Below, in pieces: positions 1 through 64,000 of a DNA stretch of 64,000 nt (position 1 is its first letter; every line of letters begins with the position of its first letter). Made by a program: the position numbers and the translations under genes. The notes beneath the pieces are model-generated. The model saw only the letters and a list, made by a program, of their open reading frames with translations, was not told the DNA's origin and searched no databases. This DNA is from an uncultured Gemmatimonadales bacterium (GTDB lineage: Bacteria > Gemmatimonadota > Gemmatimonadetes > Gemmatimonadales > GWC2-71-9): assembly GCA_963730915.1 (NCBI GenBank), contig CAVSTR010000004.1, positions 215,014 through 279,013 of the forward strand. The letters run 5' to 3'.

Positions 1-432
1 GCTGCCGCGGCCGCCCCCCTCGAAGATCCCCGGCCCGCCCAGCAACCGATAGATAGCGTAGACACCTCCCGCCACTACGCCACCCACGAACCCGGTTCCT
101 CCCAGGGAGAAGCGACGCTGTTGCAGTCCGGACACCGCCTTTCGCGGTATCCTGACCGGCTCGCCAGTCCAATCGGTCTGCCATCCCCGCGCGGCTTCCA
201 CTTGCAGGACGGACAGCTCGATGGTGCTGGAATCCACCCGCAGCACTTCTCCTTCAACATGCTCGATCGCGGGACCGATGGTTCCCGACAAATCCCGCGC
301 ACCCTCATCGGTGAGCTCGGCCGAAACCCTGCTACCTGGCTCAGGCTCGGCGGTGGTAAGCGGCCGGTAGGTGTAGCAGCCGCCTACCAGGACAAGGATG
401 GTACAAGTCAGCAATCTCGCGGCGGATTTCAT
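1..432 (-). CDS. hypothetical lipoprotein, partial (3' end runs off the window)
   Basis: Own translation of the minus strand from ATG (complement of 430-432): MKSAARLLTCTILVLVGGCYTYRPL... The signal peptide has a lipobox Cys. The frame stays open to position 1, so it is missing from the ORF track (no stop in window). Confidence 0.5.
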   Translation of the reverse strand, partial: MKSAARLLTCTILVLVGGCYTYRPLTTAEPEPGSRVSAELTDEGARDLSGTIGPAIEHVEGEVLRVDSSTIELSVLQVEAARGWQTDWTGEPVRIPRKAVSGLQQRRFSLGGTGFVGGVVAGGVYAIYRLLGGPGIFEGGGRGS

Positions 433-508
433 AGGTGCAACCTGTGAGGATCCGGCCGGCCAGACCGCCGGCGAAGGGCCGGCGATCTGCCATCCGGAGT
501 GATTCCGA

Positions 509-2072
509 TCAGTTTGCCAACGGTGCCGATGTGGTGTAGTTCAAAGCCGGGCACGCCGCAGGATCGTTCCGATTGAAGCCGGTCGGCGGAACTATCGGCG
601 TATTCGGATTCGCATTGATCTCGGTGACACCGTAGGGGATTCGGCCCGGAATCGGAGTGGGGCTCGGGTCGGCGCTGCCCAACGGCGGAGCCGGAGCCAG
701 CGCCGGCAGACAGGTCCGCTTGTAATCGCTCCACACTTCGATGTTCAGGAAGAGCGCCACGTACTTCTCTTCCATGATGTTCTCCAACGTGGCCGGCACC
801 GGGGCCAATGGTGGAAACGCGACGATGGCTGCCCCGCGAGCGCCGTACGCGCGATTGGCTCGTGCGGCATCCAGAAAGGGCTGTGCGGCCCCTTGGCCAC
901 CCACCTGAAAAGCTGCCTCCGCCCCGATCAACTGGTTCTCGGCGTAGGTGACCACCGGCTGGCGGAAGTCGCCGGCATCGATGTTGGCGTTGGCGAAGTT
1001 GAAATCTGAGTAGCGACCAGTCGCAGAGCCGTTTCCGGGATCGATTCCGGGTGCGGTGTTCAAGCCGGTACTGCCGGCGGGACGATAGCCGAAGAAATCC
1101 GCGGGCGCACCGACCGCGTCGGCAGGCGGAACGAAGTAAAAGTTGAGCCGGGCATCGTCCTCTACTCCCGCCGCGATCCTCCGCTTCATCAGTCTCGACC
1201 ATGGCGGCGCCCGGGGCGATGTCAGTCCGCGTGGCATGGAACTGATACCAGATGTTGTTCCCGTTCGGCGTGGCGTCGTGATACCAGTTCATGTCGTTCG
1301 CCGGCGAGCTGATCCCGAGAGGTACTTCGGCCAGAGCCAGCGCATAGTTGGCGGGATCCACCTCCGCCAGGTGCATGTAGTATCGAGCCTTCAGCGTGTG
1401 GGCTACTTCGGTGTAAACTGTCCGAAGGTCCTCCACGGTGCGGCCGCCGTAGATGAGCTCCGCGTTGTCCTGCGGAGGTCCCAGATTCGACAGCCCCGCA
1501 GCGGGCAGGTAGACGTTGATTGCTGAATCGAGATGCGTGATCACATCGGCGTAGACCTGGAGCTGGGAGTCGAAGGCTGGGGTCTCGTTGAGGGAATCGG
1601 CTGCTTGCCGATAGGGTATGTCCCCCCACATATCCGCGGCCATTCCCATGACCAGGGCCTCGTACACTTTTCCGATGCCGATGTAGGTCGAGTCTCCCAG
1701 CTTTGCGGCCAACTGCTGCATCTTCCGTATGTCCAGCAGTCCCCCACCACCGCTGAGGGTGCGGTTGGAACCGTACACAGAGATCCACTCGGGATCGATG
1801 GTGACGGGGTCCATGCCATAGCGATCAAACCCGATGCTCTGGCGAGAAAACCCTGATACCTGCTGGGTGTACTCCGCCGCAAGCCGGCCCAGCTGGCCTT
1901 CGAATTGAACCGACTGAGCCGCCTGGATGCCGATGTAGATCGGTCCTGGCCGGCTGAGGTTCAGGATGTTGTTCGGGTCCTCATCCACGCCGGGACCCGA
2001 GAGGAAGTCGTTGCACCCTGCCGCTCCCACAACGAGCGTGAGGCCCAGCAGCGACTTGACGATGTTTTTCAT
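509..2072 (-). CDS. SusD/RagB-family outer-membrane lipoprotein, split by one frameshift near 1200
   Basis: N-terminal part in ORF 429..2108 from internal Met MKNIVKSLLGLTLVVGAAGCNDF (lipobox). C-terminal part in ORF 509..1237 (RLNFYFVPP...YAENQLIGAEAAF...EEKYVALFLNIEVWSDYKR). It sits 32 nt downstream of the SusC-like gene, the usual pairing. Confidence 0.8.
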
Positions 2073-2104
2073 GGCTGAACTCTCCCTGAAAGTCGCGCTG
2101 AGTT

Positions 2105-5100
2105 TCAACGGTTGAGAGTGACGGAGAACACGTATGATCGGCCCTGCGGATTGTTGAAGTAGTCGATTCCGCGAACCGCCGTGGCTGCACCGAGCAGCGA
2201 CGTCTCAGGATCGACGCCGGTGTACTTGGTCCAGGTGACCAGGTTGCGACCCGCCACTCTCAGGTCGATGCTGCCGAAGCCAAGCACCCGACTGACCCAT
2301 GCCTGGTCGAAGGTGTACCCCAGCGAGATTTCGCGGAGCTTCACGAAGCCTGCGTCCTCAGTGAAAGCGGAGACCGGGCCGTTGAAAATGCCGCCGGGTC
2401 CAGTGAACCAGGCTTCCGCCAGGGGTACCGCCTTGCCGGCCCCGGGCCCAGCCACAGGCTGGTCACTGAGATAGGTCTGGCCGAAGACGTAGTCCCCGCC
2501 GTCCCGGTAGACCTGAGATTCCTTGCTGGTACCGAAGTGATTCATGCGCGCCGCGGGTGCCGTTGTAGGCCTTGCCGCCGTGCCGGATATCCAGGAGACC
2601 ACCAACCGAGAACTTCTTGACTCGAACGGAGGTCCGCACCGAGCCGGTCCATCTGGGATTGGGATCGGCAAGAACGTAGGCGCCGGCCGCGTCGAGCTGA
2701 GCGTACCCGCTGGTATCGATGTACAGCGCGCCGCCCGGGGCGCCGAGGCATTCACCGGCAGTGTTGTCGATGTCGATGTTATTGACCGTGAGCCCGCGGC
2801 CGCAGCGCACGTAGTCCGTGCCGTAATACACACCCAGAGGCTGTCCTTCGACGGCGACGCCCTGGATGCCCAGGCCATTGGTGCCTCCGCTGAACGGGAA
2901 CGGTGCGAACTGCACGCCCGCCAGATCGGTCACCCGGCTCCGGTTCTGCGCCCACTGCAACCCGACGTCCCATGATAGATCACGCGTGGTTATGGGCCGG
3001 ATATTCAGCGCCACCTCGACGCCGATGTTTCTCAGCGATGCGGCGTTGGCAGGCTTCTCGGTGTAACCCGAGCTCCCGGCGACGGGAATGTTGAGGATGA
3101 CGTCGGTAGAGCGCTGGCGATAATACGTGACGCCGAAGTCCGCTTTGTCCTGCAGCAGGCCCAAGTCGAAGCCGGCCTCGAACTCCTTCACCCGCTCCGG
3201 CCCCAGCTTCGTGGTCGGCACGTTGTACCGGGTGATCAGCCCGCCGACTCCGCCCTGCTGAGTCGAGCCGGACGGTCCCCAGCCGCCATCGGTAATGGCA
3301 CCAGAGACGAGCACGCTTTGCAGCAGATACGGAGCTGGCTGAGTGCCGCTCTCCCCGTACGCGGCGCGCAGCTTGCCGAACGTCAGTACCCGATTGGCTC
3401 CTTCTTCACCGCGATAGAAGGTCCAGGCAGCGCTGCCCTTGGGGAACCAGTTCCGGCGGTTATCCAGGCCGAAGCTCGAGGCCCCGTCGTTGCGCAATGC
3501 TGCCGTGAGGAAGAGCTGGCCGAACAGATCCGCGGTTGCCTGCGCGAAGTAGGATTCCAGTCGCGTGGTCTGCTTGAAATCGTAGGGCGGAAGCTGCTGG
3601 GCAGTGTTGGCCAGGTTGAACGGCTGCGGCGCGATCAGGTCGGTCCCGAGCGTCTGCCGTGTCTGGTACGTCTGGGAATTCAGATTCTGGCCGACTGTCA
3701 CCGAGCCGGACCACGACGGATTCACCTTGTACTGGGCCGTGGCGGTCAGGTTGTGGTCCAGCTGCGAGGTTCTGATGTAGCCCGCGTTCACGCCCCCAAC
3801 TCCGTTGATGCCGGTGATCGTCGAGTTGGAGTTCTGCCAGGGATATCCTTGGGTCCGCTCATCGTTGGCGTAGTCCAATCCCAGCGTGTAGTTGAAGCTG
3901 AGCCAGGAAGTCGCCGTGAACTCGGCGTTGACGCCGCCGAACGTGCGGCCGACCTTCGAGTTGGCCGGTGCCTCGTTGGCAACGAAGAATGGGTTGTCGT
4001 ACCCACGGGTGCCTTTCTCGGCGCCCGGTCCCGGGTTGGGGAAGCGATAGCTGCGGTGCTGGCCGTTGGTTGGGTCCAGATACGGCAGGTTGTTGAAGTC
4101 CGGCGGCGTGCGCCACGCACCGAGCAGCAGCCCATCGGTGCTGTTCCTGCTAACAACGAAGCCGCCGTCGCCATCGGTATACGCGACGTTGGCTCCGATC
4201 TTCAGGTTGTCGAAGACCCGGTGGGAGCCGTTGAAGCGAACCGCGATCCTCTGGTAATAGTTGCTCGGACCGACGACGATCCCGCGGTCATAGTTGTAGC
4301 CACCCGAGAGGAAGAACGTCGTGCGATCGTTTCCGCCCGATATGGTCAGATTGTTATCGGTGCCATAACCAGTCTGAAGCATCTCGTCGGAGTGATCGAA
4401 CGTCGGAGTGCCGGTGCCGGTGAGGTCGGGACCCCAGCTCGCTGCCGAGGGGAAGCCGACGAAGCAGTTGATCGCGGCGCCCGGCACGCAGGCAGGAGTG
4501 ACCCCTCCGCGGCCAAGGCCATATTTCCTCTGAAACTCGGGGAGCCGTCCCGGCCGGTTGAGCGAGACTGAGCTCCGCAGCGAATACTTGGTGGGCCCCG
4601 GCCGGCCGCGCTTGGTCGTAATCATGATTACGCCCTGTCCTGCGCGCGAGCCGTAGATCGCACCCGAGGCCGCGCCCTTCAGAATTTCCACGTTCTCGAT
4701 GTCGCCCGGATTGATGTCGATGGCCCGATTGGAGGGCGACGCGCTGCTGTTGAGAGATCCGTTCGCGATGTTGTTGTAGGTGATCGTGTTGTCGATCGGC
4801 ACTCCGTCGACCACGAAGAGCGGCTGGCCGTCTTGCGCGGTGATGGTGGTCAAGCCTCGGACCTGGATGAATGAAGAGGCGCCGGGGTCTCCCGAGCTCG
4901 AAGTCACTTCCACGTTTGGTGCCTTGGCCGCCAGGGCGTTCACGACGTTCTGCTCGTTGCTCCGAACAATGGAGAGCGAGTCCACGCTGCTCCGCCCGGT
5001 GCCGAGCTTCTCTACTTCACTCACCGTACCGGCTCCGGTGACCACCAGCTCGCCGAGCTGAAGCGGGTTATCCGGCAAGGTGAAGTCCTGTACTGCGGAT

Positions 5101-5423
5101 CCGGTACTCAGATTCACCTGGGCTGTGCTGGCCTTGTAGCCCACAAGCCGGGCCGTCACTGTGACTGGTCCGGATGGCACCCGTGCCCCGGGCACGATGA
5201 TGGTGTAACTGCCGTCCGGGCGGGTGACCGCTCCGACGCTCAGCTGCTCTATGATGACGCCGGCTGAGCCGAGCGGCTGACCCGCCTCTCCCGTGACCCT
5301 TCCGGTGAGTGTTGCGGGCTGCTGGCCAACCGCTGCACGTGGCAGAAGCGCCACCATCGCAGCGACGACCACCGGCACCAGCAGACTCGGGACTCGCAAC
5401 CAACCCAACAATGATTGTGGCAT
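2105..5423 (-). CDS. SusC-type TonB-dependent receptor with carboxypeptidase-regulatory-like N-domain, one frameshift near 2550
   Basis: ORF 2463..5531 from internal Met MPQSLLGWLRV (signal), then TGRVTGEAGQPL...RPDGSYTI, plug (IEILKGAASGAIYGSRAGQGVIMITTKRG) and barrel. The C-terminal barrel end is in ORF 2105..2878 (...LREISLGYTF...GRNLVTWTKYTGVDPE...YVFSVTLNR). Confidence 0.9.
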
Positions 5424-5506
5424 GTCTTGCCTCCGTGTGGCGCTCGATAGCTGTGACGACGAATCATCGGCTTCCGGGCTCGTCACCGACCTGGAAGCAC
5501 CGCCCA

Positions 5507-5866
5507 TTACGGACGGAAGCGATATCCCCATGCGAGAGCAGTCAGAATGTGCCGCGGGTTGGCCGGGTCATCTTCGAGCTTCCGGCGCAGCCGGGCGATA
5601 TGGGTGTCGACTGCGCGTCGGCTGACTGCGGCGCTGGCTCCCCACACCTCGCGAAGCAGCTCCATCCGCGATGCGATTGCACCCCGGCGTCGCATCAGCG
5701 CGAGAAGAAGCCGGAACTCCGTGCCGGTCACGCGTACCGGTTGTCCTCCCCGCAGAACCGTCTGGGTGGCAGGCTCCAGAAGGACGCTGCCGAAGCGAAT
5801 CGTTCCAGCCAGTCCTGTAGCAGCACCGGCGGGGAGGCCGCGGGTTCTTCGCAGCAGCTCTTCCAC
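5507..5866 (-). CDS. OmpR/PhoB-type winged-helix DNA-binding protein; a degenerate receiver-like region lies upstream in the same frame
   Basis: ORF 5507..5866: GQPVRVTGTEFRLLLALMRRRGAIASRMELLREVWG...VDTHIARLRRKLEDDP...ILTALAWGYRF is the Trans_reg_C pattern. The same frame upstream (to about 6110) reads RILIIDDQDKAGYEV...ELIARVEELLRR but has no ATG/GTG/TTG. Confidence 0.7.
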   Translation of the reverse strand: MEELLRRTRGLPAGAATGLAGTIRFGSVLLEPATQTVLRGGQPVRVTGTEFRLLLALMRRRGAIASRMELLREVWGASAAVSRRAVDTHIARLRRKLEDDPANPRHILTALAWGYRFRP

Positions 5867-6359
5867 TCGGGCAATCAGCTCGCGTACGACCGATGCGTCA
5901 GCGTGTCCGGCACCGTTCAGTTCACCGGGACGAGCGAGATCTGCTTCCCCGCTTTCGACGGGGAGCGGAGTGGGGACCTGAAACTCATGAATGACCGGCC
6001 GTGTTTCTTCGATCGCATCGAGCGGTGCGACCCCATCAAGAGTCGGCGAGGCAGCCGTGGGATCGACCTCGTATCCTGCTTTATCCTGATCGTCGATGAT
6101 GAGAATTCGCGTAACGCCTCCATCGTGGGCGCCGCAGCCGAGGGCCCAGGGAGCTGTGGTCGGAGGTATGTCGGTGCCGACACCGGCTGAGGCCGAGTGA
6201 CTCGAGGGTTACGATAGAATGCGATGATGGGCGGAGGAACAGATTGGGAGCGGAATGCTTCTCCCACACCGTGAAGTGCCGGATCGGTGGTACGAAGTGA
6301 AATCAGGAAGGAGTGGCAGCGACCATTTTGTCACACTGCCGGTGTTTCAAAAGCGAGCG

Positions 6360-6716
6360 TCAGGCCGGCGCGGATTCTCCCGGCGTCTCAGCCTTTAACG
6401 ATTCCAGTCGACGCGCGATCGCTTCGGCCCTGAGATCGAAGTGCGAGCCGTGCCAGGCGGGAACGCCGGCTTTCAGGATGATGGCCTGAGGTGAAGCATG
6501 AACGACGCCGACGCGCTCTGCGATGTACCGAGAGAGGGGCCGGGAATGGATCACATCAACCAGATACACCGGAACGTCGCCATGCAGGCGGCGCAGTGCG
6601 CTCATCTCTTCATAGGCAATGCCGCTGGTGGGGCAGATGGGACTGTGTTTGTAGACAACCGCGAGTGGCTCGGAGAGGGCTGAAGCGACATCGGCTTCGG
6701 TAGACATCTTGCGCAT
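6360..6716 (-). CDS. ytxJ: YtxJ-like monothiol thioredoxin-fold protein (bacillithiol-system family)
   Basis: 118 aa. YKHSPICPTS matches the single-Cys KHS-x-x-CP-x-S motif of the YtxJ/DUF2847 family as I remember it. Confidence 0.65.
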   Translation of the reverse strand: MRKMSTEADVASALSEPLAVVYKHSPICPTSGIAYEEMSALRRLHGDVPVYLVDVIHSRPLSRYIAERVGVVHASPQAIILKAGVPAWHGSHFDLRAEAIARRLESLKAETPGESAPA

Positions 6717-6748
6717 GCGTCTAAGCTAGCCGTATTCCGGGTCGCCTT

Positions 6749-9001
6749 CTACGTCAGGCGCATGCGTTCGAGCAGACGCTTAAACCGATCGTCGCCGTGG
6801 AGCGGCTGCAGCATCGGCTCTATCCTCAAATAGGCCAGCCAGCCGCGCCTCTCGGCGTAGGCGCGCTCCAGTCCGTCGAATGCCGAGTCGAAATCGGCCA
6901 GTGCAACGTGGAGCCCCACCATCGGAACCGGAGACACATACTGCGAGCGGGCGCGATCCTGCAAATCGTGCAGGACCTTCTGTGCTTCGTCCAGCCGCCC
7001 ACGCCGGGCGGCTACATGGCCAAGGCCGGCAATGGCCAGCACCGGATTACCGGAGTTGGCGATGGCTTCACGGAAGGCCGCGGCCGCGTCATCATATCTG
7101 CCCTGTTGCAGGTACACGAGAGCCAGCAGCCGATGGGTCTCCTCCGCGGTTGGATCCATCGTGAGGGCCCGGCGGAGGTTCTCGAGCGCGGCGTCGGACT
7201 GGCGGGAGTAATACTGCAGCCATCCGAGGCTCCGGCGAATGGAGACCGAGCCGGTATCCAGCTCGACCGCAACCCGCCCTTCGGCCAATGCTTCGTCGAA
7301 GCGTCCCATCGCCATCAGGTACCAGGCGTACCACTGCCGTGCAGTCGAGTAGCGGGGGTTGAGCTCGATTGCCCGGCGAAACTCCCGATCCGCTGCCCTC
7401 CAGTCCCAATCATAGATGAATGTGACCCACCCCAGCGACGTGTGCGCCTCGGCCAGGGTCTCATCCAGCTCGATCGCCTTCCGCGCTTCTGCTTTTGCGC
7501 GCTCCATCCCCTCGACCACCGGAACGCCGCGATAATCGAGGTCCAGTGCGTACGAGTCGGCCAGGCCGCTGTATGCCAAGGCATAGCCGGGATCCTCTGC
7601 GATGGCCTGCTCGAAGTACCGGATTCCTTCTGCGATGTCAGCCTGAGTTCGGCGATTCCACCAGAAGCGGCCCTTGAGGTAGAGGCTGTACGCACGAACA
7701 TTCGCGGTGTAACGCACCGGGGTAGGATCCGCTAAATCCCCAAGCAGGGTGGAGCGAAGCGTCCGTACGATGGTGCCGGCGATCTCGTCCTGGATCGCGA
7801 ATACATCCGCCATCTCGCGATCGTACCGCTCAGACCAGAGCGTCCGACCGTCCCTCACGCCGGTGAGCTGCACCGTTATCCGGATCTGGTTTCCGGCTTT
7901 TCGGACCGTGCCCTCGAGCACCGTTGAAACGTTGAGCCTGGCGCCGAGCGCCCGCACATCTTCCCGCACGTTCTTGAGGGCGAAGACCGACGTGCGCGAA
8001 GCCACTCGCAGACCTTCGACCTTCGTGAGCGCGGTGATCAGCTCGTCGGTCATGCCGTCGCTGAAGTACTCATTCTCCGGATCGGCGCTGGCGTTTACGA
8101 ACGGAAGCACGGCGATTGCCCGGCTCTCGGGCTCGGAGGCGAGCGGCATCGTCACGGGAGCCGGTGTTACCAACGCCTCGCAGAAATCGGCCATAGCGGA
8201 AAAGCGATCTTCAGGGGCCTTCGCCAGCGCTCTCGTGAGCGCCAGCTCCACTGCGACAGGAACGGTGGGGCGGAGAGATCTGATCGAAGGGGCCGGCTCG
8301 ATGGCGTGCCTCGCCATGGTGGCTCTGGCGCTGGAGCCCGAGAATGGCGGCTGTCCGGTCAGCATCTCGAACAGCACGCAGGCAAGGCTGTAGAGATCAC
8401 TTCGGCCATCCAGATCGCGCTCCGCGCTGGCCTGCTCCGGGCTCATGTAGGCGGGCGTTCCGACGGCAAAGCCCCGGTCGGTGATGTAGATGTTCTCACC
8501 GGCTGCGGCGGAGATGGCGGTGGCCACCCCGAAGTCGGCCACCACCGGCTCGCCTTCCTGCAGCAGGATGTTCTCTGGCTTTATGTCGCGATGAATGACG
8601 TTGTGACGATGGGCGTAGGCGAGCGCGGCACCGACGGCGCGAGCCACCCGCAGCGCGACGTCGATAGGGAGCGGTCCCTCCCGCTCGAGGCGGTCGCGAA
8701 GTGTTTCACAACCGGCATATGGCATGACGAAATACAGCAGGCCGTCACACTCACCCGAGTCGTGGACCGGTAGGATCTGCGGATGGGACAGCCGCGCGGC
8801 AATGCGGATCTCGCGCAGAAATCGCTGCGGCTCATACGACTGGGACGCTCCGCTCGGCACCAGCACCTTGATGGCGACCTTGCGCGCGTGCTTCAGGTCT
8901 TCGGCGAGGTACACGGCTGCCATGCCGCCGCGACCGATTTCCTCCTCGATCCGGTAGCGGTCAGCTATGGCTTCTCGCAGGCGCTCAGGAAATGCAGGCA
9001 T
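6749..9001 (-). CDS. Ser/Thr protein kinase with C-terminal TPR repeats
   Basis: From internal Met MPAFPERLREAIADRYRIEEEIGRGGMAAVYLAEDLKHARKVAIKVL, HRDIKPENILL, DFG, GTPAYMSPEQ. Then AVLPFVNASADPENEYFSDGMTDELI and several TPR-like repeats. The upstream 105 codons of ORF 6749..9316 look non-coding. Confidence 0.9.
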   Translation of the reverse strand: MPAFPERLREAIADRYRIEEEIGRGGMAAVYLAEDLKHARKVAIKVLVPSGASQSYEPQRFLREIRIAARLSHPQILPVHDSGECDGLLYFVMPYAGCETLRDRLEREGPLPIDVALRVARAVGAALAYAHRHNVIHRDIKPENILLQEGEPVVADFGVATAISAAAGENIYITDRGFAVGTPAYMSPEQASAERDLDGRSDLYSLACVLFEMLTGQPPFSGSSARATMARHAIEPAPSIRSLRPTVPVAVELALTRALAKAPEDRFSAMADFCEALVTPAPVTMPLASEPESRAIAVLPFVNASADPENEYFSDGMTDELITALTKVEGLRVASRTSVFALKNVREDVRALGARLNVSTVLEGTVRKAGNQIRITVQLTGVRDGRTLWSERYDREMADVFAIQDEIAGTIVRTLRSTLLGDLADPTPVRYTANVRAYSLYLKGRFWWNRRTQADIAEGIRYFEQAIAEDPGYALAYSGLADSYALDLDYRGVPVVEGMERAKAEARKAIELDETLAEAHTSLGWVTFIYDWDWRAADREFRRAIELNPRYSTARQWYAWYLMAMGRFDEALAEGRVAVELDTGSVSIRRSLGWLQYYSRQSDAALENLRRALTMDPTAEETHRLLALVYLQQGRYDDAAAAFREAIANSGNPVLAIAGLGHVAARRGRLDEAQKVLHDLQDRARSQYVSPVPMVGLHVALADFDSAFDGLERAYAERRGWLAYLRIEPMLQPLHGDDRFKRLLERMRLT

Positions 9002-9024
9002 TCCTGTACAACATACTACGGCGC

Positions 9025-9897
9025 TTACTGGTTTCGTCCCCCGGCCTTCGTATCCTTTGTCTTCGTAGTAACGCCGTTCCGCAGAGTGGTCAGGAAGTCG
9101 GCAATGCTCCCGAAGTAGCGCCCCGAGTCCACCGCAAACGCGTCGGAATGCGTGCCCGCCAGCTCCACCAGAGTCTTCGGGTCTGCCGCGGCCTGGAACA
9201 GGCGGCGTCCGTGGCGCAGCGGGATGACTTCGTCCGCCACTGCATGAAGGAAAAGCTTCGGGGCAGAGACCTGCGGGATCTTGTCGATCGAGCTGAACCG
9301 GGTGCGCGCGATCCATCGTACCGGGATGAAAGGGTAGAGCTCCTGGCCGCGCTGCACCACGGAGACGAGTCCACCCTCGACGATCAGCCCGGCCACCGGT
9401 GTCCGGCTCGCCAGGTCAATCGCGACAGCCGACCCGAGCGAATGGCCGAATACGATGATCTGCTCGGGAGGGATTCCGAGCTTCTCACGGAGATATCGAT
9501 ATGCAGCATCGGCGTCACGGTAGAGGCCACGCTCGCTGGGAGTGCCGGCGCTCTCGCCATACCCGCGGTAATCGAACGCGAAGAGACTGAGGCCGAGCTG
9601 GCGAAGCCCAGCATAGTGCGCCGGACGATCGAATTGAGACAGGTTTCCGGCGTTCCCGTGGCAGACCAGCAGCCAGAACCCGCTCGTCGTGCTGGCTGCG
9701 GGCATGACCCACCCCACCAGCTTTACCCCGTCTTCAGTGGTCAGCTCGGCACGTTCGATGGGAAGTTGGAGGGCCGCGGGAGGAGCAGTGAGTGTGCGTT
9801 CTGCGCCGGGGAAATAGATCAGGCGGGATTCGGCCAGCCACAGCAGCACGATGATCGCGAGGTATAGCAGGACCGCACTTCCGATCAACCACGTCAT
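9025..9897 (-). CDS. alpha/beta hydrolase with N-terminal membrane anchor
   Basis: ORF 9025..9897: TM start MTWLIGSAVLLYLAIIVLLWL, nucleophile elbow GHSLGSAVA, and a late D and H (HAVADEVIP ... GTHSDAF). Confidence 0.8.
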   Translation of the reverse strand: MTWLIGSAVLLYLAIIVLLWLAESRLIYFPGAERTLTAPPAALQLPIERAELTTEDGVKLVGWVMPAASTTSGFWLLVCHGNAGNLSQFDRPAHYAGLRQLGLSLFAFDYRGYGESAGTPSERGLYRDADAAYRYLREKLGIPPEQIIVFGHSLGSAVAIDLASRTPVAGLIVEGGLVSVVQRGQELYPFIPVRWIARTRFSSIDKIPQVSAPKLFLHAVADEVIPLRHGRRLFQAAADPKTLVELAGTHSDAFAVDSGRYFGSIADFLTTLRNGVTTKTKDTKAGGRNQ

Positions 9898-9925
9898 TCG
9901 GCGCCAGGGGCTCGGACATGGTGGA

Positions 9926-12098
9926 TCACGCTGGATAGTATCGGCCCCCCGAGCGCGCCATTTCGAGCAGAGAGGGAGCAGGACGGAACCGTTCGCCGAA
10001 CTGCTCCTGCAGCTGATAGAGGACCTCCACGACTCGGGACGCTCCCACGTCGTCGATCATCCTGAGCGGGCCGCCTCGAAATGCGGGAAAGCCGATGCCG
10101 AAGATGGCGCCGATGTCCGCGTCGCGTGGACTTCGCACCACCCGATCGGCGCAGGCCAACGCTGCCTCGTTGAGCATCGAATACACCAGACGCCGCTCGA
10201 CAAGATCTTCGTGCACGTCCTCACCCGGACGCACGCCGAGGAGGTGATAGACGCTCTTGTCCACTCCAGCTTTATGCCCGGCCTTGTAGACGTAGAACCC
10301 GCGGCCGTTCTTGCGGCCCAGCCGGGTGGCGCCAAGCATTCGCGGCAACACCGCTGCCGGCTTCATGCGGTCACCGAACGCCTCGTGCATCACGCTTCCC
10401 GCCTTCTGCGCTACATCGAGCCCCACCTCGTCGAGCAGCGCCACCGGTCCAACCGGAAAACCGAAGGCCGTCATCGTGCGATCGATCAGCTCGATACCCA
10501 CGCCTTCCTGCAGCAGGTATCCTGCCTCGTTGAGATAGGGCGAAAGGATGCGGTTCACCCAGAATCCCGGCCGATCCGCCACCACGATGACGGTCTTGCC
10601 CATCCGGCGTCCGAACCGGACGGCGGTCACGATGGTATCGGGCGTGGTCGCCTCGGTCGGAATCACCTCCAGCAACGGCATGCGTTCAACCGGCGAGAAG
10701 AAATGCATTCCGAGAACCCGGCCAGGGTGCCGAGCGCGGGCCGAAATCTGATGAATTGGAATGGTGGAGGTGTTGGTGGCGATGATCGCCTCGGGACGAA
10801 GCTCAGCTTCCAGCTCGGCCAGTACCTGCCGCTTGACCTCCAGCTCCTCGAAAACCGCCTCGATCACGAGATCGGCTCGCCCGAATCCCCGATAGTCCAC
10901 CGATCCTGACAGGAGAGCGCTCAGCCGCTCGTACTGCTGCTTCGTGATGCGGCGCCGGTCGAGGCGCTCCTTCAACAGGGACGTGGCCGCCTTCAGGCCT
11001 TTCCCGACCCGGACCAGGTCAGAGTCCTTGAGACGAGTATCAACCTCGACGTTCAGCACAGCGGTTCCAGCGATGCCCGAGCCCATGAATCCCGATCCGA
11101 CGATGCCCAGGCGCCGGATCTGCCGAGGAACCGCGGTGCCGGAGCGAACCCCGTCGTCTTTCTTGAGTGCGGTTGTGGCAAAGAAAATCTGCACCAGCTT
11201 GCGCGAGACATCGCCAACGGCGAGCTCGCCAAAGGCACGGTGCTCCTCGGCCAACCCCGCCGCGATTCCCTGCTCGAGGCCGACTTCGACGGCTCCGAGC
11301 GCCGCAAGCGGCGCCGGATAGTGGCCTCCCGTCTTCTTCAGTACTTGCTTCCGCGCTCCCCGATATACCAGGCGTCGCCCTGCCGAGGTGCCGTCGAGAA
11401 ACATGCCGGCAACGCCACCCTTGAGCTGGCGCTTCGGGAGGCCCTCACGAGCGAGTCGTTCGGCCGCGGCAACCGCGACCTGACGCAGTATGCTGGCGGG
11501 CACAACCTCATCGACGAGTCCCAGCCGGTACGCCTTCGACGCACGCTCGGTCTTTCCGGTCAGAATCATGTCCAGCGCGGCTCTCGCACCGATCAGGCGC
11601 GGCAGCCGTTGGCAGCCGCCTGCCCCCGGAATGAGTCCCAGCTGAACCTCAGGCAGACCGAGCACGGTCTTGGGATGGTCTGACGCGACCCGGTAGTGGC
11701 ACGCAAGAGCGACTTCGAGACCCCCACCAAGACAGGCGCCGTGAATGGCGGCGACAATCGGCTTCTGAAAGGTCTCCAGACGACTCACCGTCTCCTGGCC
11801 CTCGAAGCTGAGCCGTTCGGCCTCGGTCTGAGTCGTGATCGCGGTAAACTCCTCGATATCGGCACCGGCGATGAAGTTGTCGGGCTTGCCCGAGATGAGT
11901 ACAACGGCTCGTACCGCGCTGTCGTCGCGCAGGTGACTGAGCAGCGACTCCATCTCGGTCTTCACTGCCGGAGCTCAGCTTGTTGACCGGCTCACCCGGC
12001 AAGTTGAACGTGACGACGGCGATGCCGGTTTCGATGGTAGTGTTGAAGGCAGATCCGGTGGCAGATGTCGAGGGTCTAGGGTCTAGAGTCGAAGTCAA
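9926..12098 (-). CDS. fadJ: fatty-acid oxidation complex alpha subunit (enoyl-CoA hydratase / 3-hydroxyacyl-CoA dehydrogenase), one frameshift near 11966
   Basis: ORF 9926..11965 holds the crotonase part (FIAGADIEEF, AAIHGACLGGGLEVALACHYR) and the HAD part (LGIVGSGFMGSGIA). The N-terminus (IETGIAVVTFNLPGEPVNKLS) is in ORF 11649..12098, one base out of frame. The only upstream start is TTG at 12098, inside a repeat arm. Confidence 0.9.
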
Positions 12099-12173
12099 AG
12101 GCAGTCTCCTCCTGCGGGTGATGCATTGCGCACGCTGGTAGACCCTGGACCCTTGACCCTCGACTCTCGACTC
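12067..12173. repeat. palindromic tandem-repeat element (arms GTCGAGGGTCTAGGGTCTAGAGTC / GACCCTGGACCCTTGACCCTCGAC)
   Basis: The left arm 12067-12096 is nearly the reverse complement of the right arm 12140-12173. It lies between the fadI stop and the fadJ start. Confidence 0.7.
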
Positions 12174-12178
12174 ATCCC

Positions 12179-13474
12179 CTATCTCCGTTCCAATACCATC
12201 GCGTACCCCATCCCACCCTGAGCGCAGATAGACAGCAGGCCGAACTGCACGTCTCGACGCTCCATCTCGTTCGCGAGGGTAGTCACGAGCCGGGCGCCAG
12301 TGGCGGCAAATGGATGCCCGATGGCGATGGAGCCCCCCGCGAGGTTCGTTCGGTCCCAGTCCACCTCACCCACCGGTGCGGGCAGGCCGAGCCGATCGGC
12401 CCAAGCCTGCGAGCCCCACGCCTGCACGTTGGAGAGTACCTGGGCCGCGAAGGCCTCATGTATCTCGACCAGACCGAGATCTTTCCAGGTGATCTCCGCT
12501 CGCTCCAGTGCTTTCGGTACCGCAAACACCGGACCCATCAGAAGCTGCCAGCCGGGGTCCACCGCGCTCACTGCGTAGCTGCGAATGAAGGCGAGAGGCT
12601 TGTGCCCGAGCGCCTTGGCCTTCTCTTCGGCCATGAGAAGCACCGCAGCTGCGCCATCGGTCAGGGGCGACGAGTTCCCCGCGGTGACGGTCCCGTACTT
12701 CCGGTCGAACACCGGCTTCAGCTTCGCCAGTGCGTCCATCGACGTGTCGGCTCTGACGCCGTTGTCGCCGGTGATGACCTGATCCATGTCGGGACCGCTG
12801 AACCAGGGAGCGATCTCGGCGGTGAGTCGCCCGTTGGCTGTTGCTGCCGCCGCACGTTGATGACTCATGAGCGCGAGACGGTCCTGCTCCTCCCGTGAGA
12901 TTCCGTTTTCCTTGGCCATCTTCTCCGCCGACTGTCCCATGCTCTCGCCGGTGGAGGGCTCCGCAATCGCCGGGGTCACCGGCACGAGGTCCCGGGGACG
13001 TACCCGGCCGATGGCCGACACCCGGCCGCCGAAGCTCCGCGCCTTGCTGGCCTCTACCAGGACGCGGCTGAACCGTCGTGAATGCAGAATAGGAATGTCA
13101 GACAATGACTCCACCCCGCCGGCGATGATGGCGTCGGCGTGGCCCAGCAGGATCTGGTCGGCTGCATTATTGATCGCCTGGGCCGCAGATGCGCAGGCGC
13201 GGTTCAGAGTGTAGGCAGGAACGCTGGGGGGGAGTTGCGGGAGCAGGCTTACCTCGCGCGCCACGTTCGGCGTGACGGCGGAGGGCACCACCTGGCTGAA
13301 CACGACTTCGTCGATCTCACGCCCGTCGACCCCGCTGCGGTAGAGCAGCTCCCGGCCCGCATGACGTGCCAGCGCAACCGCCGAGACATCACGAAAGACG
13401 GTGCCACTCTTGGCAAAGGGGGTCCGGACGCCGGCGATAACAGCGACGCGCCGTCCGCGGCGCGAGTCAAGCAT
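12179..13474 (-). CDS. fadI: acetyl-CoA C-acyltransferase (3-ketoacyl-CoA thiolase), FadI-like
   Basis: From internal Met MLDSRRGRRVAVIAGVRTPFAKSG. LNRACASAAQA (active Cys), NSSPLTDGAAAVLLM, GSIAIGHPFAATGARL, ICAQGGMG. Collinear with E. coli FadI as I remember it, and upstream of fadJ as in the fadIJ operon. Confidence 0.9.
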   Translation of the reverse strand: MLDSRRGRRVAVIAGVRTPFAKSGTVFRDVSAVALARHAGRELLYRSGVDGREIDEVVFSQVVPSAVTPNVAREVSLLPQLPPSVPAYTLNRACASAAQAINNAADQILLGHADAIIAGGVESLSDIPILHSRRFSRVLVEASKARSFGGRVSAIGRVRPRDLVPVTPAIAEPSTGESMGQSAEKMAKENGISREEQDRLALMSHQRAAAATANGRLTAEIAPWFSGPDMDQVITGDNGVRADTSMDALAKLKPVFDRKYGTVTAGNSSPLTDGAAAVLLMAEEKAKALGHKPLAFIRSYAVSAVDPGWQLLMGPVFAVPKALERAEITWKDLGLVEIHEAFAAQVLSNVQAWGSQAWADRLGLPAPVGEVDWDRTNLAGGSIAIGHPFAATGARLVTTLANEMERRDVQFGLLSICAQGGMGYAMVLERR

Positions 13475-13519
13475 ACGACTCCGGGTAGAAGTACACGCGG
13501 CCCTTCCCCTTCTCACCTC

Positions 13520-14119
13520 TCACTTCTTACTTCTTACTGCAATGACACTCGCAACAGCCCGCCATCGTTCGGCGTCTACGGTTTCGAACACCTCGCGCCC
13601 ATGCACCACCCTCAGCGGCGCAACCAGGCGGGACAGCTCGCCCGGTCGCAGGAGATGCCGCTCGGATGTCGGGCCCCAGCCCGCCTCTCGCTGCGCCTCG
13701 AGAAACGTCTCCATCATGAGCCGGCCGCCAGGTGCGACCAGCCCGAGAATTTTGGGCATGCTGGCTCGGTCAAGATAATTGAACACCAGGACTGCATCAA
13801 AACTGCCTAGATCCGGCCAAGGACCCTCGAGGTCCATTTCGAGCCATTCGACCGTAAGACCTGCGGCGGCGGCACGATCCTTCGCCAACGCCAGCTTGGC
13901 GGGATCACGATCCACTCCGGTGACGCGTGCGCCCAGCGCCGCAGCCGCCAGGCTGTGGCGGCCCGCACCACACGCCAGGTCGAGCACCCTTGCACCCGCG
14001 CGGATGAAATGAGTATGCCAGACAAACCAGGTGCTGGGCCGGGCAGCACCCGCGATGGAACCCAGGGTCAGGGAAAGCGGTCCGCGGACCGGGCCACTCT
14101 GGGACAGCTCACGTTGCAA
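13520..14119 (-). CDS. class I SAM-dependent methyltransferase
   Basis: ORF 13520..14119: motif I VLDLACGAGRHS, then DAVLVFNYL and APGGRLMM. The start is uncertain (TTG at 14119). Confidence 0.75.
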   Translation of the reverse strand: MQRELSQSGPVRGPLSLTLGSIAGAARPSTWFVWHTHFIRAGARVLDLACGAGRHSLAAAALGARVTGVDRDPAKLALAKDRAAAAGLTVEWLEMDLEGPWPDLGSFDAVLVFNYLDRASMPKILGLVAPGGRLMMETFLEAQREAGWGPTSERHLLRPGELSRLVAPLRVVHGREVFETVDAERWRAVASVIAVRSKK

Positions 14120-15715
14120 CCGGCAGATCTCCTGGTCATCGGTGGTGGGATCAATGGGGCGGGGATCGCTCGGGACGCGGCGATGCGCGGACTCCGAACC
14201 ATCCTCGTGGAGCAGAACGACCTCGGGTCAGGCACCAGCTCACGCTCCAGCCGGCTCATTCACGGCGGTCTCCGGTACCTGGAGCAGGGCGAATTCGGGA
14301 TGGTGCTCGAAGCAAACCGCGAGCGCCGCACACTCCAGCGCATCGCTCCTCACCTGGTGTGGGCGCTTCCTTTCGTCTTCCCAGTGCACCGGGGCGATCG
14401 CGTCACTCGCTGGCGCCTGGCCGCGGGCATGCTGCTCTATGATGCCCTCGCGCTGTTCCGCAATGTGAGGGTACACCGGATGCTCGGCAAGCGCGGGATG
14501 CTCGAGGCCGAGCCCATGCTGCGGGATCGAGGGCTTCTCGGCGGCGCCCGCTACTACGATGCCCAATGCGACGACGCGCGACTGGTGGTGGCAACGGCTC
14601 GATCCGCCATCCATCACGGAGCGCTGGTCTCGAACTATATGGCGGTCACCGGTCTGGAGCGCACCGCAGGAAGAGTGGTGGGGGCACAGCTCGAGGATCG
14701 ACTCACCGGAGAACGCGGGGTGATTCGCGCGAGCGTGGTGGTGAACGCCAGTGGCCCCTGGGCCGATCAGGTCCGTCGGCTCGAGGACGCGGGAGCCGCA
14801 CCGCTGCTTCAGCCCACCAAGGGCGTTCACGTGGTGGTGGACCGGGACCGCATCGATCACCGGGAGGCGGTGGCCTTCACCAGCCCCATAGACGGCCGGG
14901 TCATGTTCGTCCTCCCGTGGGGGGACCTTTCCTACATAGGAACGACCGACACCGATACATCCGAACCACCGGATGACCTTCGGGTCACCGGCGACGACAT
15001 CGTGTATCTGCTTCGGTCGGTGAACTCTCGTTTCCCCAGCGCCCGGCTGGGTGTCGAGGATGTACGAGCATCCTGGGCCGGGCTGCGACCACTGCTGGTA
15101 GATCGCGCCGGGCAATTCACCTCCAGGCGCTCCCGGGAGCACGAGATCGTCCACGGGTCCGGTGGAATGCTCACGCTGGTTGGCGGCAAACTCACGACCT
15201 ACCGCTCCATGGCTGCGGAGGTGGTGGATCATGCCATGCGCGAGCTGCGCCACCGGGATGGACGCCCACGGCACGGAGAGGCCCGGACCGACATGGAGCC
15301 GTTACCTGGCGGCGAAACCGCCGATCTCAGCCAGTTTCGTGATCGCGGACTGGAGCTGGGCATACCCGCGGTCAGCATCGAGCATCTGCTGCGGCACTAC
15401 GGCACCGAGTCGGCGGGCATTTTCAATCTTGGCGGAGCGGACCGCCGGCTATTCCGGCGCCTGGTTCCGGATCATCCCGCGATCGAGGCGGAAGTGGTGC
15501 ACGCGGTGAGGAGAGAGCTGGCGCAAACCGTGGAGGACGTCCTGGTCCGCCGCTTTCATCAGTACTACGAGCAGGTCGAGCACGGCGCACCAGCGGCGCA
15601 CCGGGTGGCCGAACTGATGGGCGAGGAGCTCGGATGGGTCGAGGCCAGGGTGGATGCCGAAGCCGAGCGATATCTCGCGTTTGTATCCGAAGGCGGGCGA
15701 GCGGCTGCTATCTGA
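13955..15715 (+). CDS. glpD: FAD-dependent glycerol-3-phosphate dehydrogenase
   Basis: DLLVIGGGINGAGIARDAAMRGL...GTSSRSSRLIHGGLRYLEQGEF is the typical GlpD N-terminus. The true start is probably later (ATG 14009/14015 or TTG 14114), because the first codons overlap the divergent methyltransferase. Confidence 0.85.
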   Translation: MAARTTRQVEHPCTRADEMSMPDKPGAGPGSTRDGTQGQGKRSADRATLGQLTLQPADLLVIGGGINGAGIARDAAMRGLRTILVEQNDLGSGTSSRSSRLIHGGLRYLEQGEFGMVLEANRERRTLQRIAPHLVWALPFVFPVHRGDRVTRWRLAAGMLLYDALALFRNVRVHRMLGKRGMLEAEPMLRDRGLLGGARYYDAQCDDARLVVATARSAIHHGALVSNYMAVTGLERTAGRVVGAQLEDRLTGERGVIRASVVVNASGPWADQVRRLEDAGAAPLLQPTKGVHVVVDRDRIDHREAVAFTSPIDGRVMFVLPWGDLSYIGTTDTDTSEPPDDLRVTGDDIVYLLRSVNSRFPSARLGVEDVRASWAGLRPLLVDRAGQFTSRRSREHEIVHGSGGMLTLVGGKLTTYRSMAAEVVDHAMRELRHRDGRPRHGEARTDMEPLPGGETADLSQFRDRGLELGIPAVSIEHLLRHYGTESAGIFNLGGADRRLFRRLVPDHPAIEAEVVHAVRRELAQTVEDVLVRRFHQYYEQVEHGAPAAHRVAELMGEELGWVEARVDAEAERYLAFVSEGGRAAAI

Positions 15716-16714
15716 CGACGATACGCCCTCTCATACCCGAGCTAGCCGACCCGTGTAGCGAGCAGTAGTAGATGTACGTACCAGCTGTGGCAAAATTCAC
15801 GGTGTATGGTTGGCAGGGATCGGCGCTACAGTGCCCAGGCCGGTGAAGGTGGGTGGAACGTCCGACGTGATGTTGTGTGAGGCCGCGACCGATGCGGCCC
15901 ATGTCCAGGTGACACTGCCTCCTACAGCCACTGTATCAACCGCAGCGTTCGTGGTCATGTTCCGTACGCTGAGGAAATTGTTGTCCCGTACTGTGACGGC
16001 GGCGGTCGCCGGAATCGGCTCCGCCTCCACGGCCGTGGCAGTGAACGTCACTGGAGACCCGCCGAGTCCGACACTCGCCGCCGTGATTGTAATCGGACCG
16101 GGAGTCCCGCCCAGCGTGACGGTAACATCGGACACTCCGCTGGCGTCGGTCTCGTCGGTGGCAGCAGAGAGCGTCGCGCCTGTGGCCGCCCAGCTCACGG
16201 TCACACCAGCGACCGCATTCCCGAATCCATCCGTTACGATCGCCGCGAGCGGCTGAGCGAGAGCGGTGTTGATCTCGACCCGTCTGTCCATTTCCACTGG
16301 CGTCCTCCAACGCAGCCGCATCCCCGGCAACAGCAGTGGCATTGAAGGTCGCCGGCGATCCCGTCGCGCCGCTCACTGTGGCGGTTGCCGTTTGCGCGCC
16401 CGGCGGTCGTCCCCAGCATCCAGTTGGTGCTTGCGATTCCATTGGCGTCGGTTACTGCCGAGGTGGGGACCAGCGAGCCGGCGGGGGCAGCGGTGGCCCA
16501 GGTGACGGTCACGCCCGGCGCTGGCAGCCTCGTTCAGGGTCACCGCGACCTGAAGCGGTTCCGCCAGTACCTCACCGACCCTGCCCTGCTGTTCGTCACC
16601 CGAGGTCTTCTCCACGGCGGTGACGTCCCCCGGCGGCGGCTCGCTGCCGCCACCACCGCACCCGATCACCAGCATCGTTGTTGCCATGAGCACTGCGGAG
16701 TATGGCTTGGGCAT
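15708..16714 (-). pseudogene. lipoprotein with Ig-like repeats and a C-terminal cupredoxin (type-1 copper) domain, broken by about 4 frameshifts
   Basis: Five minus-strand ORFs join into one protein. MPKPYSAVLMATTMLVIGCGGGG (lipobox) runs into Ig-like repeats (GDEQQGRVGEVLAEPLQVAVT; VTVTWATAA..SAVTDANGIAS; ATFNATAVAG; PLAAIVTDGFGNAVAGVTVSW...). It ends in ASHNITSD...YTVNFATAGTYIYYCSLHGSASSGMRGRIVV, giving H...C..H....M copper ligands. Confidence 0.75.
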
Positions 16715-16845
16715 GGAAGCCTCGGCAGACGTAGTCGTTAGGTCGGATTTACTAGAATACGGCCCGGTAAGGGACTCGCAAGAGCCCTAATTTCGCTGCG
16801 CTCCTTCGACCCCGCCGTTATCTTTCTTACATCTTCCCAGTCGAG

Positions 16846-19800
16846 TTGAGGCTCGTGGATCCAAACGTGTTCGAGACGGCCAACGCTGGCTTCGCGCAGG
16901 CGATGTACGAAGAATTCCTCCGCGACCCGGCCGCCGTCGGCCCGGAGTGGCGCCGCCTGTTCGAGAGCGGGGTTGTGGGGGAGAACGGAAGCGGGGCCGT
17001 GGGGCCGCGGGGCAGCGGCGCAGACGGACACGTACTACCCACAAGGTCCTCAGAGCCTGAACGCCTTGCAACTGCCCCGCTGCCCCGCAGCCCCGCTGAG
17101 AACCCGCCCCGCGGTCCCGCTTCCTCTGCCTCGGGCGCCAGCCCGATCAAGGGCCCCGCCGCCAGGCTCGTCGCCAACATGAACGAGAGCCTGATGGTTC
17201 CTACCGCAACGACGTTCCGCGAGCTGCCCGTCGCGGTGCTCGAGGACCGCCGGCGCAGTCTCAATGCAGCGTTGAAGAGTAGCAACCGGCCCGAAAAGAT
17301 CTCATTCACCCATCTGATCGCGTACGCCATCGTTCAAGCCACTCGGCAGCACCCGGTCATGGGGCACACCCTGCTGATGCGGGATGGAGTTCCGCACCGG
17401 GTGGAGCCTCAGGGCATCGCACTCGGTCTGGCCGTCGACGTTCAGCGTAAGGATGGCAGTCGCGGGCTGGTGGTGCCGGTCATCAAGGGCGCGGAGAACC
17501 TGGACTTCGGCGGTTTCTATGCCGCCTACGAATCACTGGTGGAGAAGGCGCGCAGCAACAAACTGATGCCCGATGATTTCGCGGGCGCCACGATGTCGCT
17601 GACGAACCCGGGCGGACTCGGGACCGTGGCTTCGGTTCCGCGCCTGATGGCGGGCCAGGGGAGCATCATCGCGGTAGGTGCCATCGGACATCCTGCGGAA
17701 TTCTCGAATCTTGCCGACGACCGGCTGCGTGAGATCGGGATCGTCAAAGTCATGACGATCACCAGCACCTACGATCATCGCGTCATCCAGGGAGCCGAAT
17801 CGGGCGCCTTCCTCGGCACCGTCGACCGGCTGCTGCAGGGCGAAGACGGTTTTTACGACCGAGTTGCGGAGAGCCTGAAGCTGAAGCTCGGAAGCCAGGC
17901 CGTGGCCCAGCAGCCTCGCGGCCCGAGGACACTGGAGCCGGTGGCGCCCGAAATGCTGTCCCACGTGGCGGCGGCAATGGCGCTGATCAAGGCGTTTCGC
18001 ATGCACGGACACCTGGCGGCGCGGCTCGATCCGCTCGGAACCGATCCAATCGGCGACCCGGCGCTCGACCCCGCACCTCTCGGTCTCACGCCCGAGATCA
18101 TGGCATCCATACCATCGAAGGTTCTCCGGATTGCGGTGCCTGGAGGTACCCTCGCGGAGTCCCTTCCATATCTGCAGGCCACCTACTGCGGGACCATGGC
18201 CTACGAGATCGAGCACATCTCGACCCATGAAGAGCGGGTCTGGCTTCGCGAAAAGATCGAATCCGGCGCCTACCGCCAGCCGCTCCCACCGGCCGAACAG
18301 CGACAACTGCTCCAGCGTCTCACCCAGGTCGAGACCCTCGAGCGTTTTCTCCACAAGGCGTACCTCGGGCAGAAGCGATTCTCGATCGAAGGCGTGGACA
18401 TGCTGGTTCCCATGCTCGACCTGACCATCGAGAGCGCGGCGGAATCGGGAGCCCGGGACGTCGTCATCGGGATGGCGCACCGGGGGCGTCTCAATGTCCT
18501 TGCCCATACGGTGGGTCGTCCGTACGAGACCATCTTCGCCGAGTTCGAGGGGGGCCGGCAGGTAGAAGGCGGACTGCCGACGCCAGAGGGAGGCACCGGG
18601 GATGTGAAGTATCACCATGGTGCCGAGGGAGCCTACAAGACGTCGAACGGAAAGGCGATCACCGTCAGCTTGTCGCCCAATCCGAGCCACCTCGAGTACG
18701 TATCACCGGTCGTGGACGGTCGCGCACGCGCGAAGCAGACACAGCGGCGGGGACGTGAGCCGCACCACGATCCAACGGCGGCCCTGCCGGTGGCGATTCA
18801 CGGCGATGCCGCGTTTGCAGGTCAGGGCGTGGTGGCAGAGACGCTCAACCTCGGCGCCCTCAAAGGGTATCGCACCGGCGGAACTCTGCATCTGATCACC
18901 AACAACCAGGTCGGTTTCACCACCGACATGGAGGATGCCCGCTCCACCCGCTACGCCTCGGATCTGGCGAAGGGTTTCGACATCCCGATCATCCACGTGA
19001 ATGCCGATGACGCCGAAGCGTGTCTCTCCGCCGTTCGGCTGGCCATGGCATACCGCGACCGCTTCCACCAGGACGTCGTGATCGATCTCGTGGGATACCG
19101 GAGACACGGACACAACGAGGGCGACGAGCCGGCGTACACGCAGCCGTTGATGTACGAGCGTATCAAGAACCTGCCCACGGTGCGTGAAGAGTACGCCCGG
19201 TACCTCATCGAGTCCGGTGCGCTCACCGAGCAGGAAGCGACCACGGAGGCGGAGCAGGCCTATCAGCGTCTGGTCGACATTCAGCAGGCCTTCAAATCCA
19301 GCATGGCCAGGACTCCGACTCAGGAGCGCCAGGTACGGCTCAGTGGGGCAGGGCAGGAGATCGACACCTCTCTCAGTCCCGAGTTCCTGACGGCACTCAA
19401 CGATCAGCTGCACAGCTGGCCCGAAGGATTCGCCGTGCATCCGAAGCTCAAGAAGCAGCTCGAGCGGCGGCGGGCGGCATTCAATCCTGACGGCGGAATC
19501 GAATGGGCTCACGCCGAGGCGCTTGCTCTCGGTTCACTCCTGACTGAAGGTGTTCCGATCCGCTTCACCGGCCAGGACACGGAGCGGGGGACCTTCAGCC
19601 AACGGCATCTCGTGCTGCACGACGTCAATACGGGCGCGACGCTGGCTCCGATCAGCAACCTTCCCGGCGCCCTGGCCCCCATGGAGCTGCACAACAGCCC
19701 GCTCTCAGAGCTGGCGACGCTCGGCTTCGAGTACGGGTACAGCGTCGCGGCGCCCGAGACACTGGTTCTGTGGGAGGCGCAGTTCGGGGATTTCATCAAC

Positions 19801-20590
19801 GCCGCTCAGGTCATCATCGATCAGTTCATCTCCGCCGGTCTGGCAAAGTGGGGACTGACGACCCGGCTGACATTGCTGCTTCCGCATGGATACGAGGGCC
19901 AGGGTCCGGAGCATTCGAGCGCCCGGATGGCGCGCTTCCTCCACCTGGCGGCCGAGGGGAATATCAGGATCGTCAACTGCACGACTCCAGCGCAGTACTT
20001 CCATCTGCTGCGTCGTCAGGCCAAGCGCTCCCGGCAGCGGCCGCTGATTCTGTTCACTCCCAAGAGCCTGCTGCGCCATCCCCTGGCGACGTCCAAACTG
20101 GAGGATCTCACGCAGCGGACAGTTCCGGCCGGTTATCGATGATGCGTATTATGCCGAAAAACCCGACCGGGCTCGCCGGGTGCTGATGTGCACCGGAAAG
20201 GTGTATTACGACCTGCTGCCCGAGGCAGAGAAGCTGGGCGCAGACCGGCCGGCCATTATCCGGCTGGAACAGCTGTATACCTTCCCCTGGAACGAGCTGC
20301 GCGAGGTTCTACCCCGATACAGCAAGGCAACAGAGCTGATCTGGGTGCAGGAGGAGCCGCTCAACATGGGCCCCTGGAGATATCTGGAGGCAAAGCTGCG
20401 CGAGCTGCTGTCCGAAGGGCACCCGATGCAGCTCCACTACGTGGGACGTCCCGAGCGGGCTAGTCCCGCAGAGGGGTACCCCGCTGCCCACCTGGCAGAG
20501 CAGAGTCGAATCGTACGGGAATCACTGGGAGCCGGAACGGGACAGGCCGCGGTGGCGACGACGGCCAAAGCCGGTGAGGGTCAGGGGTAG
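16846..20590 (+). CDS. sucA: 2-oxoglutarate dehydrogenase E1 fused to an N-terminal E2-type acyltransferase domain (Kgd/OdhA type), one frameshift near 20115
   Basis: ORF 16846..20142: acyltransferase core (FTHLIAYAIVQA...TITSTYDHRVIQGAESGAF), then the E1o ThDP domains (RFSIEGVD...GMAHRGRLNVLA...HGDAAFAGQGVV...LLPHGYEGQGPEHSSAR). The C-terminal 135 aa are in ORF 20180..20590 (VLMCTGKVYYDL...WVQEEPLNMGPW). Confidence 0.9.
16987..17124. repeat. palindromic tandem-repeat element inside the sucA/kgd linker coding region
   Basis: The left arm GGAAGCGGGGCCGTGGGGCCGCGGGGCAGCGG (16987-17018) is roughly the reverse complement of the right arm CTGCCCCGCTGCCCCGCAGCCCCGC...CCGCGGTCCCGCTTCC (17072-17124). 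It is translated as the low-complexity linker GSGAVGPRGSGA...APLPRSPAENPPRGPAS. Confidence 0.6.
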
Positions 20591-20596
20591 GGACAG

Positions 20597-20718
20597 GGGC
20601 GGTATAGAGGAGGCGGAATAAGAGAGGCGGTAGGTACAGAGGCGGAAACGAAAGAGGCGGTAGGCACGGGGGCGGTATTCCGCCGCGTCACCTTCCGCCT
20701 CTTCACCTTCCGCCTCTT
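20597..20718. repeat. palindromic tandem-repeat element (GAGGCGG(T/A)A units vs CCTTCCGCCTCTT units)
   Basis: Six GAGGCGG-type units at 20597-20676, a small hairpin GGCGGTATTCCGCC, then CACCTTCCGCCTCTT x2. It sits between convergent sucA and the HNH gene. Confidence 0.65.
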
Positions 20719-21036
20719 TTACTCCCTATCGGCGAGAGGCCTTTCGGAGGCCTGTCGCGCCAGCTCTCTGAGCGGCTCGGAGAGATGCTCTCCATAATGC
20801 AGGAGGAAAACCCCCCGTGCGCGGCGCTGCATGAGAAACGCCACCAGCGGAGTGTCGGCCTTCGCCGCGTTGCAGTCCTTGCAGGCCAGTACCAGGTTGT
20901 CCGGACGGTCGTAAGCCGTCTGACCCCGGCGGGGCCGCACATGATCGAGAGTGATCGCGTGTTCCGGTGTTTCCGTTCCGCAATACGCGCAAACGGAGCC
21001 GTGTTGAGCAAGGAGCCAATCGCGGTGCGACTGCAT
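20719..21036 (-). CDS. small HNH endonuclease
   Basis: From internal Met MQSHRDWLLAQHGSVCAYCG...ITLDHVRPRRGQ...NLVLACKDCNAAK (HNH with two CxxC pairs). Confidence 0.8.
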   Translation of the reverse strand: MQSHRDWLLAQHGSVCAYCGTETPEHAITLDHVRPRRGQTAYDRPDNLVLACKDCNAAKADTPLVAFLMQRRARGVFLLHYGEHLSEPLRELARQASERPLADRE

Positions 21037-21239
21037 TGAACGACCAGGGGAACGGCGGAAGCTAGGGATGTGAGCTGCAGGGTGCCTTCGTGATCTACGT
21101 GCCACAGAATACCATATCGAGGGTGAGACATTGACCTGGGTTACAGGTCGTGAACGTACCTCTAAAAGGTAGCAAGATTAACGCCAGAATAACAGGAAAC
21201 ACGGTCAAACAGCGGAATAACCGATCTCCCGAACGCGCG

Positions 21240-21824
21240 CTAGGGTGCGAAGGAGTGCTGTTCTACGCCGTGCACCCGGGCCCGGTACTCCCCCTCGAGT
21301 AGCCAGCCCCAACCCCATTTGTTGTCATAGGGATGCACCACCTGGACCGGTCTTTCTCCGCGGTATAATGGACGGCCCTCGTTGGCCCACTGGAAAAGGC
21401 TGCTTCCCAGGTTCTGAACCCGCCGGTACCCCTGCCCGCCCAGCCAGTCAGCCACTCTCGCCCCGCGGTATCCCGCCGACGAATACACCACGATCGGGGT
21501 GTCGCGCGGCATCCTGGATAGCGGCCCCAGACCGGGGCGATACGGGTCGATCCGCCGCGCCCCTTTCAGATGACTGACCTCGAACTCGGCCTGGCTTCGG
21601 GCATCGAGGATCACGGGCGGCGTTCGGGTGGAATCGTTCAGCCAGCGGGCGAGATCCCTGGTAACGATCCACTGCACCCGGGGGAATTTGTACGAGGTGC
21701 CCCGCTGCAATAGCTCGAACAGCAGCGGACGCCCCGCGGCAACCATGACCACCGCGCCGATCAGAGTCGGCAGGACGAAGAGGATAAGGAAGAGCCGGAG
21801 CAGTCGGCGCATGGGTTGGAACAT
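21240..21824 (-). CDS. membrane-anchored rhodanese-homology domain protein (active-site Cys replaced by Ser)
   Basis: TM start LFLILFVLPTLIGAVVMV. Rhodanese pattern VILDARSQAEFEVSHLKGARRI...IVVYSSAGYRGARVADWL, with Ser where the catalytic Cys of CxxGxR normally sits. Confidence 0.7.
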   Translation of the reverse strand: MFQPMRRLLRLFLILFVLPTLIGAVVMVAAGRPLLFELLQRGTSYKFPRVQWIVTRDLARWLNDSTRTPPVILDARSQAEFEVSHLKGARRIDPYRPGLGPLSRMPRDTPIVVYSSAGYRGARVADWLGGQGYRRVQNLGSSLFQWANEGRPLYRGERPVQVVHPYDNKWGWGWLLEGEYRARVHGVEQHSFAP

Positions 21825-21826
21825 AC

Positions 21827-22090
21827 GGCGGTAAGGCGGTAGGGCGGAACGCCGGTAGGGCGGTAGGTACAGTCATCGCGAGCGGCCGCCAGGCCGCGTG
21901 GCGATCCCGTAGATCTCGCGCACGTGATTCGGGAGACTGCTTCGGCACTGCGTGCCTCGCAATGACTACCTACCAACCTTCCGTCGCTCCGCTCCGTCTC
22001 TCCGACCCTCCGTCTCACCGTCCCTCCGACCCTCCGTCTCTCCGTCCTTCCCGTCCTTCCCGTCCTCCGGCTATCTTCCCCTTCCCACCG
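21827..22090. repeat. palindromic tandem-repeat element with nested core hairpin
   Basis: G-rich arm GGCGGTAAGGCGGTAGGGCGGAACGCCGGTAGGGCGGTAGGTA (21827-21869). Core hairpin GTCATCGCGAG...CTCGCAATGAC (21872-21968). Long C-rich arm of CCGTCTC/CCGACCCTC/CCGTCCTTC units (21967-22090). It fills the divergent rhodanese/tkt intergenic region and starts 3 nt from the rhodanese ATG. Confidence 0.7.
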
Positions 22091-22154
22091 GCGCCCTGGT
22101 GCACACGCCCGAAAGGAGCTGGTCCTGAACGTAGAGAGCACCCGCACTCGACCT

Positions 22155-24195
22155 GTGCGACCAGACCCTTCGTCGTCAACCCGAGAATCAGATCCGGCCC
22201 CCGCCGTGGCGTGGCAGAGCATCAATTCCATCCGCGCCCTGGCGATGGACGCCGTCGAGCAGGCTCAGTCCGGCCATCCCGGCACTCCCATGGCGCTGGC
22301 CCCGGCCGCGTACGTTCTGTGGACCCGCTTTCTTCGTCACAACCCGGCAAATCCTGAGTGGGCGGACCGCGATCGTTTCGTGCTTTCATGCGGCCACGCT
22401 TCGATGCTGCTGTATTCGGTGCTGCACCTCAGCTGGGTACGATCTCTCGCTCGACGAGCTCAGGAACTTCCGGCAGTGGGGATCACGTACGCCCGGTCAT
22501 CCGGAGCGCGGGCACACCCCGGAGTCGAGACTACCACGGGACCGCTGGGGCAGGGATTCGGCAACGCAGTCGGTATGGCGATAGCCGAGCGGTTTCTGGC
22601 AGATCACTTCAACCGTCCGGGGCACACCATCGTCGATCATCGGGTGTGGGCTTTCGCCAGCGATGGCGACCTGATGGAAGGCGTTGCCTCTGAGGCGGCG
22701 TCGCTGGCCGGCCATCTTCGGCTGGGCAAGCTCACGGTGGTGTATGACGACAACCACATCACGATCGACGGCGACACGGCTCTCAGCTTCTCCGAGGACG
22801 TGGCGCGTCGTTTCGAGGCGTACGGCTGGCATGTCGCCCGTGTAGGAGACGGCAACGATCTCGCCGCGATCGCCGCCGCGTACGAAGGCGCCCGAGCAGA
22901 GACGAGCCGGCCATCGCTGATCATCCTCCGAACGGTGATTGCCGACCCGGCGCCTACCAAGCGGAATACCGCCGACGCCCACGGGAGTCCGCTCGGCGCC
23001 GACGAGGTCAAGCGAACCAAAGAGATCATGGGCTGGCCTCAGGAGCCGAAGTTCTACATCCCGGACGAAGCGCTCGCCGACTGGCGCAGAGCGCTGACCA
23101 GAGGCGCCGAGCTCGAATCCGAGTGGCAGCGTCGGCTCGATGCGTACACGGCGGCCCAACCGGAACTCGCATCCGAGTTCCGCCGGTGGCTGTCCGGCGA
23201 TCTTCCGATGGATTGGGACAAGAACCTGCCGGTGCTCGGCCCCGGTGCTGGACAGCTGGCGACTCGCCAGGCGTCAGGTCTCGCTCTTCAAGCCATCGCC
23301 ACAACGGTACCCAACCTCATCGGCGGCTCCGCCGATCTCGGAACCAGCACCGGCACCACCCTGAAGCAGGGCGGCAGTTTCAGCGCCTCCACCAGCGGCC
23401 GCACCTTTCACTGGGGTGTGCGGGAGCATGGAATGGCCGCGTGCCTGAACGGAATCGCCGCTCACGGCGGGCTTCGGCCGTTCGGCAGCACCTTCCTGGT
23501 GTTCTCCGACTACATGAAGCCATCGATCCGGCTGGCCGCGATCATGCGTCTGCCGGTCATCTATATTGGCACGCACGATTCCATCGGTGTGGGAGAGGAT
23601 GGTCCGACCCACCAGCCGGTAGAACACCTGGCGATGCTCCGCGCTATTCCCAATCTGGTGACCATCCGGCCCGGAGATGCCACCGAGACGATCGAGGCCT
23701 GGCGGGTGGCGATGGAACGCCGGGACGGACCGACGATGTTGGTGCTGACCCGTCAGAAGCTCGCGGTGCTGGACCGCACCCAGCTCGCTGCCGCTGACGG
23801 CGTAAGGCGGGGCGCCTACGTGCTCACGGACCCCGCAGGCGACGGCGGGCTCGATGCCATACTGATCGGAACCGGGTCGGAGCTCGGGCGTGGCACTCGG
23901 GGCCGCTCGGCTGTTGCAGGCCGACGGAGTGAGGGCGCGAGTCGTTTCGATGCCTTCGTGGGAACTGTTCGCCGCTCAGCCCGAGCGTTACCGTAACGTG
24001 GTGCTTCCGCCTGCCGTCCGTACCCGCGTAGCGGTCGAAGCAGCGGGACCGTTCGGCTGGTCTCGCTGGATCACCGATGACGGAGCCATGATCGGCATGG
24101 AGGGGTTCGGAGCGTCAGCCCCGGGCGAACGCCTGTATCAGGAATTCAAACTCACGCCGGAACAGGTGGCGGCAACGGTGAAACGGATCTTATGA
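22155..24195 (+). CDS. tkt: transketolase, three frameshifts (near 22437, 22512, 23888)
   Basis: [95 protein letters not shown] compensating indel pair garbles about 25 codons (the correct reading [24 protein letters not shown] is in ORF 22358..22693). The C-terminus is in ORF 23890..24195. Confidence 0.9.
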
Positions 24196-25295
24196 ACAAT
24201 CCGCTTCTTCAGCTCGCCCGGCTGGGGCAGAGCCTCTGGTACGACTACATCACCCGCGACCTGGTAACGTCGGGCGCCCTGACGAAGCTGATCGCGGAGG
24301 ATGGTCTTCGGGGAATGACTTCCAACCCCACCATCTTCGAGAAAGCGATCGCCGGAAGCCATCTGTACGACGATGACATCCGCCGGTTATCGGACCAGGG
24401 TCACACCCCGGGACAGATATTCGAGTCACTGGCGGTGGCCGACGTTCAATCGGCGTGTGACGTCTTCCTGTCGCTGTACCGTGAGCTCGACGGAGCCGAT
24501 GGTTACGTATCGATCGAGGTGTCTCCCACACTGGCGAACGATACGGACGGAACCATTCTGGAGGCGCAGCGCCTGTGGAAGGCCGTGGGACGGCCGAATG
24601 CAATGATCAAGATTCCGGGGACACGTGCCGGACTTCCGGCTATCACGCGCTGCATCGCCGATGGTATCAACGTCAACGTCACGCTTCTGTTCTCCATCGA
24701 ACGCTACGCCGCCGTGGTCGAGGCATTCCTCGCCGGCCTGGAGTCTCGCCTCGGAGATGGGCTCCCGATCCACGGCATCGCCTCCGTGGCCAGTTTCTTC
24801 GTGAGCCGCGTGGATGCCAAGGTGGATCCTCTCCTGGAACGAGCCCGAGGCGGTGCACCGCTGCTGGGGAAGATCGCGATCGCCAATGCGGCCCTTGCGT
24901 ATGGGATCTTCGAGCGGACCCTGGAGACCCCGCGGTGGAAGAGGCTCAAGGAGGCGGGAGCGCGGCCACAACGGCCACTCTGGGCATCTACCAGCACGAA
25001 GGACCCTCGCCTGCCCGACGTTTACTACGTCGAGGCCCTCGTGGCTTCGCAGACTGTCAATACTCTCCCTCCGGAAACCTTCGAGGCGTACCGCGATCAT
25101 GGTGCGCCCGCCGTGCGAATCGATGAGAGCGTGGCCGCGGCGCCGGCTCAGCTGGATGCGCTGAAGGAAGCAGGCATCGACCTGAACACGATGACTCGCG
25201 AGCTCGAGGAGGAGGGTGTGGCCAAGTTCGCCGCTTCCCACGCCGCCGTCCTGGCCGGCATCGAGGCCAAAACAGGAGCACTGGCCTCACGGTGA
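24192..25295 (+). CDS. tal: transaldolase (long form)
   Basis: [13 protein letters not shown]...[16 protein letters not shown]...GYVSIEVSP...IKIPGT. ATGA start/stop overlap with tkt. Confidence 0.9.
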
Positions 25296-26539
25296 CCGCC
25301 GTCTGGGGATTTCTTCGCCGCATCTCCGTCACAAAGTGGATCCTGATTTTCATGTTGCTTGGCGCCCTGGTCGGGTGGCTGAACCCCGACCTCGGCACCA
25401 GCCTCAAGCCGCTGTCGACGATCTTTCTGCGGATGATCAAGTCGATCGTGGTGCCGATCATCTTCGGCAGCCTGGTGATCGGCATCGCGGGGCACGGCGA
25501 CGACATGAAGCGCGTGGGTCGGCTCGCGCTCAAAGCGATCATCTATTTCGAGATCGTGACCACGCTGGCCCTCTTCATCGGGCTGGCCGCGGTGAACCTG
25601 ACACAACCCGGTGTTGGGGTAAGGCTGAACCAGTCGGCCGCAGAGGGCCAGCAGCTGGCTCAGAAGACCACCACTTTCAGCGGAATTCTGGAGCATCTGG
25701 TCCCCCAGAGCTTCTTCGAGGCGGCGGCGAACAACGAAGTCCTCCAGATCGTCTTCTTCTCGATTCTCTTCGGGGTCGCGCTGTCCCAGGTGAAGGGACG
25801 ACCGAAGGACGTGATGCTCGGATTCGCCGAGGGCCTGGCGGAGACGATGTTCAAGTTCACCGGCATCGTGATGAAGTTTGCGCCTATCGGCATCGGCGCC
25901 GCGATCGCGGTGACGGTGGGACACAGCGGTATTCAGGTGCTGAAGAATCTCGGGCTGATGGTGCTGACGCTCTACGGCGCACTCATCGTGTTCATCCTCG
26001 TGGTGCTGGTGCCGGTGGCGTTGCTCGCACGAGTCCCGCTCGGCGCCTTCATCCGAGCGGTGCGGGAACCGGCGCTGCTTGCTTTCGCGACCACATCTTC
26101 AGAGGCCGCGCTCCCGAAGGCGCTGGAGAATATGGAGCAGCTGGGCGTACCGCGGCGCATCGTCGCCTTTGTGCTGCCGACTGGCTACTCCTTTAATCTG
26201 GACGGCTCGACCCTCTACCTGGCGGTGGCATCGATCTTCGTGGCCCAGGCTGCGGGAGTGCACCTGACGTTCGGCCAGCAGGTGATCATGATGCTCACGC
26301 TGATGGTGACCAGCAAAGGCGTCGCGGGCGTGCCTCGGGCGTCGCTGGTGATCCTGTCCGGGACCCTGCTGCATTTCGGTCTTCCGCTCGAGGGCGTCGC
26401 AATCATCTTGGGAGTGGACGAGCTCATGGATATGGGCCGCACTACTGTGAACGTGATTGGGAACTGCCTCGCCACCGTGGTGATGGCCCGCTGGGAGGGG
26501 GAATTCAACCCGGTTCTTGCGATGGCCGAAGCTGCGTAG
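25292..26539 (+). CDS. dicarboxylate/amino acid:cation symporter (DAACS family)
   Basis: 415 aa polytopic protein. SSEAALPK, YSFNLDGSTLY, VAGVPRASLV and MDMGRTTVNVIGN are characteristic GltP/DctA motifs. GTGA overlap with tal. Confidence 0.85.
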   Translation: MTAVWGFLRRISVTKWILIFMLLGALVGWLNPDLGTSLKPLSTIFLRMIKSIVVPIIFGSLVIGIAGHGDDMKRVGRLALKAIIYFEIVTTLALFIGLAAVNLTQPGVGVRLNQSAAEGQQLAQKTTTFSGILEHLVPQSFFEAAANNEVLQIVFFSILFGVALSQVKGRPKDVMLGFAEGLAETMFKFTGIVMKFAPIGIGAAIAVTVGHSGIQVLKNLGLMVLTLYGALIVFILVVLVPVALLARVPLGAFIRAVREPALLAFATTSSEAALPKALENMEQLGVPRRIVAFVLPTGYSFNLDGSTLYLAVASIFVAQAAGVHLTFGQQVIMMLTLMVTSKGVAGVPRASLVILSGTLLHFGLPLEGVAIILGVDELMDMGRTTVNVIGNCLATVVMARWEGEFNPVLAMAEAA

Positions 26540-26556
26540 GTGTTTACCGGCGAATG

Positions 26557-26736
26557 TTCACCACAGAGGGAGAGAGGGCACAGAGGTTTCGTCAGCTGCT
26601 TGCAGTATCGTTCTCCCCTAACGGAGATCAATACAAGGGTTTTTGTACAACAACCACAGCATTGGCGCTCATCATGGGAGTGCCGGAAGCGGCTGGGATG
26701 ACGTGACCTCTGTGCCCTCTCTCCCTCTGTGGTGAA
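26557..26736. repeat. 180-bp element with perfect 31-bp terminal inverted repeats
   Basis: TTCACCACAGAGGGAGAGAGGGCACAGAGGT (26557-26587) is the exact reverse complement of 26706-26736. The 118-nt core contains GTCATCCCAGCC on the minus strand. Confidence 0.8.
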
Positions 26737-26775
26737 TCTTTTCACGCAACTATTCGGGCAGCGGTAGCGTCATAC

Positions 26776-28644
26776 ATGCAGACCATTCACCGAGAACGAA
26801 ACATGAGCTGTGGGTTCTATCGGAGTGCCAAGCTGACCTCGTTGTTCCTTGCCTTCCTGGTGCCCGCCATCCAGGCGCAGCAGAAGACGCCACCCGCGCC
26901 GCTCCGGCCGGCGCCGCTCCGATCGGCACCGATCTCCAACATTCGATACGACCTCACCTTCGATTCGACTACCGCAAGCAAGCGAACCATCTCGGTGGCC
27001 ATGTCGTTCGATGTCGCCGGCGCCGCGCCCGTGCTGCTCTCGCTCCCGGCGTGGACTCCCGGTGCATACGAGATCAGTAACTTTGCCCGCTGGGTGGTGG
27101 GCTTCACCGCAGCCTCCGGAACCAGCCGGCTGACCTGGGATAAGCTGGATTTCGACACCTGGAGAATCCAGCCGGGCAGGGGAAAAGGCGTGACGGTACG
27201 CTTCGACTACGTCGCCGACACGCTCGACAATGCCATGGCCTGGGCTCGGCCCGACTTCGTGCTGTTCAACGGCACCAATGTCCTGCTGTACCCCGAGGGC
27301 CAGGGCTTCGACTTTCCGGCCGCGCTTACCGTGAAGACAGAAAACGGCTGGCACGTTGCCACCGGCATGACGCCCGGGCGGGCACCGGGGAGCTACAGCG
27401 CCTCGAATTATCACGACCTGGTGGACCGTCCCTTCTTTGTGGGCCGCTTCGATCTCGACAGCCTGCAGACGGCGGGACGCTGGACCAGGCTCGCGACGTA
27501 TCCCGCCGGCGCTCTGACCGGCGCACCCCGGGAACAGTTCAAGGACCAGATATCCCGGATGATTCCGCCGGAGGCTGCCGTGTTCGGCGAGACGCCCTGG
27601 GACAGCTATAGCAATCTGCTGATCTTCGACGCCAGCTATGGCGGCGGCAGCGCGCTGGAGCACGCGAACTCCCACGTGGGGATCTACAACCCCAGCTTCA
27701 TGGGAACCCCGCTCCTGGCGTCGATAACCGCGCACGAAATCTTTCATGCCTGGAACGTGAAGCGGCTGCGCCCGGCCGACATGGTGCCGTACGACTACCA
27801 TAGCCCCCAGCCGACCCCGTGGCTTTGGGTGAGTGAGGGGATCACTGACTATTACGCTGACGTGGCACTGGTGCGCGGTGGAATCATCGATTCTGCCGCA
27901 TTTCTGGCGGAGGTTTCCCAGAAGGCCAACACTGTCGCCGAGGCTCCTCCGACAGCACTGGAGGACGCGTCGCTCTCCACCTGGATCCACCCGGTCGACG
28001 GCAGCGGCTACATCTATTACCCCAAGGGTTCACTCGCCGGCTTCCTGCTCGACATCATGATTCGCGACGCCAGCAACAACGCCCGATCGCTGGACGATGT
28101 GATGCGACAGCTGTATCGGTCGACGTACAAGGCCGGCCGGGGATTCGCGAGCGCAGACTGGTGGGGTACGGTCAGCCGGGCGGCCGGCGGCCGCTCATTC
28201 GCGGAGTTCAACGGCCGCTACATCGATGGTCGGGAGCCATTCCCGTACGGCCAGGTTCTTCCACTCGCAGGCCTCAGGATGATCACCGATACCACGCGTG
28301 ATCCCCGGCTCGGCATCTCCGCCAGCCCCGATTCAGGCGGCATTCTGGTGAATGCCGTCACGCCAGGGGGTCCCGCCGAGGCGGCTGGAGTCCGTGCGGG
28401 CGACCGGCTTCTGGCCATCGGAGATTTGTCTATCACCGACCCGGATTTTGGACCAGCATTCCGCTCGCGCTTCGGGAACCAGGAGGGAGCGCCCCTGCCG
28501 ATCAAAGTCCTGCGCGGCGCCGACACCGTGACGCTCAATGGAAAGGTGGTGCTGGCCGAGCGTATCCAGCGCCGGGTCGAGATGGATCCGGGAGCATCCG
28601 AGAAGGCGGTGAGAGTGAGGAACGGGATAATGCGAGGGCGGTAG
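26776..28644 (+). CDS. M61 glycyl aminopeptidase-family metallopeptidase with C-terminal PDZ domain
   Basis: Signal peptide, HExxH (AHEIFHAWNVKRLRP), downstream SEGITDYYA, and a PDZ (GILVNAVTPGGPAEAAGVRAGDRLLAIGD). Confidence 0.85.
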   Translation: MQTIHRERNMSCGFYRSAKLTSLFLAFLVPAIQAQQKTPPAPLRPAPLRSAPISNIRYDLTFDSTTASKRTISVAMSFDVAGAAPVLLSLPAWTPGAYEISNFARWVVGFTAASGTSRLTWDKLDFDTWRIQPGRGKGVTVRFDYVADTLDNAMAWARPDFVLFNGTNVLLYPEGQGFDFPAALTVKTENGWHVATGMTPGRAPGSYSASNYHDLVDRPFFVGRFDLDSLQTAGRWTRLATYPAGALTGAPREQFKDQISRMIPPEAAVFGETPWDSYSNLLIFDASYGGGSALEHANSHVGIYNPSFMGTPLLASITAHEIFHAWNVKRLRPADMVPYDYHSPQPTPWLWVSEGITDYYADVALVRGGIIDSAAFLAEVSQKANTVAEAPPTALEDASLSTWIHPVDGSGYIYYPKGSLAGFLLDIMIRDASNNARSLDDVMRQLYRSTYKAGRGFASADWWGTVSRAAGGRSFAEFNGRYIDGREPFPYGQVLPLAGLRMITDTTRDPRLGISASPDSGGILVNAVTPGGPAEAAGVRAGDRLLAIGDLSITDPDFGPAFRSRFGNQEGAPLPIKVLRGADTVTLNGKVVLAERIQRRVEMDPGASEKAVRVRNGIMRGR

Positions 28645-28843
28645 GGAGGGTCGGAGAGGTCGGAGGATTAGGCAGGGTCGGAGGGTCGGAGGGTCGGGAA
28701 GGAAATGAACTCCTCATCCCGAGTGCAACGAGGGATCTACTCAGCCAACTCTCGGATCTGGTTAGATAGATCCTTCGCTTTGCTCAGGATGAGGAGTCTG
28801 GTTTTCCCGGCCTTCCCGTCCCTTCCCGCCCTACCTCACTCTC
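28636..28843. repeat. palindromic tandem-repeat element with nested core hairpin
   Basis: G-rich arm GGGCGGTAGGGAGGGTCGGAGAGGTCGGAGG...GGGTCGGAGGGTCGGAGGGTCGGGAAGG (28636-28703). Core hairpin ACTCCTCATCCCGAGTGCAACGAGGGATCTA ... TAGATCCTTCGCTTTGCTCAGGATGAGGAGT (28709-28797). C-rich arm TCCCGGCCTTCCCGTCCCTTCCCGCCCTACCTCAC (28805-28843). It sits between the convergent stops of the M61 and PPIase genes. Confidence 0.75.
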
Positions 28844-29413
28844 GTAATACTGATGATCCCAACCGGCGGTGTGAGTCTCTGGTCCTGAGCTCGCGCCGTA
28901 TGAATCAGGCGTACCACTTCCCGCCCCCGAACCACCCTGCCGATCGGAGTGAAGCTTCGACCATCAGGGTCGAGCCTGCCCAGCTCGGGCTGTTCCCAGA
29001 CGCGAATGAAGAAATCCGGCGCTGGCGCAGCGAGCTTCTCGGCTCCGAGCGAGAGCGCTCGTACCTCCCTGCGACAGGCCCGTATCCTTCTTGTTCTCCA
29101 ACGCCATCGGCGGAGCCTCCTTCGAGCGCGAAGGATTCACTTCGCCCTGGATGCCTTCGATCTGGGACCGCCCGCCGGGCAGCCGCTCTGCCCTGACAGT
29201 CCGATGAAAACGGCTACCCTGGTACGCTCCCTGATCCACGTAGATCAGGAAGTTGCCGGCAGCATCGGGATTCTTGACCGTGTCGACCTCCACCTCCATG
29301 CTGCCGAGCTCGGTTTGGATCATGACCCGCGGCAGCTCCTGCGCTAACAGAGCGGGAGCCCAGAGCATTACGCCGGCCCCCAGCCACGCCTTAGCTGTCA
29401 TTGCTGAGCTCAT
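28841..29413 (-). CDS. cyclophilin-type peptidyl-prolyl cis-trans isomerase (secreted), one frameshift near 29070
   Basis: ORF 28964..29413: signal peptide, then VMIQTELGSMEVEVDTVKNPDAAGNFLIYVDQGAYQGSRFHR. My translation of the next frame restores ...APAPDFFIRVWEQPELGRLDPDGRSFTPIGRVVRGREVV...ITRVR, stopping at 28841. Confidence 0.75.
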
Positions 29414-30320
29414 GTCGGATGAAAAGGCTTCCGAGATCCCGAGGCGAGAGCTCGCGCGGGGCTTCGAGTAATCCAGTCAGGTGTGCCGCCTGGCCCAGCA
29501 CGCTACCGGGAGTCATGCCGGCTGAGCGCAGATCGCGAACCCCGGTATCCCGGCTCGATTTGCTGAGCTTGGCTCCTGAGCGGTGGCGAATGAGCGGGTG
29601 GTGCAGGTATGCGGGTGGAGTGCTGCGTCCGAGCATTCGCGCGAGCCGGATCTGGCGACCGGTCGACCCAAGCAAGTCCTGGCCTCTGATCACCAGATCG
29701 ATGCCCTGCTCGATGTCGTCGACGGTGACCGCGAACTGATAGGTCCAGTTGCCCAGTCGGTCCTTCAGCAGCACGTCTCCGCACTGGGCCTGCGGATCCT
29801 GTTGCTGTTCTCCCAGCAACATGTCGGTGAAGCGTTCGTTCCCAGGCTCGATCGTCACTCGGATGCCACGTCCTTCCTGAGCCGCAAGATTCCGGTCACG
29901 GCAACGACCGGGATACGGGGTTTCCTGATCGGGCACGTCCGCGTCACCCGCTATGTCCTTCCGGGAGCAGTCGCACGCATAGACTCTGAACCTCCTACCC
30001 AACCGCTCCAAGGCCGACGTGTACCTCACGTCGTTGTCGCTCTGGCGGAGTGATGATCTGCCGCTCTTGAACTCACCGGGTTGCCCAAGGTCAGGCTCCA
30101 AACCCAGCCACTCGAGGTCCTCGAGAATGGCGGTCTCGTACTCGGGTCGGCAGCGTCCACGATCATGATCCTCGAGCCTGAGAAGCACTCTCCCACTCAA
30201 AGCCTGAGCAAGCCCCCAAACGTGAATCGCATTCGCGACATGTCCCAGGTGCAGATAGCCAGTGGGACTGGGCGCAAACCGGGTAAGAGGCCCCGGTGGT
30301 GACGGTTCAGGCGTCTTCAA
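29391..30320 (-). CDS. gluQ: glutamyl-Q tRNA(Asp) synthetase
   Basis: RFAPSPTGYLHLGHVANA...LLRLEDHD...YACDCSRKD... and KLSKS. A truncated GluRS catalytic domain of about 300 aa with no anticodon-binding domain. Confidence 0.85.
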   Translation of the reverse strand: MKTPEPSPPGPLTRFAPSPTGYLHLGHVANAIHVWGLAQALSGRVLLRLEDHDRGRCRPEYETAILEDLEWLGLEPDLGQPGEFKSGRSSLRQSDNDVRYTSALERLGRRFRVYACDCSRKDIAGDADVPDQETPYPGRCRDRNLAAQEGRGIRVTIEPGNERFTDMLLGEQQQDPQAQCGDVLLKDRLGNWTYQFAVTVDDIEQGIDLVIRGQDLLGSTGRQIRLARMLGRSTPPAYLHHPLIRHRSGAKLSKSSRDTGVRDLRSAGMTPGSVLGQAAHLTGLLEAPRELSPRDLGSLFIRHELSNDS

Positions 30321-30546
30321 CCCTGGTCAAAACTCCGGTCCAGCTCCCGTCGCGGGGCCTGCCCCCGCGGAATTCGAAGTGCTCATCCACCAGAATGCGG
30401 CGGGTAAACTCCCAGCTGCGCTCATCCTGGAGCCGGTGGCGAAGCACCAGCGGCACCAGCCGTGATGCCGCCATCCATTCCCCCGAAGGCAGTCCCGGAT
30501 ACAAAGACGCCCACTCGGCGCGAAGCCGAGCCTCCCGTACACCCAT
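30307..30546 (-). CDS. small conserved hypothetical protein (79 aa), paralog of 52957..53196
   Basis: Internal Met of ORF 30307..30885: MGVREARLRAEWASLYPGLPSGEWMAA...RILVDEHFEFRGG. It shares REARL..E.A..YP...W and EHFEFRGG with the second copy. Its stop overlaps the gluQ start. Confidence 0.55.
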   Translation of the reverse strand: MGVREARLRAEWASLYPGLPSGEWMAASRLVPLVLRHRLQDERSWEFTRRILVDEHFEFRGGRPRDGSWTGVLTRVEDA

Positions 30547-30684
30547 CTGCGCGCCCCTAGGCTGACCGCGCCACTGTCCGGAGGAGCCGGACGGCTGACC
30601 GGTTTCTTCGCCCCACGTTTGGACGTCGCATGATGCGCTGCAAGGATATATGTCACACAGGAAGGCTCTTACATTGAAAGTAGA

Positions 30685-31479
30685 ATGTCTATCGCAGAAA
30701 TCAGGGTAAACAGCCTCGGTGACCTCATCGACCAGGTCACCCCCACCGAGCCGGACCCCAGAACGGGACGGCGCCGCGATAGCGGCGTCTATCGGGGAGA
30801 CGCGAACGCCTGCTGGCCGCTGCTTACCAGCCTGGACAAGCTGGGGGGCTCCGCTCCGCATTCGAAAGCCGATCTGGAGGAGCACATCCTCCGGAACTTC
30901 ATCCGGTACTCACGGCCTCACTTCACTACTCCACCCATCAACGAGTGGGAGGTATTGGTGGCTGCCCAGCACCACGGGCTCCCCACCCGGCTGCTGGACT
31001 GGACCTACTCACCTCTCGTCGCGGCCCACTTCGCCACCGTTTCCGCTGCGAGCAACGAAGATCGAGTGATCTGGCGACTGGACTGGAAGAGCGTGCACCG
31101 ATTCTTCGGCCTGCCTGAGCTGGCACTCCTGATCGAGGATCTAGAGGGAATCCTGGGCGGAAGCCGGCCGATGACACCCTGGGCGTTCTTCTCCCGAGGG
31201 TCCGACGCCAAGCCGTTCGCCTGCATGTTCGAGCCGCCTTCGCTCAATGCCCGCATCGTTGCCCAGTCTGCCACCTTCACCCTGTGCTCGGACAAGCGGG
31301 TTCCTTTCGACCGCTTCCTCGAGGATCACGGTCTCGGCTCTGCCCTTACGAAGTTTATTGTTCCGGCGGGAGAAGCCGCACGATTTCGCGACCAGCTCGA
31401 CCTCGTGAGTGTGGACGAGCGGCGGCTTTTCCCGGATTTGGACGGTGTTGCGGCTGAAATGAAGCGCTACTACTCCTGA
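30685..31479 (+). CDS. FRG domain-containing protein
   Basis: VYRGDANACWPLLTSL, RNFIRYS, EVLVAAQHHGLPTRLLDWTYSPLVAAHFA, EPPSLNARIVAQSATFT and RLFPDLDG match my memory of the FRG-domain pattern. Confidence 0.7.
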   Translation: MSIAEIRVNSLGDLIDQVTPTEPDPRTGRRRDSGVYRGDANACWPLLTSLDKLGGSAPHSKADLEEHILRNFIRYSRPHFTTPPINEWEVLVAAQHHGLPTRLLDWTYSPLVAAHFATVSAASNEDRVIWRLDWKSVHRFFGLPELALLIEDLEGILGGSRPMTPWAFFSRGSDAKPFACMFEPPSLNARIVAQSATFTLCSDKRVPFDRFLEDHGLGSALTKFIVPAGEAARFRDQLDLVSVDERRLFPDLDGVAAEMKRYYS

Positions 31480-31484
31480 ATCCG

Positions 31485-31865
31485 CTACTGCTGCCCCGCT
31501 GCCCCGCTGGCGCCGCGCCTTCCCGCAAGCCTGGCCTCGGCCCGGTCCGAATCTCCCATCGCCAGCAGAATTTCGTACCTGTCCACTGGGGCATGAACGT
31601 TCCTGACTTCGACGACGTCGCCGGGGCGCCAGCTCGCCGCTACCGGGCGCTGGGGCAGTCGGATCTCCCAAACGCTGCCGTCTTCTAGAGTTACAAAGCT
31701 ACCGCCGTCCGAGACTTCGGTAATGCTCATGCCCAGCGGCAATGTGACGTTGTAGCAGTTCCAGGTGCAGCCGGCGACCCTGGACTGGGACTGGGCCCCA
31801 GCCGTCGCCACGGCAAAACAGGTGAGTACGGTACTCAGCAGCGAAACCGATCGGAGCGTCTTCAC
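31485..31865 (-). CDS. small secreted hypothetical protein
   Basis: ORF 31485..31865 with signal peptide MKTLRSVSLLSTVLTCFAVATAGAQS. No recognisable family. The C-terminal codons run through a CTGCCCCG x2 repeat. Confidence 0.5.
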   Translation of the reverse strand: MKTLRSVSLLSTVLTCFAVATAGAQSQSRVAGCTWNCYNVTLPLGMSITEVSDGGSFVTLEDGSVWEIRLPQRPVAASWRPGDVVEVRNVHAPVDRYEILLAMGDSDRAEARLAGRRGASGAAGQQ

Positions 31866-32028
31866 GGGGGTACCCTCAGGAGGTTTGTTCCTGTAGCATA
31901 CACCCTAAAATGAGGGTCCGCAGTGACCTGGACCGCCCCAGTATCCGCCGGACGGCTTCCAAATCGTGGCCGGTGCGACTAGGATGTGTGCAGCGAAAAC
32001 CTCAATTTCAGGGTACAGGAGACAGATA

Positions 32029-32628
32029 GTGAACCGTCGGGGACCAAAGGTGAAGCTTGCCCGTCAGCTGGGCATTGCGCTCACCCCGAAGGCAGCCAAG
32101 GTGATGGAGAATCGTCCCAATCCACCGGGACAGCATGGCGCAACACCGAGGCGGAAGATCAGCGGCTACAAGAAGCAGCTGATCGAGAAGCAGCGGCTTC
32201 GGGCGCAGTACGACGTCAGCGAAAGACAGATGGAGAACTCCTTCGTCCAGGCCACCAAGCTGACCGGAAACACCGGTGTGCGCCTGCTTCAGCTGCTGGA
32301 GATGCGGCTGGACGCGGTGGTGCTGCGCGGCGGGTTCGTGCGGACCATCTACGCCGCTCGGCAGGCGGTCACGCATGGACACATCCAGGTAAACGGCAAG
32401 AAGGTCGACCGGCCGTCCTATCGTTTGAAGCCGGGTGAAGTGGTCTCGCTGGCGCAGAAGAGCCGGGACATGATCGCGTTCACCGGTCCGCTGGAAGTGG
32501 CCCATCCGCCGGCGTACCTCGAGCTGGATCGGGACGCCCGCAGCATCCGAGTCCGCGAGATGCCGGAGCGGGAGCAGATCCCGATCCAGTGCGAGACCTC
32601 GCTCGTCATCGAGTACTACTCGAGATAG
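32029..32628 (+). CDS. rpsD: 30S ribosomal protein S4
   Basis: From in-frame GTG 32029: VNRRGPKVKLARQLGIALTPKA...NPPGQHG...SGYKKQLIEKQRLRAQY...RLDAVVLRGGFVRTIYAARQAVTHGHIQVNGKKVDRPSYRLKPGEVV (S4 N-domain plus S4 RNA-binding domain). Confidence 0.9.
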   Translation: MNRRGPKVKLARQLGIALTPKAAKVMENRPNPPGQHGATPRRKISGYKKQLIEKQRLRAQYDVSERQMENSFVQATKLTGNTGVRLLQLLEMRLDAVVLRGGFVRTIYAARQAVTHGHIQVNGKKVDRPSYRLKPGEVVSLAQKSRDMIAFTGPLEVAHPPAYLELDRDARSIRVREMPEREQIPIQCETSLVIEYYSR

Positions 32629-32668
32629 CAGCTGGCCTGCCCCAGCGTAGCGAAGGGGCAGCAGAATA

Positions 32669-32707
32669 CAAACCCTCCGGCGAAATGCCGGGGGGTTTCT
32701 TGTTCCC
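32669..32707 (+). terminator. rho-independent terminator after rpsD
   Basis: AAACCCTCCGGC-GAAAT-GCCGGGGGGTTT stem-loop followed by TCTTGTT. Confidence 0.6.
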
Positions 32708-32945
32708 ACAACTCCCAGCCGCGCCAGCCGCAGGTACGATTACATCAGGCGCAGTTTGGCAGCGCTCGGTGGATCGCGAACACGTCATGCGCACCCGCGA
32801 ACATCCCGGCGTCATCCGCGAACGGGTATGTGCACCTGTGAACACGGCAGCCGCATCTGCGGACGCCTCAGGCGCAGATCCGCAGCGCCGGGCGCAACCG
32901 CCATATTCTCAAGTGCATATTGAGAACCGATGCTACTACCTCGCG

Positions 32946-33434
32946 TTACGGGGCCGGTCTGGTCGGCACCCAGCGGTGCACAGACCGAACGTAGCGCTCG
33001 TAACTCTCACCAAAGCGGCGCCGCAGCACCGGTTCCTCATGTAACAGCACGATCATGTTGACGATCATGAACCAGGTGACGGCGTACAGCAGCACCAGAA
33101 GAGACTCGAAGAACGCTGCTTCTCCCAGCATCAGCGTGAAAGCTCCCAGATACATCGGGTTCCGTACGTAGCAATACAGTCCCCCCACCACCAGCTGGGT
33201 GGGCGGATCGATCGGCGCCAGCGTGCCACGCCCGGTCACCATGAATTCCCAGATGCACCGCAGCAGTATCGTGGCACCCGCCAGCGCAGCGATCAGGCCA
33301 ACGATCTGAAGCAGTCCCCAGGGATGATCGATCCGCTCGCCGCTACCCGAGACGATCAGGTAGGGTATCAGCACGGTAACCGTGCCGGGAATGATGATGG
33401 TATAAAGCAGGCTGCGCAGTGCGAGCATCATCAA
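32946..33434 (-). CDS. isoprenylcysteine carboxyl / phospholipid methyltransferase-family membrane protein
   Basis: Polytopic 162 aa with LVVGGLYCYVRNPMYLGAFTLMLGEA, the ICMT/PEMT signature. Confidence 0.7.
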   Translation of the reverse strand: MMMLALRSLLYTIIIPGTVTVLIPYLIVSGSGERIDHPWGLLQIVGLIAALAGATILLRCIWEFMVTGRGTLAPIDPPTQLVVGGLYCYVRNPMYLGAFTLMLGEAAFFESLLVLLYAVTWFMIVNMIVLLHEEPVLRRRFGESYERYVRSVHRWVPTRPAP

Positions 33435-33936
33435 TACCTTCTCGCATCAGATGCTATGATGCAAAGGTGCGAACCCGACTGACTCCCACCTGCATTTCGA
33501 ACCGCAGGCAAGCTAGGGTTTTTCCGACTTGCTGCCGTTCGTGGCACGTGTAGGTAACATGGGCGCCTGCGTATAAAACTAGCGGTCCAAGTTGCCGAGT
33601 GAAATCAGGACGTGCCCCACGAAGAGGCCAGAGGCGGCGAGAAGTGAAGTGCCTACCGGATCCGTCTTTCGAATGGCGACCTCGGAAATCTTCAATGCTA
33701 CGGCGTGGGGGCCCACCCAGGACATGATCGCGGGGGTCGTCTCTCGGTACGGTGAGGGTTTGAGGCGGCACAGTGGCCATACCAGGCGAGACGTGTGTTG
33801 AGCAGCATGGCCAGAACCGCTGTCGGGAGCCCTGCCGAAACTTTCCCGAAAATTGTGATCTGGAGCATATCTCCCGAACACAGGGAGCCCCTACTTTGCC
33901 CCAAGTTTACTCGATGAAATCAAAGGTTCGAACATC

Positions 33937-35763
33937 ATGGCTCGGCTTGCAATTATAGCAGTACCAAGGGTTTTCAATGTAGTACAACCGGTTCTCGTGG
34001 TACTTCTCTCCTTGGCGGGTGTTTCCTGTAGTGGAAGCGATCTTACGCTGCCACTATCAGCGGTTCCCGCTGTTTTGACCATTGTCAAGGGAGATGGCCA
34101 AGCTGGCGCCCCCGGAACCATGCTCCAGGACTCGATCGTCGTGGAGGTGGTTGATAGCTCGGGCAGTCCGTTGGCCGGACTGCGAGTGGAATTCCAACCC
34201 CAGTCTTCCGGCTCTGCAGTCCTGCCCGCCACGTCGATTACCGATGTGAACGGAATTGCCGGAGCACGGTGGGTTCTCGGGATGGCTCCGGGGTCGCAGC
34301 AAGTCATAGCGCGGGTGGTGGGGGCCGAATCGGTTGAGCTTGAAGCACGCTTCACAGCCATCGCCGAAGCGCGCCTGCCGTCGACCCCTGGACTGGTCAT
34401 CGTGACCCAACCAAGTAGCTCGGCGCAAGCCGGGGAAGCGTTCGCCAGCCAGCCCGTAGTCCAAACCCGGGATCCTTCAGGAGGTGACTTGGCGGCCAGC
34501 GGCGTTGCTGTAACGGCAGCCGTCCTGTCGGGCAGTGGCACACTGGTGGGCACCACCGTTCGGTTTACTGACGGTAACGGCAGAGCCGAGTTCTCCGACC
34601 TTCGCGTTGAAGGCGCTGCCGGACCACACCTCCTGATCTTCGCCGCCCCCGGCTACACAACAGCCGTGTCCGAGCCGGTCAACGTCAGTCCTGTCACGGC
34701 AGAGAAGGCGGCTACTACTACACAGATCACGAGCCACGACCCAAATCCGTCGAGTTCAGGCGGGACTGTGCTGGTGCGGTTCAGCGTGAGCTCCGGATGC
34801 AGGAAGTCCGGGGGGAACAGTCACCGTAACAGCGAGTGGAGGCAACGAGACGTGTTCCGGCATCGCCCCATCCGGATCGTGCAGCCTGATCCTCACAGGT
34901 TCCGGCGACCGCATCCTTACTGCTACCTACAATGGTGACGACCGCTTCCTGGGCAGTTCCGCTCAGGTGACGCATACTGTGACGACCAATGGTGGGGGCG
35001 GTGAGGGAGGAGGGGTGGCACTGGAGGGGGTGGCACTGGAGGTGGCGGTACCGGAGGTGGCGGTACCGGAGGTGGTGGCACGGGTGGCGGAGGCACGGGA
35101 GGTGGCGGAGGCGGAAGTGGTGGCGGCGCCAATCTACCGCCAACCGCGATCAGCGATGAGTACCAAACGATCGAAGGAGGGGATCATACCCTCACTGTCA
35201 GCGCTGCCGGCGGGGTATTGCAGAATGATCGCGATCCTGAAGGGGGACGGCTGACTGCTACTTTCGTCAGCGGTCCGTCCAACGGCAGGGTGAGTCTCAA
35301 CGCCGATGGATCGTTCAGCTATACACCCGTGGCCGAGTACTACGGAAGCGACCACTTTACATATAGAGCCAGCGATCAGGCGGGCAATTCAAGCACGGCC
35401 GTGGTCACCATACAAGTCGCTCCGGTGAATGATTCTCCGCGATTCGATGACCGTGGTGACCCCCCGGTTGTCGGGCCCGATGCCGGGCCACAGAGGATTG
35501 AGGGTTGGGCGACGAGCATCGAAGCCGGGGGTCCCAACGAGTCCCACCAGACCGTCACGTTTGTGACCGTGGCTAACAGCAATCCGGACCTGTTCACGTC
35601 CGATGGCCAGCCCGCCGTGACCCGAGACGGTACTCTCACGTACACCCCGTCAGGCCAGACTGGGAGTTCAACGGTCAGCGTTCAGCTGCAAGATGACGGT
35701 GGAACTGAGAATGGTGGCTTCGACACGAGTAGGTTGCACACATTTACTATCCGCATTCAGTGA
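33937..35763 (+). CDS. large surface lipoprotein: Ig-like repeats, (GGGGT)n linker, cadherin-like C-terminal domains; at least 2 frameshifts (near 34797 and 35000)
   Basis: ORF 33937..34938 has a lipobox (LSLAGVSCSG) and Ig-like repeats (IVKGDGQAGAPGTMLQDSIVVEVVDSSGSPLAGLRVEF; VIVTQPSSSAQAGEAFASQPVVQTRD). My re-framing gives TVTVTASGGNETCSG...ATYNGDDRFLGSS and a Gly-rich linker. ORF 35218..35763 follows (LQNDRDPEGGRLTATFVSGPSNGRVSLNADGSFSYTP...VTIQVAPVNDSP). Confidence 0.75.
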
Positions 35764-35863
35764 TGATGGTGATGGGGGTTGGCGCTTCGCCGTAACTTGC
35801 CAAACGCCTCCCAAGAAACGAAGGGCCTCCGACGTGGAGGCCCTTCGTTCTTGTGGCTCACAG

Positions 35864-35904
35864 AGGCACCGGTCGGAATCGAACCGACGAATGGAGGTTT
35901 GCAG
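35864..35904 (-). repeat. partial tRNA-Cys copy 1 (3' half, att-like direct repeat)
   Basis: AGGCACCGGTCGGAATCGAACCGACGAATGGAGGTTTGCAG matches 52691-52732 with one substitution and a 1-nt deletion. It is preceded by the hairpin GGGCCTCCGACGTGGAGGCCC (35823-35843). Confidence 0.75.
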
Positions 35905-36815
35905 TTCTCGGAGGACTTTCGCGGAGCGTTGCGGCCCTTGCGAATTTGTGACGTGAATGGACGGTTAGCTCAACGTAGCACTCCGTAAGCTTTGCAAAGA
36001 TTTGTGTCCTCTCTTGGGGAAATCTTCCCAACACCTTCCCACTCCATCAGCCTAGAAGAGCGATTGCAGGCGCCGAGCGAGAGTTGTGAAACACCTCGGC
36101 AGCTATCAGAGACGAGGTGCCGACGTTAGCGCCACGTAGAGAACGGTTCGGATTGGTTCGTTATGGAGCGCAGTCGATAGCCAGCGCTCTCCATTGCGTG
36201 CAGGATTGTAACTGGCGTTTCCAAACCATTTCAGATACTGCTGGCAGAGTTTCGCTGCAGTCGGGACCGCCAGACGCGCCGAATACCTGCGGTAGGTCTC
36301 ATTAGCTCCTGAACCGAAGTGTTGAGGTGGCCCTCCGGCTGAAGTGGCTACAATGTCCCCTCCTGCGCCGAAGGATCCGTGCTCTCGGCCGGTGGACCAG
36401 TGTACCAGTACCCAGGACCAATGGCCGGCCGCAAACAGAGGGCCTTCCGGAGAACGTTGCAGAGGCTTACGCTAGACATGCTAACTATCTACCACCCCGA
36501 CAAGGCGTGGACCGATTTCATCACCTGCCTAACCTAGAAGCAGCGAGGTCAGGTAACGGGGTCAGGTAACAAGGAAGGCATCATCGAGCTGGCCACTGGC
36601 GATAGCCGGTTGCAACTCGGTGCGCTCAAGTCGCGCCTGCCTGCGGCATAGCGAGAGCTTGCCAGAGGCTGCATGGAAGTCGCGAGTGAGGATTTCATTC
36701 AGAGCTGCCGGGGTGCGAAATGCGGCCACACGGCGGGAGCGAGTCGTCTGGCAATCGTCCTCTCATGCGACGCAATCCTTCGCCCCCCTCAAGAACGACT
36801 GCCTTCGGAGAGGCC

Positions 36816-38797
36816 ATGAGGCTGCCCGGGTCCTGGTCGTGGCAACGCGGCTCCCTGCTTGCAGCCGCGATCTGTGCGTCCGTTGTCACCTGCGCCACGA
36901 CGGCCGCACGGGCCCAGGACTGGCCGGTATTTAGCGGCGACCTTGCGGCCACCCGATACTCGGCAGCGGCCGAGATCACCCGCAGAAATCTCGCTCGGCT
37001 CGAGCTGGCATGGCGGTGGCGGCCGGACGAGGCGCCTGTCCCGCGAACCGACTCGACCCAGCCCGCCGTTCCGGGGGCCTTCGAGTCCACGCCGCTTGCC
37101 ATCGGCGACACGCTGTACGTCGTGACACCCTACAGCTCGGGTCGTCGCGCTCGAGGCGACCGCGGCACTGGAGCTCTGGTCGTACGATCCGGAGGTCTAT
37201 CGGTACCGGCAGTGGGGCCACAGCCGCCGTCGGCAGATCACGCATCGCGGCGTAGCCGCCTGGTCCGACGGCCGCTCCCGTCGGATCTTTCTGAACGCCC
37301 GATGGCGGCTGGTGGCGCTGGACGCGGCCACCGGCCAGCCGGTGCCATCGTTCGGGCGCGGCGGTGACGTGGACCTCACTGAACATCTTTCACGTCTCGT
37401 GCTCTCGTTTTCACTACGGCGGCACGTCGCCGCCCCTGATCGTCGGTGACATCGTCATTGTCGGCAGCAGCGTCGGTGACGATCTCATCGATCCGGATGA
37501 TCCGCCTGGGGACGTGCAGGCGTTCGATGCTCAGGACCGGTCGTCATCTTTGGACATTTCGCACCATACCCCGAGCGGGGGAGCCCGGTGCCGAGTCATG
37601 GCGCGACGGGAGCGAACCGCAGTGCGGGCCATGTCAACGTCTGGGCGCCTATGTCCGCGGATGAGAAGCGCGGTCTGGTGTACCTCCCGGTCAGTGGCGG
37701 TCAGCAACGATTACTATGGAGGCGCTCGCAAAGGCGAAAACCTGTTCGCCGAATCGATCGTCTGCCTCGAGGCACGTACCGGTCGGCGGGCTGGCACTAT
37801 CAGATCGTACATCACGGATCTGTGGGACTACGATCTCGCGTCTGCGCCGTTGCTTGCGACCATCCGTCCGTTCGGAGAGCCGGTCGACGTCGTGGTCGTG
37901 CTGACCAAAACCGGCTACACGTTCGTGTTCGATCGGGTGACCGGCCGGCCGGTCTGGCCCATCGAGGAGCGGCCGTGCCGGCGAGCGACGTGCCCGGGCG
38001 AAGAGGCGTCGCCCACGCAGCCGTTCCCGTGAAGCCTGCGCCGTTCGCCGCCGGGTCGGCTTCGGACCCGAGGACGTGGTGGACTTCACGCCGGAGATCC
38101 GTCGCGTGCCCTCGCGCAACTGCAGTACCGCTGGGGGCCGCTGTTTTTGCCGCCGTCGCTCCGCGGCACGATCACGTCACCCGGCTGGATCGGCGGCGCG
38201 GGGTGGGGAGCGGGGGCGTCTACGATCCGGAGACGGGGACGCTCTACGTGAAGGCGACCAACCGGCCGACGCTGGTTCGTCTCCACAGTCCACCGGCGGC
38301 AGCGGCCGTTACGTCGGCGAGCTGGCCAATCTGTCGGTCTTCGTCCCGGTCGGGCGCGGGCTGTATGCGGGTGGTGGAAGCCGGAGACGCTCGTCAGAAT
38401 ACCGCTCGCCAAGCCGCCCTACGGCACGCTCACGGCGATCGACCTGAACAGCGGCGAGCACCGCTGGCAGGTGACCGTCGGCGACGACAGCGTGGTCCGG
38501 GCCAGCCCGGCGCTGCGCGGGGTGCCGCTCCCGCCGCTGTTGGGCGCCGCGGGCGCGGCCGGGGGCATCGTGACGGCGGGCGGTCTCGTCTTCATCGGCG
38601 GCGGCCACATGCTCTACGCGCTGGACAAGACGACCGGCAAACGCTCTGGGAGGCGCGCGCGGGGGCTTCGGTGCCCTCGCGGGGTGCCGATGACGTACCG
38701 AACGCGCGGTGGAAAGCAGTTCGTGGTGGTGGCGACCGGGCGTCGGGAAAGCAAGGCGGAGCTGGTGGCCTTCGCGCTCAGCGAGCCGCCGCGTTGA
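36816..38797 (+). pseudogene. PQQ-dependent (glucose/quinoprotein-type) dehydrogenase, more than 10 frame switches
   Basis: Signal peptide, then QDWPVFSGDLAATRYSAAAEITRRNLARLELAWRW, the classic PQQ-DH start. The continuation hops between three frames (HYGGTSPPLIVGDIVIVGSSV; HLWTFRTIPRAGEPGAESW; VNVWAPMSADEKRGLVYLPVS; WHYQIVHHDLWDYD-like; VVVLTKTGYTFVFDRVTGRPVWPIEERP; GGLVFIGGGHMLYALDKTTGK; GGKQFVVVATG). Confidence 0.8.
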
Positions 38798-40686
38798 GCA
38801 CGTCGAGCACGTCGGACTGGGACCCGCCGGCACGGGTCCCGCCGCCGGCGAGGTAGATGCGGCCGGCGATCGCGAGCGGAAAGATGCCGTGGCGTGGCAC
38901 CGGAAGGGGCGGCCCGGCGCGCCAGCGACGCATGACCGGGTCGTAAATGTCGACCCGCGCATAGACCCCGTCCGACGTCGCGCCATCGCCATCTTTGGTC
39001 TCGCCGCCGAGCACGTAGAACTCGCCGTCGACATAAACTGCCTTGCCCATGCCGCCGCGGGCCTGCGGGAGCGGCGGGACACCGCTTGCCCGAATCGGCA
39101 CTGGTGGTCCAACTGTCGGTGGCCGGGTCGTAGATCTGGACGTCGGCAAAGCCGTTGGCCACCACGTTGGCATCTCCGCTGCCGGGGCCGCGGCCCCCGA
39201 ATACGTAGAGACGGCGCCCGTCGGTGGCCGACGCCGCGTGGTTGCTGCGGAAGCGGCATCGGTGCCCGCTCGCTCCAGCGCCCCGTCGCGGGATCCAACA
39301 TGGCCATGCGCCCGGTGGTCTCCTGATTGCCGACGATGCCGCCGGCGACGAAGATCTTGCCGTCGATCAGCGCCGAGGCGCTCGAGCCGGCGGCGAACGG
39401 CAGATCGGGACCGAGAGTCCAGCGATCGGCCTCCGGATCGTAGATCTGAGTCTTGCCCGCGGCCGGTCCGACGCCGCCGAACAGATAGAGCTTGCCGTCC
39501 CAGACTTCGGCGGCGTGGTGACTGTCCGGGAACGGGCGCCGCGCGCGCGCCGTCGGCTCGTCCCAGACGCCGAGCGAAAGGTCGTAGGCGAGCGTGAGCG
39601 CCGTTCGCGCGCTGTCCGGTTTCGCCTTGCGGGCGTGGCGGCCTCACCAACGATCAGCAGCCGTCGCCCGACGATGCCGCCGGCGACCTCGCCCAGCGCC
39701 GGGGTAGGCGCGGCCACTGCTCCCACCGGCCCGGCAGGTCAATGAACCGGGTCGTCGTCTGGGGCGTGGCGGAGTTGAGGATCGATCCGTTCGCGACGAC
39801 CAGGCGCCCGCCGAAGACTGCGGCCGCAGGCGCAAGCAGCGCCTCGGGGAGTGGGAGGGAGCGCGAGCCACACGTCGGTCGCCGGATCGTACATCGTGAC
39901 CTCCGCGACGGTCTCCCGCTTCTGCACGTTGCTCCGGCCGCCCACGATGACGATCCGCCCGTTGAACACGAACGTTCCGGGCTCGAAGTGCGAGCGCGGG
40001 ATAGGGCAGGCTGCGCCACTTCGGTCCAGGTATCCGTGCGCCGGGTCGTACCGGTGTACCCGATCGACATCGACCAGCCGAGCTGTCGTGCCCGAACTGG
40101 CCGCCGATCGCATAGATGAAGCCGCCGACCGCCGCGGCTCCAAGCTGCCCCCGCGGCTCCGGCAGCGGCGCGGCCCGTTGCCAAGTTCGTTCCGCCGTCG
40201 AGCTCGAGCACCCAATGATCGGCCGGAGTTGTATGGCGGTCGTCGGCGAAGCCGCCGATATAGTGCAGCCGGCGGCCAAGGCGCACGAGCGCGCCGCCGC
40301 CGCGCGGTGCGGGAAGCGAGGGGCCCCGGGACCATTTCTGGAGTCGGTATCGTAGCGCCAGACCTCGTCGGTGACGGGGGCCGGGGTGGTCTACCCTTGA
40401 AGCCGCCGGCGAGCCACACGACTTCGTCATCCACGACCGCGGGGTTCGCGTGCGTGAGCCCCTCGGGCATCTCACCGACCGTCCGCCACCGGTTGGTGCG
40501 ATGATCGAACGCCTCGACGCTGCGCGTGGCCTTGAGCCGAGGAAGAAAACCGCTGAACAGGTAGAGGTCACTGCCGACCACGGCGGCCGCGCTCTCGACC
40601 CGGCCTACGGTCGATGGCTCGGCGAGGGCGAAGCGGGTATAGCGATCCTCCGGCCGGCAGCCGCATAGCGCTAGGGCCAACAGCAT
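38778..40686 (-). pseudogene. Kelch-repeat (beta-propeller) lipoprotein of about 630 aa, many frame switches
   Basis: MLLALALCGCRPED (lipobox), then repeated Kelch units scattered over three frames (SDLYLFSGF..VEAFDHRTNRW; RLHYIGGFADD; FIYAIGGQFGHD; GRIVIVGGRS..VTMYDPATDVW; KLYLFGGVG..TQIYDPEADRW; KIFVAGGIVG..MAMLDPATGRW; EFYVLGGETKDG..VDIYDPVMRRW; RIYLAGGG). Confidence 0.75.
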
Positions 40687-41059
40687 GAGCGGACGCAGTC
40701 GTCAGTCCCGGAAGTCAGGTACCTGGTTTGCCATGGTCATGGTTTGCGCCTGCCCAACCAGCTGTCAGTATTCATTTGTTCGCGCAGAGGGCGCCATCGA
40801 CTACCTGCTTGTCACCTGCCTGGCCGTCTTTGGACCACGGGTCAGCACCGCGTCAGGGGATGTGGTCGATCGCCATGGGCCAGAGCAGATGTCACAAGTG
40901 GGCCCGCGAGCCTCTACCTGCCCTCTTCCACTCCAGTAAGCGTGCCGGCCAGTGATCTCCCCTGGCTATGCCTCTTCGTTCTTCAACATGGGCTTGGCTC
41001 AAAGCCGGGCCCTTTTTCATGATCGACAGCGGCAACTTGGAAGTTAGCGGTTAAGCAAG

Positions 41060-42702
41060 TCATCGTGCCTTGATAACCACTGAATACAACTCATATCGAT
41101 GTACGCTATAACCGCTGAAGTCTGACTCTCGTTCTCGTTCAACAACGTAGGTCGTTACCTGAGGGAGTTTACGGCAATCGTCTATACCGAAGAAGAAGCG
41201 GCCGAACGATTGGACCTGGCGGAATTCCTCTGCAGGGTCGCTGTACCGCACGGTTTTGAGAAACAGAGCTGGATCGATCCGCTGATAATACAGTGCGTAG
41301 ATATAAGGTCTATACGCTTGAGTGGTGACGCAGATCGAGCCATCTGTTCTTATGCTGGCGTCAGCAATAGCGTTGCCCAGCGAGGCGTAGAACCTCGGCG
41401 CAATAGCCCGGGCGTAAGTGCTGAAGTACGTCCGGAGGAAGGCAAGGAAGGCCAGAAGACAGAGTCCGATGACCGCCAACCGCAGCTGTCGCCAGCGTAT
41501 GGCATGGAATGCCAGCGCCATGAAGAACACCAGCGGCAGGTATAGCAGATTGATCCGATTGAGATTTGGTCTGGTCACAAGACCCAGCAGAAGGGCAACG
41601 CCAAGCGAAACGACCATGAGGTACACTCGGCGTCCCCAACCATGTCGTCGCCGCAGACGTGGCAGCACGAGCAACCCCGCAAAAGCGGCAACTATCCCCC
41701 AGGGGTAGACCACACCAAAGCCTGGCACGGCATTCCACAGAAGACCGTCGCTTTGGAAAACAAGGAGCGAAAGTAGTTGACGGGAGTTGGAGTACAGGTT
41801 GTGCAGAAGGTGGCCACCGTGGAAGACCGATAGGGTGGCGTAGCGGGGTGTTCCCGGGAGCCGAGGGATACTCAGAAAGATTAATTCGAGAGAGTGCAAA
41901 TGCAGCTGGTTGATTGCCAGAAACAAGACCATGGGTACGGCAATGACACCCGAGAGCAACGCCCCGACCACGAGGGTGCTACTCCGTAGCTGTCCCAGAC
42001 GTAGCAGAATCAAGGTACATCCGACGAGAAAGATAGCGGGGCGAAGAACAAGGCAGGAGCATACACGTAGATCGAGGAGCCGATGAAGAAGCATCCGAGA
42101 AGAAATGGCCACTGCCGCTTTTCCTCGGTCATCGAAAAAGCGGTAGCTCCAAACAGCACCCATGGCGATAGCAGGTTGAACTCATGTCCCCAGCGAGACG
42201 CGACAACATGCCAGGGACTTATTACCAAGAGAAAGGTCGCGATGCGCGCCATCGGCTCGCCACAGAGCCGCCGGCACAAAAAGTAGAAGGAGCCGATGGC
42301 GAGCAGATTCAGCACTAGACTCGGGAGGCGAGCGGCCGTTTCGGTTGGACCGAGCAACCACAAGCCTGGCATTGCCAGGTAGGCGGGAAGCGTACTCATA
42401 CTACCGCCACCCCACGCCACCAGCACCACCGGAAATCTGAAGCCGTTCCGATCCATGCCGTAATGCAGCAGGGCCCAGGCATCGTAGGTGGCGGATGCCT
42501 CGTCCAAGTGCAACCCTCCTGGGATTTCCCCAAACCGGTAAACCCGGGTAGCCATCCCAATCGCGAAAAGGCAGAGGAAAAGGCTGTGCTGGCGCAGAAG
42601 GGCCACGAAATTATGAGGAATGTCGCTGCTGCTCCATTCGGGAGTTCCAAAATGATCGGATGATATTGGCGCGCTGCCCCGCCAGAGGCGCCGTTCGCCC
42701 AA
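41060..42702 (-). CDS. GT39/ArnT-like membrane glycosyltransferase, one frameshift near 42035
   Basis: ORF 42010..42702 (RVYRFGEIPGGLHLDEASATYDAWALL...ARLPSLVLNLLAIGSFYFLCRRL...ISPWHVVASRWGHE) is PMT_2/ArnT-like. The polytopic continuation and soluble C-domain are in ORF 41060..42163. The sequence is markedly AT-richer than its surroundings. Confidence 0.7.
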
Positions 42703-43066
42703 CTCGGCGGTGAGCTACTACCTCAAAGATGCAGCGAGGGGACGCCCAGTGACAAATCCGTTCGGCGCCGGCGAGCGTCTGCCGCTGTGCCCCAGGTACT
42801 TACGCCGGCGGGCGCTGGCCATAGCTGGCCTCAGGCCGCTCCGGAGCAAGAGGTCGCGCGTTCGAGTCGCGCCGGGCGCTGAGTATCGGCGCTCGGAAAC
42901 CGTAGGCTGCGACCCATAACAGACGCTCGAGGCCTGATTAGGTCAGGAGCGCCGAAACGCTGCAGAAGGCATCGTGTCTCACTGCTTCGAAATTCTTCCC
43001 ACAGACCTTCCCAAAAGAACAAGACGCCCTCAAACATGAGGGCGTTTTGTTCCTTGTAGTCCACAG

Positions 43067-43108
43067 AGGCGCCGGTCGGAATCGAACCGACGAATGGATG
43101 TTTTGCAG
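43067..43108 (-). repeat. partial tRNA-Cys copy 2 (3' half, att-like direct repeat)
   Basis: AGGCGCCGGTCGGAATCGAACCGACGAATGGATGTTTTGCAG is 41/42 identical to 52691-52732. It is preceded by the hairpin ACGCCCTC-AAACAT-GAGGGCGT plus a T-tract (43024-43050). Confidence 0.8.
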
Positions 43109-43274
43109 TTCTCCGAGAGCTTTTGCGGGCCTTCGCATTCATTCTGAATCTCTGACGCCGGCAGCTCTTAACTCCTTCGGTGGTCACTGTCCGATTCGCG
43201 TCTGCTTGCGTCCTTTTGAGCTGAACCTTCCCAAGACCTTCCCACAGAACTCCACTGGAGCTCGACAGCCCACT

Positions 43275-43484
43275 TCAGGTGCGAGGCCTCGATGAGCGCC
43301 GAGAGGGTGGCGGCAGGAAGGGAAAATGCGGACGAGCTTGCCGCTCAAGACGGTTTGGGCGCAACCTGTCGAACAGAGCCATTCCCACCTGCCGCGCGTA
43401 CTGCTCGGCTTCGCCAGTCGAAACCCCGAGGAAGCTCACGCGCTGATCGATCAAGAGGGTCGTAAGGCCGTGCACCAGCGACCA
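43275..43484 (-). pseudogene. tyrosine-recombinase (integrase) C-terminal remnant
   Basis: The minus-strand reading AWSLVHGLTTLLIDQRVSFLGVSTGEAEQYARQV resembles the H-x-L-R-H-T...G.....V...LGH.....T..Y end of phage-type integrases, with catalytic residues degraded. It is cut off upstream by a tRNA T-arm fragment. Confidence 0.4.
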
Positions 43485-43486
43485 AG

Positions 43487-43513
43487 CGGTCGGAATCGAA
43501 CCGACGAATAGAG
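43487..43513 (-). repeat. isolated tRNA T-arm fragment
   Basis: GCGGTCGGAATCGAACCGACGAATAGAG shares the T-arm GTCGGAATCGAACCGAC with tRNA-Cys but has different acceptor-side bases. Confidence 0.5.
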
Positions 43514-43538
43514 TCGGAAACCAACCAGGGAGCCATGC

Positions 43539-44585
43539 TTAGGTGCAGGTTGGTATGCGCCCAAGTTTGGAATCAGGCTCATCAGCACGGGCAGGCTGCA
43601 GTCGGACTCCTCCCACGCGCTCAGCGCACCAGGTCCCGCTCGCATTCACCTGAGTCCCATCTACCGACCCCACGCAGGACACAGTCCCATCCATCACCGG
43701 CTCGAAGACGGTTCCGACGTAGACGCAGGGCGGCGCGCCTGGCTGGGTGAAAGAAATCGCCGAGCCGCTGATTTGGCCGTCTGTGATTTCGAAGGTACCG
43801 GAGTTGTCGAATGTCTCACCCCCGATCGTGCAGCTACCGACCTGCTCGTTTGTGCCAGTGAAGGTCGTGCCGTTCTGCACGAAAGTAACAGTCTGGAAAT
43901 TCTCGCAGGCATACCCAAGATTGTCGTCGCTGAGCGTCTCGTGGAGAGACCATAGGCCCGTGATACCGCTCACGGCCCCGACGGTGATCACCGCCGACCC
44001 GCTCTGCCCCTCTACCGTGGCCGTGATGGTCACCACTCCGTCCGCCAGGGCGGTTACCAGACCTGTCTCGGAGACACTTGCAACGCCCGGATTGCTGGAG
44101 GACCAGGAGACCTCGCGGTCAGTCAGTGCATTCCCGGCTGCATCTAGGGCCGTGGCGCTCAGCGACACATTCTCGGACGGCATAATGGTCGCCGCATCGG
44201 GCGACACCACCACCTGCGCTACCGGGACCTTCACCGCAACTGTGGCTGTCCCGCGCTTCCCCTCCGAAGTTCCAGTGATAGTCGCACTGCCCGCGGCAAC
44301 GCCGGTCACGAGCCCCGCCGAAGAAACAGTCGCCACGGCGTTGTCGCTCGAGGACCAGCTGATCTCACGATCGGCCAAGGTCGCGCCGTCTGCATCCTGA
44401 ATGACGGCCTGGAGTTGTACCGTGGCGCCCGGAGCGATTGTCGAGGAGGGCGGGGTCACCGTCACGGTGGCTACCACTGGCACGGCGAGACTGGTCTCGC
44501 CATCGCCCCCACAGGAAAGGAGACCGCAGACTAAAATCGTGAGGGAGAAGTTATGGATTGCTGGAGGCAAATTGATGTTGAACAA
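43539..44585 (-). CDS. lipoprotein with two Big_2 (bacterial Ig-like) domains and a Cys-rich C-terminal domain
   Basis: Lipobox LVCGLLSCGG. Two repeats of the pattern VTV.P...I..G..V.L.A...DA.G..L.DREISWSSS...VA.VS..GLVT....G...IT (Big_2). Confidence 0.75.
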   Translation of the reverse strand: MFNINLPPAIHNFSLTILVCGLLSCGGDGETSLAVPVVATVTVTPPSSTIAPGATVQLQAVIQDADGATLADREISWSSSDNAVATVSSAGLVTGVAAGSATITGTSEGKRGTATVAVKVPVAQVVVSPDAATIMPSENVSLSATALDAAGNALTDREVSWSSSNPGVASVSETGLVTALADGVVTITATVEGQSGSAVITVGAVSGITGLWSLHETLSDDNLGYACENFQTVTFVQNGTTFTGTNEQVGSCTIGGETFDNSGTFEITDGQISGSAISFTQPGAPPCVYVGTVFEPVMDGTVSCVGSVDGTQVNASGTWCAERVGGVRLQPARADEPDSKLGRIPTCT

Positions 44586-44945
44586 GGACCACCTCCCGAC
44601 TCGGATCCAGCGGCAGAGCGGTTAATAGAAGTTCTAATTCAATAGCTGTACCGTTAAAGTAGCGTAAAAAGTAGCTGGATGCCTGGACTCCATCTGTCTC
44701 CTTGTTGTCGTTGGGCGCGCTCCGTAGCAAACATTTACTGCTAGCTAGCACCCGCGACGTCTCGTCTGATAACGATGACGAGCAGGCTGCTTGAGGCCGA
44801 GTTCTCCTATCGATGACGCGTACTTGGGGATAGCTTCGTACCGCCCACTTGGCCCCTCATCTGCCCCGCTGCCAACTTCCGAGCGTCGCCCAGGACGTTC
44901 CGGCTCACCCAAAGCGGGCTGGAGGCGAGTATGCACTGCAGCATC

Positions 44946-47000
44946 ATGAAGCCATTTCTACTTCTTACTGTCCTTGCCAGTCTTGGCTGCCAAGACCCAT
45001 CGAGTCTCGCTGAGCCCGCTGATCAGAAGGTCGCAGATTTTTCGGTGAGGGCACGGCCAAGCGAGAGGATTCCCGATCAGTATATCGTGATATTTCGGTC
45101 AGACGTGCAGGGTGTCCGATCGTTAGCCAATGCGCTCGCGGTTAAGCACGCTGGCAAACTCAAGCATACGTACCACACTGCAATGAAGGGAATGTCGATC
45201 AAGCTGACAGCTACGGCGGCGGCTGCGCTAAGGAAAAATCCTCTGGTCGAGTACATCGAGCAGGACCAAACAGTACATGCCGATGGTGAGCTCATCGTGC
45301 AGCCTGGCTCCACTGCAGGGCTGGACCGCATCGATCAGCGGTACTTACCACTAAGCGGAACGTATAGCTATTCGGCTGATGGAACGGGGGTGCGCGCATA
45401 CATCCTGGATACCGGAATCAATTTTGGACACAACGAGTTCGGGGGCCGCGCCATCAGGGGATTCGACGCCGTGACCCCTGGAGGGAGCGCATCCGACTGC
45501 GACGGACACGGTACCCATGTAGCCGGGACAATAGGCGGCACGCGTTACGGTGTCGCCAAGAAGGTAAAGCTGTACGCTGTTCGGGTACTCGATTGTTCCG
45601 GATCGGGGTCTTGGAGCGGAATCATAGCAGGGATTGATTGGGTGACGGCGAACCACATATCGCCTGCCGTAGCCAACATGAGCCTGGGGGGTGGATTCTC
45701 AACGGCTGTTAACCAAGCGGTGAGTAACTCGATTGCGGCAGGCGTCACCTATGCCGTGGCGGCAGGAAACCACACCGCCGACGCTTGTTTCAATTCACCT
45801 GCGAGCACGCCAAATGCGATTACGGTTGCGGCCACCGCCGTGAACGATGCATTTGCCAACTTCTCCAATCGGGGTTCGTGCGTGGATATAGCGGCTCCCG
45901 GAGTGAATATCACCTCCGCCTATATTGGAACCGCCAATGGCACTGTAGTACTTAGCGGGACCTCTATGGCGTCGCCGCATGTGGCCGGTGCTGCAGTGCT
46001 CTTTCTGTCGTCCCGTCCCAGCAGTACACCTGCTCAAGTGGCTGCAGCCCTCATCTCCAACGCAACCTCTGGCATTCTTACTTCTGTTCCCGCTGGGACT
46101 GTGAACCGCCTCCTTCATATTCCCACGGTGAGCCCCTGGGCAGCGCGGGCTGTGCTTCCCACCTCTCGTCGTGGACTCGCGGTATCGGGTGTAAACGGAC
46201 TCCTTTATGCGATAGGTGGTGCTAACAGTACTGGAACCGTACTCAGGACGGTTCAGTCCTACAGCCCGAACACGAATAGCTGGACGACAAAGGCTTCGCT
46301 CCCGGCAGCACGCCAGACCGGCAATGGTGCTGTGGCCATCAATGGCCTGATCTACGTGGCCGGTGGGCACGATGCCACTGGAGCTCTCACACGCACGCTC
46401 TATGCTTACAACATCAGCACCAACCTGTGGAGCACGAGGGCCGCGATGCCCGTGTTCAGCAGTTGTGGCGGCTCTGCCGTGATAGCTGGTAAGCTGTACG
46501 TGTTCAGTGGGTGCACCCGCTCCAGCACGGGATCTCAGATTACCGCTGGCCTGCTACACCGGTATGACCCAGGCACTAACACCTGGTCTACGCTGAAAGC
46601 GTCCCCCGTAGCGCGCTTCCAACCTGTGGTCAGCAGCATGAATGGCAAGCTTTACGTGGTGGGTGGAAACACTGCGTTAAGCGTCGCGACAGGCTATGTG
46701 GACATGTATGACCCTGCAACCAATACGTGGGCGGCGAGGGCGTTAATGCCGACCGCTCGATCAGGGATGGCTGGCGTCAGCCTCGGGGGCAAGCTCCACG
46801 TCTTCGGCGGACGAAACGGGGCCACCCATCTGAGTACGGTGGAAGTCTATGATCCGCTCACGAATTTGTGGACCACTCGCGTTTCCATGCCCACACCCCG
46901 TTCGTTACTTGGAGTTTCCGGTGTAAGTGGCTCTCTGTACGCGGTAGGTGGGCGCAATACGGTGAGTGCGCTCGCAATGAATGAGCGGTACACGCCTTGA
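44946..47000 (+). CDS. secreted subtilisin-family (S8, proteinase K-like) serine protease fused to C-terminal Kelch repeats
   Basis: Lipoprotein signal MKPFLLLTVLASLGC and an I9-like propeptide (YIVIFRSDV...KNPLVEYIEQDQ). Catalytic D (YILDTGI), H (DGHGTHVAGTIGG), N and S (GTSMASPHVAGAA). Then about 6 Kelch units (LLYAIGGAN...; LIYVAGGHD...; KLYVFSGC...; KLYVVGGN...; KLHVFGGRN...; SLYAVGGRN...). Confidence 0.85.
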   Translation: MKPFLLLTVLASLGCQDPSSLAEPADQKVADFSVRARPSERIPDQYIVIFRSDVQGVRSLANALAVKHAGKLKHTYHTAMKGMSIKLTATAAAALRKNPLVEYIEQDQTVHADGELIVQPGSTAGLDRIDQRYLPLSGTYSYSADGTGVRAYILDTGINFGHNEFGGRAIRGFDAVTPGGSASDCDGHGTHVAGTIGGTRYGVAKKVKLYAVRVLDCSGSGSWSGIIAGIDWVTANHISPAVANMSLGGGFSTAVNQAVSNSIAAGVTYAVAAGNHTADACFNSPASTPNAITVAATAVNDAFANFSNRGSCVDIAAPGVNITSAYIGTANGTVVLSGTSMASPHVAGAAVLFLSSRPSSTPAQVAAALISNATSGILTSVPAGTVNRLLHIPTVSPWAARAVLPTSRRGLAVSGVNGLLYAIGGANSTGTVLRTVQSYSPNTNSWTTKASLPAARQTGNGAVAINGLIYVAGGHDATGALTRTLYAYNISTNLWSTRAAMPVFSSCGGSAVIAGKLYVFSGCTRSSTGSQITAGLLHRYDPGTNTWSTLKASPVARFQPVVSSMNGKLYVVGGNTALSVATGYVDMYDPATNTWAARALMPTARSGMAGVSLGGKLHVFGGRNGATHLSTVEVYDPLTNLWTTRVSMPTPRSLLGVSGVSGSLYAVGGRNTVSALAMNERYTP

Positions 47001-47117
47001 AGATGGCGAGAAAGGCGTCGCTGCGTCGCCACTGCAGTACCGTTTTGCGACCAGAACCTTCCCCTAACCGAAAAAGGGGCCTCCACTGTGGAGGCCCTAA
47101 GTCGTTGTGGTTCAGAG

Positions 47118-47159
47118 AGGCGCCGGTCGGAATCGAACCGACGAATGGAGGTTTTGCAG
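47118..47159 (-). repeat. partial tRNA-Cys copy 3 (3' half, att-like direct repeat)
   Basis: 42/42 identical to 52691-52732. Identity continues through the 3' flank, so 47090-47159 equals 52663-52732. Hairpin GGGCCTCCACTGTGGAGGCCC at 47077-47097. Confidence 0.85.
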
Positions 47160-47451
47160 TTCTAAGTGAGCCTTTACGAGACTTCGCACTCTTTCCGAAA
47201 CTCTGATGCGAGAAGCGGTTGGTCTGTCCTACCACTACTATCGTTTCGCGATCTTTTGCGCGCTTTCCGGCTGAACCTCCCCAAAAACCTTCCCATGAAG
47301 CTCCAGGTAAAGCTACAGCCTACTTCAGATGCAAGGTTTCAATGAGCGCGGTGGCGACGGATCTATGCTATTCATGATATGTCGGGAGCCGAGCCCAGTG
47401 TCGGACCTGACCCGCTCCGATCCATTACGGAACTGCCTTACTGTCGCGACG

Positions 47452-47961
47452 TCATGGCAGTGGCTTGGCAGAATCACCCCGCGTGAAGAGCAGCGTGGAG
47501 GTATTTGCACCATACGCAGCACGGACGATATTGACCTGGTCCATGAACTTCTCGCAAAGCACGTTGGCCGTGATGCGGACTCCTGACAGTCCCCCTGGTA
47601 CCATCGCAGTCAGCCGCAGCAACAGGACATCACCAGCCCGCTCCGCCGCGAGCCACTGCAGGGGCAGGGCGCGGCCCATCTGGTCCGACAACGCGAATTT
47701 GCCATCCAGGTATCGGGAGATTGACGCGTCGGCACTGTCGGGAACGCCACTCTCTTCCACCGCCGCATAGAGATCGTCCGCGTATATGCGAATCTGAATA
47801 GAGGCGATGCGGGTGGCATCGTTGTAGGTGATTTCGGCGACTGCCGTGTGCATCGGGTGCGCACCGGTTATCGGCGTTTCCATTCGCGCCAGCGGAATGA
47901 GCATCAGCAGGAGGGTCAGCACCTTACCAGGGGCTCCGTGCGACTGCCATGGTCCCGGCAA
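47452..47961 (-). CDS. DUF6702-family exported protein
   Basis: HPMHTAVAEITYNDATRIASIQIRIYADDL... matches the H-x-x-H-x-S/A-x-x-E-I-x-Y-N opening of that family as I recall it. The start may be the internal Met at 47904. Confidence 0.6.
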   Translation of the reverse strand: MPGPWQSHGAPGKVLTLLLMLIPLARMETPITGAHPMHTAVAEITYNDATRIASIQIRIYADDLYAAVEESGVPDSADASISRYLDGKFALSDQMGRALPLQWLAAERAGDVLLLRLTAMVPGGLSGVRITANVLCEKFMDQVNIVRAAYGANTSTLLFTRGDSAKPLP

Positions 47962-48529
47962 CGAGTATCACGGCTACCGAGACTCCCAGCACGCGCAGCC
48001 GGTATGCGGAGGGCAGGCGACCCACCTCGCGAACCGAACCAACAATGCGGTCGACCCCGGCGAGCACCACTGCAGCGGCCGCGAGCACCACAAGCTGCCC
48101 CAACTCGATCCCGACGTTAAAGCCGAACAGCGGAGCCAGAATCGGACCGGTGAAGAAGCTCTGTAGATAGTTGGCGAACCCGGCGCCGTGCACCAGACCG
48201 AAGACGCCGGCCAGGATCGGCCGGTAACGCCCATGCAGCGCCGCCCGTGACCGGTTCCGCACCAGGATGTTCTCCAGGCCCGTTGCCACGATGGTGAGCG
48301 GGATGAGGAACTCGACGAGTGACGTGGGAATCCCAAGCGTGCCGGAGGCCGCCAGTGCCAATGTGATCGAATGACCCAGCGTGAATGCTGAGATTACCGA
48401 GAGGCTATCCCGCCATTCCCTGATGCGGTAGATGGCGGCCAGGGCGAGAAGGAACAGTATGTGATCCAACGCACCCACGTCGGCAATGTGGCGGAAGCCG
48501 AGCTGCACAAAGGTCAGGAACTCGGACAT
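47924..48529 (-). CDS. HupE/UreJ-family membrane protein
   Basis: GFRHIADVGALDHILFLLALA...FTLGHSITLALA...GLVHGAGFA...FNVGIELGQL is the typical HupE/UreJ histidine-containing TM pattern. Confidence 0.75.
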   Translation of the reverse strand: MSEFLTFVQLGFRHIADVGALDHILFLLALAAIYRIREWRDSLSVISAFTLGHSITLALAASGTLGIPTSLVEFLIPLTIVATGLENILVRNRSRAALHGRYRPILAGVFGLVHGAGFANYLQSFFTGPILAPLFGFNVGIELGQLVVLAAAAVVLAGVDRIVGSVREVGRLPSAYRLRVLGVSVAVILVAGTMAVARSPW

Positions 48530-48539
48530 AGTGTTGCCC

Positions 48540-49850
48540 TTACTGTCGAGTTCTGATCAGGTTCAACACTTGGCGCGCATGCTCCGGCTGCAGCGGGCTC
48601 CAGTACGGGTTGGCATCGAGCGCCGCTTGCAAGTGGGTCCGCGCCGCGGCGTTGTCGCCCAGACCACGCGCGATCATTCCGGCGTGGTAGAAGAGCATCG
48701 CATCCCGGGTTCCGAGGGCCAGCGCACGGGCCATCGCCTCACCCGCCTCACGATGACGCCCCGATCTGTAAAGCGCCCAAGCGACGAGGTCGTAGCCATG
48801 AATATCGGTACGGGTCTGGAGTTCCTCACGCACCTTTGCCAGCACCTGCGGGACTTGCCGGTCGTGGTCCAGAAGGAACAGGCTCCATGCACGATGGAAC
48901 GGTCCTGGCTGATGCAGAACGGTTACCTCCAGAGTGTGGTAGTACTCCTCGGCCTTCACGGTATCGCCCATCGCGGCGTACGCATCGCCCACTATGCCTA
49001 GAGTCGCCGGATCGAGAGCGGAGGCGATGGCCCGCTCCCCGTATGCAACTGCGCTGGCCCAGCGGTGGCGCGCCGCATCCAGCCGCGCCATGGTGCCAAG
49101 GAGCCGGTAGTCGTTCGGCAATACCCCGAGACCATCGCGCAACTCACGCTCGGCCTCACCAAGGTGGCCGTGTCGAAGCGCCAGGTCGCCGAGACGCAGG
49201 TGAAACCAGGCCACCTGCTCCTTCGGCATCCCATGCCGCCGCTTTGCCTCCGTCCGGGCCACGCGGAGCAGCCGGCGGGCCTGCTCGGGCCGGCCATGCA
49301 GTTCGTGCCACCGAGCCAGTCGGGGTGCGACGCTCAGGTCGCCGCCATAGGTGGCCAGGGTACCCAGGGTTCGCCCGGCTTCCTTGTACTGCCCAAGCTC
49401 GAGTTGAGTCTCACCGAGAAGTCCTTGCGCAGAAATCGACGTCGAGTCGACCGCGAGGAGGCGGTGCGCGACCTGAAGCGCTTCCACGAATCGGTGCTGG
49501 GCCAGAAGGCTCGTTGCCAGGACGCCAAAAGCCGCGGCGTTGCGGCCCTTGCGAAGGTGAAGCGACTGGCGGGCGTTCTGCTCGGCCTGAGTAAGGTCGG
49601 CGTTGTCGGCTCGCTCGCGGCCCCGCTGCAAGTACAGCCCGGCAAGTTGGGTGTAATCACCGGCGCTGCGGGGATCCCGTTGCACTCGATCCCGGTAGAA
49701 CTCAATATCCAGATCACGGATCCGGGCCTCGGACGGTACTGGGTCGCGACGCCGCTACGAGACCCATCACTCGACCGGGCAATCGAGACACTACCCACCA
49801 TCGCCCCGAATCCGAGAGCGGCGATCGTGGACCACAGTCCTTTCCGCATA
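48540..49850 (-). CDS. exported TPR-repeat protein, one frameshift near 49755
   Basis: ORF 48540..49685 is TPR-like throughout. The signal peptide MRKGLWSTIAALGFGAMVGSVSIA is in ORF 49334..49879, one base out of frame. My re-framing joins it to RIRDLDIEFYRDRVQRDPRSAGDY. Confidence 0.7.
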
Positions 49851-49926
49851 ATGGCTTCCCTTTCACCCCGCAGCTGCAAGCCCCGGCCATCAATCGAAGC
49901 GACCGGGGCTCACCTTTGGACAGCTG

Positions 49927-50526
49927 CTAGTTGGGCGCTCCCAGATACGGGAAGGTCGTGGTGACGGGGGAATCGAAGGCCACGTTGTCGGTCGTTAGAG
50001 CTTCCTTGCCTGCGGCGCCGTCAGGATCGGCCCCGAATGGATCGCCGAATACCGCCAGCAGCGCGAGATCCACGACGTCGTCCTGCAGCTTCCGTCCACC
50101 ATACCCATTAGAGAGCGGGGGAAGGTCCACCACGTTGAGCCAAGTCGCGGTGGCCGGATCCTTGTTGGTCTGCACCACCAGCATGTCGGGCAGAAGCACG
50201 GAGCCCAACGTGTTGGCGTAACCGGCCGAGCGGCCAGCCACGCTTCCAGTGCCGGTGATGAAAGACAGAATTTCCGGGCCTACCAGCGCTGCATCGTCCT
50301 GGGGCCCGATAGAGCCGTGGGTGGGATGACTGCGTTTAGCCAGGAGCACTTCGCTCACCAGCGGATTGCCCAGGCGCTGAACCTGATTGTACATGCGCGG
50401 GGTGCCGGGTCCCGTGCCGTTGTCGTTGTTGTCATCACTGCACGCGGCGGCCGTAAGACTCGCCGCGAAAACCACCGACATGAGCGCCAGACGACGCGCG
50501 GCCGGGCCGATAATGCGGAGCTGCAT
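49927..50526 (-). CDS. lipoprotein resembling the C-terminal half of DUF4331 proteins
   Basis: Internal Met MQLRIIGPAARRLALMSVVFAASLTAAACS (lipobox), then QRLGNPLVSEVLL...LPDMLVV...GGRKLQDDVVD... Confidence 0.6.
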   Translation of the reverse strand: MQLRIIGPAARRLALMSVVFAASLTAAACSDDNNDNGTGPGTPRMYNQVQRLGNPLVSEVLLAKRSHPTHGSIGPQDDAALVGPEILSFITGTGSVAGRSAGYANTLGSVLLPDMLVVQTNKDPATATWLNVVDLPPLSNGYGGRKLQDDVVDLALLAVFGDPFGADPDGAAGKEALTTDNVAFDSPVTTTFPYLGAPN

Positions 50527-50555
50527 GTTTCGCTTCCTCTCATTCACGTGTGTGG

Positions 50556-51305
50556 TCACTGGCTGATGGTCCCCCAGATGCCGAGCTTGCCGGGAGCGCC
50601 GTTCTCGATCATCGAGCTTGGAAGCTCGATTACGATGGAGTTGACGTTGTAGCCGCTGAGATAATTCACGCCCGGGTTGCGAAAGAAGAACGGGGCGGTA
50701 GTGCTCGGTTGAAGGGCGCATGCATCGGCGAGCTCTCCTCCTGCCGGTCGGCGATCGGGTAGAATGCAGAAGAAGGCCTCGAGATCGAGGAAGAAGGGAT
50801 CATCCCGCGGTCCGGCGAAGACCTGCACACCATTCGGGTCACCGAGGTTGGTGTTGAGCGCACCGGTGACCACCGGTGTGGCGTCGGCAACTTCATTCCC
50901 CATGGCACCCTGGACAGGTGGGGCAAGCGGACCCCGAACTGCAATCGTCTGGGCGGCTCCCGCTCCTGTGAAGCTCACCTGAATCACGCGGTCTTCCTTC
51001 GCATCACCCGTGTTGTCGACCTTGAACTGGTACAAGAGGTCATCGTCAAATGAGGCTTGGGCGGGGTCTTGGGCCTGGGCTGGTGTCAGAAAGGCCCGGG
51101 TATTCATGACCAGAGCGATACGGCCCGAGCCCGCACCGGGAAACGCGTAGACGTCGGTCATGTCGGTCTTGGGATTCAATTCAACGAACGGAGTGTCTTG
51201 ATGGTCTGAGCCGATCGCGATACCCACCGCGCCGCCGGCACCGAGCGCGACGAGCCCCAAGACGAGCGTACGCCGCCTCAGGGTGGGTCTTGAGTGCATG
51301 GCCAT
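50556..51305 (-). CDS. DUF4331-family exported protein (N-terminal-type domain)
   Basis: Signal (Tat-like RRRTLVLGLVALGAGGA), then SDHQDTPFVELNPKTDMTDVYAF...LYQFKVDNTGD...GPRDDPFF, the DUF4331 opening motif as I remember it. Confidence 0.7.
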   Translation of the reverse strand: MAMHSRPTLRRRTLVLGLVALGAGGAVGIAIGSDHQDTPFVELNPKTDMTDVYAFPGAGSGRIALVMNTRAFLTPAQAQDPAQASFDDDLLYQFKVDNTGDAKEDRVIQVSFTGAGAAQTIAVRGPLAPPVQGAMGNEVADATPVVTGALNTNLGDPNGVQVFAGPRDDPFFLDLEAFFCILPDRRPAGGELADACALQPSTTAPFFFRNPGVNYLSGYNVNSIVIELPSSMIENGAPGKLGIWGTISQ

Positions 51306-51518
51306 ACTTCTCCTTGCCGTTAGTGAGGCGGAACCGTCCAAAGCACGGTCTAGTGCTGTGTGTACGCCTGGAACCCACGACTGGATTCATACCTCTCGAA
51401 AAGATCCAATCGCAGGACCCCGGCGTATGGCCTACGCACGCAATGGATTTTATCGCTCACTGCAATGGAACGACGGAGACGGGTCGTACGTGTCGATGGC
51501 ATTCCCCGCTAGCGACAA

Positions 51519-52234
51519 ATGAGCTTTCGCATCGCCTGTCGTGTATTCGCCGGGGCCGCAGTGCCAGGCATAGTCGGCTGTCTTGGTCTCGGCCCATTCT
51601 CATCACACCTGGTTACGGCAGGCAATCCGACCCTCCGATTCGAGGTTTTTTTCGCCGGCCACACTCAGGGTCGGGGTACTCTCGAATTCCTTACCGGCCA
51701 GACGCGTAGCGTTGCGGGTCGAAGGCCATGGGCGCACTGAGGCCGACGGCAGCTTCCGACTCGACCAGGTCGTGACGTTCGGAGACGGTGCGGTAGAGAA
51801 GCGGACGTGGCGGCTAGTGAAGCGCGACTGGCAGTACCTATACCGGCAGGCTCAGCAATGCGGACGGAACAGTGTCTGCGGAGGTGATTGGCAACAGATT
51901 CCATTTGCGCTATCTAATGCGACAACCGGCCATTTACATGGAGCAGTACCTCTATCTGCAGCCGGATGGCCGGACGGTACTCAACTTGGCGACGATTACA
52001 GTGGTCGGCCAACCGTGGGCAAGACTTACCGAGGAAATCACGAGAGTAGATGAGCCCGACCGGGATCGAGAAGGTAGCGTTCACATCGGGCACATAGAAA
52101 CTCATCTGGTCGCACAGAAAACCGCTGGATGCCTGGCAGCGTTACTTACCAGACCTCATCGGAGCGACCATGCCCGCCCATTTCTCCACGATCCTGTGCG
52201 TGTTCGCCGCTGGACTCTATGCAGCCGGCGCTAG
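51519..52234 (+). pseudogene. DUF3833-family lipoprotein, two frameshifts; 3' end uncertain
   Basis: MSFRIACRVFAGAAVPGIVGC (lipobox)...LRFEVFFAGHTQGRGTLEF in ORF 51519..51740. RVEGHGRTEADGSFRLDQVVTFGDGAVEKRTWRLVKRD in ORF 51583..52053. VIGNRFHLRYLMRQP...YLYLQPDGRTVLNLATI in ORF 51872..52234. Confidence 0.6.
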
Positions 52235-52673
52235 CGATTCCCGCCTGGCGGGCCCCGGAACGTCCGGCCCCCGTCCGGCGCCGGCTTGGGACAACTCCAG
52301 CTGGCTCAATGGCGATACGGCGATACGCCTGGACCAGCTCCAGGGCAGGGTGGTGCTGCTCAACTTCTGGGTGTTCACCTGTGGCAACTGCACCCGAACC
52401 CTGCCCTCGCTGATTGCGCTCGATAGCGTCTACGGCTCGCAGGGCCTGACGCTCCTCGGCATCCACACACCTGAGTTCCCTCCATATGCAGGCGAGCACG
52501 ACCGGAAAAACCTGGCTCAGGCCCTCGTCCGCTATGGCATTGCGTACCCCAACGCCCAGGATAACGACAGCCGCACGTGGAACCGTTACAGCATTCGCTT
52601 CTGGCCCAGCTTCGTTCTTATCGACAAGCGCGGGTTCATTCGCTACGAAGGGCCTCCGACTTGGAGGCCCTAA
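52170..52673 (+). CDS. thioredoxin-like (TlpA/DipZ C-domain type) redoxin
   Basis: Signal peptide, then VVLLNFWVFTCGNCTRTLP...GLTLLGIHTPEFP...YPNAQDND...WPSFVLIDKRGFIRY. The last codons (EGPPTWRP*) are encoded by the tRNA-flank hairpin. Confidence 0.8.
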   Translation: MPAHFSTILCVFAAGLYAAGASDSRLAGPGTSGPRPAPAWDNSSWLNGDTAIRLDQLQGRVVLLNFWVFTCGNCTRTLPSLIALDSVYGSQGLTLLGIHTPEFPPYAGEHDRKNLAQALVRYGIAYPNAQDNDSRTWNRYSIRFWPSFVLIDKRGFIRYEGPPTWRP

Positions 52674-52690
52674 GTCGTTGTGGTTCAGAG

Positions 52691-52762
<72 letters not shown>

Positions 52763-52776
52763 GCGGGGGGAATGAT

Positions 52777-52882
52777 AGGGCGGTAGGGCGGTAGGGCGGT
52801 AGGGCGGTCATGTACAGGTCCTGTGACCATCGCCTTCGTTACCTGCCACATTCCATCTACCGCTTGACCGCCTTACCGCCCT
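52777..52882. repeat. palindromic tandem-repeat element ((A)GGGCGGT x4 vs CTACCGC../CTTACCGCCC)
   Basis: AGGGCGGTAGGGCGGTAGGGCGGTAGGGCGGT (52777-52808), a 48-nt core, then CTACCGCTTGACCGCCTTACCGCCCT (52857-52882). It is directly upstream of the tRNA-Cys 5' end. Confidence 0.7.
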
Positions 52883-52956
52883 TGCGGACTGGCCATATTC
52901 GGCGTCCATTAGAGCCCGAGCTATATACCACACCTATTGCAGCCGCAGGGGGTACG

Positions 52957-53196
52957 GTGCAGCACGATATACGGGAGGCCCGACTGAAACCGGAGTTCGC
53001 GGATATGTATCCGGCCATCGAGCCGGATGTCTGGCTTCCCGCCACAACAGTGGGACAACAGCTGCTGCTGTGGCACCTCGCGAAAGGGATTACTCCGCAG
53101 GGCGAGCGATTGATGGGGGAGGAGCACTTCGAATTTCGGGGTGGACTACGGCTCGGCGGACGAAACGGCGTCCGAACCCGAGCCGGAGACCACTAG
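52957..53196 (+). CDS. small conserved hypothetical protein (79 aa), paralog of 30307..30546
   Basis: In-frame GTG at 52957 of ORF 52810..53196: VQHDIREARLKPEFADMYPAIEPDVWLPA...LMGEEHFEFRGG. The upstream part of the ORF is repeat-encoded. Confidence 0.5.
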   Translation: MQHDIREARLKPEFADMYPAIEPDVWLPATTVGQQLLLWHLAKGITPQGERLMGEEHFEFRGGLRLGGRNGVRTRAGDH

Positions 53197-53199
53197 CCG

Positions 53200-54768
53200 T
53201 TAATTGACTGCAGACCCGATCTGCACCGCTTTGACCATGGCCGGCTCGGTCGTGGCATGCAGGTAGGCGTTGGGATCGTGCTCCAGTGCACCCTCGGGCA
53301 GGAAGTCGTACGCCGGGCCGAGCTCCCGCCGAATCCGCTCGGCGTAGAACTCGGGCAGCTGACGGGTTTCCCCTTCCATGTAGCTCCTCACTGATCGGTC
53401 GGTCTGGAGCAGGCCCTGGATCGTCTCGTGATACCGGATCCGGCCGAATCCCTCCGATGAGACCGCACGCACCACGTTCATCCACTTGGGAATCATGGTC
53501 GGTGTCGCCGGGATCCGGCGTGCGATAGCCTTCCAGGAGAAGGAATACCGCGTGACATCGACCAGGCCCTTGTAGAACTCCGGCCAGGTGTAGTTCTTCG
53601 GCCGGACATTCATGGCGTGGTTGTTGTTCAGGAAGTGGAACGGGAACGGCAGAACCCGCCCCGCGCGCTGGTAGTCCAGGTTCATCGGCGCCGCTCGGCC
53701 GAAGGCCGAAAGCAGCGAGTAAGCCGGGAACGCGCCCGGCGACAGGTCGATGAACTTCTTGGTGAGCTCGAACGGTTCATCGCCCATGTCGCCATCCAGC
53801 CCCATGACGAAGTTGGTCTGGATGTACGGGATGTAGCGCAGGATCATGTTCACGTGCTCGGAGACCTGCTTGACCTTGTCCATTCCCTTCTGGCGGGTCT
53901 TCGACTTGTTGCCCAGATCGTACCACGACTCGATTCCGGGAAGAATGGCCTGAAAGCCGTTCTGCCGGAGCCGTTGCAGGTGTTTTTCCGAGAGGAGCGA
54001 CAGACTGCTTTCCGCGATGTGACGCATGCTTCCCTGTGGGACCGCCGCCTCCACCGCCTCCATGTAATCGTCGAACCGAACCCCGAAGTTCGGGTCGTGC
54101 CAGCCCACAATGGGATTCTTGATCTTGGTCAGCAGGAACTTCAGGTCGTCCCGGAGCTGAGCGAAGCTGAGCGGCTGGTAGTCAACGGTTGAATCGATGC
54201 AGAAGCTGCAGGTATAGGGACAACCCAGACTGCCGATCATCGGGATGATCTTGATCGTCGGCGCCTTGGCCAGTGTGGGTTCGACGAACTTCCAGCGTTC
54301 CTGCAGGGTCGGCAGCTCCAGCGGCTGGGTGGCGGCCGAGATCTGCCGGCCCATCGGCCGGTGGGGCTCGCATTCCCGGCACACCTCTGCAATCGTGTTC
54401 CGGTCGGTAAATCCAAGCACGTAGTCGTAGTACTTCTTGGCATCTTCCGGGTAGCAGCGGGCGTGCGGGCCGCCGAGTACGGTGACCGCTCCCCGCTTGC
54501 GGAAGAAGTTGCTCAGGGCGTAGGCCAGCTGCGCCGATTGGGTGAAGGCGCCGATGAAGACCAGATCGAGATTGGCGGGAAGCTCCTCGAGCAGATCCTC
54601 CATGCCGGTATAGCAGACGAACTGGACTTCGTGGCCTTCCTGCTCGCACCACACACCGACGACCTGGGGCATGATGCTGGCGAGGTTGGCATTCATCACT
54701 CGCCCGTACAGCGATGGATTGGGACTTTTCGTTACAAGATCAAGGATGCCGATGCGGAGCCGGCGCAT
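53200..54768 (-). CDS. radical SAM enzyme with N-terminal B12-binding-like (Rossmann) domain
   Basis: From internal Met MRRLRIGILDLV...DLVFIGAFT...VLGGPHA (B12-binding-like fold), the CxxxCxxC cluster GCPYTCSFC, then a long C-terminal domain. No specific subfamily recognised. Confidence 0.8.
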   Translation of the reverse strand: MRRLRIGILDLVTKSPNPSLYGRVMNANLASIMPQVVGVWCEQEGHEVQFVCYTGMEDLLEELPANLDLVFIGAFTQSAQLAYALSNFFRKRGAVTVLGGPHARCYPEDAKKYYDYVLGFTDRNTIAEVCRECEPHRPMGRQISAATQPLELPTLQERWKFVEPTLAKAPTIKIIPMIGSLGCPYTCSFCIDSTVDYQPLSFAQLRDDLKFLLTKIKNPIVGWHDPNFGVRFDDYMEAVEAAVPQGSMRHIAESSLSLLSEKHLQRLRQNGFQAILPGIESWYDLGNKSKTRQKGMDKVKQVSEHVNMILRYIPYIQTNFVMGLDGDMGDEPFELTKKFIDLSPGAFPAYSLLSAFGRAAPMNLDYQRAGRVLPFPFHFLNNNHAMNVRPKNYTWPEFYKGLVDVTRYSFSWKAIARRIPATPTMIPKWMNVVRAVSSEGFGRIRYHETIQGLLQTDRSVRSYMEGETRQLPEFYAERIRRELGPAYDFLPEGALEHDPNAYLHATTEPAMVKAVQIGSAVN

Positions 54769-54946
54769 GTAGGTGTCTCGTATTCGGGGACGGCCGATTC
54801 CCCTAGGCAGACCCAAAGCTGCGGTCGGCAACGTACGAAGCGGGATGACCTCAAGAGGAGCCGTGGGGCCGGTGGAAAACTCCCATCGAGGGCCACCGTT
54901 GAGATGGCGGCTGATGGGTCCCGGACCGCGGCATGGCGAATTGCGC

Positions 54947-55877
54947 CTAGAAGATCACCCGAAGGGGTGCGGATAGCAAGCGGAGGCCTGCGGCCGGCAT
55001 GTGGAGCCGCAGGGCCTTGGGTCTGATCCGGTACTCCAGCGGCGAATCGAGCACAACCACCTCGCCATCCAGGGCGACCTGCAGGCGGCGACCGCCGGGT
55101 CTCGACCGTGACCTGCTCCACCGTAAGCAGGTCCAGCTCATCAACCTGCTCGGCGCCTCGGATCAAGAGCTGACCCGCCAGGCGCAGCAAGCCGGGTCTC
55201 CGCTCGGCGTTCAGCACGTACACAGCCAGCGTTCCTCGTGCGAGAGATTCACGTGACGCCGCGTGAATCCCGATCATGCGATACTCGTTGTTCGCCACGA
55301 GCACGAGCGGCGTCCTCCGGATGATGGTTTTCTCATCGACCACGATCCGGACGGCCATAAATGGGTTCCGTCGCAGCACGGTCAGCGCGGCCCACAGCGC
55401 GGCAATCCATTTGCCTCCCACCTTCGTCCGATATCGCTCCCGCAGGCGTACGATGGCGGGGTAAACCCCGAGACTCGAGTTGTTCAGGAAGACCCTCCCA
55501 TTGAGCTCGCCCACATCCACCTGGCAGACGACCCCATCGAGCACCACCTTGGCCGCTTCCTCCACATCGAGGGGAAAGCCGAGATCCTTCGCGAAGTGAT
55601 TCAGCGTGCCCAGTGGCAGGACCCCAAGGGGAATACCGTGATCGAGCACCGCCGCGGCGCCGGTGCTGATGGTGCCATCGCCCCCGCCCGCTACCAGCGT
55701 GTCGCAGCCATCGGCAACCTCACGGCGCATGGCGGAGCTGATCTGTGATCCGCCCTTGGCCAGCGTGATTCGGGCTTCGCGGCCGGCGGCAGCAAAGATC
55801 TCCTTCAGCCGGTCCGCGGCTTCTACCGATGCACCTTGTCCGGAGGACGCGTTCAACACCACCCCGATATGACCCAC
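54947..55877 (-). CDS. diacylglycerol-kinase-like (YegS/LCB5 family) lipid kinase, one frameshift near 55095
   Basis: GVVLNASSG...DTLVAGGGDGTISTGA...LGVLPLGTLNHFAKDLG... in ORF 54732..55877. The proper C-terminus LQVALDGEVVVLDSPLEYRIRPKALRLHMP is in ORF 54947..55144. GTG start overlaps the PAP2 stop. Confidence 0.8.
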
Positions 55878-56572
55878 TAGCGGCGCCGCCGCCGGTGACG
55901 CGCCAACCGATCTCCCAGGGCGACGAATGTCACCCAGATGACCGCAATCGAGTACCCGGCCAGCACATCGCTGGGATAGTGCACCCCGAGATACACCCGG
56001 GAAAAGCCGACCAGCAGGATGAGGAAGACAGCGGCCAACCAGACAGCCACTCTGAGCGGACCGTGTTTCAACCGGGCAGTGAGCAAGGCGGCCAGTCCTC
56101 CAAAAATGCTCGCGGCATACAGGGCGTGGCCGCTGGGAAAGCTGGGCGAGGTGGGCAGAGGATAATCGAAAAATGCTTCAGGGCGAACCCGGGCAAACGT
56201 CACCTTCAGCAGCCAGTTGAGCAGGGCGGCACCCGCCACCGTCAGCCCCACCAGGAGCGCTCCACGGTGCCAACCATGAATGAGAAAGGCAAACGCGGCA
56301 ATCACTGCCGCAGGGATCAACACGACCGGACCGCCGTAGTAGCTCGCTGCCACCATGATCGCGGTCAACGTCGGGGAAGCAGAGGCCTGAGCCAGCGTTC
56401 TGAGATGCGAATCCAGTCTCAGCACTTCACCCTCGAGCACTTCCCGGCCGAGCCAGGTAAAGAGTAGCAGAGCCAGGCCCGCAGCGAGTAAGCCGGCTAT
56501 CAGCGCTGCAGTCATAAGCCGCTGCCCTTCCTCCACGGTAGGGAGCGTCTCTGGAGGCGTCGGTGCGTTCAT
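55877..56572 (-). CDS. PAP2-family phosphatase (membrane)
   Basis: All three PAP2 motifs are present: KVTFARVRP, PSGH, SRVYLGVHYPSDV. Six TM-like segments. Confidence 0.85.
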   Translation of the reverse strand: MNAPTPPETLPTVEEGQRLMTAALIAGLLAAGLALLLFTWLGREVLEGEVLRLDSHLRTLAQASASPTLTAIMVAASYYGGPVVLIPAAVIAAFAFLIHGWHRGALLVGLTVAGAALLNWLLKVTFARVRPEAFFDYPLPTSPSFPSGHALYAASIFGGLAALLTARLKHGPLRVAVWLAAVFLILLVGFSRVYLGVHYPSDVLAGYSIAVIWVTFVALGDRLARHRRRRR

Positions 56573-56667
56573 GGCTGAATTGAGGATGCCGGCTGGTTTC
56601 TCGCAAGCGGGTGGGATACGATGAAGAGAGTCGTCAGTCGCCAGTCGTCAGTCATATTGGAGCCATC

Positions 56668-56787
56668 ATGAACGATCCAGGCAACGTCAACCGTCGGCGC
56701 GGTCTCACTGTGCTCGCACTCGTTCTGCTGATCCTCGCTCTGGTGGTCGCCGCGTTCTTCCTGGTGCCGTATCTGCAGAGCCTCTAG
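56668..56787 (+). CDS. possible 39-aa single-pass membrane peptide
   Basis: Own reading: ATG 56668 MNDPGNVNRRRGLTVLALVLLILALVVAAFFLVPYLQSL TAG 56785-56787. Below the ORF-track length cutoff. No other support. Confidence 0.25.
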   Translation: MNDPGNVNRRRGLTVLALVLLILALVVAAFFLVPYLQSL

Positions 56788-57287
56788 CGGATCATCAGCT
56801 TCTTGATGAGCTGGATCTGACCGGTGTGATATAAATCGTGGGCCGCAACGCCGTGAATCTCCTCGGCGTTGGTCCAGACTCCTTGGGGCGAGCGCTCCTC
56901 GAGCCTGGCGGGTGGCAGCGTGCGGACGGTCTCCCGCAGCAGCCGATGCTCGCTCTCGAGCAACCGGATGTCCAGCTTCCAGGCCTTCGCATCTGCGTTC
57001 TTTGGGACCAGGGGCCAGTTGCTGGGCTTTCGCGCGAACGATCCCATGGCATCGCCTACCAGCCGTCGCCGGACGGCGTACTTCCAGTACGCGGCGTGGA
57101 CGGTGAGCTCCCAGATGTTGTGACGTCCGCGTGCAGGCCGCCACTGTGCCTGCTCGTGACGTATGCCCCGCAGAGACCCGCGCAGCGTCGTTCCGTGCCA
57201 GCCCTTCCGGTCGAATGCCTGGTCGAGAATCTCCAGCAGAAGCTCGATTCGTACATCCATCTCCTGGCGTATGGCTCGGGCACTCAT
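56784..57287 (-). CDS. DinB-family (DinB_2-like) four-helix-bundle protein
   Basis: WELTVHAAYWKY...ESEHRLL...GVAAHDLYHTGQI gives the His triad spacing typical of the DinB superfamily. Confidence 0.7.
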   Translation of the reverse strand: MSARAIRQEMDVRIELLLEILDQAFDRKGWHGTTLRGSLRGIRHEQAQWRPARGRHNIWELTVHAAYWKYAVRRRLVGDAMGSFARKPSNWPLVPKNADAKAWKLDIRLLESEHRLLRETVRTLPPARLEERSPQGVWTNAEEIHGVAAHDLYHTGQIQLIKKLMIR

Positions 57288-57312
57288 CCAGCCTCCCCTT
57301 CGGAGCTCTGTA

Positions 57313-58914
57313 CTAGGTGGGTCGCCTCGTAGGTGCGCTGAAGGCGAAGCCCTTGCCGACCGTCAGCACCCAACCGCCCGGCTCGACGTCGGTCGCGAAC
57401 CGGCGGGCGAGATCGAACCGCAACGCATCAGTGTCAGTCGAGCGGCTTGCCCCCAGCCTCAACCCTACGCCTGCGTCCCAACCCATTCTCTTCGGCGAGC
57501 CCGAGTACCAGGCACCGCCGTGGTCTACGAAGCCGGCTATTCCCAGCCCGAGCAGGCGAAAAAGGTCGTCCACCACGGTATAGCGATATTCGGCCGAGAG
57601 GAATATCGACCGGTCTCCGGTGAAGGCGTGACTGCCGAACGCGCGCGGGCCGCTGCCGAGACCGAGATCGAACTCCTCGCCCGGGAGCGGATCCTCCAGC
57701 CAGCCGGCTTCCGCGTGAAACACCGCCATGTGGCGCGCGGCCGGCTTGAATACGGTGGTGGCGGCGATCTGCACTGAACCGGAGTCGAGGCCGGCACCGG
57801 TGAAGAGTCCATTGGCGATCGCGTCCAGAAACGCGAAGCCTCCCGGGATCCGCGCACCGACTCTGCCGCCCAGCTCCGGACCAATGCCGTCGCGCTCATA
57901 GCCGAAGAGGCGTGGCGCCGCATTCAAGCCCACACGGAGCGTAGTCCCGAGATCCACGTCTTCTTCACGGGCAAATCCGGCGTACCCCTGCGTCACGATG
58001 AAGCGGGCCCGGTTGTACACCAGGTAGGTGCCGATGATACCCGTCACATTGCGAGGAAACGGATCGGTGGAGTTCTCACGCAGGAAGTCGTCACGACGGA
58101 TCGAGCCCGCCAGGCCGACCCGAACGAAGCCGGCGGTCGAGGCGCGCAGCGCCTTGGCCACCGAGCCACCAACCAGTGTGTAGCGCCGCCGGAGTGTGTC
58201 GGATGCCGTCTCGAAGCCATTCCTGAACTGGAGCACCCGTTCTTCGCGATCCTCCGCCGAGAAGCGGAAGGCACGAGTGGAGGTCATCGAGAAGAAAGGC
58301 TGGTCCAGCCCCAGACTCATCGACTTTCCGTCGGACTTGTTCTCATACGACACGCCCAGTCCGATCGCGCCGGCGAACAGGCGTGGACGCCGAAACGACA
58401 TCGCGACGGTGGAGCGGTCTGGATCCTTCCGATACCGGATCGCGGCGGCGGAGGCAGTGCCCAGCAGATTGTTTTCCACCAGCCCGATCGTGAAGGCGAC
58501 TTCACCTCCTGTGCTGCGAAACCTCCAGTCCGCCTGGGTGCTCCAGCCATCCTTGGCGAGCACCCTGAGCAGCAGACCATCGCTGGTGCGCACGCTGTCG
58601 ATCTGGACCCGGCGGAAGATCCCCATGGCCCGAAGGTTCCGCTCAGACTCCGCCACGAGGGCCGAGTCGTATGGCTGGCCTACCTCGAACAGGAGCTCAC
58701 GGCGGATGACGGCGGGTTGGGTCTGGAAGTGAAGCTTGTTGGCCAGCCTGGCAAACCAGCTCTTCTCATTGGGATCGAAGATGTCGCGGCGCTCGAGCTG
58801 CACCCCGCGTACGATCATGTGGGGATCCACGACAGAGGAATCCCCCACAGTTTGGGCGGAGAGACCAATTGGCAGCAAGACGACCACGAATGGCAAACAA
58901 CGCCGAAGCAGCAA
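57313..58914 (-). CDS. Omp85/BamA-family outer-membrane protein (POTRA plus surface-antigen barrel)
   Basis: POTRA-like VRGVQLERRDIF...IRRELLFEVGQPYDSALVAESERNLRAMGIFRRV, then barrel strands to the C-terminal ...VLTVGKGFAF. The start is uncertain. TTG 58914 gives the signal LLLRRCLPFVVVLLPIGLSAQ without overlapping the upstream gene; the ORF track extends to 59067. Confidence 0.75.
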   Translation of the reverse strand: MLLRRCLPFVVVLLPIGLSAQTVGDSSVVDPHMIVRGVQLERRDIFDPNEKSWFARLANKLHFQTQPAVIRRELLFEVGQPYDSALVAESERNLRAMGIFRRVQIDSVRTSDGLLLRVLAKDGWSTQADWRFRSTGGEVAFTIGLVENNLLGTASAAAIRYRKDPDRSTVAMSFRRPRLFAGAIGLGVSYENKSDGKSMSLGLDQPFFSMTSTRAFRFSAEDREERVLQFRNGFETASDTLRRRYTLVGGSVAKALRASTAGFVRVGLAGSIRRDDFLRENSTDPFPRNVTGIIGTYLVYNRARFIVTQGYAGFAREEDVDLGTTLRVGLNAAPRLFGYERDGIGPELGGRVGARIPGGFAFLDAIANGLFTGAGLDSGSVQIAATTVFKPAARHMAVFHAEAGWLEDPLPGEEFDLGLGSGPRAFGSHAFTGDRSIFLSAEYRYTVVDDLFRLLGLGIAGFVDHGGAWYSGSPKRMGWDAGVGLRLGASRSTDTDALRFDLARRFATDVEPGGWVLTVGKGFAFSAPTRRPT

Positions 58915-58970
58915 CAGAACTCCAGGTATAAATGCGGCAGACTGGCGGAGCCGGAAGATAAGAGGTTTGC

Positions 58971-59735
58971 CTAGGCCAAGGCGGCAACACTGTCCAGGAT
59001 TCGGTCCGGCACGATTCCACTTTCGGCCAGAGCCGACTCGCGGTACTTGCCTGTTCGCACCAGCCAACCGCTCAGACCGGCACGTTGTGCGCCCTGTACG
59101 TCAGACCAGAGATCGTCACCGATCATGACCACGGATTTTCTGGTATCGAGACCCATGCTTCGGACCGCCGCCGTGTAGAACGCTGAGCTGGGCTTCCCCG
59201 CTACCAGGGCCTGTTTGCCTACTGCGAACTCCAGGCCAGCCACGAAGGGCCCGGCATCCAACGCCAGCTTCCCGTCTCGGAGCCAGTAGCGGTCACGGGA
59301 CAGCGCGATCAATGCCGCGCCTGCCATGACGTACTCGAACGCTTCCTGCAGCAGGGTGTAACTCCACCCCTCGCCCAGATCGCCGATCAGCACCGCCTCC
59401 GGGATCCCAGGTGGATTGCCCGAGGTGCCGCCGGAAAGCCGCAGATCGTTCAAGTCCCCCAGGGCGGGCTCGGGAACGAACGGTGCGACAACGCGGTAGC
59501 CCGCTTCCCGTGCTACCTGGGCCCCGGCCACGGTCGCCGTGAACAGCTCAGCAGTCGAGACGTTCAGGCCATAACCGGCCAGCCGCTGCACCAGCAGCGC
59601 CCGTGAGCGACTCGTGGTGTTGGTGACCAGGCGGAAGGGGATCTGCTCCTTCCGAAGGCGGGCCAAGGCAGACGCCGCACCGGGAATCGGGCCGGCCGTG
59701 GTGTAGAGGGTCCCGTCCAGGTCGAGGAGGAAGGC
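58971..59735 (-). CDS. HAD-superfamily hydrolase (subfamily IIA-like); no canonical start codon found
   Basis: ORF 58971..59666 has TNTTS, the cap region and GDDLWSDVQGAQRAG. The essential LLDLDGTLY motif lies upstream in the same frame (about 59700-59726). There are no ATG/GTG/TTG codons between it and an in-frame TGA, so either the start is CTG or a frameshift links it to ATG 59794. Confidence 0.65.
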   Translation of the reverse strand, partial: AFLLDLDGTLYTTAGPIPGAASALARLRKEQIPFRLVTNTTSRSRALLVQRLAGYGLNVSTAELFTATVAGAQVAREAGYRVVAPFVPEPALGDLNDLRLSGGTSGNPPGIPEAVLIGDLGEGWSYTLLQEAFEYVMAGAALIALSRDRYWLRDGKLALDAGPFVAGLEFAVGKQALVAGKPSSAFYTAAVRSMGLDTRKSVVMIGDDLWSDVQGAQRAGLSGWLVRTGKYRESALAESGIVPDRILDSVAALA

Positions 59736-59764
59736 CTCGGGCTCGGTCAGGGTATATTTCCCGG

Positions 59765-60460
59765 GTGACGCTGCTCTCGCTGCTCCTCTCGCATGCCCTT
59801 CTCCTCACGGGGCTGGCCGCTGCGCCCCCCTTCGAGGTGGGGGAGACGCTTCGGTACGACGCCAAGCTGGGCTACTTCCCCGTCGGCACCGCCACCGTTG
59901 CCGTAAGCCGAACCACCCAGGAGCGCGGGATTGCGGCCTATGTGTTCACCATGGCTGGACAGGGAGGGCCGCCGGGCTGGCGAGTTCGCTACGATCTGAC
60001 GTCGTGGGTCGACAGCCGCCGCTTCAACTCGCTGCGGTTCCACCGGCGTCTGGTCAACGGCAATAAGCTGGACGAGAACGAATACATGATTCTCCCCGAT
60101 TCCGGGCGGTATCGTCAGGTCGGCATGACCGGCGAATGGGTCTCTCCACCGGAGCCCCTGGACGAGCTCGCCTTTCTGTACTTCCTCAGAACCGCGCCGC
60201 TGAAGCTGGGCCAGTCATACACCTATTCGCGATATTTCAGGAACGGCTATAACCCGGTACAGGTAAAGGTCGCCGAGGCTTTGGAGACCGTGACACTGCC
60301 GGACGGTAAGACAGCGCCGGCTTACCCCCTCGAAGTCTCCTCCCGGGGTATGGTCATGAAGGTCTGGATCACCGATGACGCCCGCCGCCTGCCGGTGCAG
60401 CTGGAAGTGCCGCTTCCGTTTGGGGTAGTCACGCTTCAACTGACGGCGGTAGGGCGGTAG
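59765..60460 (+). CDS. DUF3108-family exported protein
   Basis: Signal peptide, then FEVGETLRYDAKLGYFPVGTATVAV... and a beta-rich body, as in DUF3108. The stop lies inside a GGCGGTAGG repeat arm. Confidence 0.6.
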   Translation: MTLLSLLLSHALLLTGLAAAPPFEVGETLRYDAKLGYFPVGTATVAVSRTTQERGIAAYVFTMAGQGGPPGWRVRYDLTSWVDSRRFNSLRFHRRLVNGNKLDENEYMILPDSGRYRQVGMTGEWVSPPEPLDELAFLYFLRTAPLKLGQSYTYSRYFRNGYNPVQVKVAEALETVTLPDGKTAPAYPLEVSSRGMVMKVWITDDARRLPVQLEVPLPFGVVTLQLTAVGR

Positions 60461-60553
60461 GGCGGTACATAGTGAAGCGTTGTAAACCCGTGCGCGCCTG
60501 ACTGCCTCCGCCCTCTTTTCTACCGCCTTACCGGCTTACCGGCCTTCCGCCCC
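60445..60553. repeat. palindromic tandem-repeat element (GGCGGTAGG x3 vs CTACCGCCTTACCGGCTTACCGGCC)
   Basis: Left arm 60445-60467 and right arm 60506-60553, between the convergent stops of the DUF3108 gene and glnA. Confidence 0.7.
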
Positions 60554-60554
60554 A

Positions 60555-61955
60555 CTAATACCGCCCCAAATAATTGTCGATCTCCCACTTGCTCACCTGA
60601 AGGTTGTACTGCAGCACTTCGTCGCGCTTGGCTTCGAGGAACCGCTCCGTCAGGTGTTCGCCCAGTGCCTGCTTGACCACGTCGTCCTTTTCCATCATCT
60701 CCAGCGCCTCATGCAAATCGCGCGGAAGCTCGTCGATCCGGTACTTTCGCCGGTCGCGGTAGCTCATGGCGAAGATGTTGCGGCTCACCGGTTCGCGAGC
60801 GTCGAGCTTGCGTTCGATTCCATCGAGGCCCGCCGCCAGCTGCACCGTCAAGGCGAGGTACGGATTGCAGGATGGATCCGGCATACGAAGCTCGCAGCGG
60901 GTACCCAGCCCACGCCGATCTGGAATCCGGACGAGAGGTGAGCGGTTTCGCATCGACCACGCCACGTTCACCGGTGCCTCGTACCCGGGTACAAGGCGCT
61001 TGTAGCTATTGATCAGCGGATTGGTGATGGCGCAAAATCCTCGAGCGTGCTGGAGCAACCCCTCGATGTAGCTGAGTGCCGTACGCGACAGCTGGTACTC
61101 GGCTTTCGGATCGAAGAAGGCGTTCTCTTTTCCGCGAAACAGCGATTGGTGCGTGTGCATCCCGCTGCCATTGATTCCCTCGATCGGCTTGGGCATGAAG
61201 GACGCGACGAACCCGAAGCGGCTGGCGACGTTGCGCACCACGAACTTGAACGTCGTGAGATTGTCGGCGGTAGTCAGCGCGTCGGCATACCGGAAGTCGA
61301 TTTCGTGTTGCCCGATCGCCACCTCGTGGTGAGCGGCCTCGACTTCGAACCCCATCTCCACCAGCTGCTCGACGATGACGCGCCTGATCTCCTCACCGCG
61401 GTCGACCGGTCCCAGGTCGAAGTACGCCGCGGAGTCGTGGGTGATCGTCGTGGGAGACCCATCCAGCGCCTTCTCGAACAGAAAGAACTCGGCCTCGCAG
61501 CCGGCCATCATCGCGAAGCCAAGCTTGCGGGCCCGCTCCACCTGGCGCTTGAGCGTGGTACGGGGGCAACCGACGAATGGCTCCTCGTTCGGGGTATAGA
61601 TGTCGCAGAGCAGCCGGGCAACACGCCCTCCCTCGTCCTCGTAGGGCAGAATCCGGAACGTGTGCAGATCGGGCTTGAGCAGCATGTCCGATTCCTCGAT
61701 CCGGACGAAGCCTTCGATGGATGATCCATCGAACATGATCTCACCGTCCAGCGCCTTCTCGAACTGGCTGCGCGGCACCTCTACGTTCTTGTTGACACCG
61801 AGGATGTCGGTGAACTGGAGACGGATGAAGTCGACGCTGAACCGCCGGGTGAGCTCCAGTAGCTCCGTCTTCCCGGCTCCCCCGAGGTCGGTAGGAAACC
61901 CCTCGAGGCTGGGGCGGTCGACAGATCCGGGCGGACGCTGCTTTGCTGGGGACAT
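60555..61955 (-). CDS. glnA: glutamine synthetase, type I
   Basis: FIRLQFTDILG..., FDGSSIEGF, GCEAEFFLF, HHEVAIGQHEIDF, PKPIEGINGSGMHTHQSL, NSYKRLVPGYEAP, RNRSPLVRIP. Start at internal Met 61955; the track ORF extends to 61985. Confidence 0.9.
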   Translation of the reverse strand: MSPAKQRPPGSVDRPSLEGFPTDLGGAGKTELLELTRRFSVDFIRLQFTDILGVNKNVEVPRSQFEKALDGEIMFDGSSIEGFVRIEESDMLLKPDLHTFRILPYEDEGGRVARLLCDIYTPNEEPFVGCPRTTLKRQVERARKLGFAMMAGCEAEFFLFEKALDGSPTTITHDSAAYFDLGPVDRGEEIRRVIVEQLVEMGFEVEAAHHEVAIGQHEIDFRYADALTTADNLTTFKFVVRNVASRFGFVASFMPKPIEGINGSGMHTHQSLFRGKENAFFDPKAEYQLSRTALSYIEGLLQHARGFCAITNPLINSYKRLVPGYEAPVNVAWSMRNRSPLVRIPDRRGLGTRCELRMPDPSCNPYLALTVQLAAGLDGIERKLDAREPVSRNIFAMSYRDRRKYRIDELPRDLHEALEMMEKDDVVKQALGEHLTERFLEAKRDEVLQYNLQVSKWEIDNYLGRY

Positions 61956-61986
61956 CAGGTTCCGGAATGTGGTCGTGGAGAACAAC

Positions 61987-62160
61987 GTGAACGGTGAAAA
62001 GTGAAGGGGTGAAAAGTGAACAGTAAACGGTAAACCGGAAGAGCCGGTTCGGACAGCTGCCGAGTTCCCGACCTAGGCCTCTGCGTTGCCACTCAACCAT
62101 TTCACTCTTCACTGCTCACTCTTCACTCACTGTTCACTCTTTAACGAAACCGGTTTACGC
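61987..62160. repeat. palindromic tandem-repeat element (GTGAA(A/G)(A/G)G units vs CTCTTCAC/CACT units)
   Basis: GTGAACGGTGAAAAGTGAAGGGGTGAAAAGTGAACAGTAAACGGTAAACCGG (61987-62038) versus TTCACTCTTCACTGCTCACTCTTCACTCACTGTTCACTCTT...AAACCGGTTTACGC (to 62160). It fills the divergent promoter region of glnA and the zinc-ribbon gene. Confidence 0.7.
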
Positions 62161-62170
62161 TTCTGGTCTC

Positions 62171-62962
62171 ATGGAAGAATCCACCGCCAGACCTTGTCCC
62201 CGGTGCGGTGCCGTGGCCTCGGGAAACTTCTGTAGTGCCTGCGGCACGGCCCTGAGTCACCGTACCTGCACGCATTGCCAGGCGGCCATGTCGGCTGAGG
62301 CACGCTTTTGTCACCGCTGCGGCAGTCCGGCGATCTCGCCGGTCGGTGCTTCTCCGGCCGCATCGGAGCGGAAGGCCTGGATCGTCGCCGGCGTTGCGTG
62401 TGTTCTGCTGGTGGGTGCAATCGCCTACCAGGTATCGGATGCAGCTCCCACTCCTGCTACGCCGGACATGTCGAATGCCGGAGCAGCTGGAGGCATTCAG
62501 AGCGGCAGCGCTCCGGTTGGGCCGGCGCCCGACATCAGCGCCATGACCCCGCGCCAGCGGTTCGACCGGCTCTTCAACCGCATCATGCAGGCAGCCGAGC
62601 GGCGGGACTCGGCAGAGGTCCAGCGGTTCACTCCCATGGCCCTCGGGGCCTACGATCAGCTCGACTCCCGCGACGCCGATGCGAGATATCATGCCGCAGT
62701 CCTGCACATGCAGGTAGGAAGCCTGGATGCGGCGCGAGCACTGTCTGATACCATACTCAGCGAATCACCGCACCATCTGTTCGGCTACGTCGTGCGTGGC
62801 GAAGTCGCGGAGCTCGAGGGGGCCGACCAACCGCTGGCGAAGGCTCGCCGGGACTTTCTGGCGCAGTATCCGTCGCAAATAGCCACGAAGCGGGTAGAAT
62901 ATCTGGAGCACCAGCCCGTGCTTGACGAGTTCAAGACGAAAGCCGAGGGTGGCACCAGATGA
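62171..62962 (+). CDS. double zinc-ribbon membrane protein with helical-repeat C-domain
   Basis: CPRCGAVASGNFCSACG and CTHCQAAMSAEARFCHRCG, one TM (AWIVAGVACVLLVGAIAY), then a TPR-like C-terminal part. Confidence 0.65.
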   Translation: MEESTARPCPRCGAVASGNFCSACGTALSHRTCTHCQAAMSAEARFCHRCGSPAISPVGASPAASERKAWIVAGVACVLLVGAIAYQVSDAAPTPATPDMSNAGAAGGIQSGSAPVGPAPDISAMTPRQRFDRLFNRIMQAAERRDSAEVQRFTPMALGAYDQLDSRDADARYHAAVLHMQVGSLDAARALSDTILSESPHHLFGYVVRGEVAELEGADQPLAKARRDFLAQYPSQIATKRVEYLEHQPVLDEFKTKAEGGTR

Positions 62963-63801
62963 CACGGATCATACGAGTGGCCCACAGCCCGGATTCGGAC
63001 GACGCGTTCATGTTCTACGCTCTGGCAGAGGGCAAGCTCGACACGGGCTCACTCCAGTACATGCATGAGCTCAGCGACATCGAATCGTTGAATCAGCGGG
63101 CCCTCCGCGCGGAGCTCGAGGTGACCGCGGTCTCGATCCATGCCTACGCCTATCTGTGGCGGAACTACGTGCTGCTCGGATCCGGGTCGTCCATGGGCGA
63201 CGGATACGGGCCGCGCCTGGTCTCCAGGATCGAGCGTCCGGACGATCCTCGTCTGGCTCTCCGCGGCCTGCGAGTTGCGGTGCCCGGCAAGCTGACGACG
63301 GCATACCTGGGGCTTCAGCTCTATCAACCCGATGTCATCAGCGTCGTCGTGCCGTTCGATCAGATCGAAGACGCCGTGCATGCCGGCGAGGTGGATGTCG
63401 GTCTCCTGATCCATGAAGGACAGCTGACTTTCGGGGATGCGGGTCTTCACCTCTGGACCGATCTTGGGGCCTGGTGGCTGGAAGAAACCGGGCTGCCACT
63501 GCCACTTGGCGGCAATGCGGTGCGTCGGGATCTGGGTCCCGAGGTGATCGCCCAGATTGCCCGGGATCTGCGTGCCAGCATTGTATACGCCCTGGAACAC
63601 AGGGCCCCCGCCCTGGCTCACGCGCGGCAGTTCAACCGGGGAATCGGCGACGAACGCACGGACACGTTCGTCGGCATGTACGTCAACGAGTGGACCGTCG
63701 ACTACGGCCCTCGAGGGCGGCAAGCGGTACAGCTGCTGCTCGACCGCGCCCACGCCGCGGGTGTCGTCCCCGAGCGGGTGACAGTAGAGTTTGTTGGATG
63801 A
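62959..63801 (+). CDS. MqnA/MqnD-family protein (futalosine-pathway menaquinone biosynthesis family)
   Basis: RVAHSPDSDDAFMFYALAEGKLDT... and HEGQLTF match the family pattern I recall. ATGA overlap with the upstream gene. Confidence 0.65.
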   Translation: MTRIIRVAHSPDSDDAFMFYALAEGKLDTGSLQYMHELSDIESLNQRALRAELEVTAVSIHAYAYLWRNYVLLGSGSSMGDGYGPRLVSRIERPDDPRLALRGLRVAVPGKLTTAYLGLQLYQPDVISVVVPFDQIEDAVHAGEVDVGLLIHEGQLTFGDAGLHLWTDLGAWWLEETGLPLPLGGNAVRRDLGPEVIAQIARDLRASIVYALEHRAPALAHARQFNRGIGDERTDTFVGMYVNEWTVDYGPRGRQAVQLLLDRAHAAGVVPERVTVEFVG

Positions 63802-63808
63802 GGGCTGA

Positions 63809-63914
63809 CAGCTAGGAGCTGGGAGCTAGGAGCTGGAAGCGCCCGGGATTACCGAATGAATGACTCCTGACTTCTAGCTCATGACTCCCAGCTCCTAGCT
63901 CCTAGCTCCCAGCT
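63809..63914. repeat. palindromic tandem-repeat element (GCTAGGAGCTGGGA units)
   Basis: CAGCTAGGAGCTGGGAGCTAGGAGCTGG (63809-63836) versus CCCAGCTCCTAGCTCCTAGCTCCCAGCT (63887-63914). Confidence 0.7.
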
Positions 63915-63920
63915 TAACTA

Positions 63921-63926
63921 AAGGAG
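63921..63926 (+). promoter_or_regulatory. Shine-Dalgarno sequence AAGGAG
   Basis: AAGGAG lies 5 nt upstream of GTG 63932. Confidence 0.5.
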
Positions 63927-63931
63927 TCCGC

Positions 63932-64000
63932 GTGCCCCTGAATGATGGGCCGGTAACGCTGCTCGTTGTGGACGACGAGGAAGCGATCTGTAATGCTCTC
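63932..64000 (+). CDS. response regulator receiver domain, N-terminal fragment (runs off the window)
   Basis: VPLNDGPVTLLVVDDEEAICNAL is the classic receiver beta1/acidic-pocket start. Confidence 0.6.
   Translation, partial: MPLNDGPVTLLVVDDEEAICNAL

Follow-up and report, generated by a model that had tools for sequence, protein, structure and literature searches.

Palindromic tandem-repeat loci in the window

The window, a 64,000-nucleotide stretch of a Gemmatimonadales genome, contains ten loci that are long imperfect palindromes, their arms being short G-rich tandem arrays in inverted orientation. The arm units measure 7–9 nt and up to about 17 nt, but are mostly of 7 or 8 nt. Tandem Repeats Finder (TRF) detects arrays in both arms at all ten loci, an inverted-repeat finder pairs them, and the folds are stable (RNA, -51 to -111 kcal/mol, z -2.7 to -11.6 on the + strand; DNA parameters for the six shorter loci, z -2.2 to -6.2), all of which bears out the ten loci with complementary arms listed by the first-pass annotation.

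Element 1 (12067–12173, without assigned strand) consists of a G arm (12067–12090, GGGTCTA/GTCGA units), a core (12091–12140), and a C arm (12141–12173), and lies between the stop of a fadI/fadA-like thiolase gene (12179) and the start of a fadJ-like gene (11965), both on the - strand and identified by Pfam. Its TRF arrays form a 24-nt inverted repeat (I14, 88%; RNA dG -52.3, z -5.7; DNA z -4.4). Just upstream of the thiolase start is a single array (13500–13538, - strand; TRF period 7, 4.3 copies) of unpaired purine-rich heptamers (GTAAGAA/GTGAGAG) in the minority orientation, for which RNA folding yielded no fold. Element 2 (16987–17124, + strand; RNA dG -91, z -7.2) comprises a G arm (16987–17023, GCGGGGCC/GCGGGGCA), a core (17024–17071), and a C arm (17072–17124). 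Element 3 (20597–20725) begins 7 nt past the stop (20590) of the OxoGdeHyase_C ORF and joins a G arm (20597–20677, GAGGCGG..., period 15/30) to a C arm (20678–20725) with practically no core, an exception to the 40–120 nt core earlier ascribed to all loci (TRF arrays; inverted repeats I2/I3; hairpin score 18; DNA z -4.6).

Element 4 (21827–22090) separates the divergent rhodanese (ATG 21824, - strand, 3 nt off the G arm) and transketolase genes. It is lopsided: a 43-nt G arm (21827–21869, GGCGGTAG) faces, across a core (21870–21966) that is a REP-like palindrome (GTCATCGCGAG...CTCGCAATGAC) with REP-like motif matches, a C-rich region of ~120 nt (21967–22090) that is complementary in part only. 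TRF arrays, inverted repeat I17, and a fold mark it, and orthologues occur in L001 (4878–4992) and L002 (4880–5112). Element 5 (26557–26736), which follows the SDF symporter stop (26539) and precedes the M61 start (26776), has two 38-nt arms of CACAGAGG-type units (26557–26594 and 26699–26736; inverted repeat I1, 95% complementary) around a core (26595–26698); its hairpin score is 32 versus a shuffle maximum of 16 (RNA z -11.6), and its outer stem, TTCACCACAGAGG...CCTCTGTGGTGAA, is kept in many relatives. Element 6 (28636–28843; TRF arrays, inverted repeat I7, fold dG -106) has a G arm (28636–28700, GGGCGGTAG and GGGTCGGA) whose first GGGCGGTAG unit contains the M61 stop TAG (28642–28644), a core (28701–28803) with a REP-like hairpin (28709–28797) that supplies most of the own-arm score, and a C arm (28804–28843); the orthologues in L001 and L002 share the core type and differ in arm units.

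Element 7 (52776–52882; TRF 100% matches, inverted repeat I13, DNA z -5.8) lies 15 nt off the 5' end of tRNA-Cys (52690–52762, - strand) and has four perfect TAGGGCGG units in its G arm (52776–52810), followed by a core (52811–52856) and a C arm (52857–52882). Element 8 (60445–60553; TRF arrays, hairpin score 12) has the weakest fold (DNA z -2.2). It lies between the convergent DUF3108 and glnA genes: the DUF3108 stop (60458–60460) is within the second unit of its G arm (60445–60467, GGCGGTAG), and beyond the core (60468–60520) its C arm (60521–60553) ends 2 nt from the glnA stop (60555). Element 9 (61987–62160) is situated between the divergent glnA and zinc-ribbon (ATG 62171) genes, with a G arm (61987–62040, GTGAACG/GTGAAAAG/GTAAACG), a core (62041–62100), and a C arm (62101–62160). 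TRF arrays and a fold were found there, Rfam gave no match, and relatives show a conserved outer stem (AGAAGCGTAAAC/GTTCACGCTTCT) around a hypervariable interior. Element 10 (63799–63914; TRF arrays, inverted repeats I4/I6, hairpin score 21, DNA z -4.5) immediately follows the stop of a menaquinone-biosynthesis gene (63801) and has a G arm (63804–63840, AGCTAGG/AGCTGGG in a 14-nt super-unit), a core (63841–63870), and a C arm (63871–63914). The contacts with gene ends noticed earlier hold for the M61, DUF3108, and glnA stops and for the rhodanese ATG; the true glnA start is the ATG at ~61940 rather than the TTG at 61985, which places element 9 ~45 nt from that start instead of 2.

Arm complementarity and known relatives

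In a gapless Watson–Crick hairpin scan, six hairpins in the window scored >=15, compared with 0.13 per dinucleotide shuffle. Complementarity between a locus's own arms scored 12–33, whereas cross-locus means were at background level (6–9), cores and units being unrelated between loci. The exceptions are the loci at 21827, 52777, and 60445, whose cross-locus arm scores bear out the shared GGCGGTAG unit previously reported. Across the window and 160 related loci (2.05 Mb), median normalised complementarity was 0.64 for 43 intergenic G-array/C-array neighbours (many of them orthologous, so that independent events are fewer) versus 0.19 for cross-locus pairs, and 36 of the 43 exceeded the 95th control percentile (Mann–Whitney p = 2e-24). 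The arms are thus far more complementary than shuffles and more complementary than cross-locus G-rich/C-rich arrays, and these controls refute chance complementarity of low-complexity, GC-rich DNA. The window shows several apparent frameshifts, and the assembly therefore has indel errors, which speak for an artefact; the same architecture nevertheless recurs, at orthologous positions and elsewhere, in dozens of MAGs and metagenome contigs obtained independently by different projects, so the elements are no assembly artefact. We give chance or artefact practically no credence.

Periods of 7 (121 arrays) and 8 (88 arrays) dominate the intergenic arrays, the commonest heptamer family being GGGAGTC/GGGAATC. 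The first-pass annotation knew of no described class with this combination of features, but two share the architecture. Xanthomonas carries G-rich heptamer arrays, GGGAATC among them, in inverted, 'convergent' pairs that obey the same ORF-proximity rule (Rehm et al. 2015, PMC4692102), and in cyanobacteria STRR hairpins, which also follow it, are known between hupS and hupL (PMC2670836). In both, one or few units serve genome-wide, whereas here there are many. The elements are hypermutable microsatellite palindromes, in which a convergent pair of G-rich short-unit arrays flanks a variable core, and the class represents, in soil bacteria of the Gemmatimonadales, a fast-evolving version with many units of the Xanthomonas and cyanobacterial inverted heptamer-repeat pairs.

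Polarity, turnover, and copies inside genes

The most striking regularity, missed by the first-pass annotation, is that the G-rich arm always lies 5' and the C-rich arm 3', an order that reads identically on both strands and is absolute among complementary pairs. Neighbouring skewed intergenic arrays are G-then-C in 43 cases and C-then-G in none; among all arrays the counts are 82 (again including many orthologous pairs) and 7, and all seven of the latter have control-level complementarity. Other facts new here are the abutment of outer ends on ORFs, whole-unit indels, turnover at the glnA stop, arm co-evolution, and in-frame linker copies. By crude gene calls, made with a codon log-likelihood model whose training set was the window itself, 86 of 162 arrays have their outer (G-strand 5') end <=20 nt from an ORF boundary, versus 18 for the 3' end, and some stop codons fall within arm units. 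Spacers between convergent genes hold 14 of 35 pairs (40%) against a 16% background, a 2.5-fold enrichment (p = 5e-4). Unit homogeneity showed no 5'-to-3' gradient along the arrays.

Over 3605 nt, L084 and L086 share 98.6% identity, and the sole indel between them is 14 nt, two units of a G arm; between L085 and L088, one 8-nt unit has been gained or lost in a C arm. At the glnA stop, relatives with 88–98% identical GlnA either lack an element or have one whose units and core are unrelated, and units and cores are wholly different even at 92–98% identity. At the level of sequence, the two arms of an element are shown to co-evolve: in SucA-linker orthologues, unit distance averages 0.5 from arm to arm within an element versus 1.3–1.6 between genomes; at the SDF–M61 site, both arms of each genome carry its own variant (CACAGAGG, CACGAAGG, or CACCGAGG); and in L002 the variant-spacer order is mirrored from arm to arm. 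At two sites (glnA-upstream and SDF–M61), a conserved outer stem encloses a hypervariable interior, as would be expected if the G arrays turn over at their inner (3') edge. The two strands form folds of about the same quality, and G–U-type mismatches in same-direction gene contexts number 15 sense versus 13 antisense, which points to complementarity at the DNA rather than the RNA level.

Disordered protein linkers hold at least three independent in-frame copies, in SucA/Kgd, a Ser/Thr kinase, and a zinc-ribbon protein. Element 2, previously taken as intergenic, is in frame within the SucA/Kgd ORF (16846–20142) and translated as linker residues 48–93, between 2-oxogl_dehyd_N (aa 11–41) and the 2-oxoacid_dh domain (aa 99–331; both Pfam). 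Orthologous linker copies with other units occur in L001, L002, and L006, and in L001 the single repeat copy in which TAA would fall in frame has GAA instead.

Competing explanations and a proposed local origin

Polarity, ORF abutment, whole-unit indels, site turnover, arm co-evolution, and in-frame copies argue against both a mobile family and simple terminators. Small mobile elements (MITEs, or REP/BIMEs moved by a RAYT transposase) with repetitive, fast-evolving terminal inverted repeats would account for the REP-like core hairpins of two window elements and many relatives (GTCATCGCGAG..., CTCATCCCGAG...GGATC) and for the unit common to three window loci, and in-frame insertion brings to mind the Rickettsia palindromic elements. 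No core or terminus is conserved across loci, however; close relatives differ wholly in units and cores at one orthologous site, 85 arrays contain 45 distinct heptamers, and target-site duplications were not noticed. A Pfam scan of 20 window ORFs revealed no transposase domain, and plasmid records gave no similarity. The mobile-element reading, which we judge very improbable, is largely refuted, in agreement with the earlier view that the elements are not one mobile sequence. Somewhat less remote, if still distinctly unlikely, is regulation by the G-rich arm, which as a DNA or RNA G-quadruplex (or i-motif) would modulate how the adjacent gene is transcribed or translated while the hairpin competes, as proposed for the GGGNATC repeats of Xanthomonas and Nostoc. 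Some arms are textbook motifs (52765–52796, 28675–28698), and the commonest family is the Xanthomonas unit, which forms G-quadruplexes in vitro (PMC4692102); yet a canonical motif is present in one or other arm of only 11 of 43 pairs, many units are incapable of it (GTGAACG, AGCTAGG, CACAGAGG, ATCAGCT), and the complementarity of the second arm is left unexplained.

A stronger contender, although we still hold it to be rather unlikely, is that selection keeps the elements for the action of their long stem on transcripts, as a bidirectional terminator lacking a U-tract, an inter-gene insulator, or a protector of 3' ends against exonucleases like E. coli REP sequences. Tandem units would then be merely the simplest way for mutation to lengthen a stem, and the G arm would come first since an emerging C-rich arm would load Rho before the hairpin forms. 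Most elements start a few nt from a stop codon, and folded transcripts are very long, very stable hairpins on either strand. The window has no excess of canonical hairpin-plus-T-run terminators (17 versus 12.1 +/- 3.7), the hairpin persists at orthologous sites despite sequence turnover, and the convergent-gene enrichment and the deeply conserved outer stems at two sites are expected of a selected hairpin and count against a local origin. Stems of 25–45 bp with loops of 40–120 nt and no T-run are, however, unlike known intrinsic terminators, and G–U-tolerated mismatches lack a sense-strand excess. Arms are frequently very unequal or single, several close relatives have no element at the glnA stop, and copies also occur between divergent genes and within the fadI–fadJ operon. 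Within coding sequence, where the three in-frame copies lie, termination would do harm, and the polarity there cannot be put down to Rho. That the elements are not simply terminators had been argued before and is upheld.

The best explanation, to which we give about an even chance, combines local slippage, arm-to-arm copying, settlement in weakly constrained DNA, and G-first survivorship. The indels, turnover, and arm co-evolution fit slippage with inter-arm copying, and hence the local generating mechanism suggested earlier, whole-unit indels showing slippage directly and concerted arm evolution indicating copying or compensation. The elements would be made and remodelled in place rather than dispersed by mobility: replication slippage, the part shown here, inserts or drops whole units, and one arm would be overwritten by its partner or corrected to match it, most likely by intrastrand template switching once the nascent strand has folded, leaving the same locus- and genome-specific variant in both. 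They would settle wherever sequence constraint is weak, in spacers of every gene orientation and in DNA coding for disordered linkers, where copies would simply be translated. The long hairpins may incidentally stabilise or end mRNAs; we saw no evidence that this maintains the elements. The G-first polarity may reflect survivorship under polar deletion: a polymerase on the G-rich template strand would stall at the 3' edge of the array and deletions would run toward the G-strand 5' side, so that an array would persist only with an ORF directly on that side and a C-first pair would cleanly excise itself. The missing homogeneity gradient along arrays counts against the overall explanation, as does the occurrence of a canonical G-quadruplex motif, a candidate stalling structure, in no more than 11 of 43 pairs. 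Precedent for the proposed polar deletion comes from C. elegans dog-1 mutants, in which one deletion junction lies at a G-quadruplex motif and the other 50–300 bp off, on one side (PMC4654259).

Architecture and setting of the elements

The ten palindromic tandem-repeat loci that the first-pass annotation recognised from sequence are confirmed, with TRF arrays in both arms of all ten and the arms paired by an inverted-repeat finder. Each element (12067–12173, 16987–17124, 20597–20725, 21827–22090, 26557–26736, 28636–28843, 52776–52882, 60445–60553, 61987–62160, and 63799–63914) comprises a G-rich tandem-repeat arm (G arm), a core, and a roughly complementary C-rich arm (C arm). RNA folding of the loci gives −51 to −111 kcal/mol (z −2.7 to −11.6, + strand), the − strand folds about as stably, and folds of the six shorter loci under DNA parameters give z −2.2 to −6.2. 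A blastn self-search for inverted repeats was too insensitive, and our own seed-and-extend scan was therefore used. A gapless, Watson–Crick-only scan detected six hairpins scoring at least 15 in the window versus 0.13 per dinucleotide-shuffled window. The possibility that the arms are merely GC-rich, low-complexity DNA was addressed in two ways and fails on own-arm and cross-locus scores. Own-arm scores in the window are 12–33 against a cross-locus mean of 6–9, with high cross-locus scores only among the loci at 21827, 52777, and 60445, which share the GGCGGTAG unit. In a 2.05-Mb comparison set, 43 intergenic neighbours consisting of a G array and then a C array have a median normalised complementarity of 0.64 versus 0.19 across loci, and 36 of them exceed the 95th control percentile (p = 2e-24). 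The loci are not uniform: the core at 20597 is nearly nil, the C-rich side at 21827 (~120 nt) is matched only in part by a 43-nt G arm, the score at 28636 is owed largely to a REP-like hairpin in the core, and the locus at 60445 has the weakest fold of the ten.

The comparison set was built around two genes. A search with the M61 peptidase (26776–28644) returned as nearest relatives metagenome-assembled genomes labelled Gemmatimonadales, at 78–80% amino-acid identity (an exact-protein look-up gave no match), and the set consists of 80 genome loci surrounding the M61 gene (L001–L080), 80 metagenome loci surrounding glnA (L081–L160), and the window itself. The nearest relative among those compared at the nucleotide level, L081, is ~85% identical, its GlnA 98% identical. 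Genes in the set were called crudely, by a codon log-likelihood model for which the window's long ORFs were the training set, and key genes were checked with Pfam. Dozens of independent assemblies, produced by different projects, contain such elements, which excludes an assembly artefact.

On the G strand, the arrays consist of 50% G, 23% A, 15% C, and 12% T. Periods of 7 and 8 nt dominate the intergenic arrays, octamers being almost as frequent as heptamers, and the units are mostly locus-specific: 7 of the 10 window loci have their own, and the set holds 45 distinct heptamers in 85 arrays and 37 distinct octamers in 64. The commonest heptamer family is GGGAGTC/GGGAATC. With no core or terminus common to the loci either, the earlier view that this is not one mobile sequence stands. 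By the crude gene calls, arrays per kb are ~4-fold denser outside genes (306 in 0.24 Mb of non-genic DNA versus 588 in 1.81 Mb of genic DNA).

According to Pfam, the flanking genes are ordinary housekeeping genes, encoding a thiolase, a FadJ-like protein, SucA/Kgd, a rhodanese, a transketolase, an SDF symporter, the M61 peptidase, a DUF3108 protein, GlnA, a zinc-ribbon protein, and a menaquinone-synthesis enzyme. The contacts with gene ends noticed earlier hold: the M61 stop codon TAG lies inside the first GGGCGGTAG unit, the second unit of the element at 60445–60553 contains the DUF3108 stop, a C arm ends 2 nt from the glnA stop, and a G arm lies 3 nt from the rhodanese ATG. Translation of glnA starts at a conserved ATG near 61940 rather than at the TTG at 61985. 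A tRNA-Cys gene (anticodon GCA; 52690–52762, − strand) is 15 nt from the G arm of the element at 52776–52882, placing this palindrome immediately upstream of the tRNA 5′ end on the transcribed strand. The window has a G+C content of 63%, with a maximum of 0.72 near 38–40 kb, within a block of secreted-protein genes (Ig-like, cadherin-like, Kelch, and subtilase-Kelch) at about 33400–47000. Genes of this block score badly in the codon-usage caller, with long gaps left uncalled, and TRF detects zero tandem-armed palindromes in it.

Two of the cores, at 21872–21966 and 28709–28797, are hairpins of a separate REP-like repeat family that is frequent in relatives (e.g. L001 at about 11900, L083, L087, L094, L095, and L098). 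The family takes the forms GTCATCGCGAG...CTCGCAATGAC and (C/G)TCATCC(C/T)GAG(C/T)G...GGATC, and TCATCCYGAGYG at no more than one mismatch has 144 matches in 83 of the 161 sequences. Such hairpins appear to build up in the loops of tandem-armed palindromes.

The element at 16987–17124 is not intergenic: it lies in frame within SucA/Kgd, where it encodes residues 48–93 and separates the N-terminal domain (aa 11–41) from an acyltransferase-like domain (aa 99–331; Pfam). The reading frame is kept through this linker copy in the window, L001, L002, and L006. In the L001 unit GCGGGTAA, GAA replaces TAA in exactly the copy in which TAA would be in frame; the repeat itself is frameshifted in L010, L032, and L064. 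Independent in-frame copies are found in a Ser/Thr kinase (L087, 1381–1577; the element encodes aa 300–366, between the kinase domain at aa 32–290 and a transmembrane region) and in the linker of a zinc-ribbon membrane protein (L135, 7569–7643; L148, 799–870; L153, 7530–7602), a homologue of the product of window 62171–62962. The kinase and zinc-ribbon copies have genome-specific units. The elements are thus tolerated in any weakly constrained DNA, translated linkers included. The window also contains frameshift-like features outside the repeats: the SucA/Kgd frame ends at 20142 and the C-terminal OxoGdeHyase_C domain resumes in another frame at 20180–20590, the transketolase ORF (22155–23996) has a garbled C-terminus, and a PQQ beta-propeller gene (36720–38856) is broken into two ORFs. 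Either long-read assembly introduced indel errors here or the genes are pseudogenes.

Polarity, turnover, and co-evolution of the arms

A rule absent from the first-pass annotation is that each of the ten window loci has its G arm on the 5′ side (p = 0.002 from these loci alone). The reverse complement of a G arm–core–C arm element has the same order, and the polarity therefore cannot reflect the strand of genes or of replication. Among skewed intergenic neighbours in the 2.05-Mb set, 43 are G-then-C, four G–G, one C–C, and none C-then-G; among all arrays, 82 are G-then-C and seven C-then-G, although many of the counted pairs are orthologous and the number of independent cases is below these totals. 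The seven exceptions have complementarity at control level (0.12–0.28). In-frame coding copies are G-arm-first without exception. Single arrays are polar as well: an ORF boundary lies within 20 nt of the G-strand 5′ end in 86 of 162 skewed arrays and of the 3′ end in 18, and the 86 comprise 58 located after a stop (coding strand) and 28 before a start (non-coding strand).

Provision of stop codons in all three frames was tested as the driver of this polarity and is unsupported. No stop triplet is present in 24 of the 58 stop-adjacent G arrays, and stop triplets are not enriched in stop-adjacent versus start-adjacent arrays (Fisher p = 0.47); by strand, 94 of 211 units contain one on the G strand versus 22 of 211 on the other. 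Directional growth of the arrays was likewise rejected, adjacent units showing no gradient of identity from the 5′ fifth (0.845) to the 3′ fifth (0.839) of the G strand (Wilcoxon p = 0.86).

Comparison of relatives documents whole-unit slippage in the arms. Across a 3605-nt alignment of 98.6% identity, the only indel between L084 and L086 is one of 14 nt (two units) in a G arm; L085 and L088 differ by one 8-nt unit in a C arm and by a bigger stretch in the G arm. Copy number thus differs among related strains while the site is retained.

On a longer scale the units themselves are replaced. After the glnA stop, units are unlike each other despite 88–98% identity of GlnA, and the cores differ too: the window has GCCGGTAAG/GGCGGTAG, L081 a 14–15-nt GAGGCGGAAGAAAGA, L082 a GTCAAG-type unit, L083 GGCGGTAC with a REP-like core between the arms, L085 and L088 GCGGGACA, L094 GCGGTAA, L097 and L098 GGGTCGGA, and L101 GACGGAGA. 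At this site, the element is absent from L089–L092 and L102–L104. The elements therefore originate and turn over locally, as had been proposed in preference to mobile spread.

The two arms co-evolve. In the SucA linker, the window, L010, and L064 carry the unit GCGGGGCA, L002 carries GCGGGACA, and L001 carries GCGGGTAA/GCGGGTAG, every variant being present in both arms; the mean unit distance is 0.5 between the arms of one element versus 1.3–1.6 between genomes. At the site between the SDF symporter and M61 genes, both arms share the variant of their own genome (CACAGAGG, CACGAAGG, or CACCGAGG), and in L002 the variant spacers even follow mirror-image orders in the two arms.

At two sites, an outer stem is conserved across deep divergence around a hypervariable interior of nested arrays or REP-like hairpins. 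Upstream of glnA (window 61940–62171; L081–L106), the outer stem is AGAAGCGTAAAC ... GTTCACGCTTCT, found in most relatives, as is a TTTCTTTCC box, and the interior between glnA and the divergent zinc-ribbon gene varies from ~50 to ~200 nt, with nested arrays. The arrangement may represent a regulatory structure belonging to the glnA leader. The outer stem at the SDF–M61 site is TTCACCACAGAGG ... CCTCTGTGGTGAA. The CACAGAGG-type palindrome of this site (TTCACCACAGAGGCACAGAGG ... CCTCTGTGCCTCTGTGGTGAA; window 26557–26736) is found there in many relatives, has a second copy elsewhere in L046 and L058, and is present twice in tandem in L001 (9572–9739 and a second, upstream copy). This family of units may have a wider distribution than the others do.

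Relation to known repeat classes

G-rich heptamer arrays known as STRRs have been recognised in cyanobacteria for decades. The claim that no described class combines the features of the elements was wrong, the relevant precedents being the convergent GGGAATC pairs of Xanthomonas (PMC4692102) and the STRR hairpins of cyanobacteria (PMC2670836); in our literature search, we found no report of such repeats in Gemmatimonadetes. Rehm et al. (2015, PLoS One; PMC4692102) described ~185 GGGAATC arrays per Xanthomonas genome, 89–93% of them intergenic, and GGGGA(C/T)T arrays in Nostoc. In that report, arrays are ‘almost exclusively’ closer to the ORF on their 5′ side, irrespective of its orientation, are seldom located between divergent ORFs, and differ in length between Xcc and Xac; in 70–75 cases per Xanthomonas genome, two arrays lie near each other, ‘always’ on opposite strands and in convergent arrangement; GGGAATC-type arrays formed G-quadruplexes (G4) in vitro; and the arrays had no tie to gene function or mobile elements (PMC4692102).

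The elements described here share with the Xanthomonas and Nostoc arrays the head-to-tail 7-nt G-rich units, the strongly intergenic location, the scarcity between divergent ORFs, the variable length among relatives, the lack of a tie to gene function or mobile elements, and a G-strand 5′ end that adjoins an ORF in either orientation. The convergent arrangement in Xanthomonas is the same as a G-arm-first palindrome, and GGGAATC, the Xanthomonas unit, belongs to the commonest heptamer family here. Xanthomonas and Nostoc, however, use one consensus unit genome-wide, whereas the unit here is mostly locus-specific, and a canonical G4 is possible in only about a quarter of pairs: just 11 of 43 have the G3+N1–7 ×4 motif in one arm or both, and G4 formation is consequently rejected as the common denominator. 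The report on those arrays mentions neither arm co-evolution nor in-frame coding copies nor nesting. The elements are therefore members of a class of inverted G-rich simple-sequence-repeat pairs, of which they share every architectural feature but two, a single genome-wide unit and general G4 potential.

STRRs are 7-bp tandem units located between genes, including within operons, that can form hairpins, for example between hupS and hupL; roles in transcript stability, translational coupling, or termination have been suggested (PMC2670836). The elements resemble them in their short tandem units, intergenic and intra-operon location, and hairpin capacity. STRRs, however, are a few genome-wide heptamers in AT-richer genomes, their hairpins as described are small (about −10 kcal/mol in the example cited, versus −50 to −110 here), and polarity and arm co-evolution are not described there. 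TAACTGA heptamer arrays of marine Beggiatoaceae and some cyanobacteria are abundant, intergenic, and strongly oriented relative to neighbouring ORFs, and the forward arrays place a stop codon in each of the three frames and may extend over the ends of ORFs (PMC4679880). They are comparable to the elements as intergenic heptamers with a strong ORF-orientation rule but are direct repeats (one indirect set in 169) of one AT-rich unit, mostly pointing to start codons (PMC4679880), and the three-frame-stop property fails to explain the polarity here.

Rickettsia palindromic elements are a mobile family of conserved sequence inserted in frame in protein genes, in surface and linker regions. They and the elements are alike as hairpin-forming DNA tolerated in frame inside protein genes; the in-frame copies here, by contrast, have genome-specific tandem units and evolve in place. 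Intrinsic terminators have stems of 5–15 bp, loops of 3–8 nt, and a T-run, and ‘I-shaped’ hairpins devoid of a U-tract have been proposed for GC-rich bacteria. Like terminators, the elements are GC-rich hairpins that directly follow stops and, being symmetric, could in principle act in both directions. Their stems of 25–45 bp, loops of 40–120 nt, lack of a T-run, and presence in ORFs, in 5′ regions, within an operon, and between divergent genes nevertheless distinguish them from standard intrinsic terminators, and the earlier opinion that they are not simply terminators is upheld. Canonical terminator-like sites are not significantly enriched in the window at 44–64 kb (17 versus 12.1 ± 3.7). 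A textbook terminator, GGGCCTCCACAGTGGAGGCCC followed by CTTTTT, is located at 47077–47097 (− strand) after the subtilase-Kelch gene region; the organism thus has conventional terminators too, at any rate within this atypical block of genes.

REP/BIME sequences and GTAG/CGTC-tagged palindromes are, like the elements, intergenic imperfect palindromes near gene ends for which mRNA stabilisation or termination has been proposed, but REPs form families of 20–40 nt conserved over hundreds of copies and linked to RAYTs (PMC3733652). In the elements described here, the arms consist of tandem arrays whose units are specific to the locus, and neither arms nor cores are related from one locus to the next; only the hairpins inside the cores of the elements at 21827–22090 and 28636–28843 fit a conserved 20–40-nt palindrome. 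An identity as MITEs is rejected on the basis of the lack of conserved internal sequence across loci and of matches in plasmid records, among which no similarity to the elements was found; no transposase domain was detected among 20 window ORFs scanned with Pfam. Integron attC sites are defined by R″/R′ boxes (RYYYAAC ... GTTRRRY) and a location after promoterless cassette genes in a same-strand array beside intI; by inspection, the elements have housekeeping neighbours on both strands and arm ends that do not match the R-box consensus. The anatomy likewise argues against CRISPR (no spacers, housekeeping neighbours) and riboswitches (no Rfam match, housekeeping neighbours). In Rfam 15, the sole match in the window at gathering threshold is the tRNA-Cys, and the region upstream of glnA has no credible match even at E ≤ 10. 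RNA-strand-specific selection likewise gave no signal: in same-direction contexts, G–U-tolerated mismatches number 15 in sense versus 13 in antisense, a comparison of low power, and both strands fold equally.

With this lineage, the architecture and its ORF-proximity rule extend to a third, unrelated phylum, and the freedom of the unit from locus to locus separates essential features (7–8-nt periodicity, G/C strand asymmetry, G arm first, and ORF abutment) from incidental ones (the particular unit and G4 potential).

Origin and maintenance

The question of origin becomes directly testable through the absolute polarity, the co-evolving arms, and the in-frame linker copies, which together point to a cause in replication or repair over one in gene regulation. 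The arms are most likely kept alike through copying, by template switching of the nascent strand on the folded palindrome (classical quasipalindrome correction). We favour such copying over selection on individual base pairs because the mirrored patterns are too detailed, the wobble test gave no RNA signal, and the coding copies behave alike. The G-first order, in turn, we propose to be survivorship under polar deletion. A polymerase on the G-rich template strand would stall at the 3′ edge of the array, and deletions arising from the stall would take out the array plus 50–300 nt on the G-strand 5′ side; one-sided deletions of this kind occur at G4 motifs in Caenorhabditis elegans dog-1 mutants (PMC4654259). 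An array with an ORF directly on its 5′ side could not be deleted without killing the gene and would persist, and a C-first pair, which on that side has just its core and its partner, would excise itself cleanly. The rule would account for the polarity of single arrays whatever the ORF orientation, for that of pairs and in-frame copies, and for a variable interior beside conserved outer stems. Weak points of this model are the lack of a homogeneity gradient along the arrays and the units incapable of forming G4; polar deletion in bacteria is a process that we infer.

Other accounts of the polarity deserve consideration. Bypass of a G-rich template arm by the nascent strand may need the complementary arm to have been made beforehand. 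Alternatively, a C-rich arm emerging first would load Rho, but this cannot explain the translated copies. More broadly, the hairpins might be selected for a function on transcripts, such as 3′-end protection or bidirectional termination that does not use a U-tract. We consider this main rival rather improbable but serious, and it is favoured by three observations: pairs are enriched between convergent genes (14 of 35 versus 16% of intergenic regions; p = 5e-4), the remainder lying between same-strand (13) and divergent (8) genes, elements directly follow stop codons, and outer stems are conserved at two sites. Such a function is compatible with a mutational origin because some neutrally made elements could later be recruited. 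We are equally doubtful of the most general reading, that G-first order does not derive from selection on gene expression but is the product of an intrinsic, direction-independent replication or repair mechanism (stalling on G-rich templates, with polar deletion and/or template switching) that makes and polices the palindromes. Were this doubtful reading true, a self-perpetuating class of DNA structure would continually rewrite all unconstrained DNA in the genomes of Gemmatimonadota, Xanthomonas, and some cyanobacteria, setting gene spacing and providing coding sequence for disordered linkers.

In practice, the elements are hotspots of whole-unit indels and can provide stop codons and C-terminal residues, and they mislead ORF callers, start-site prediction, and long-read consensus. 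They could also serve as strain-typing markers in abundant soil bacteria.
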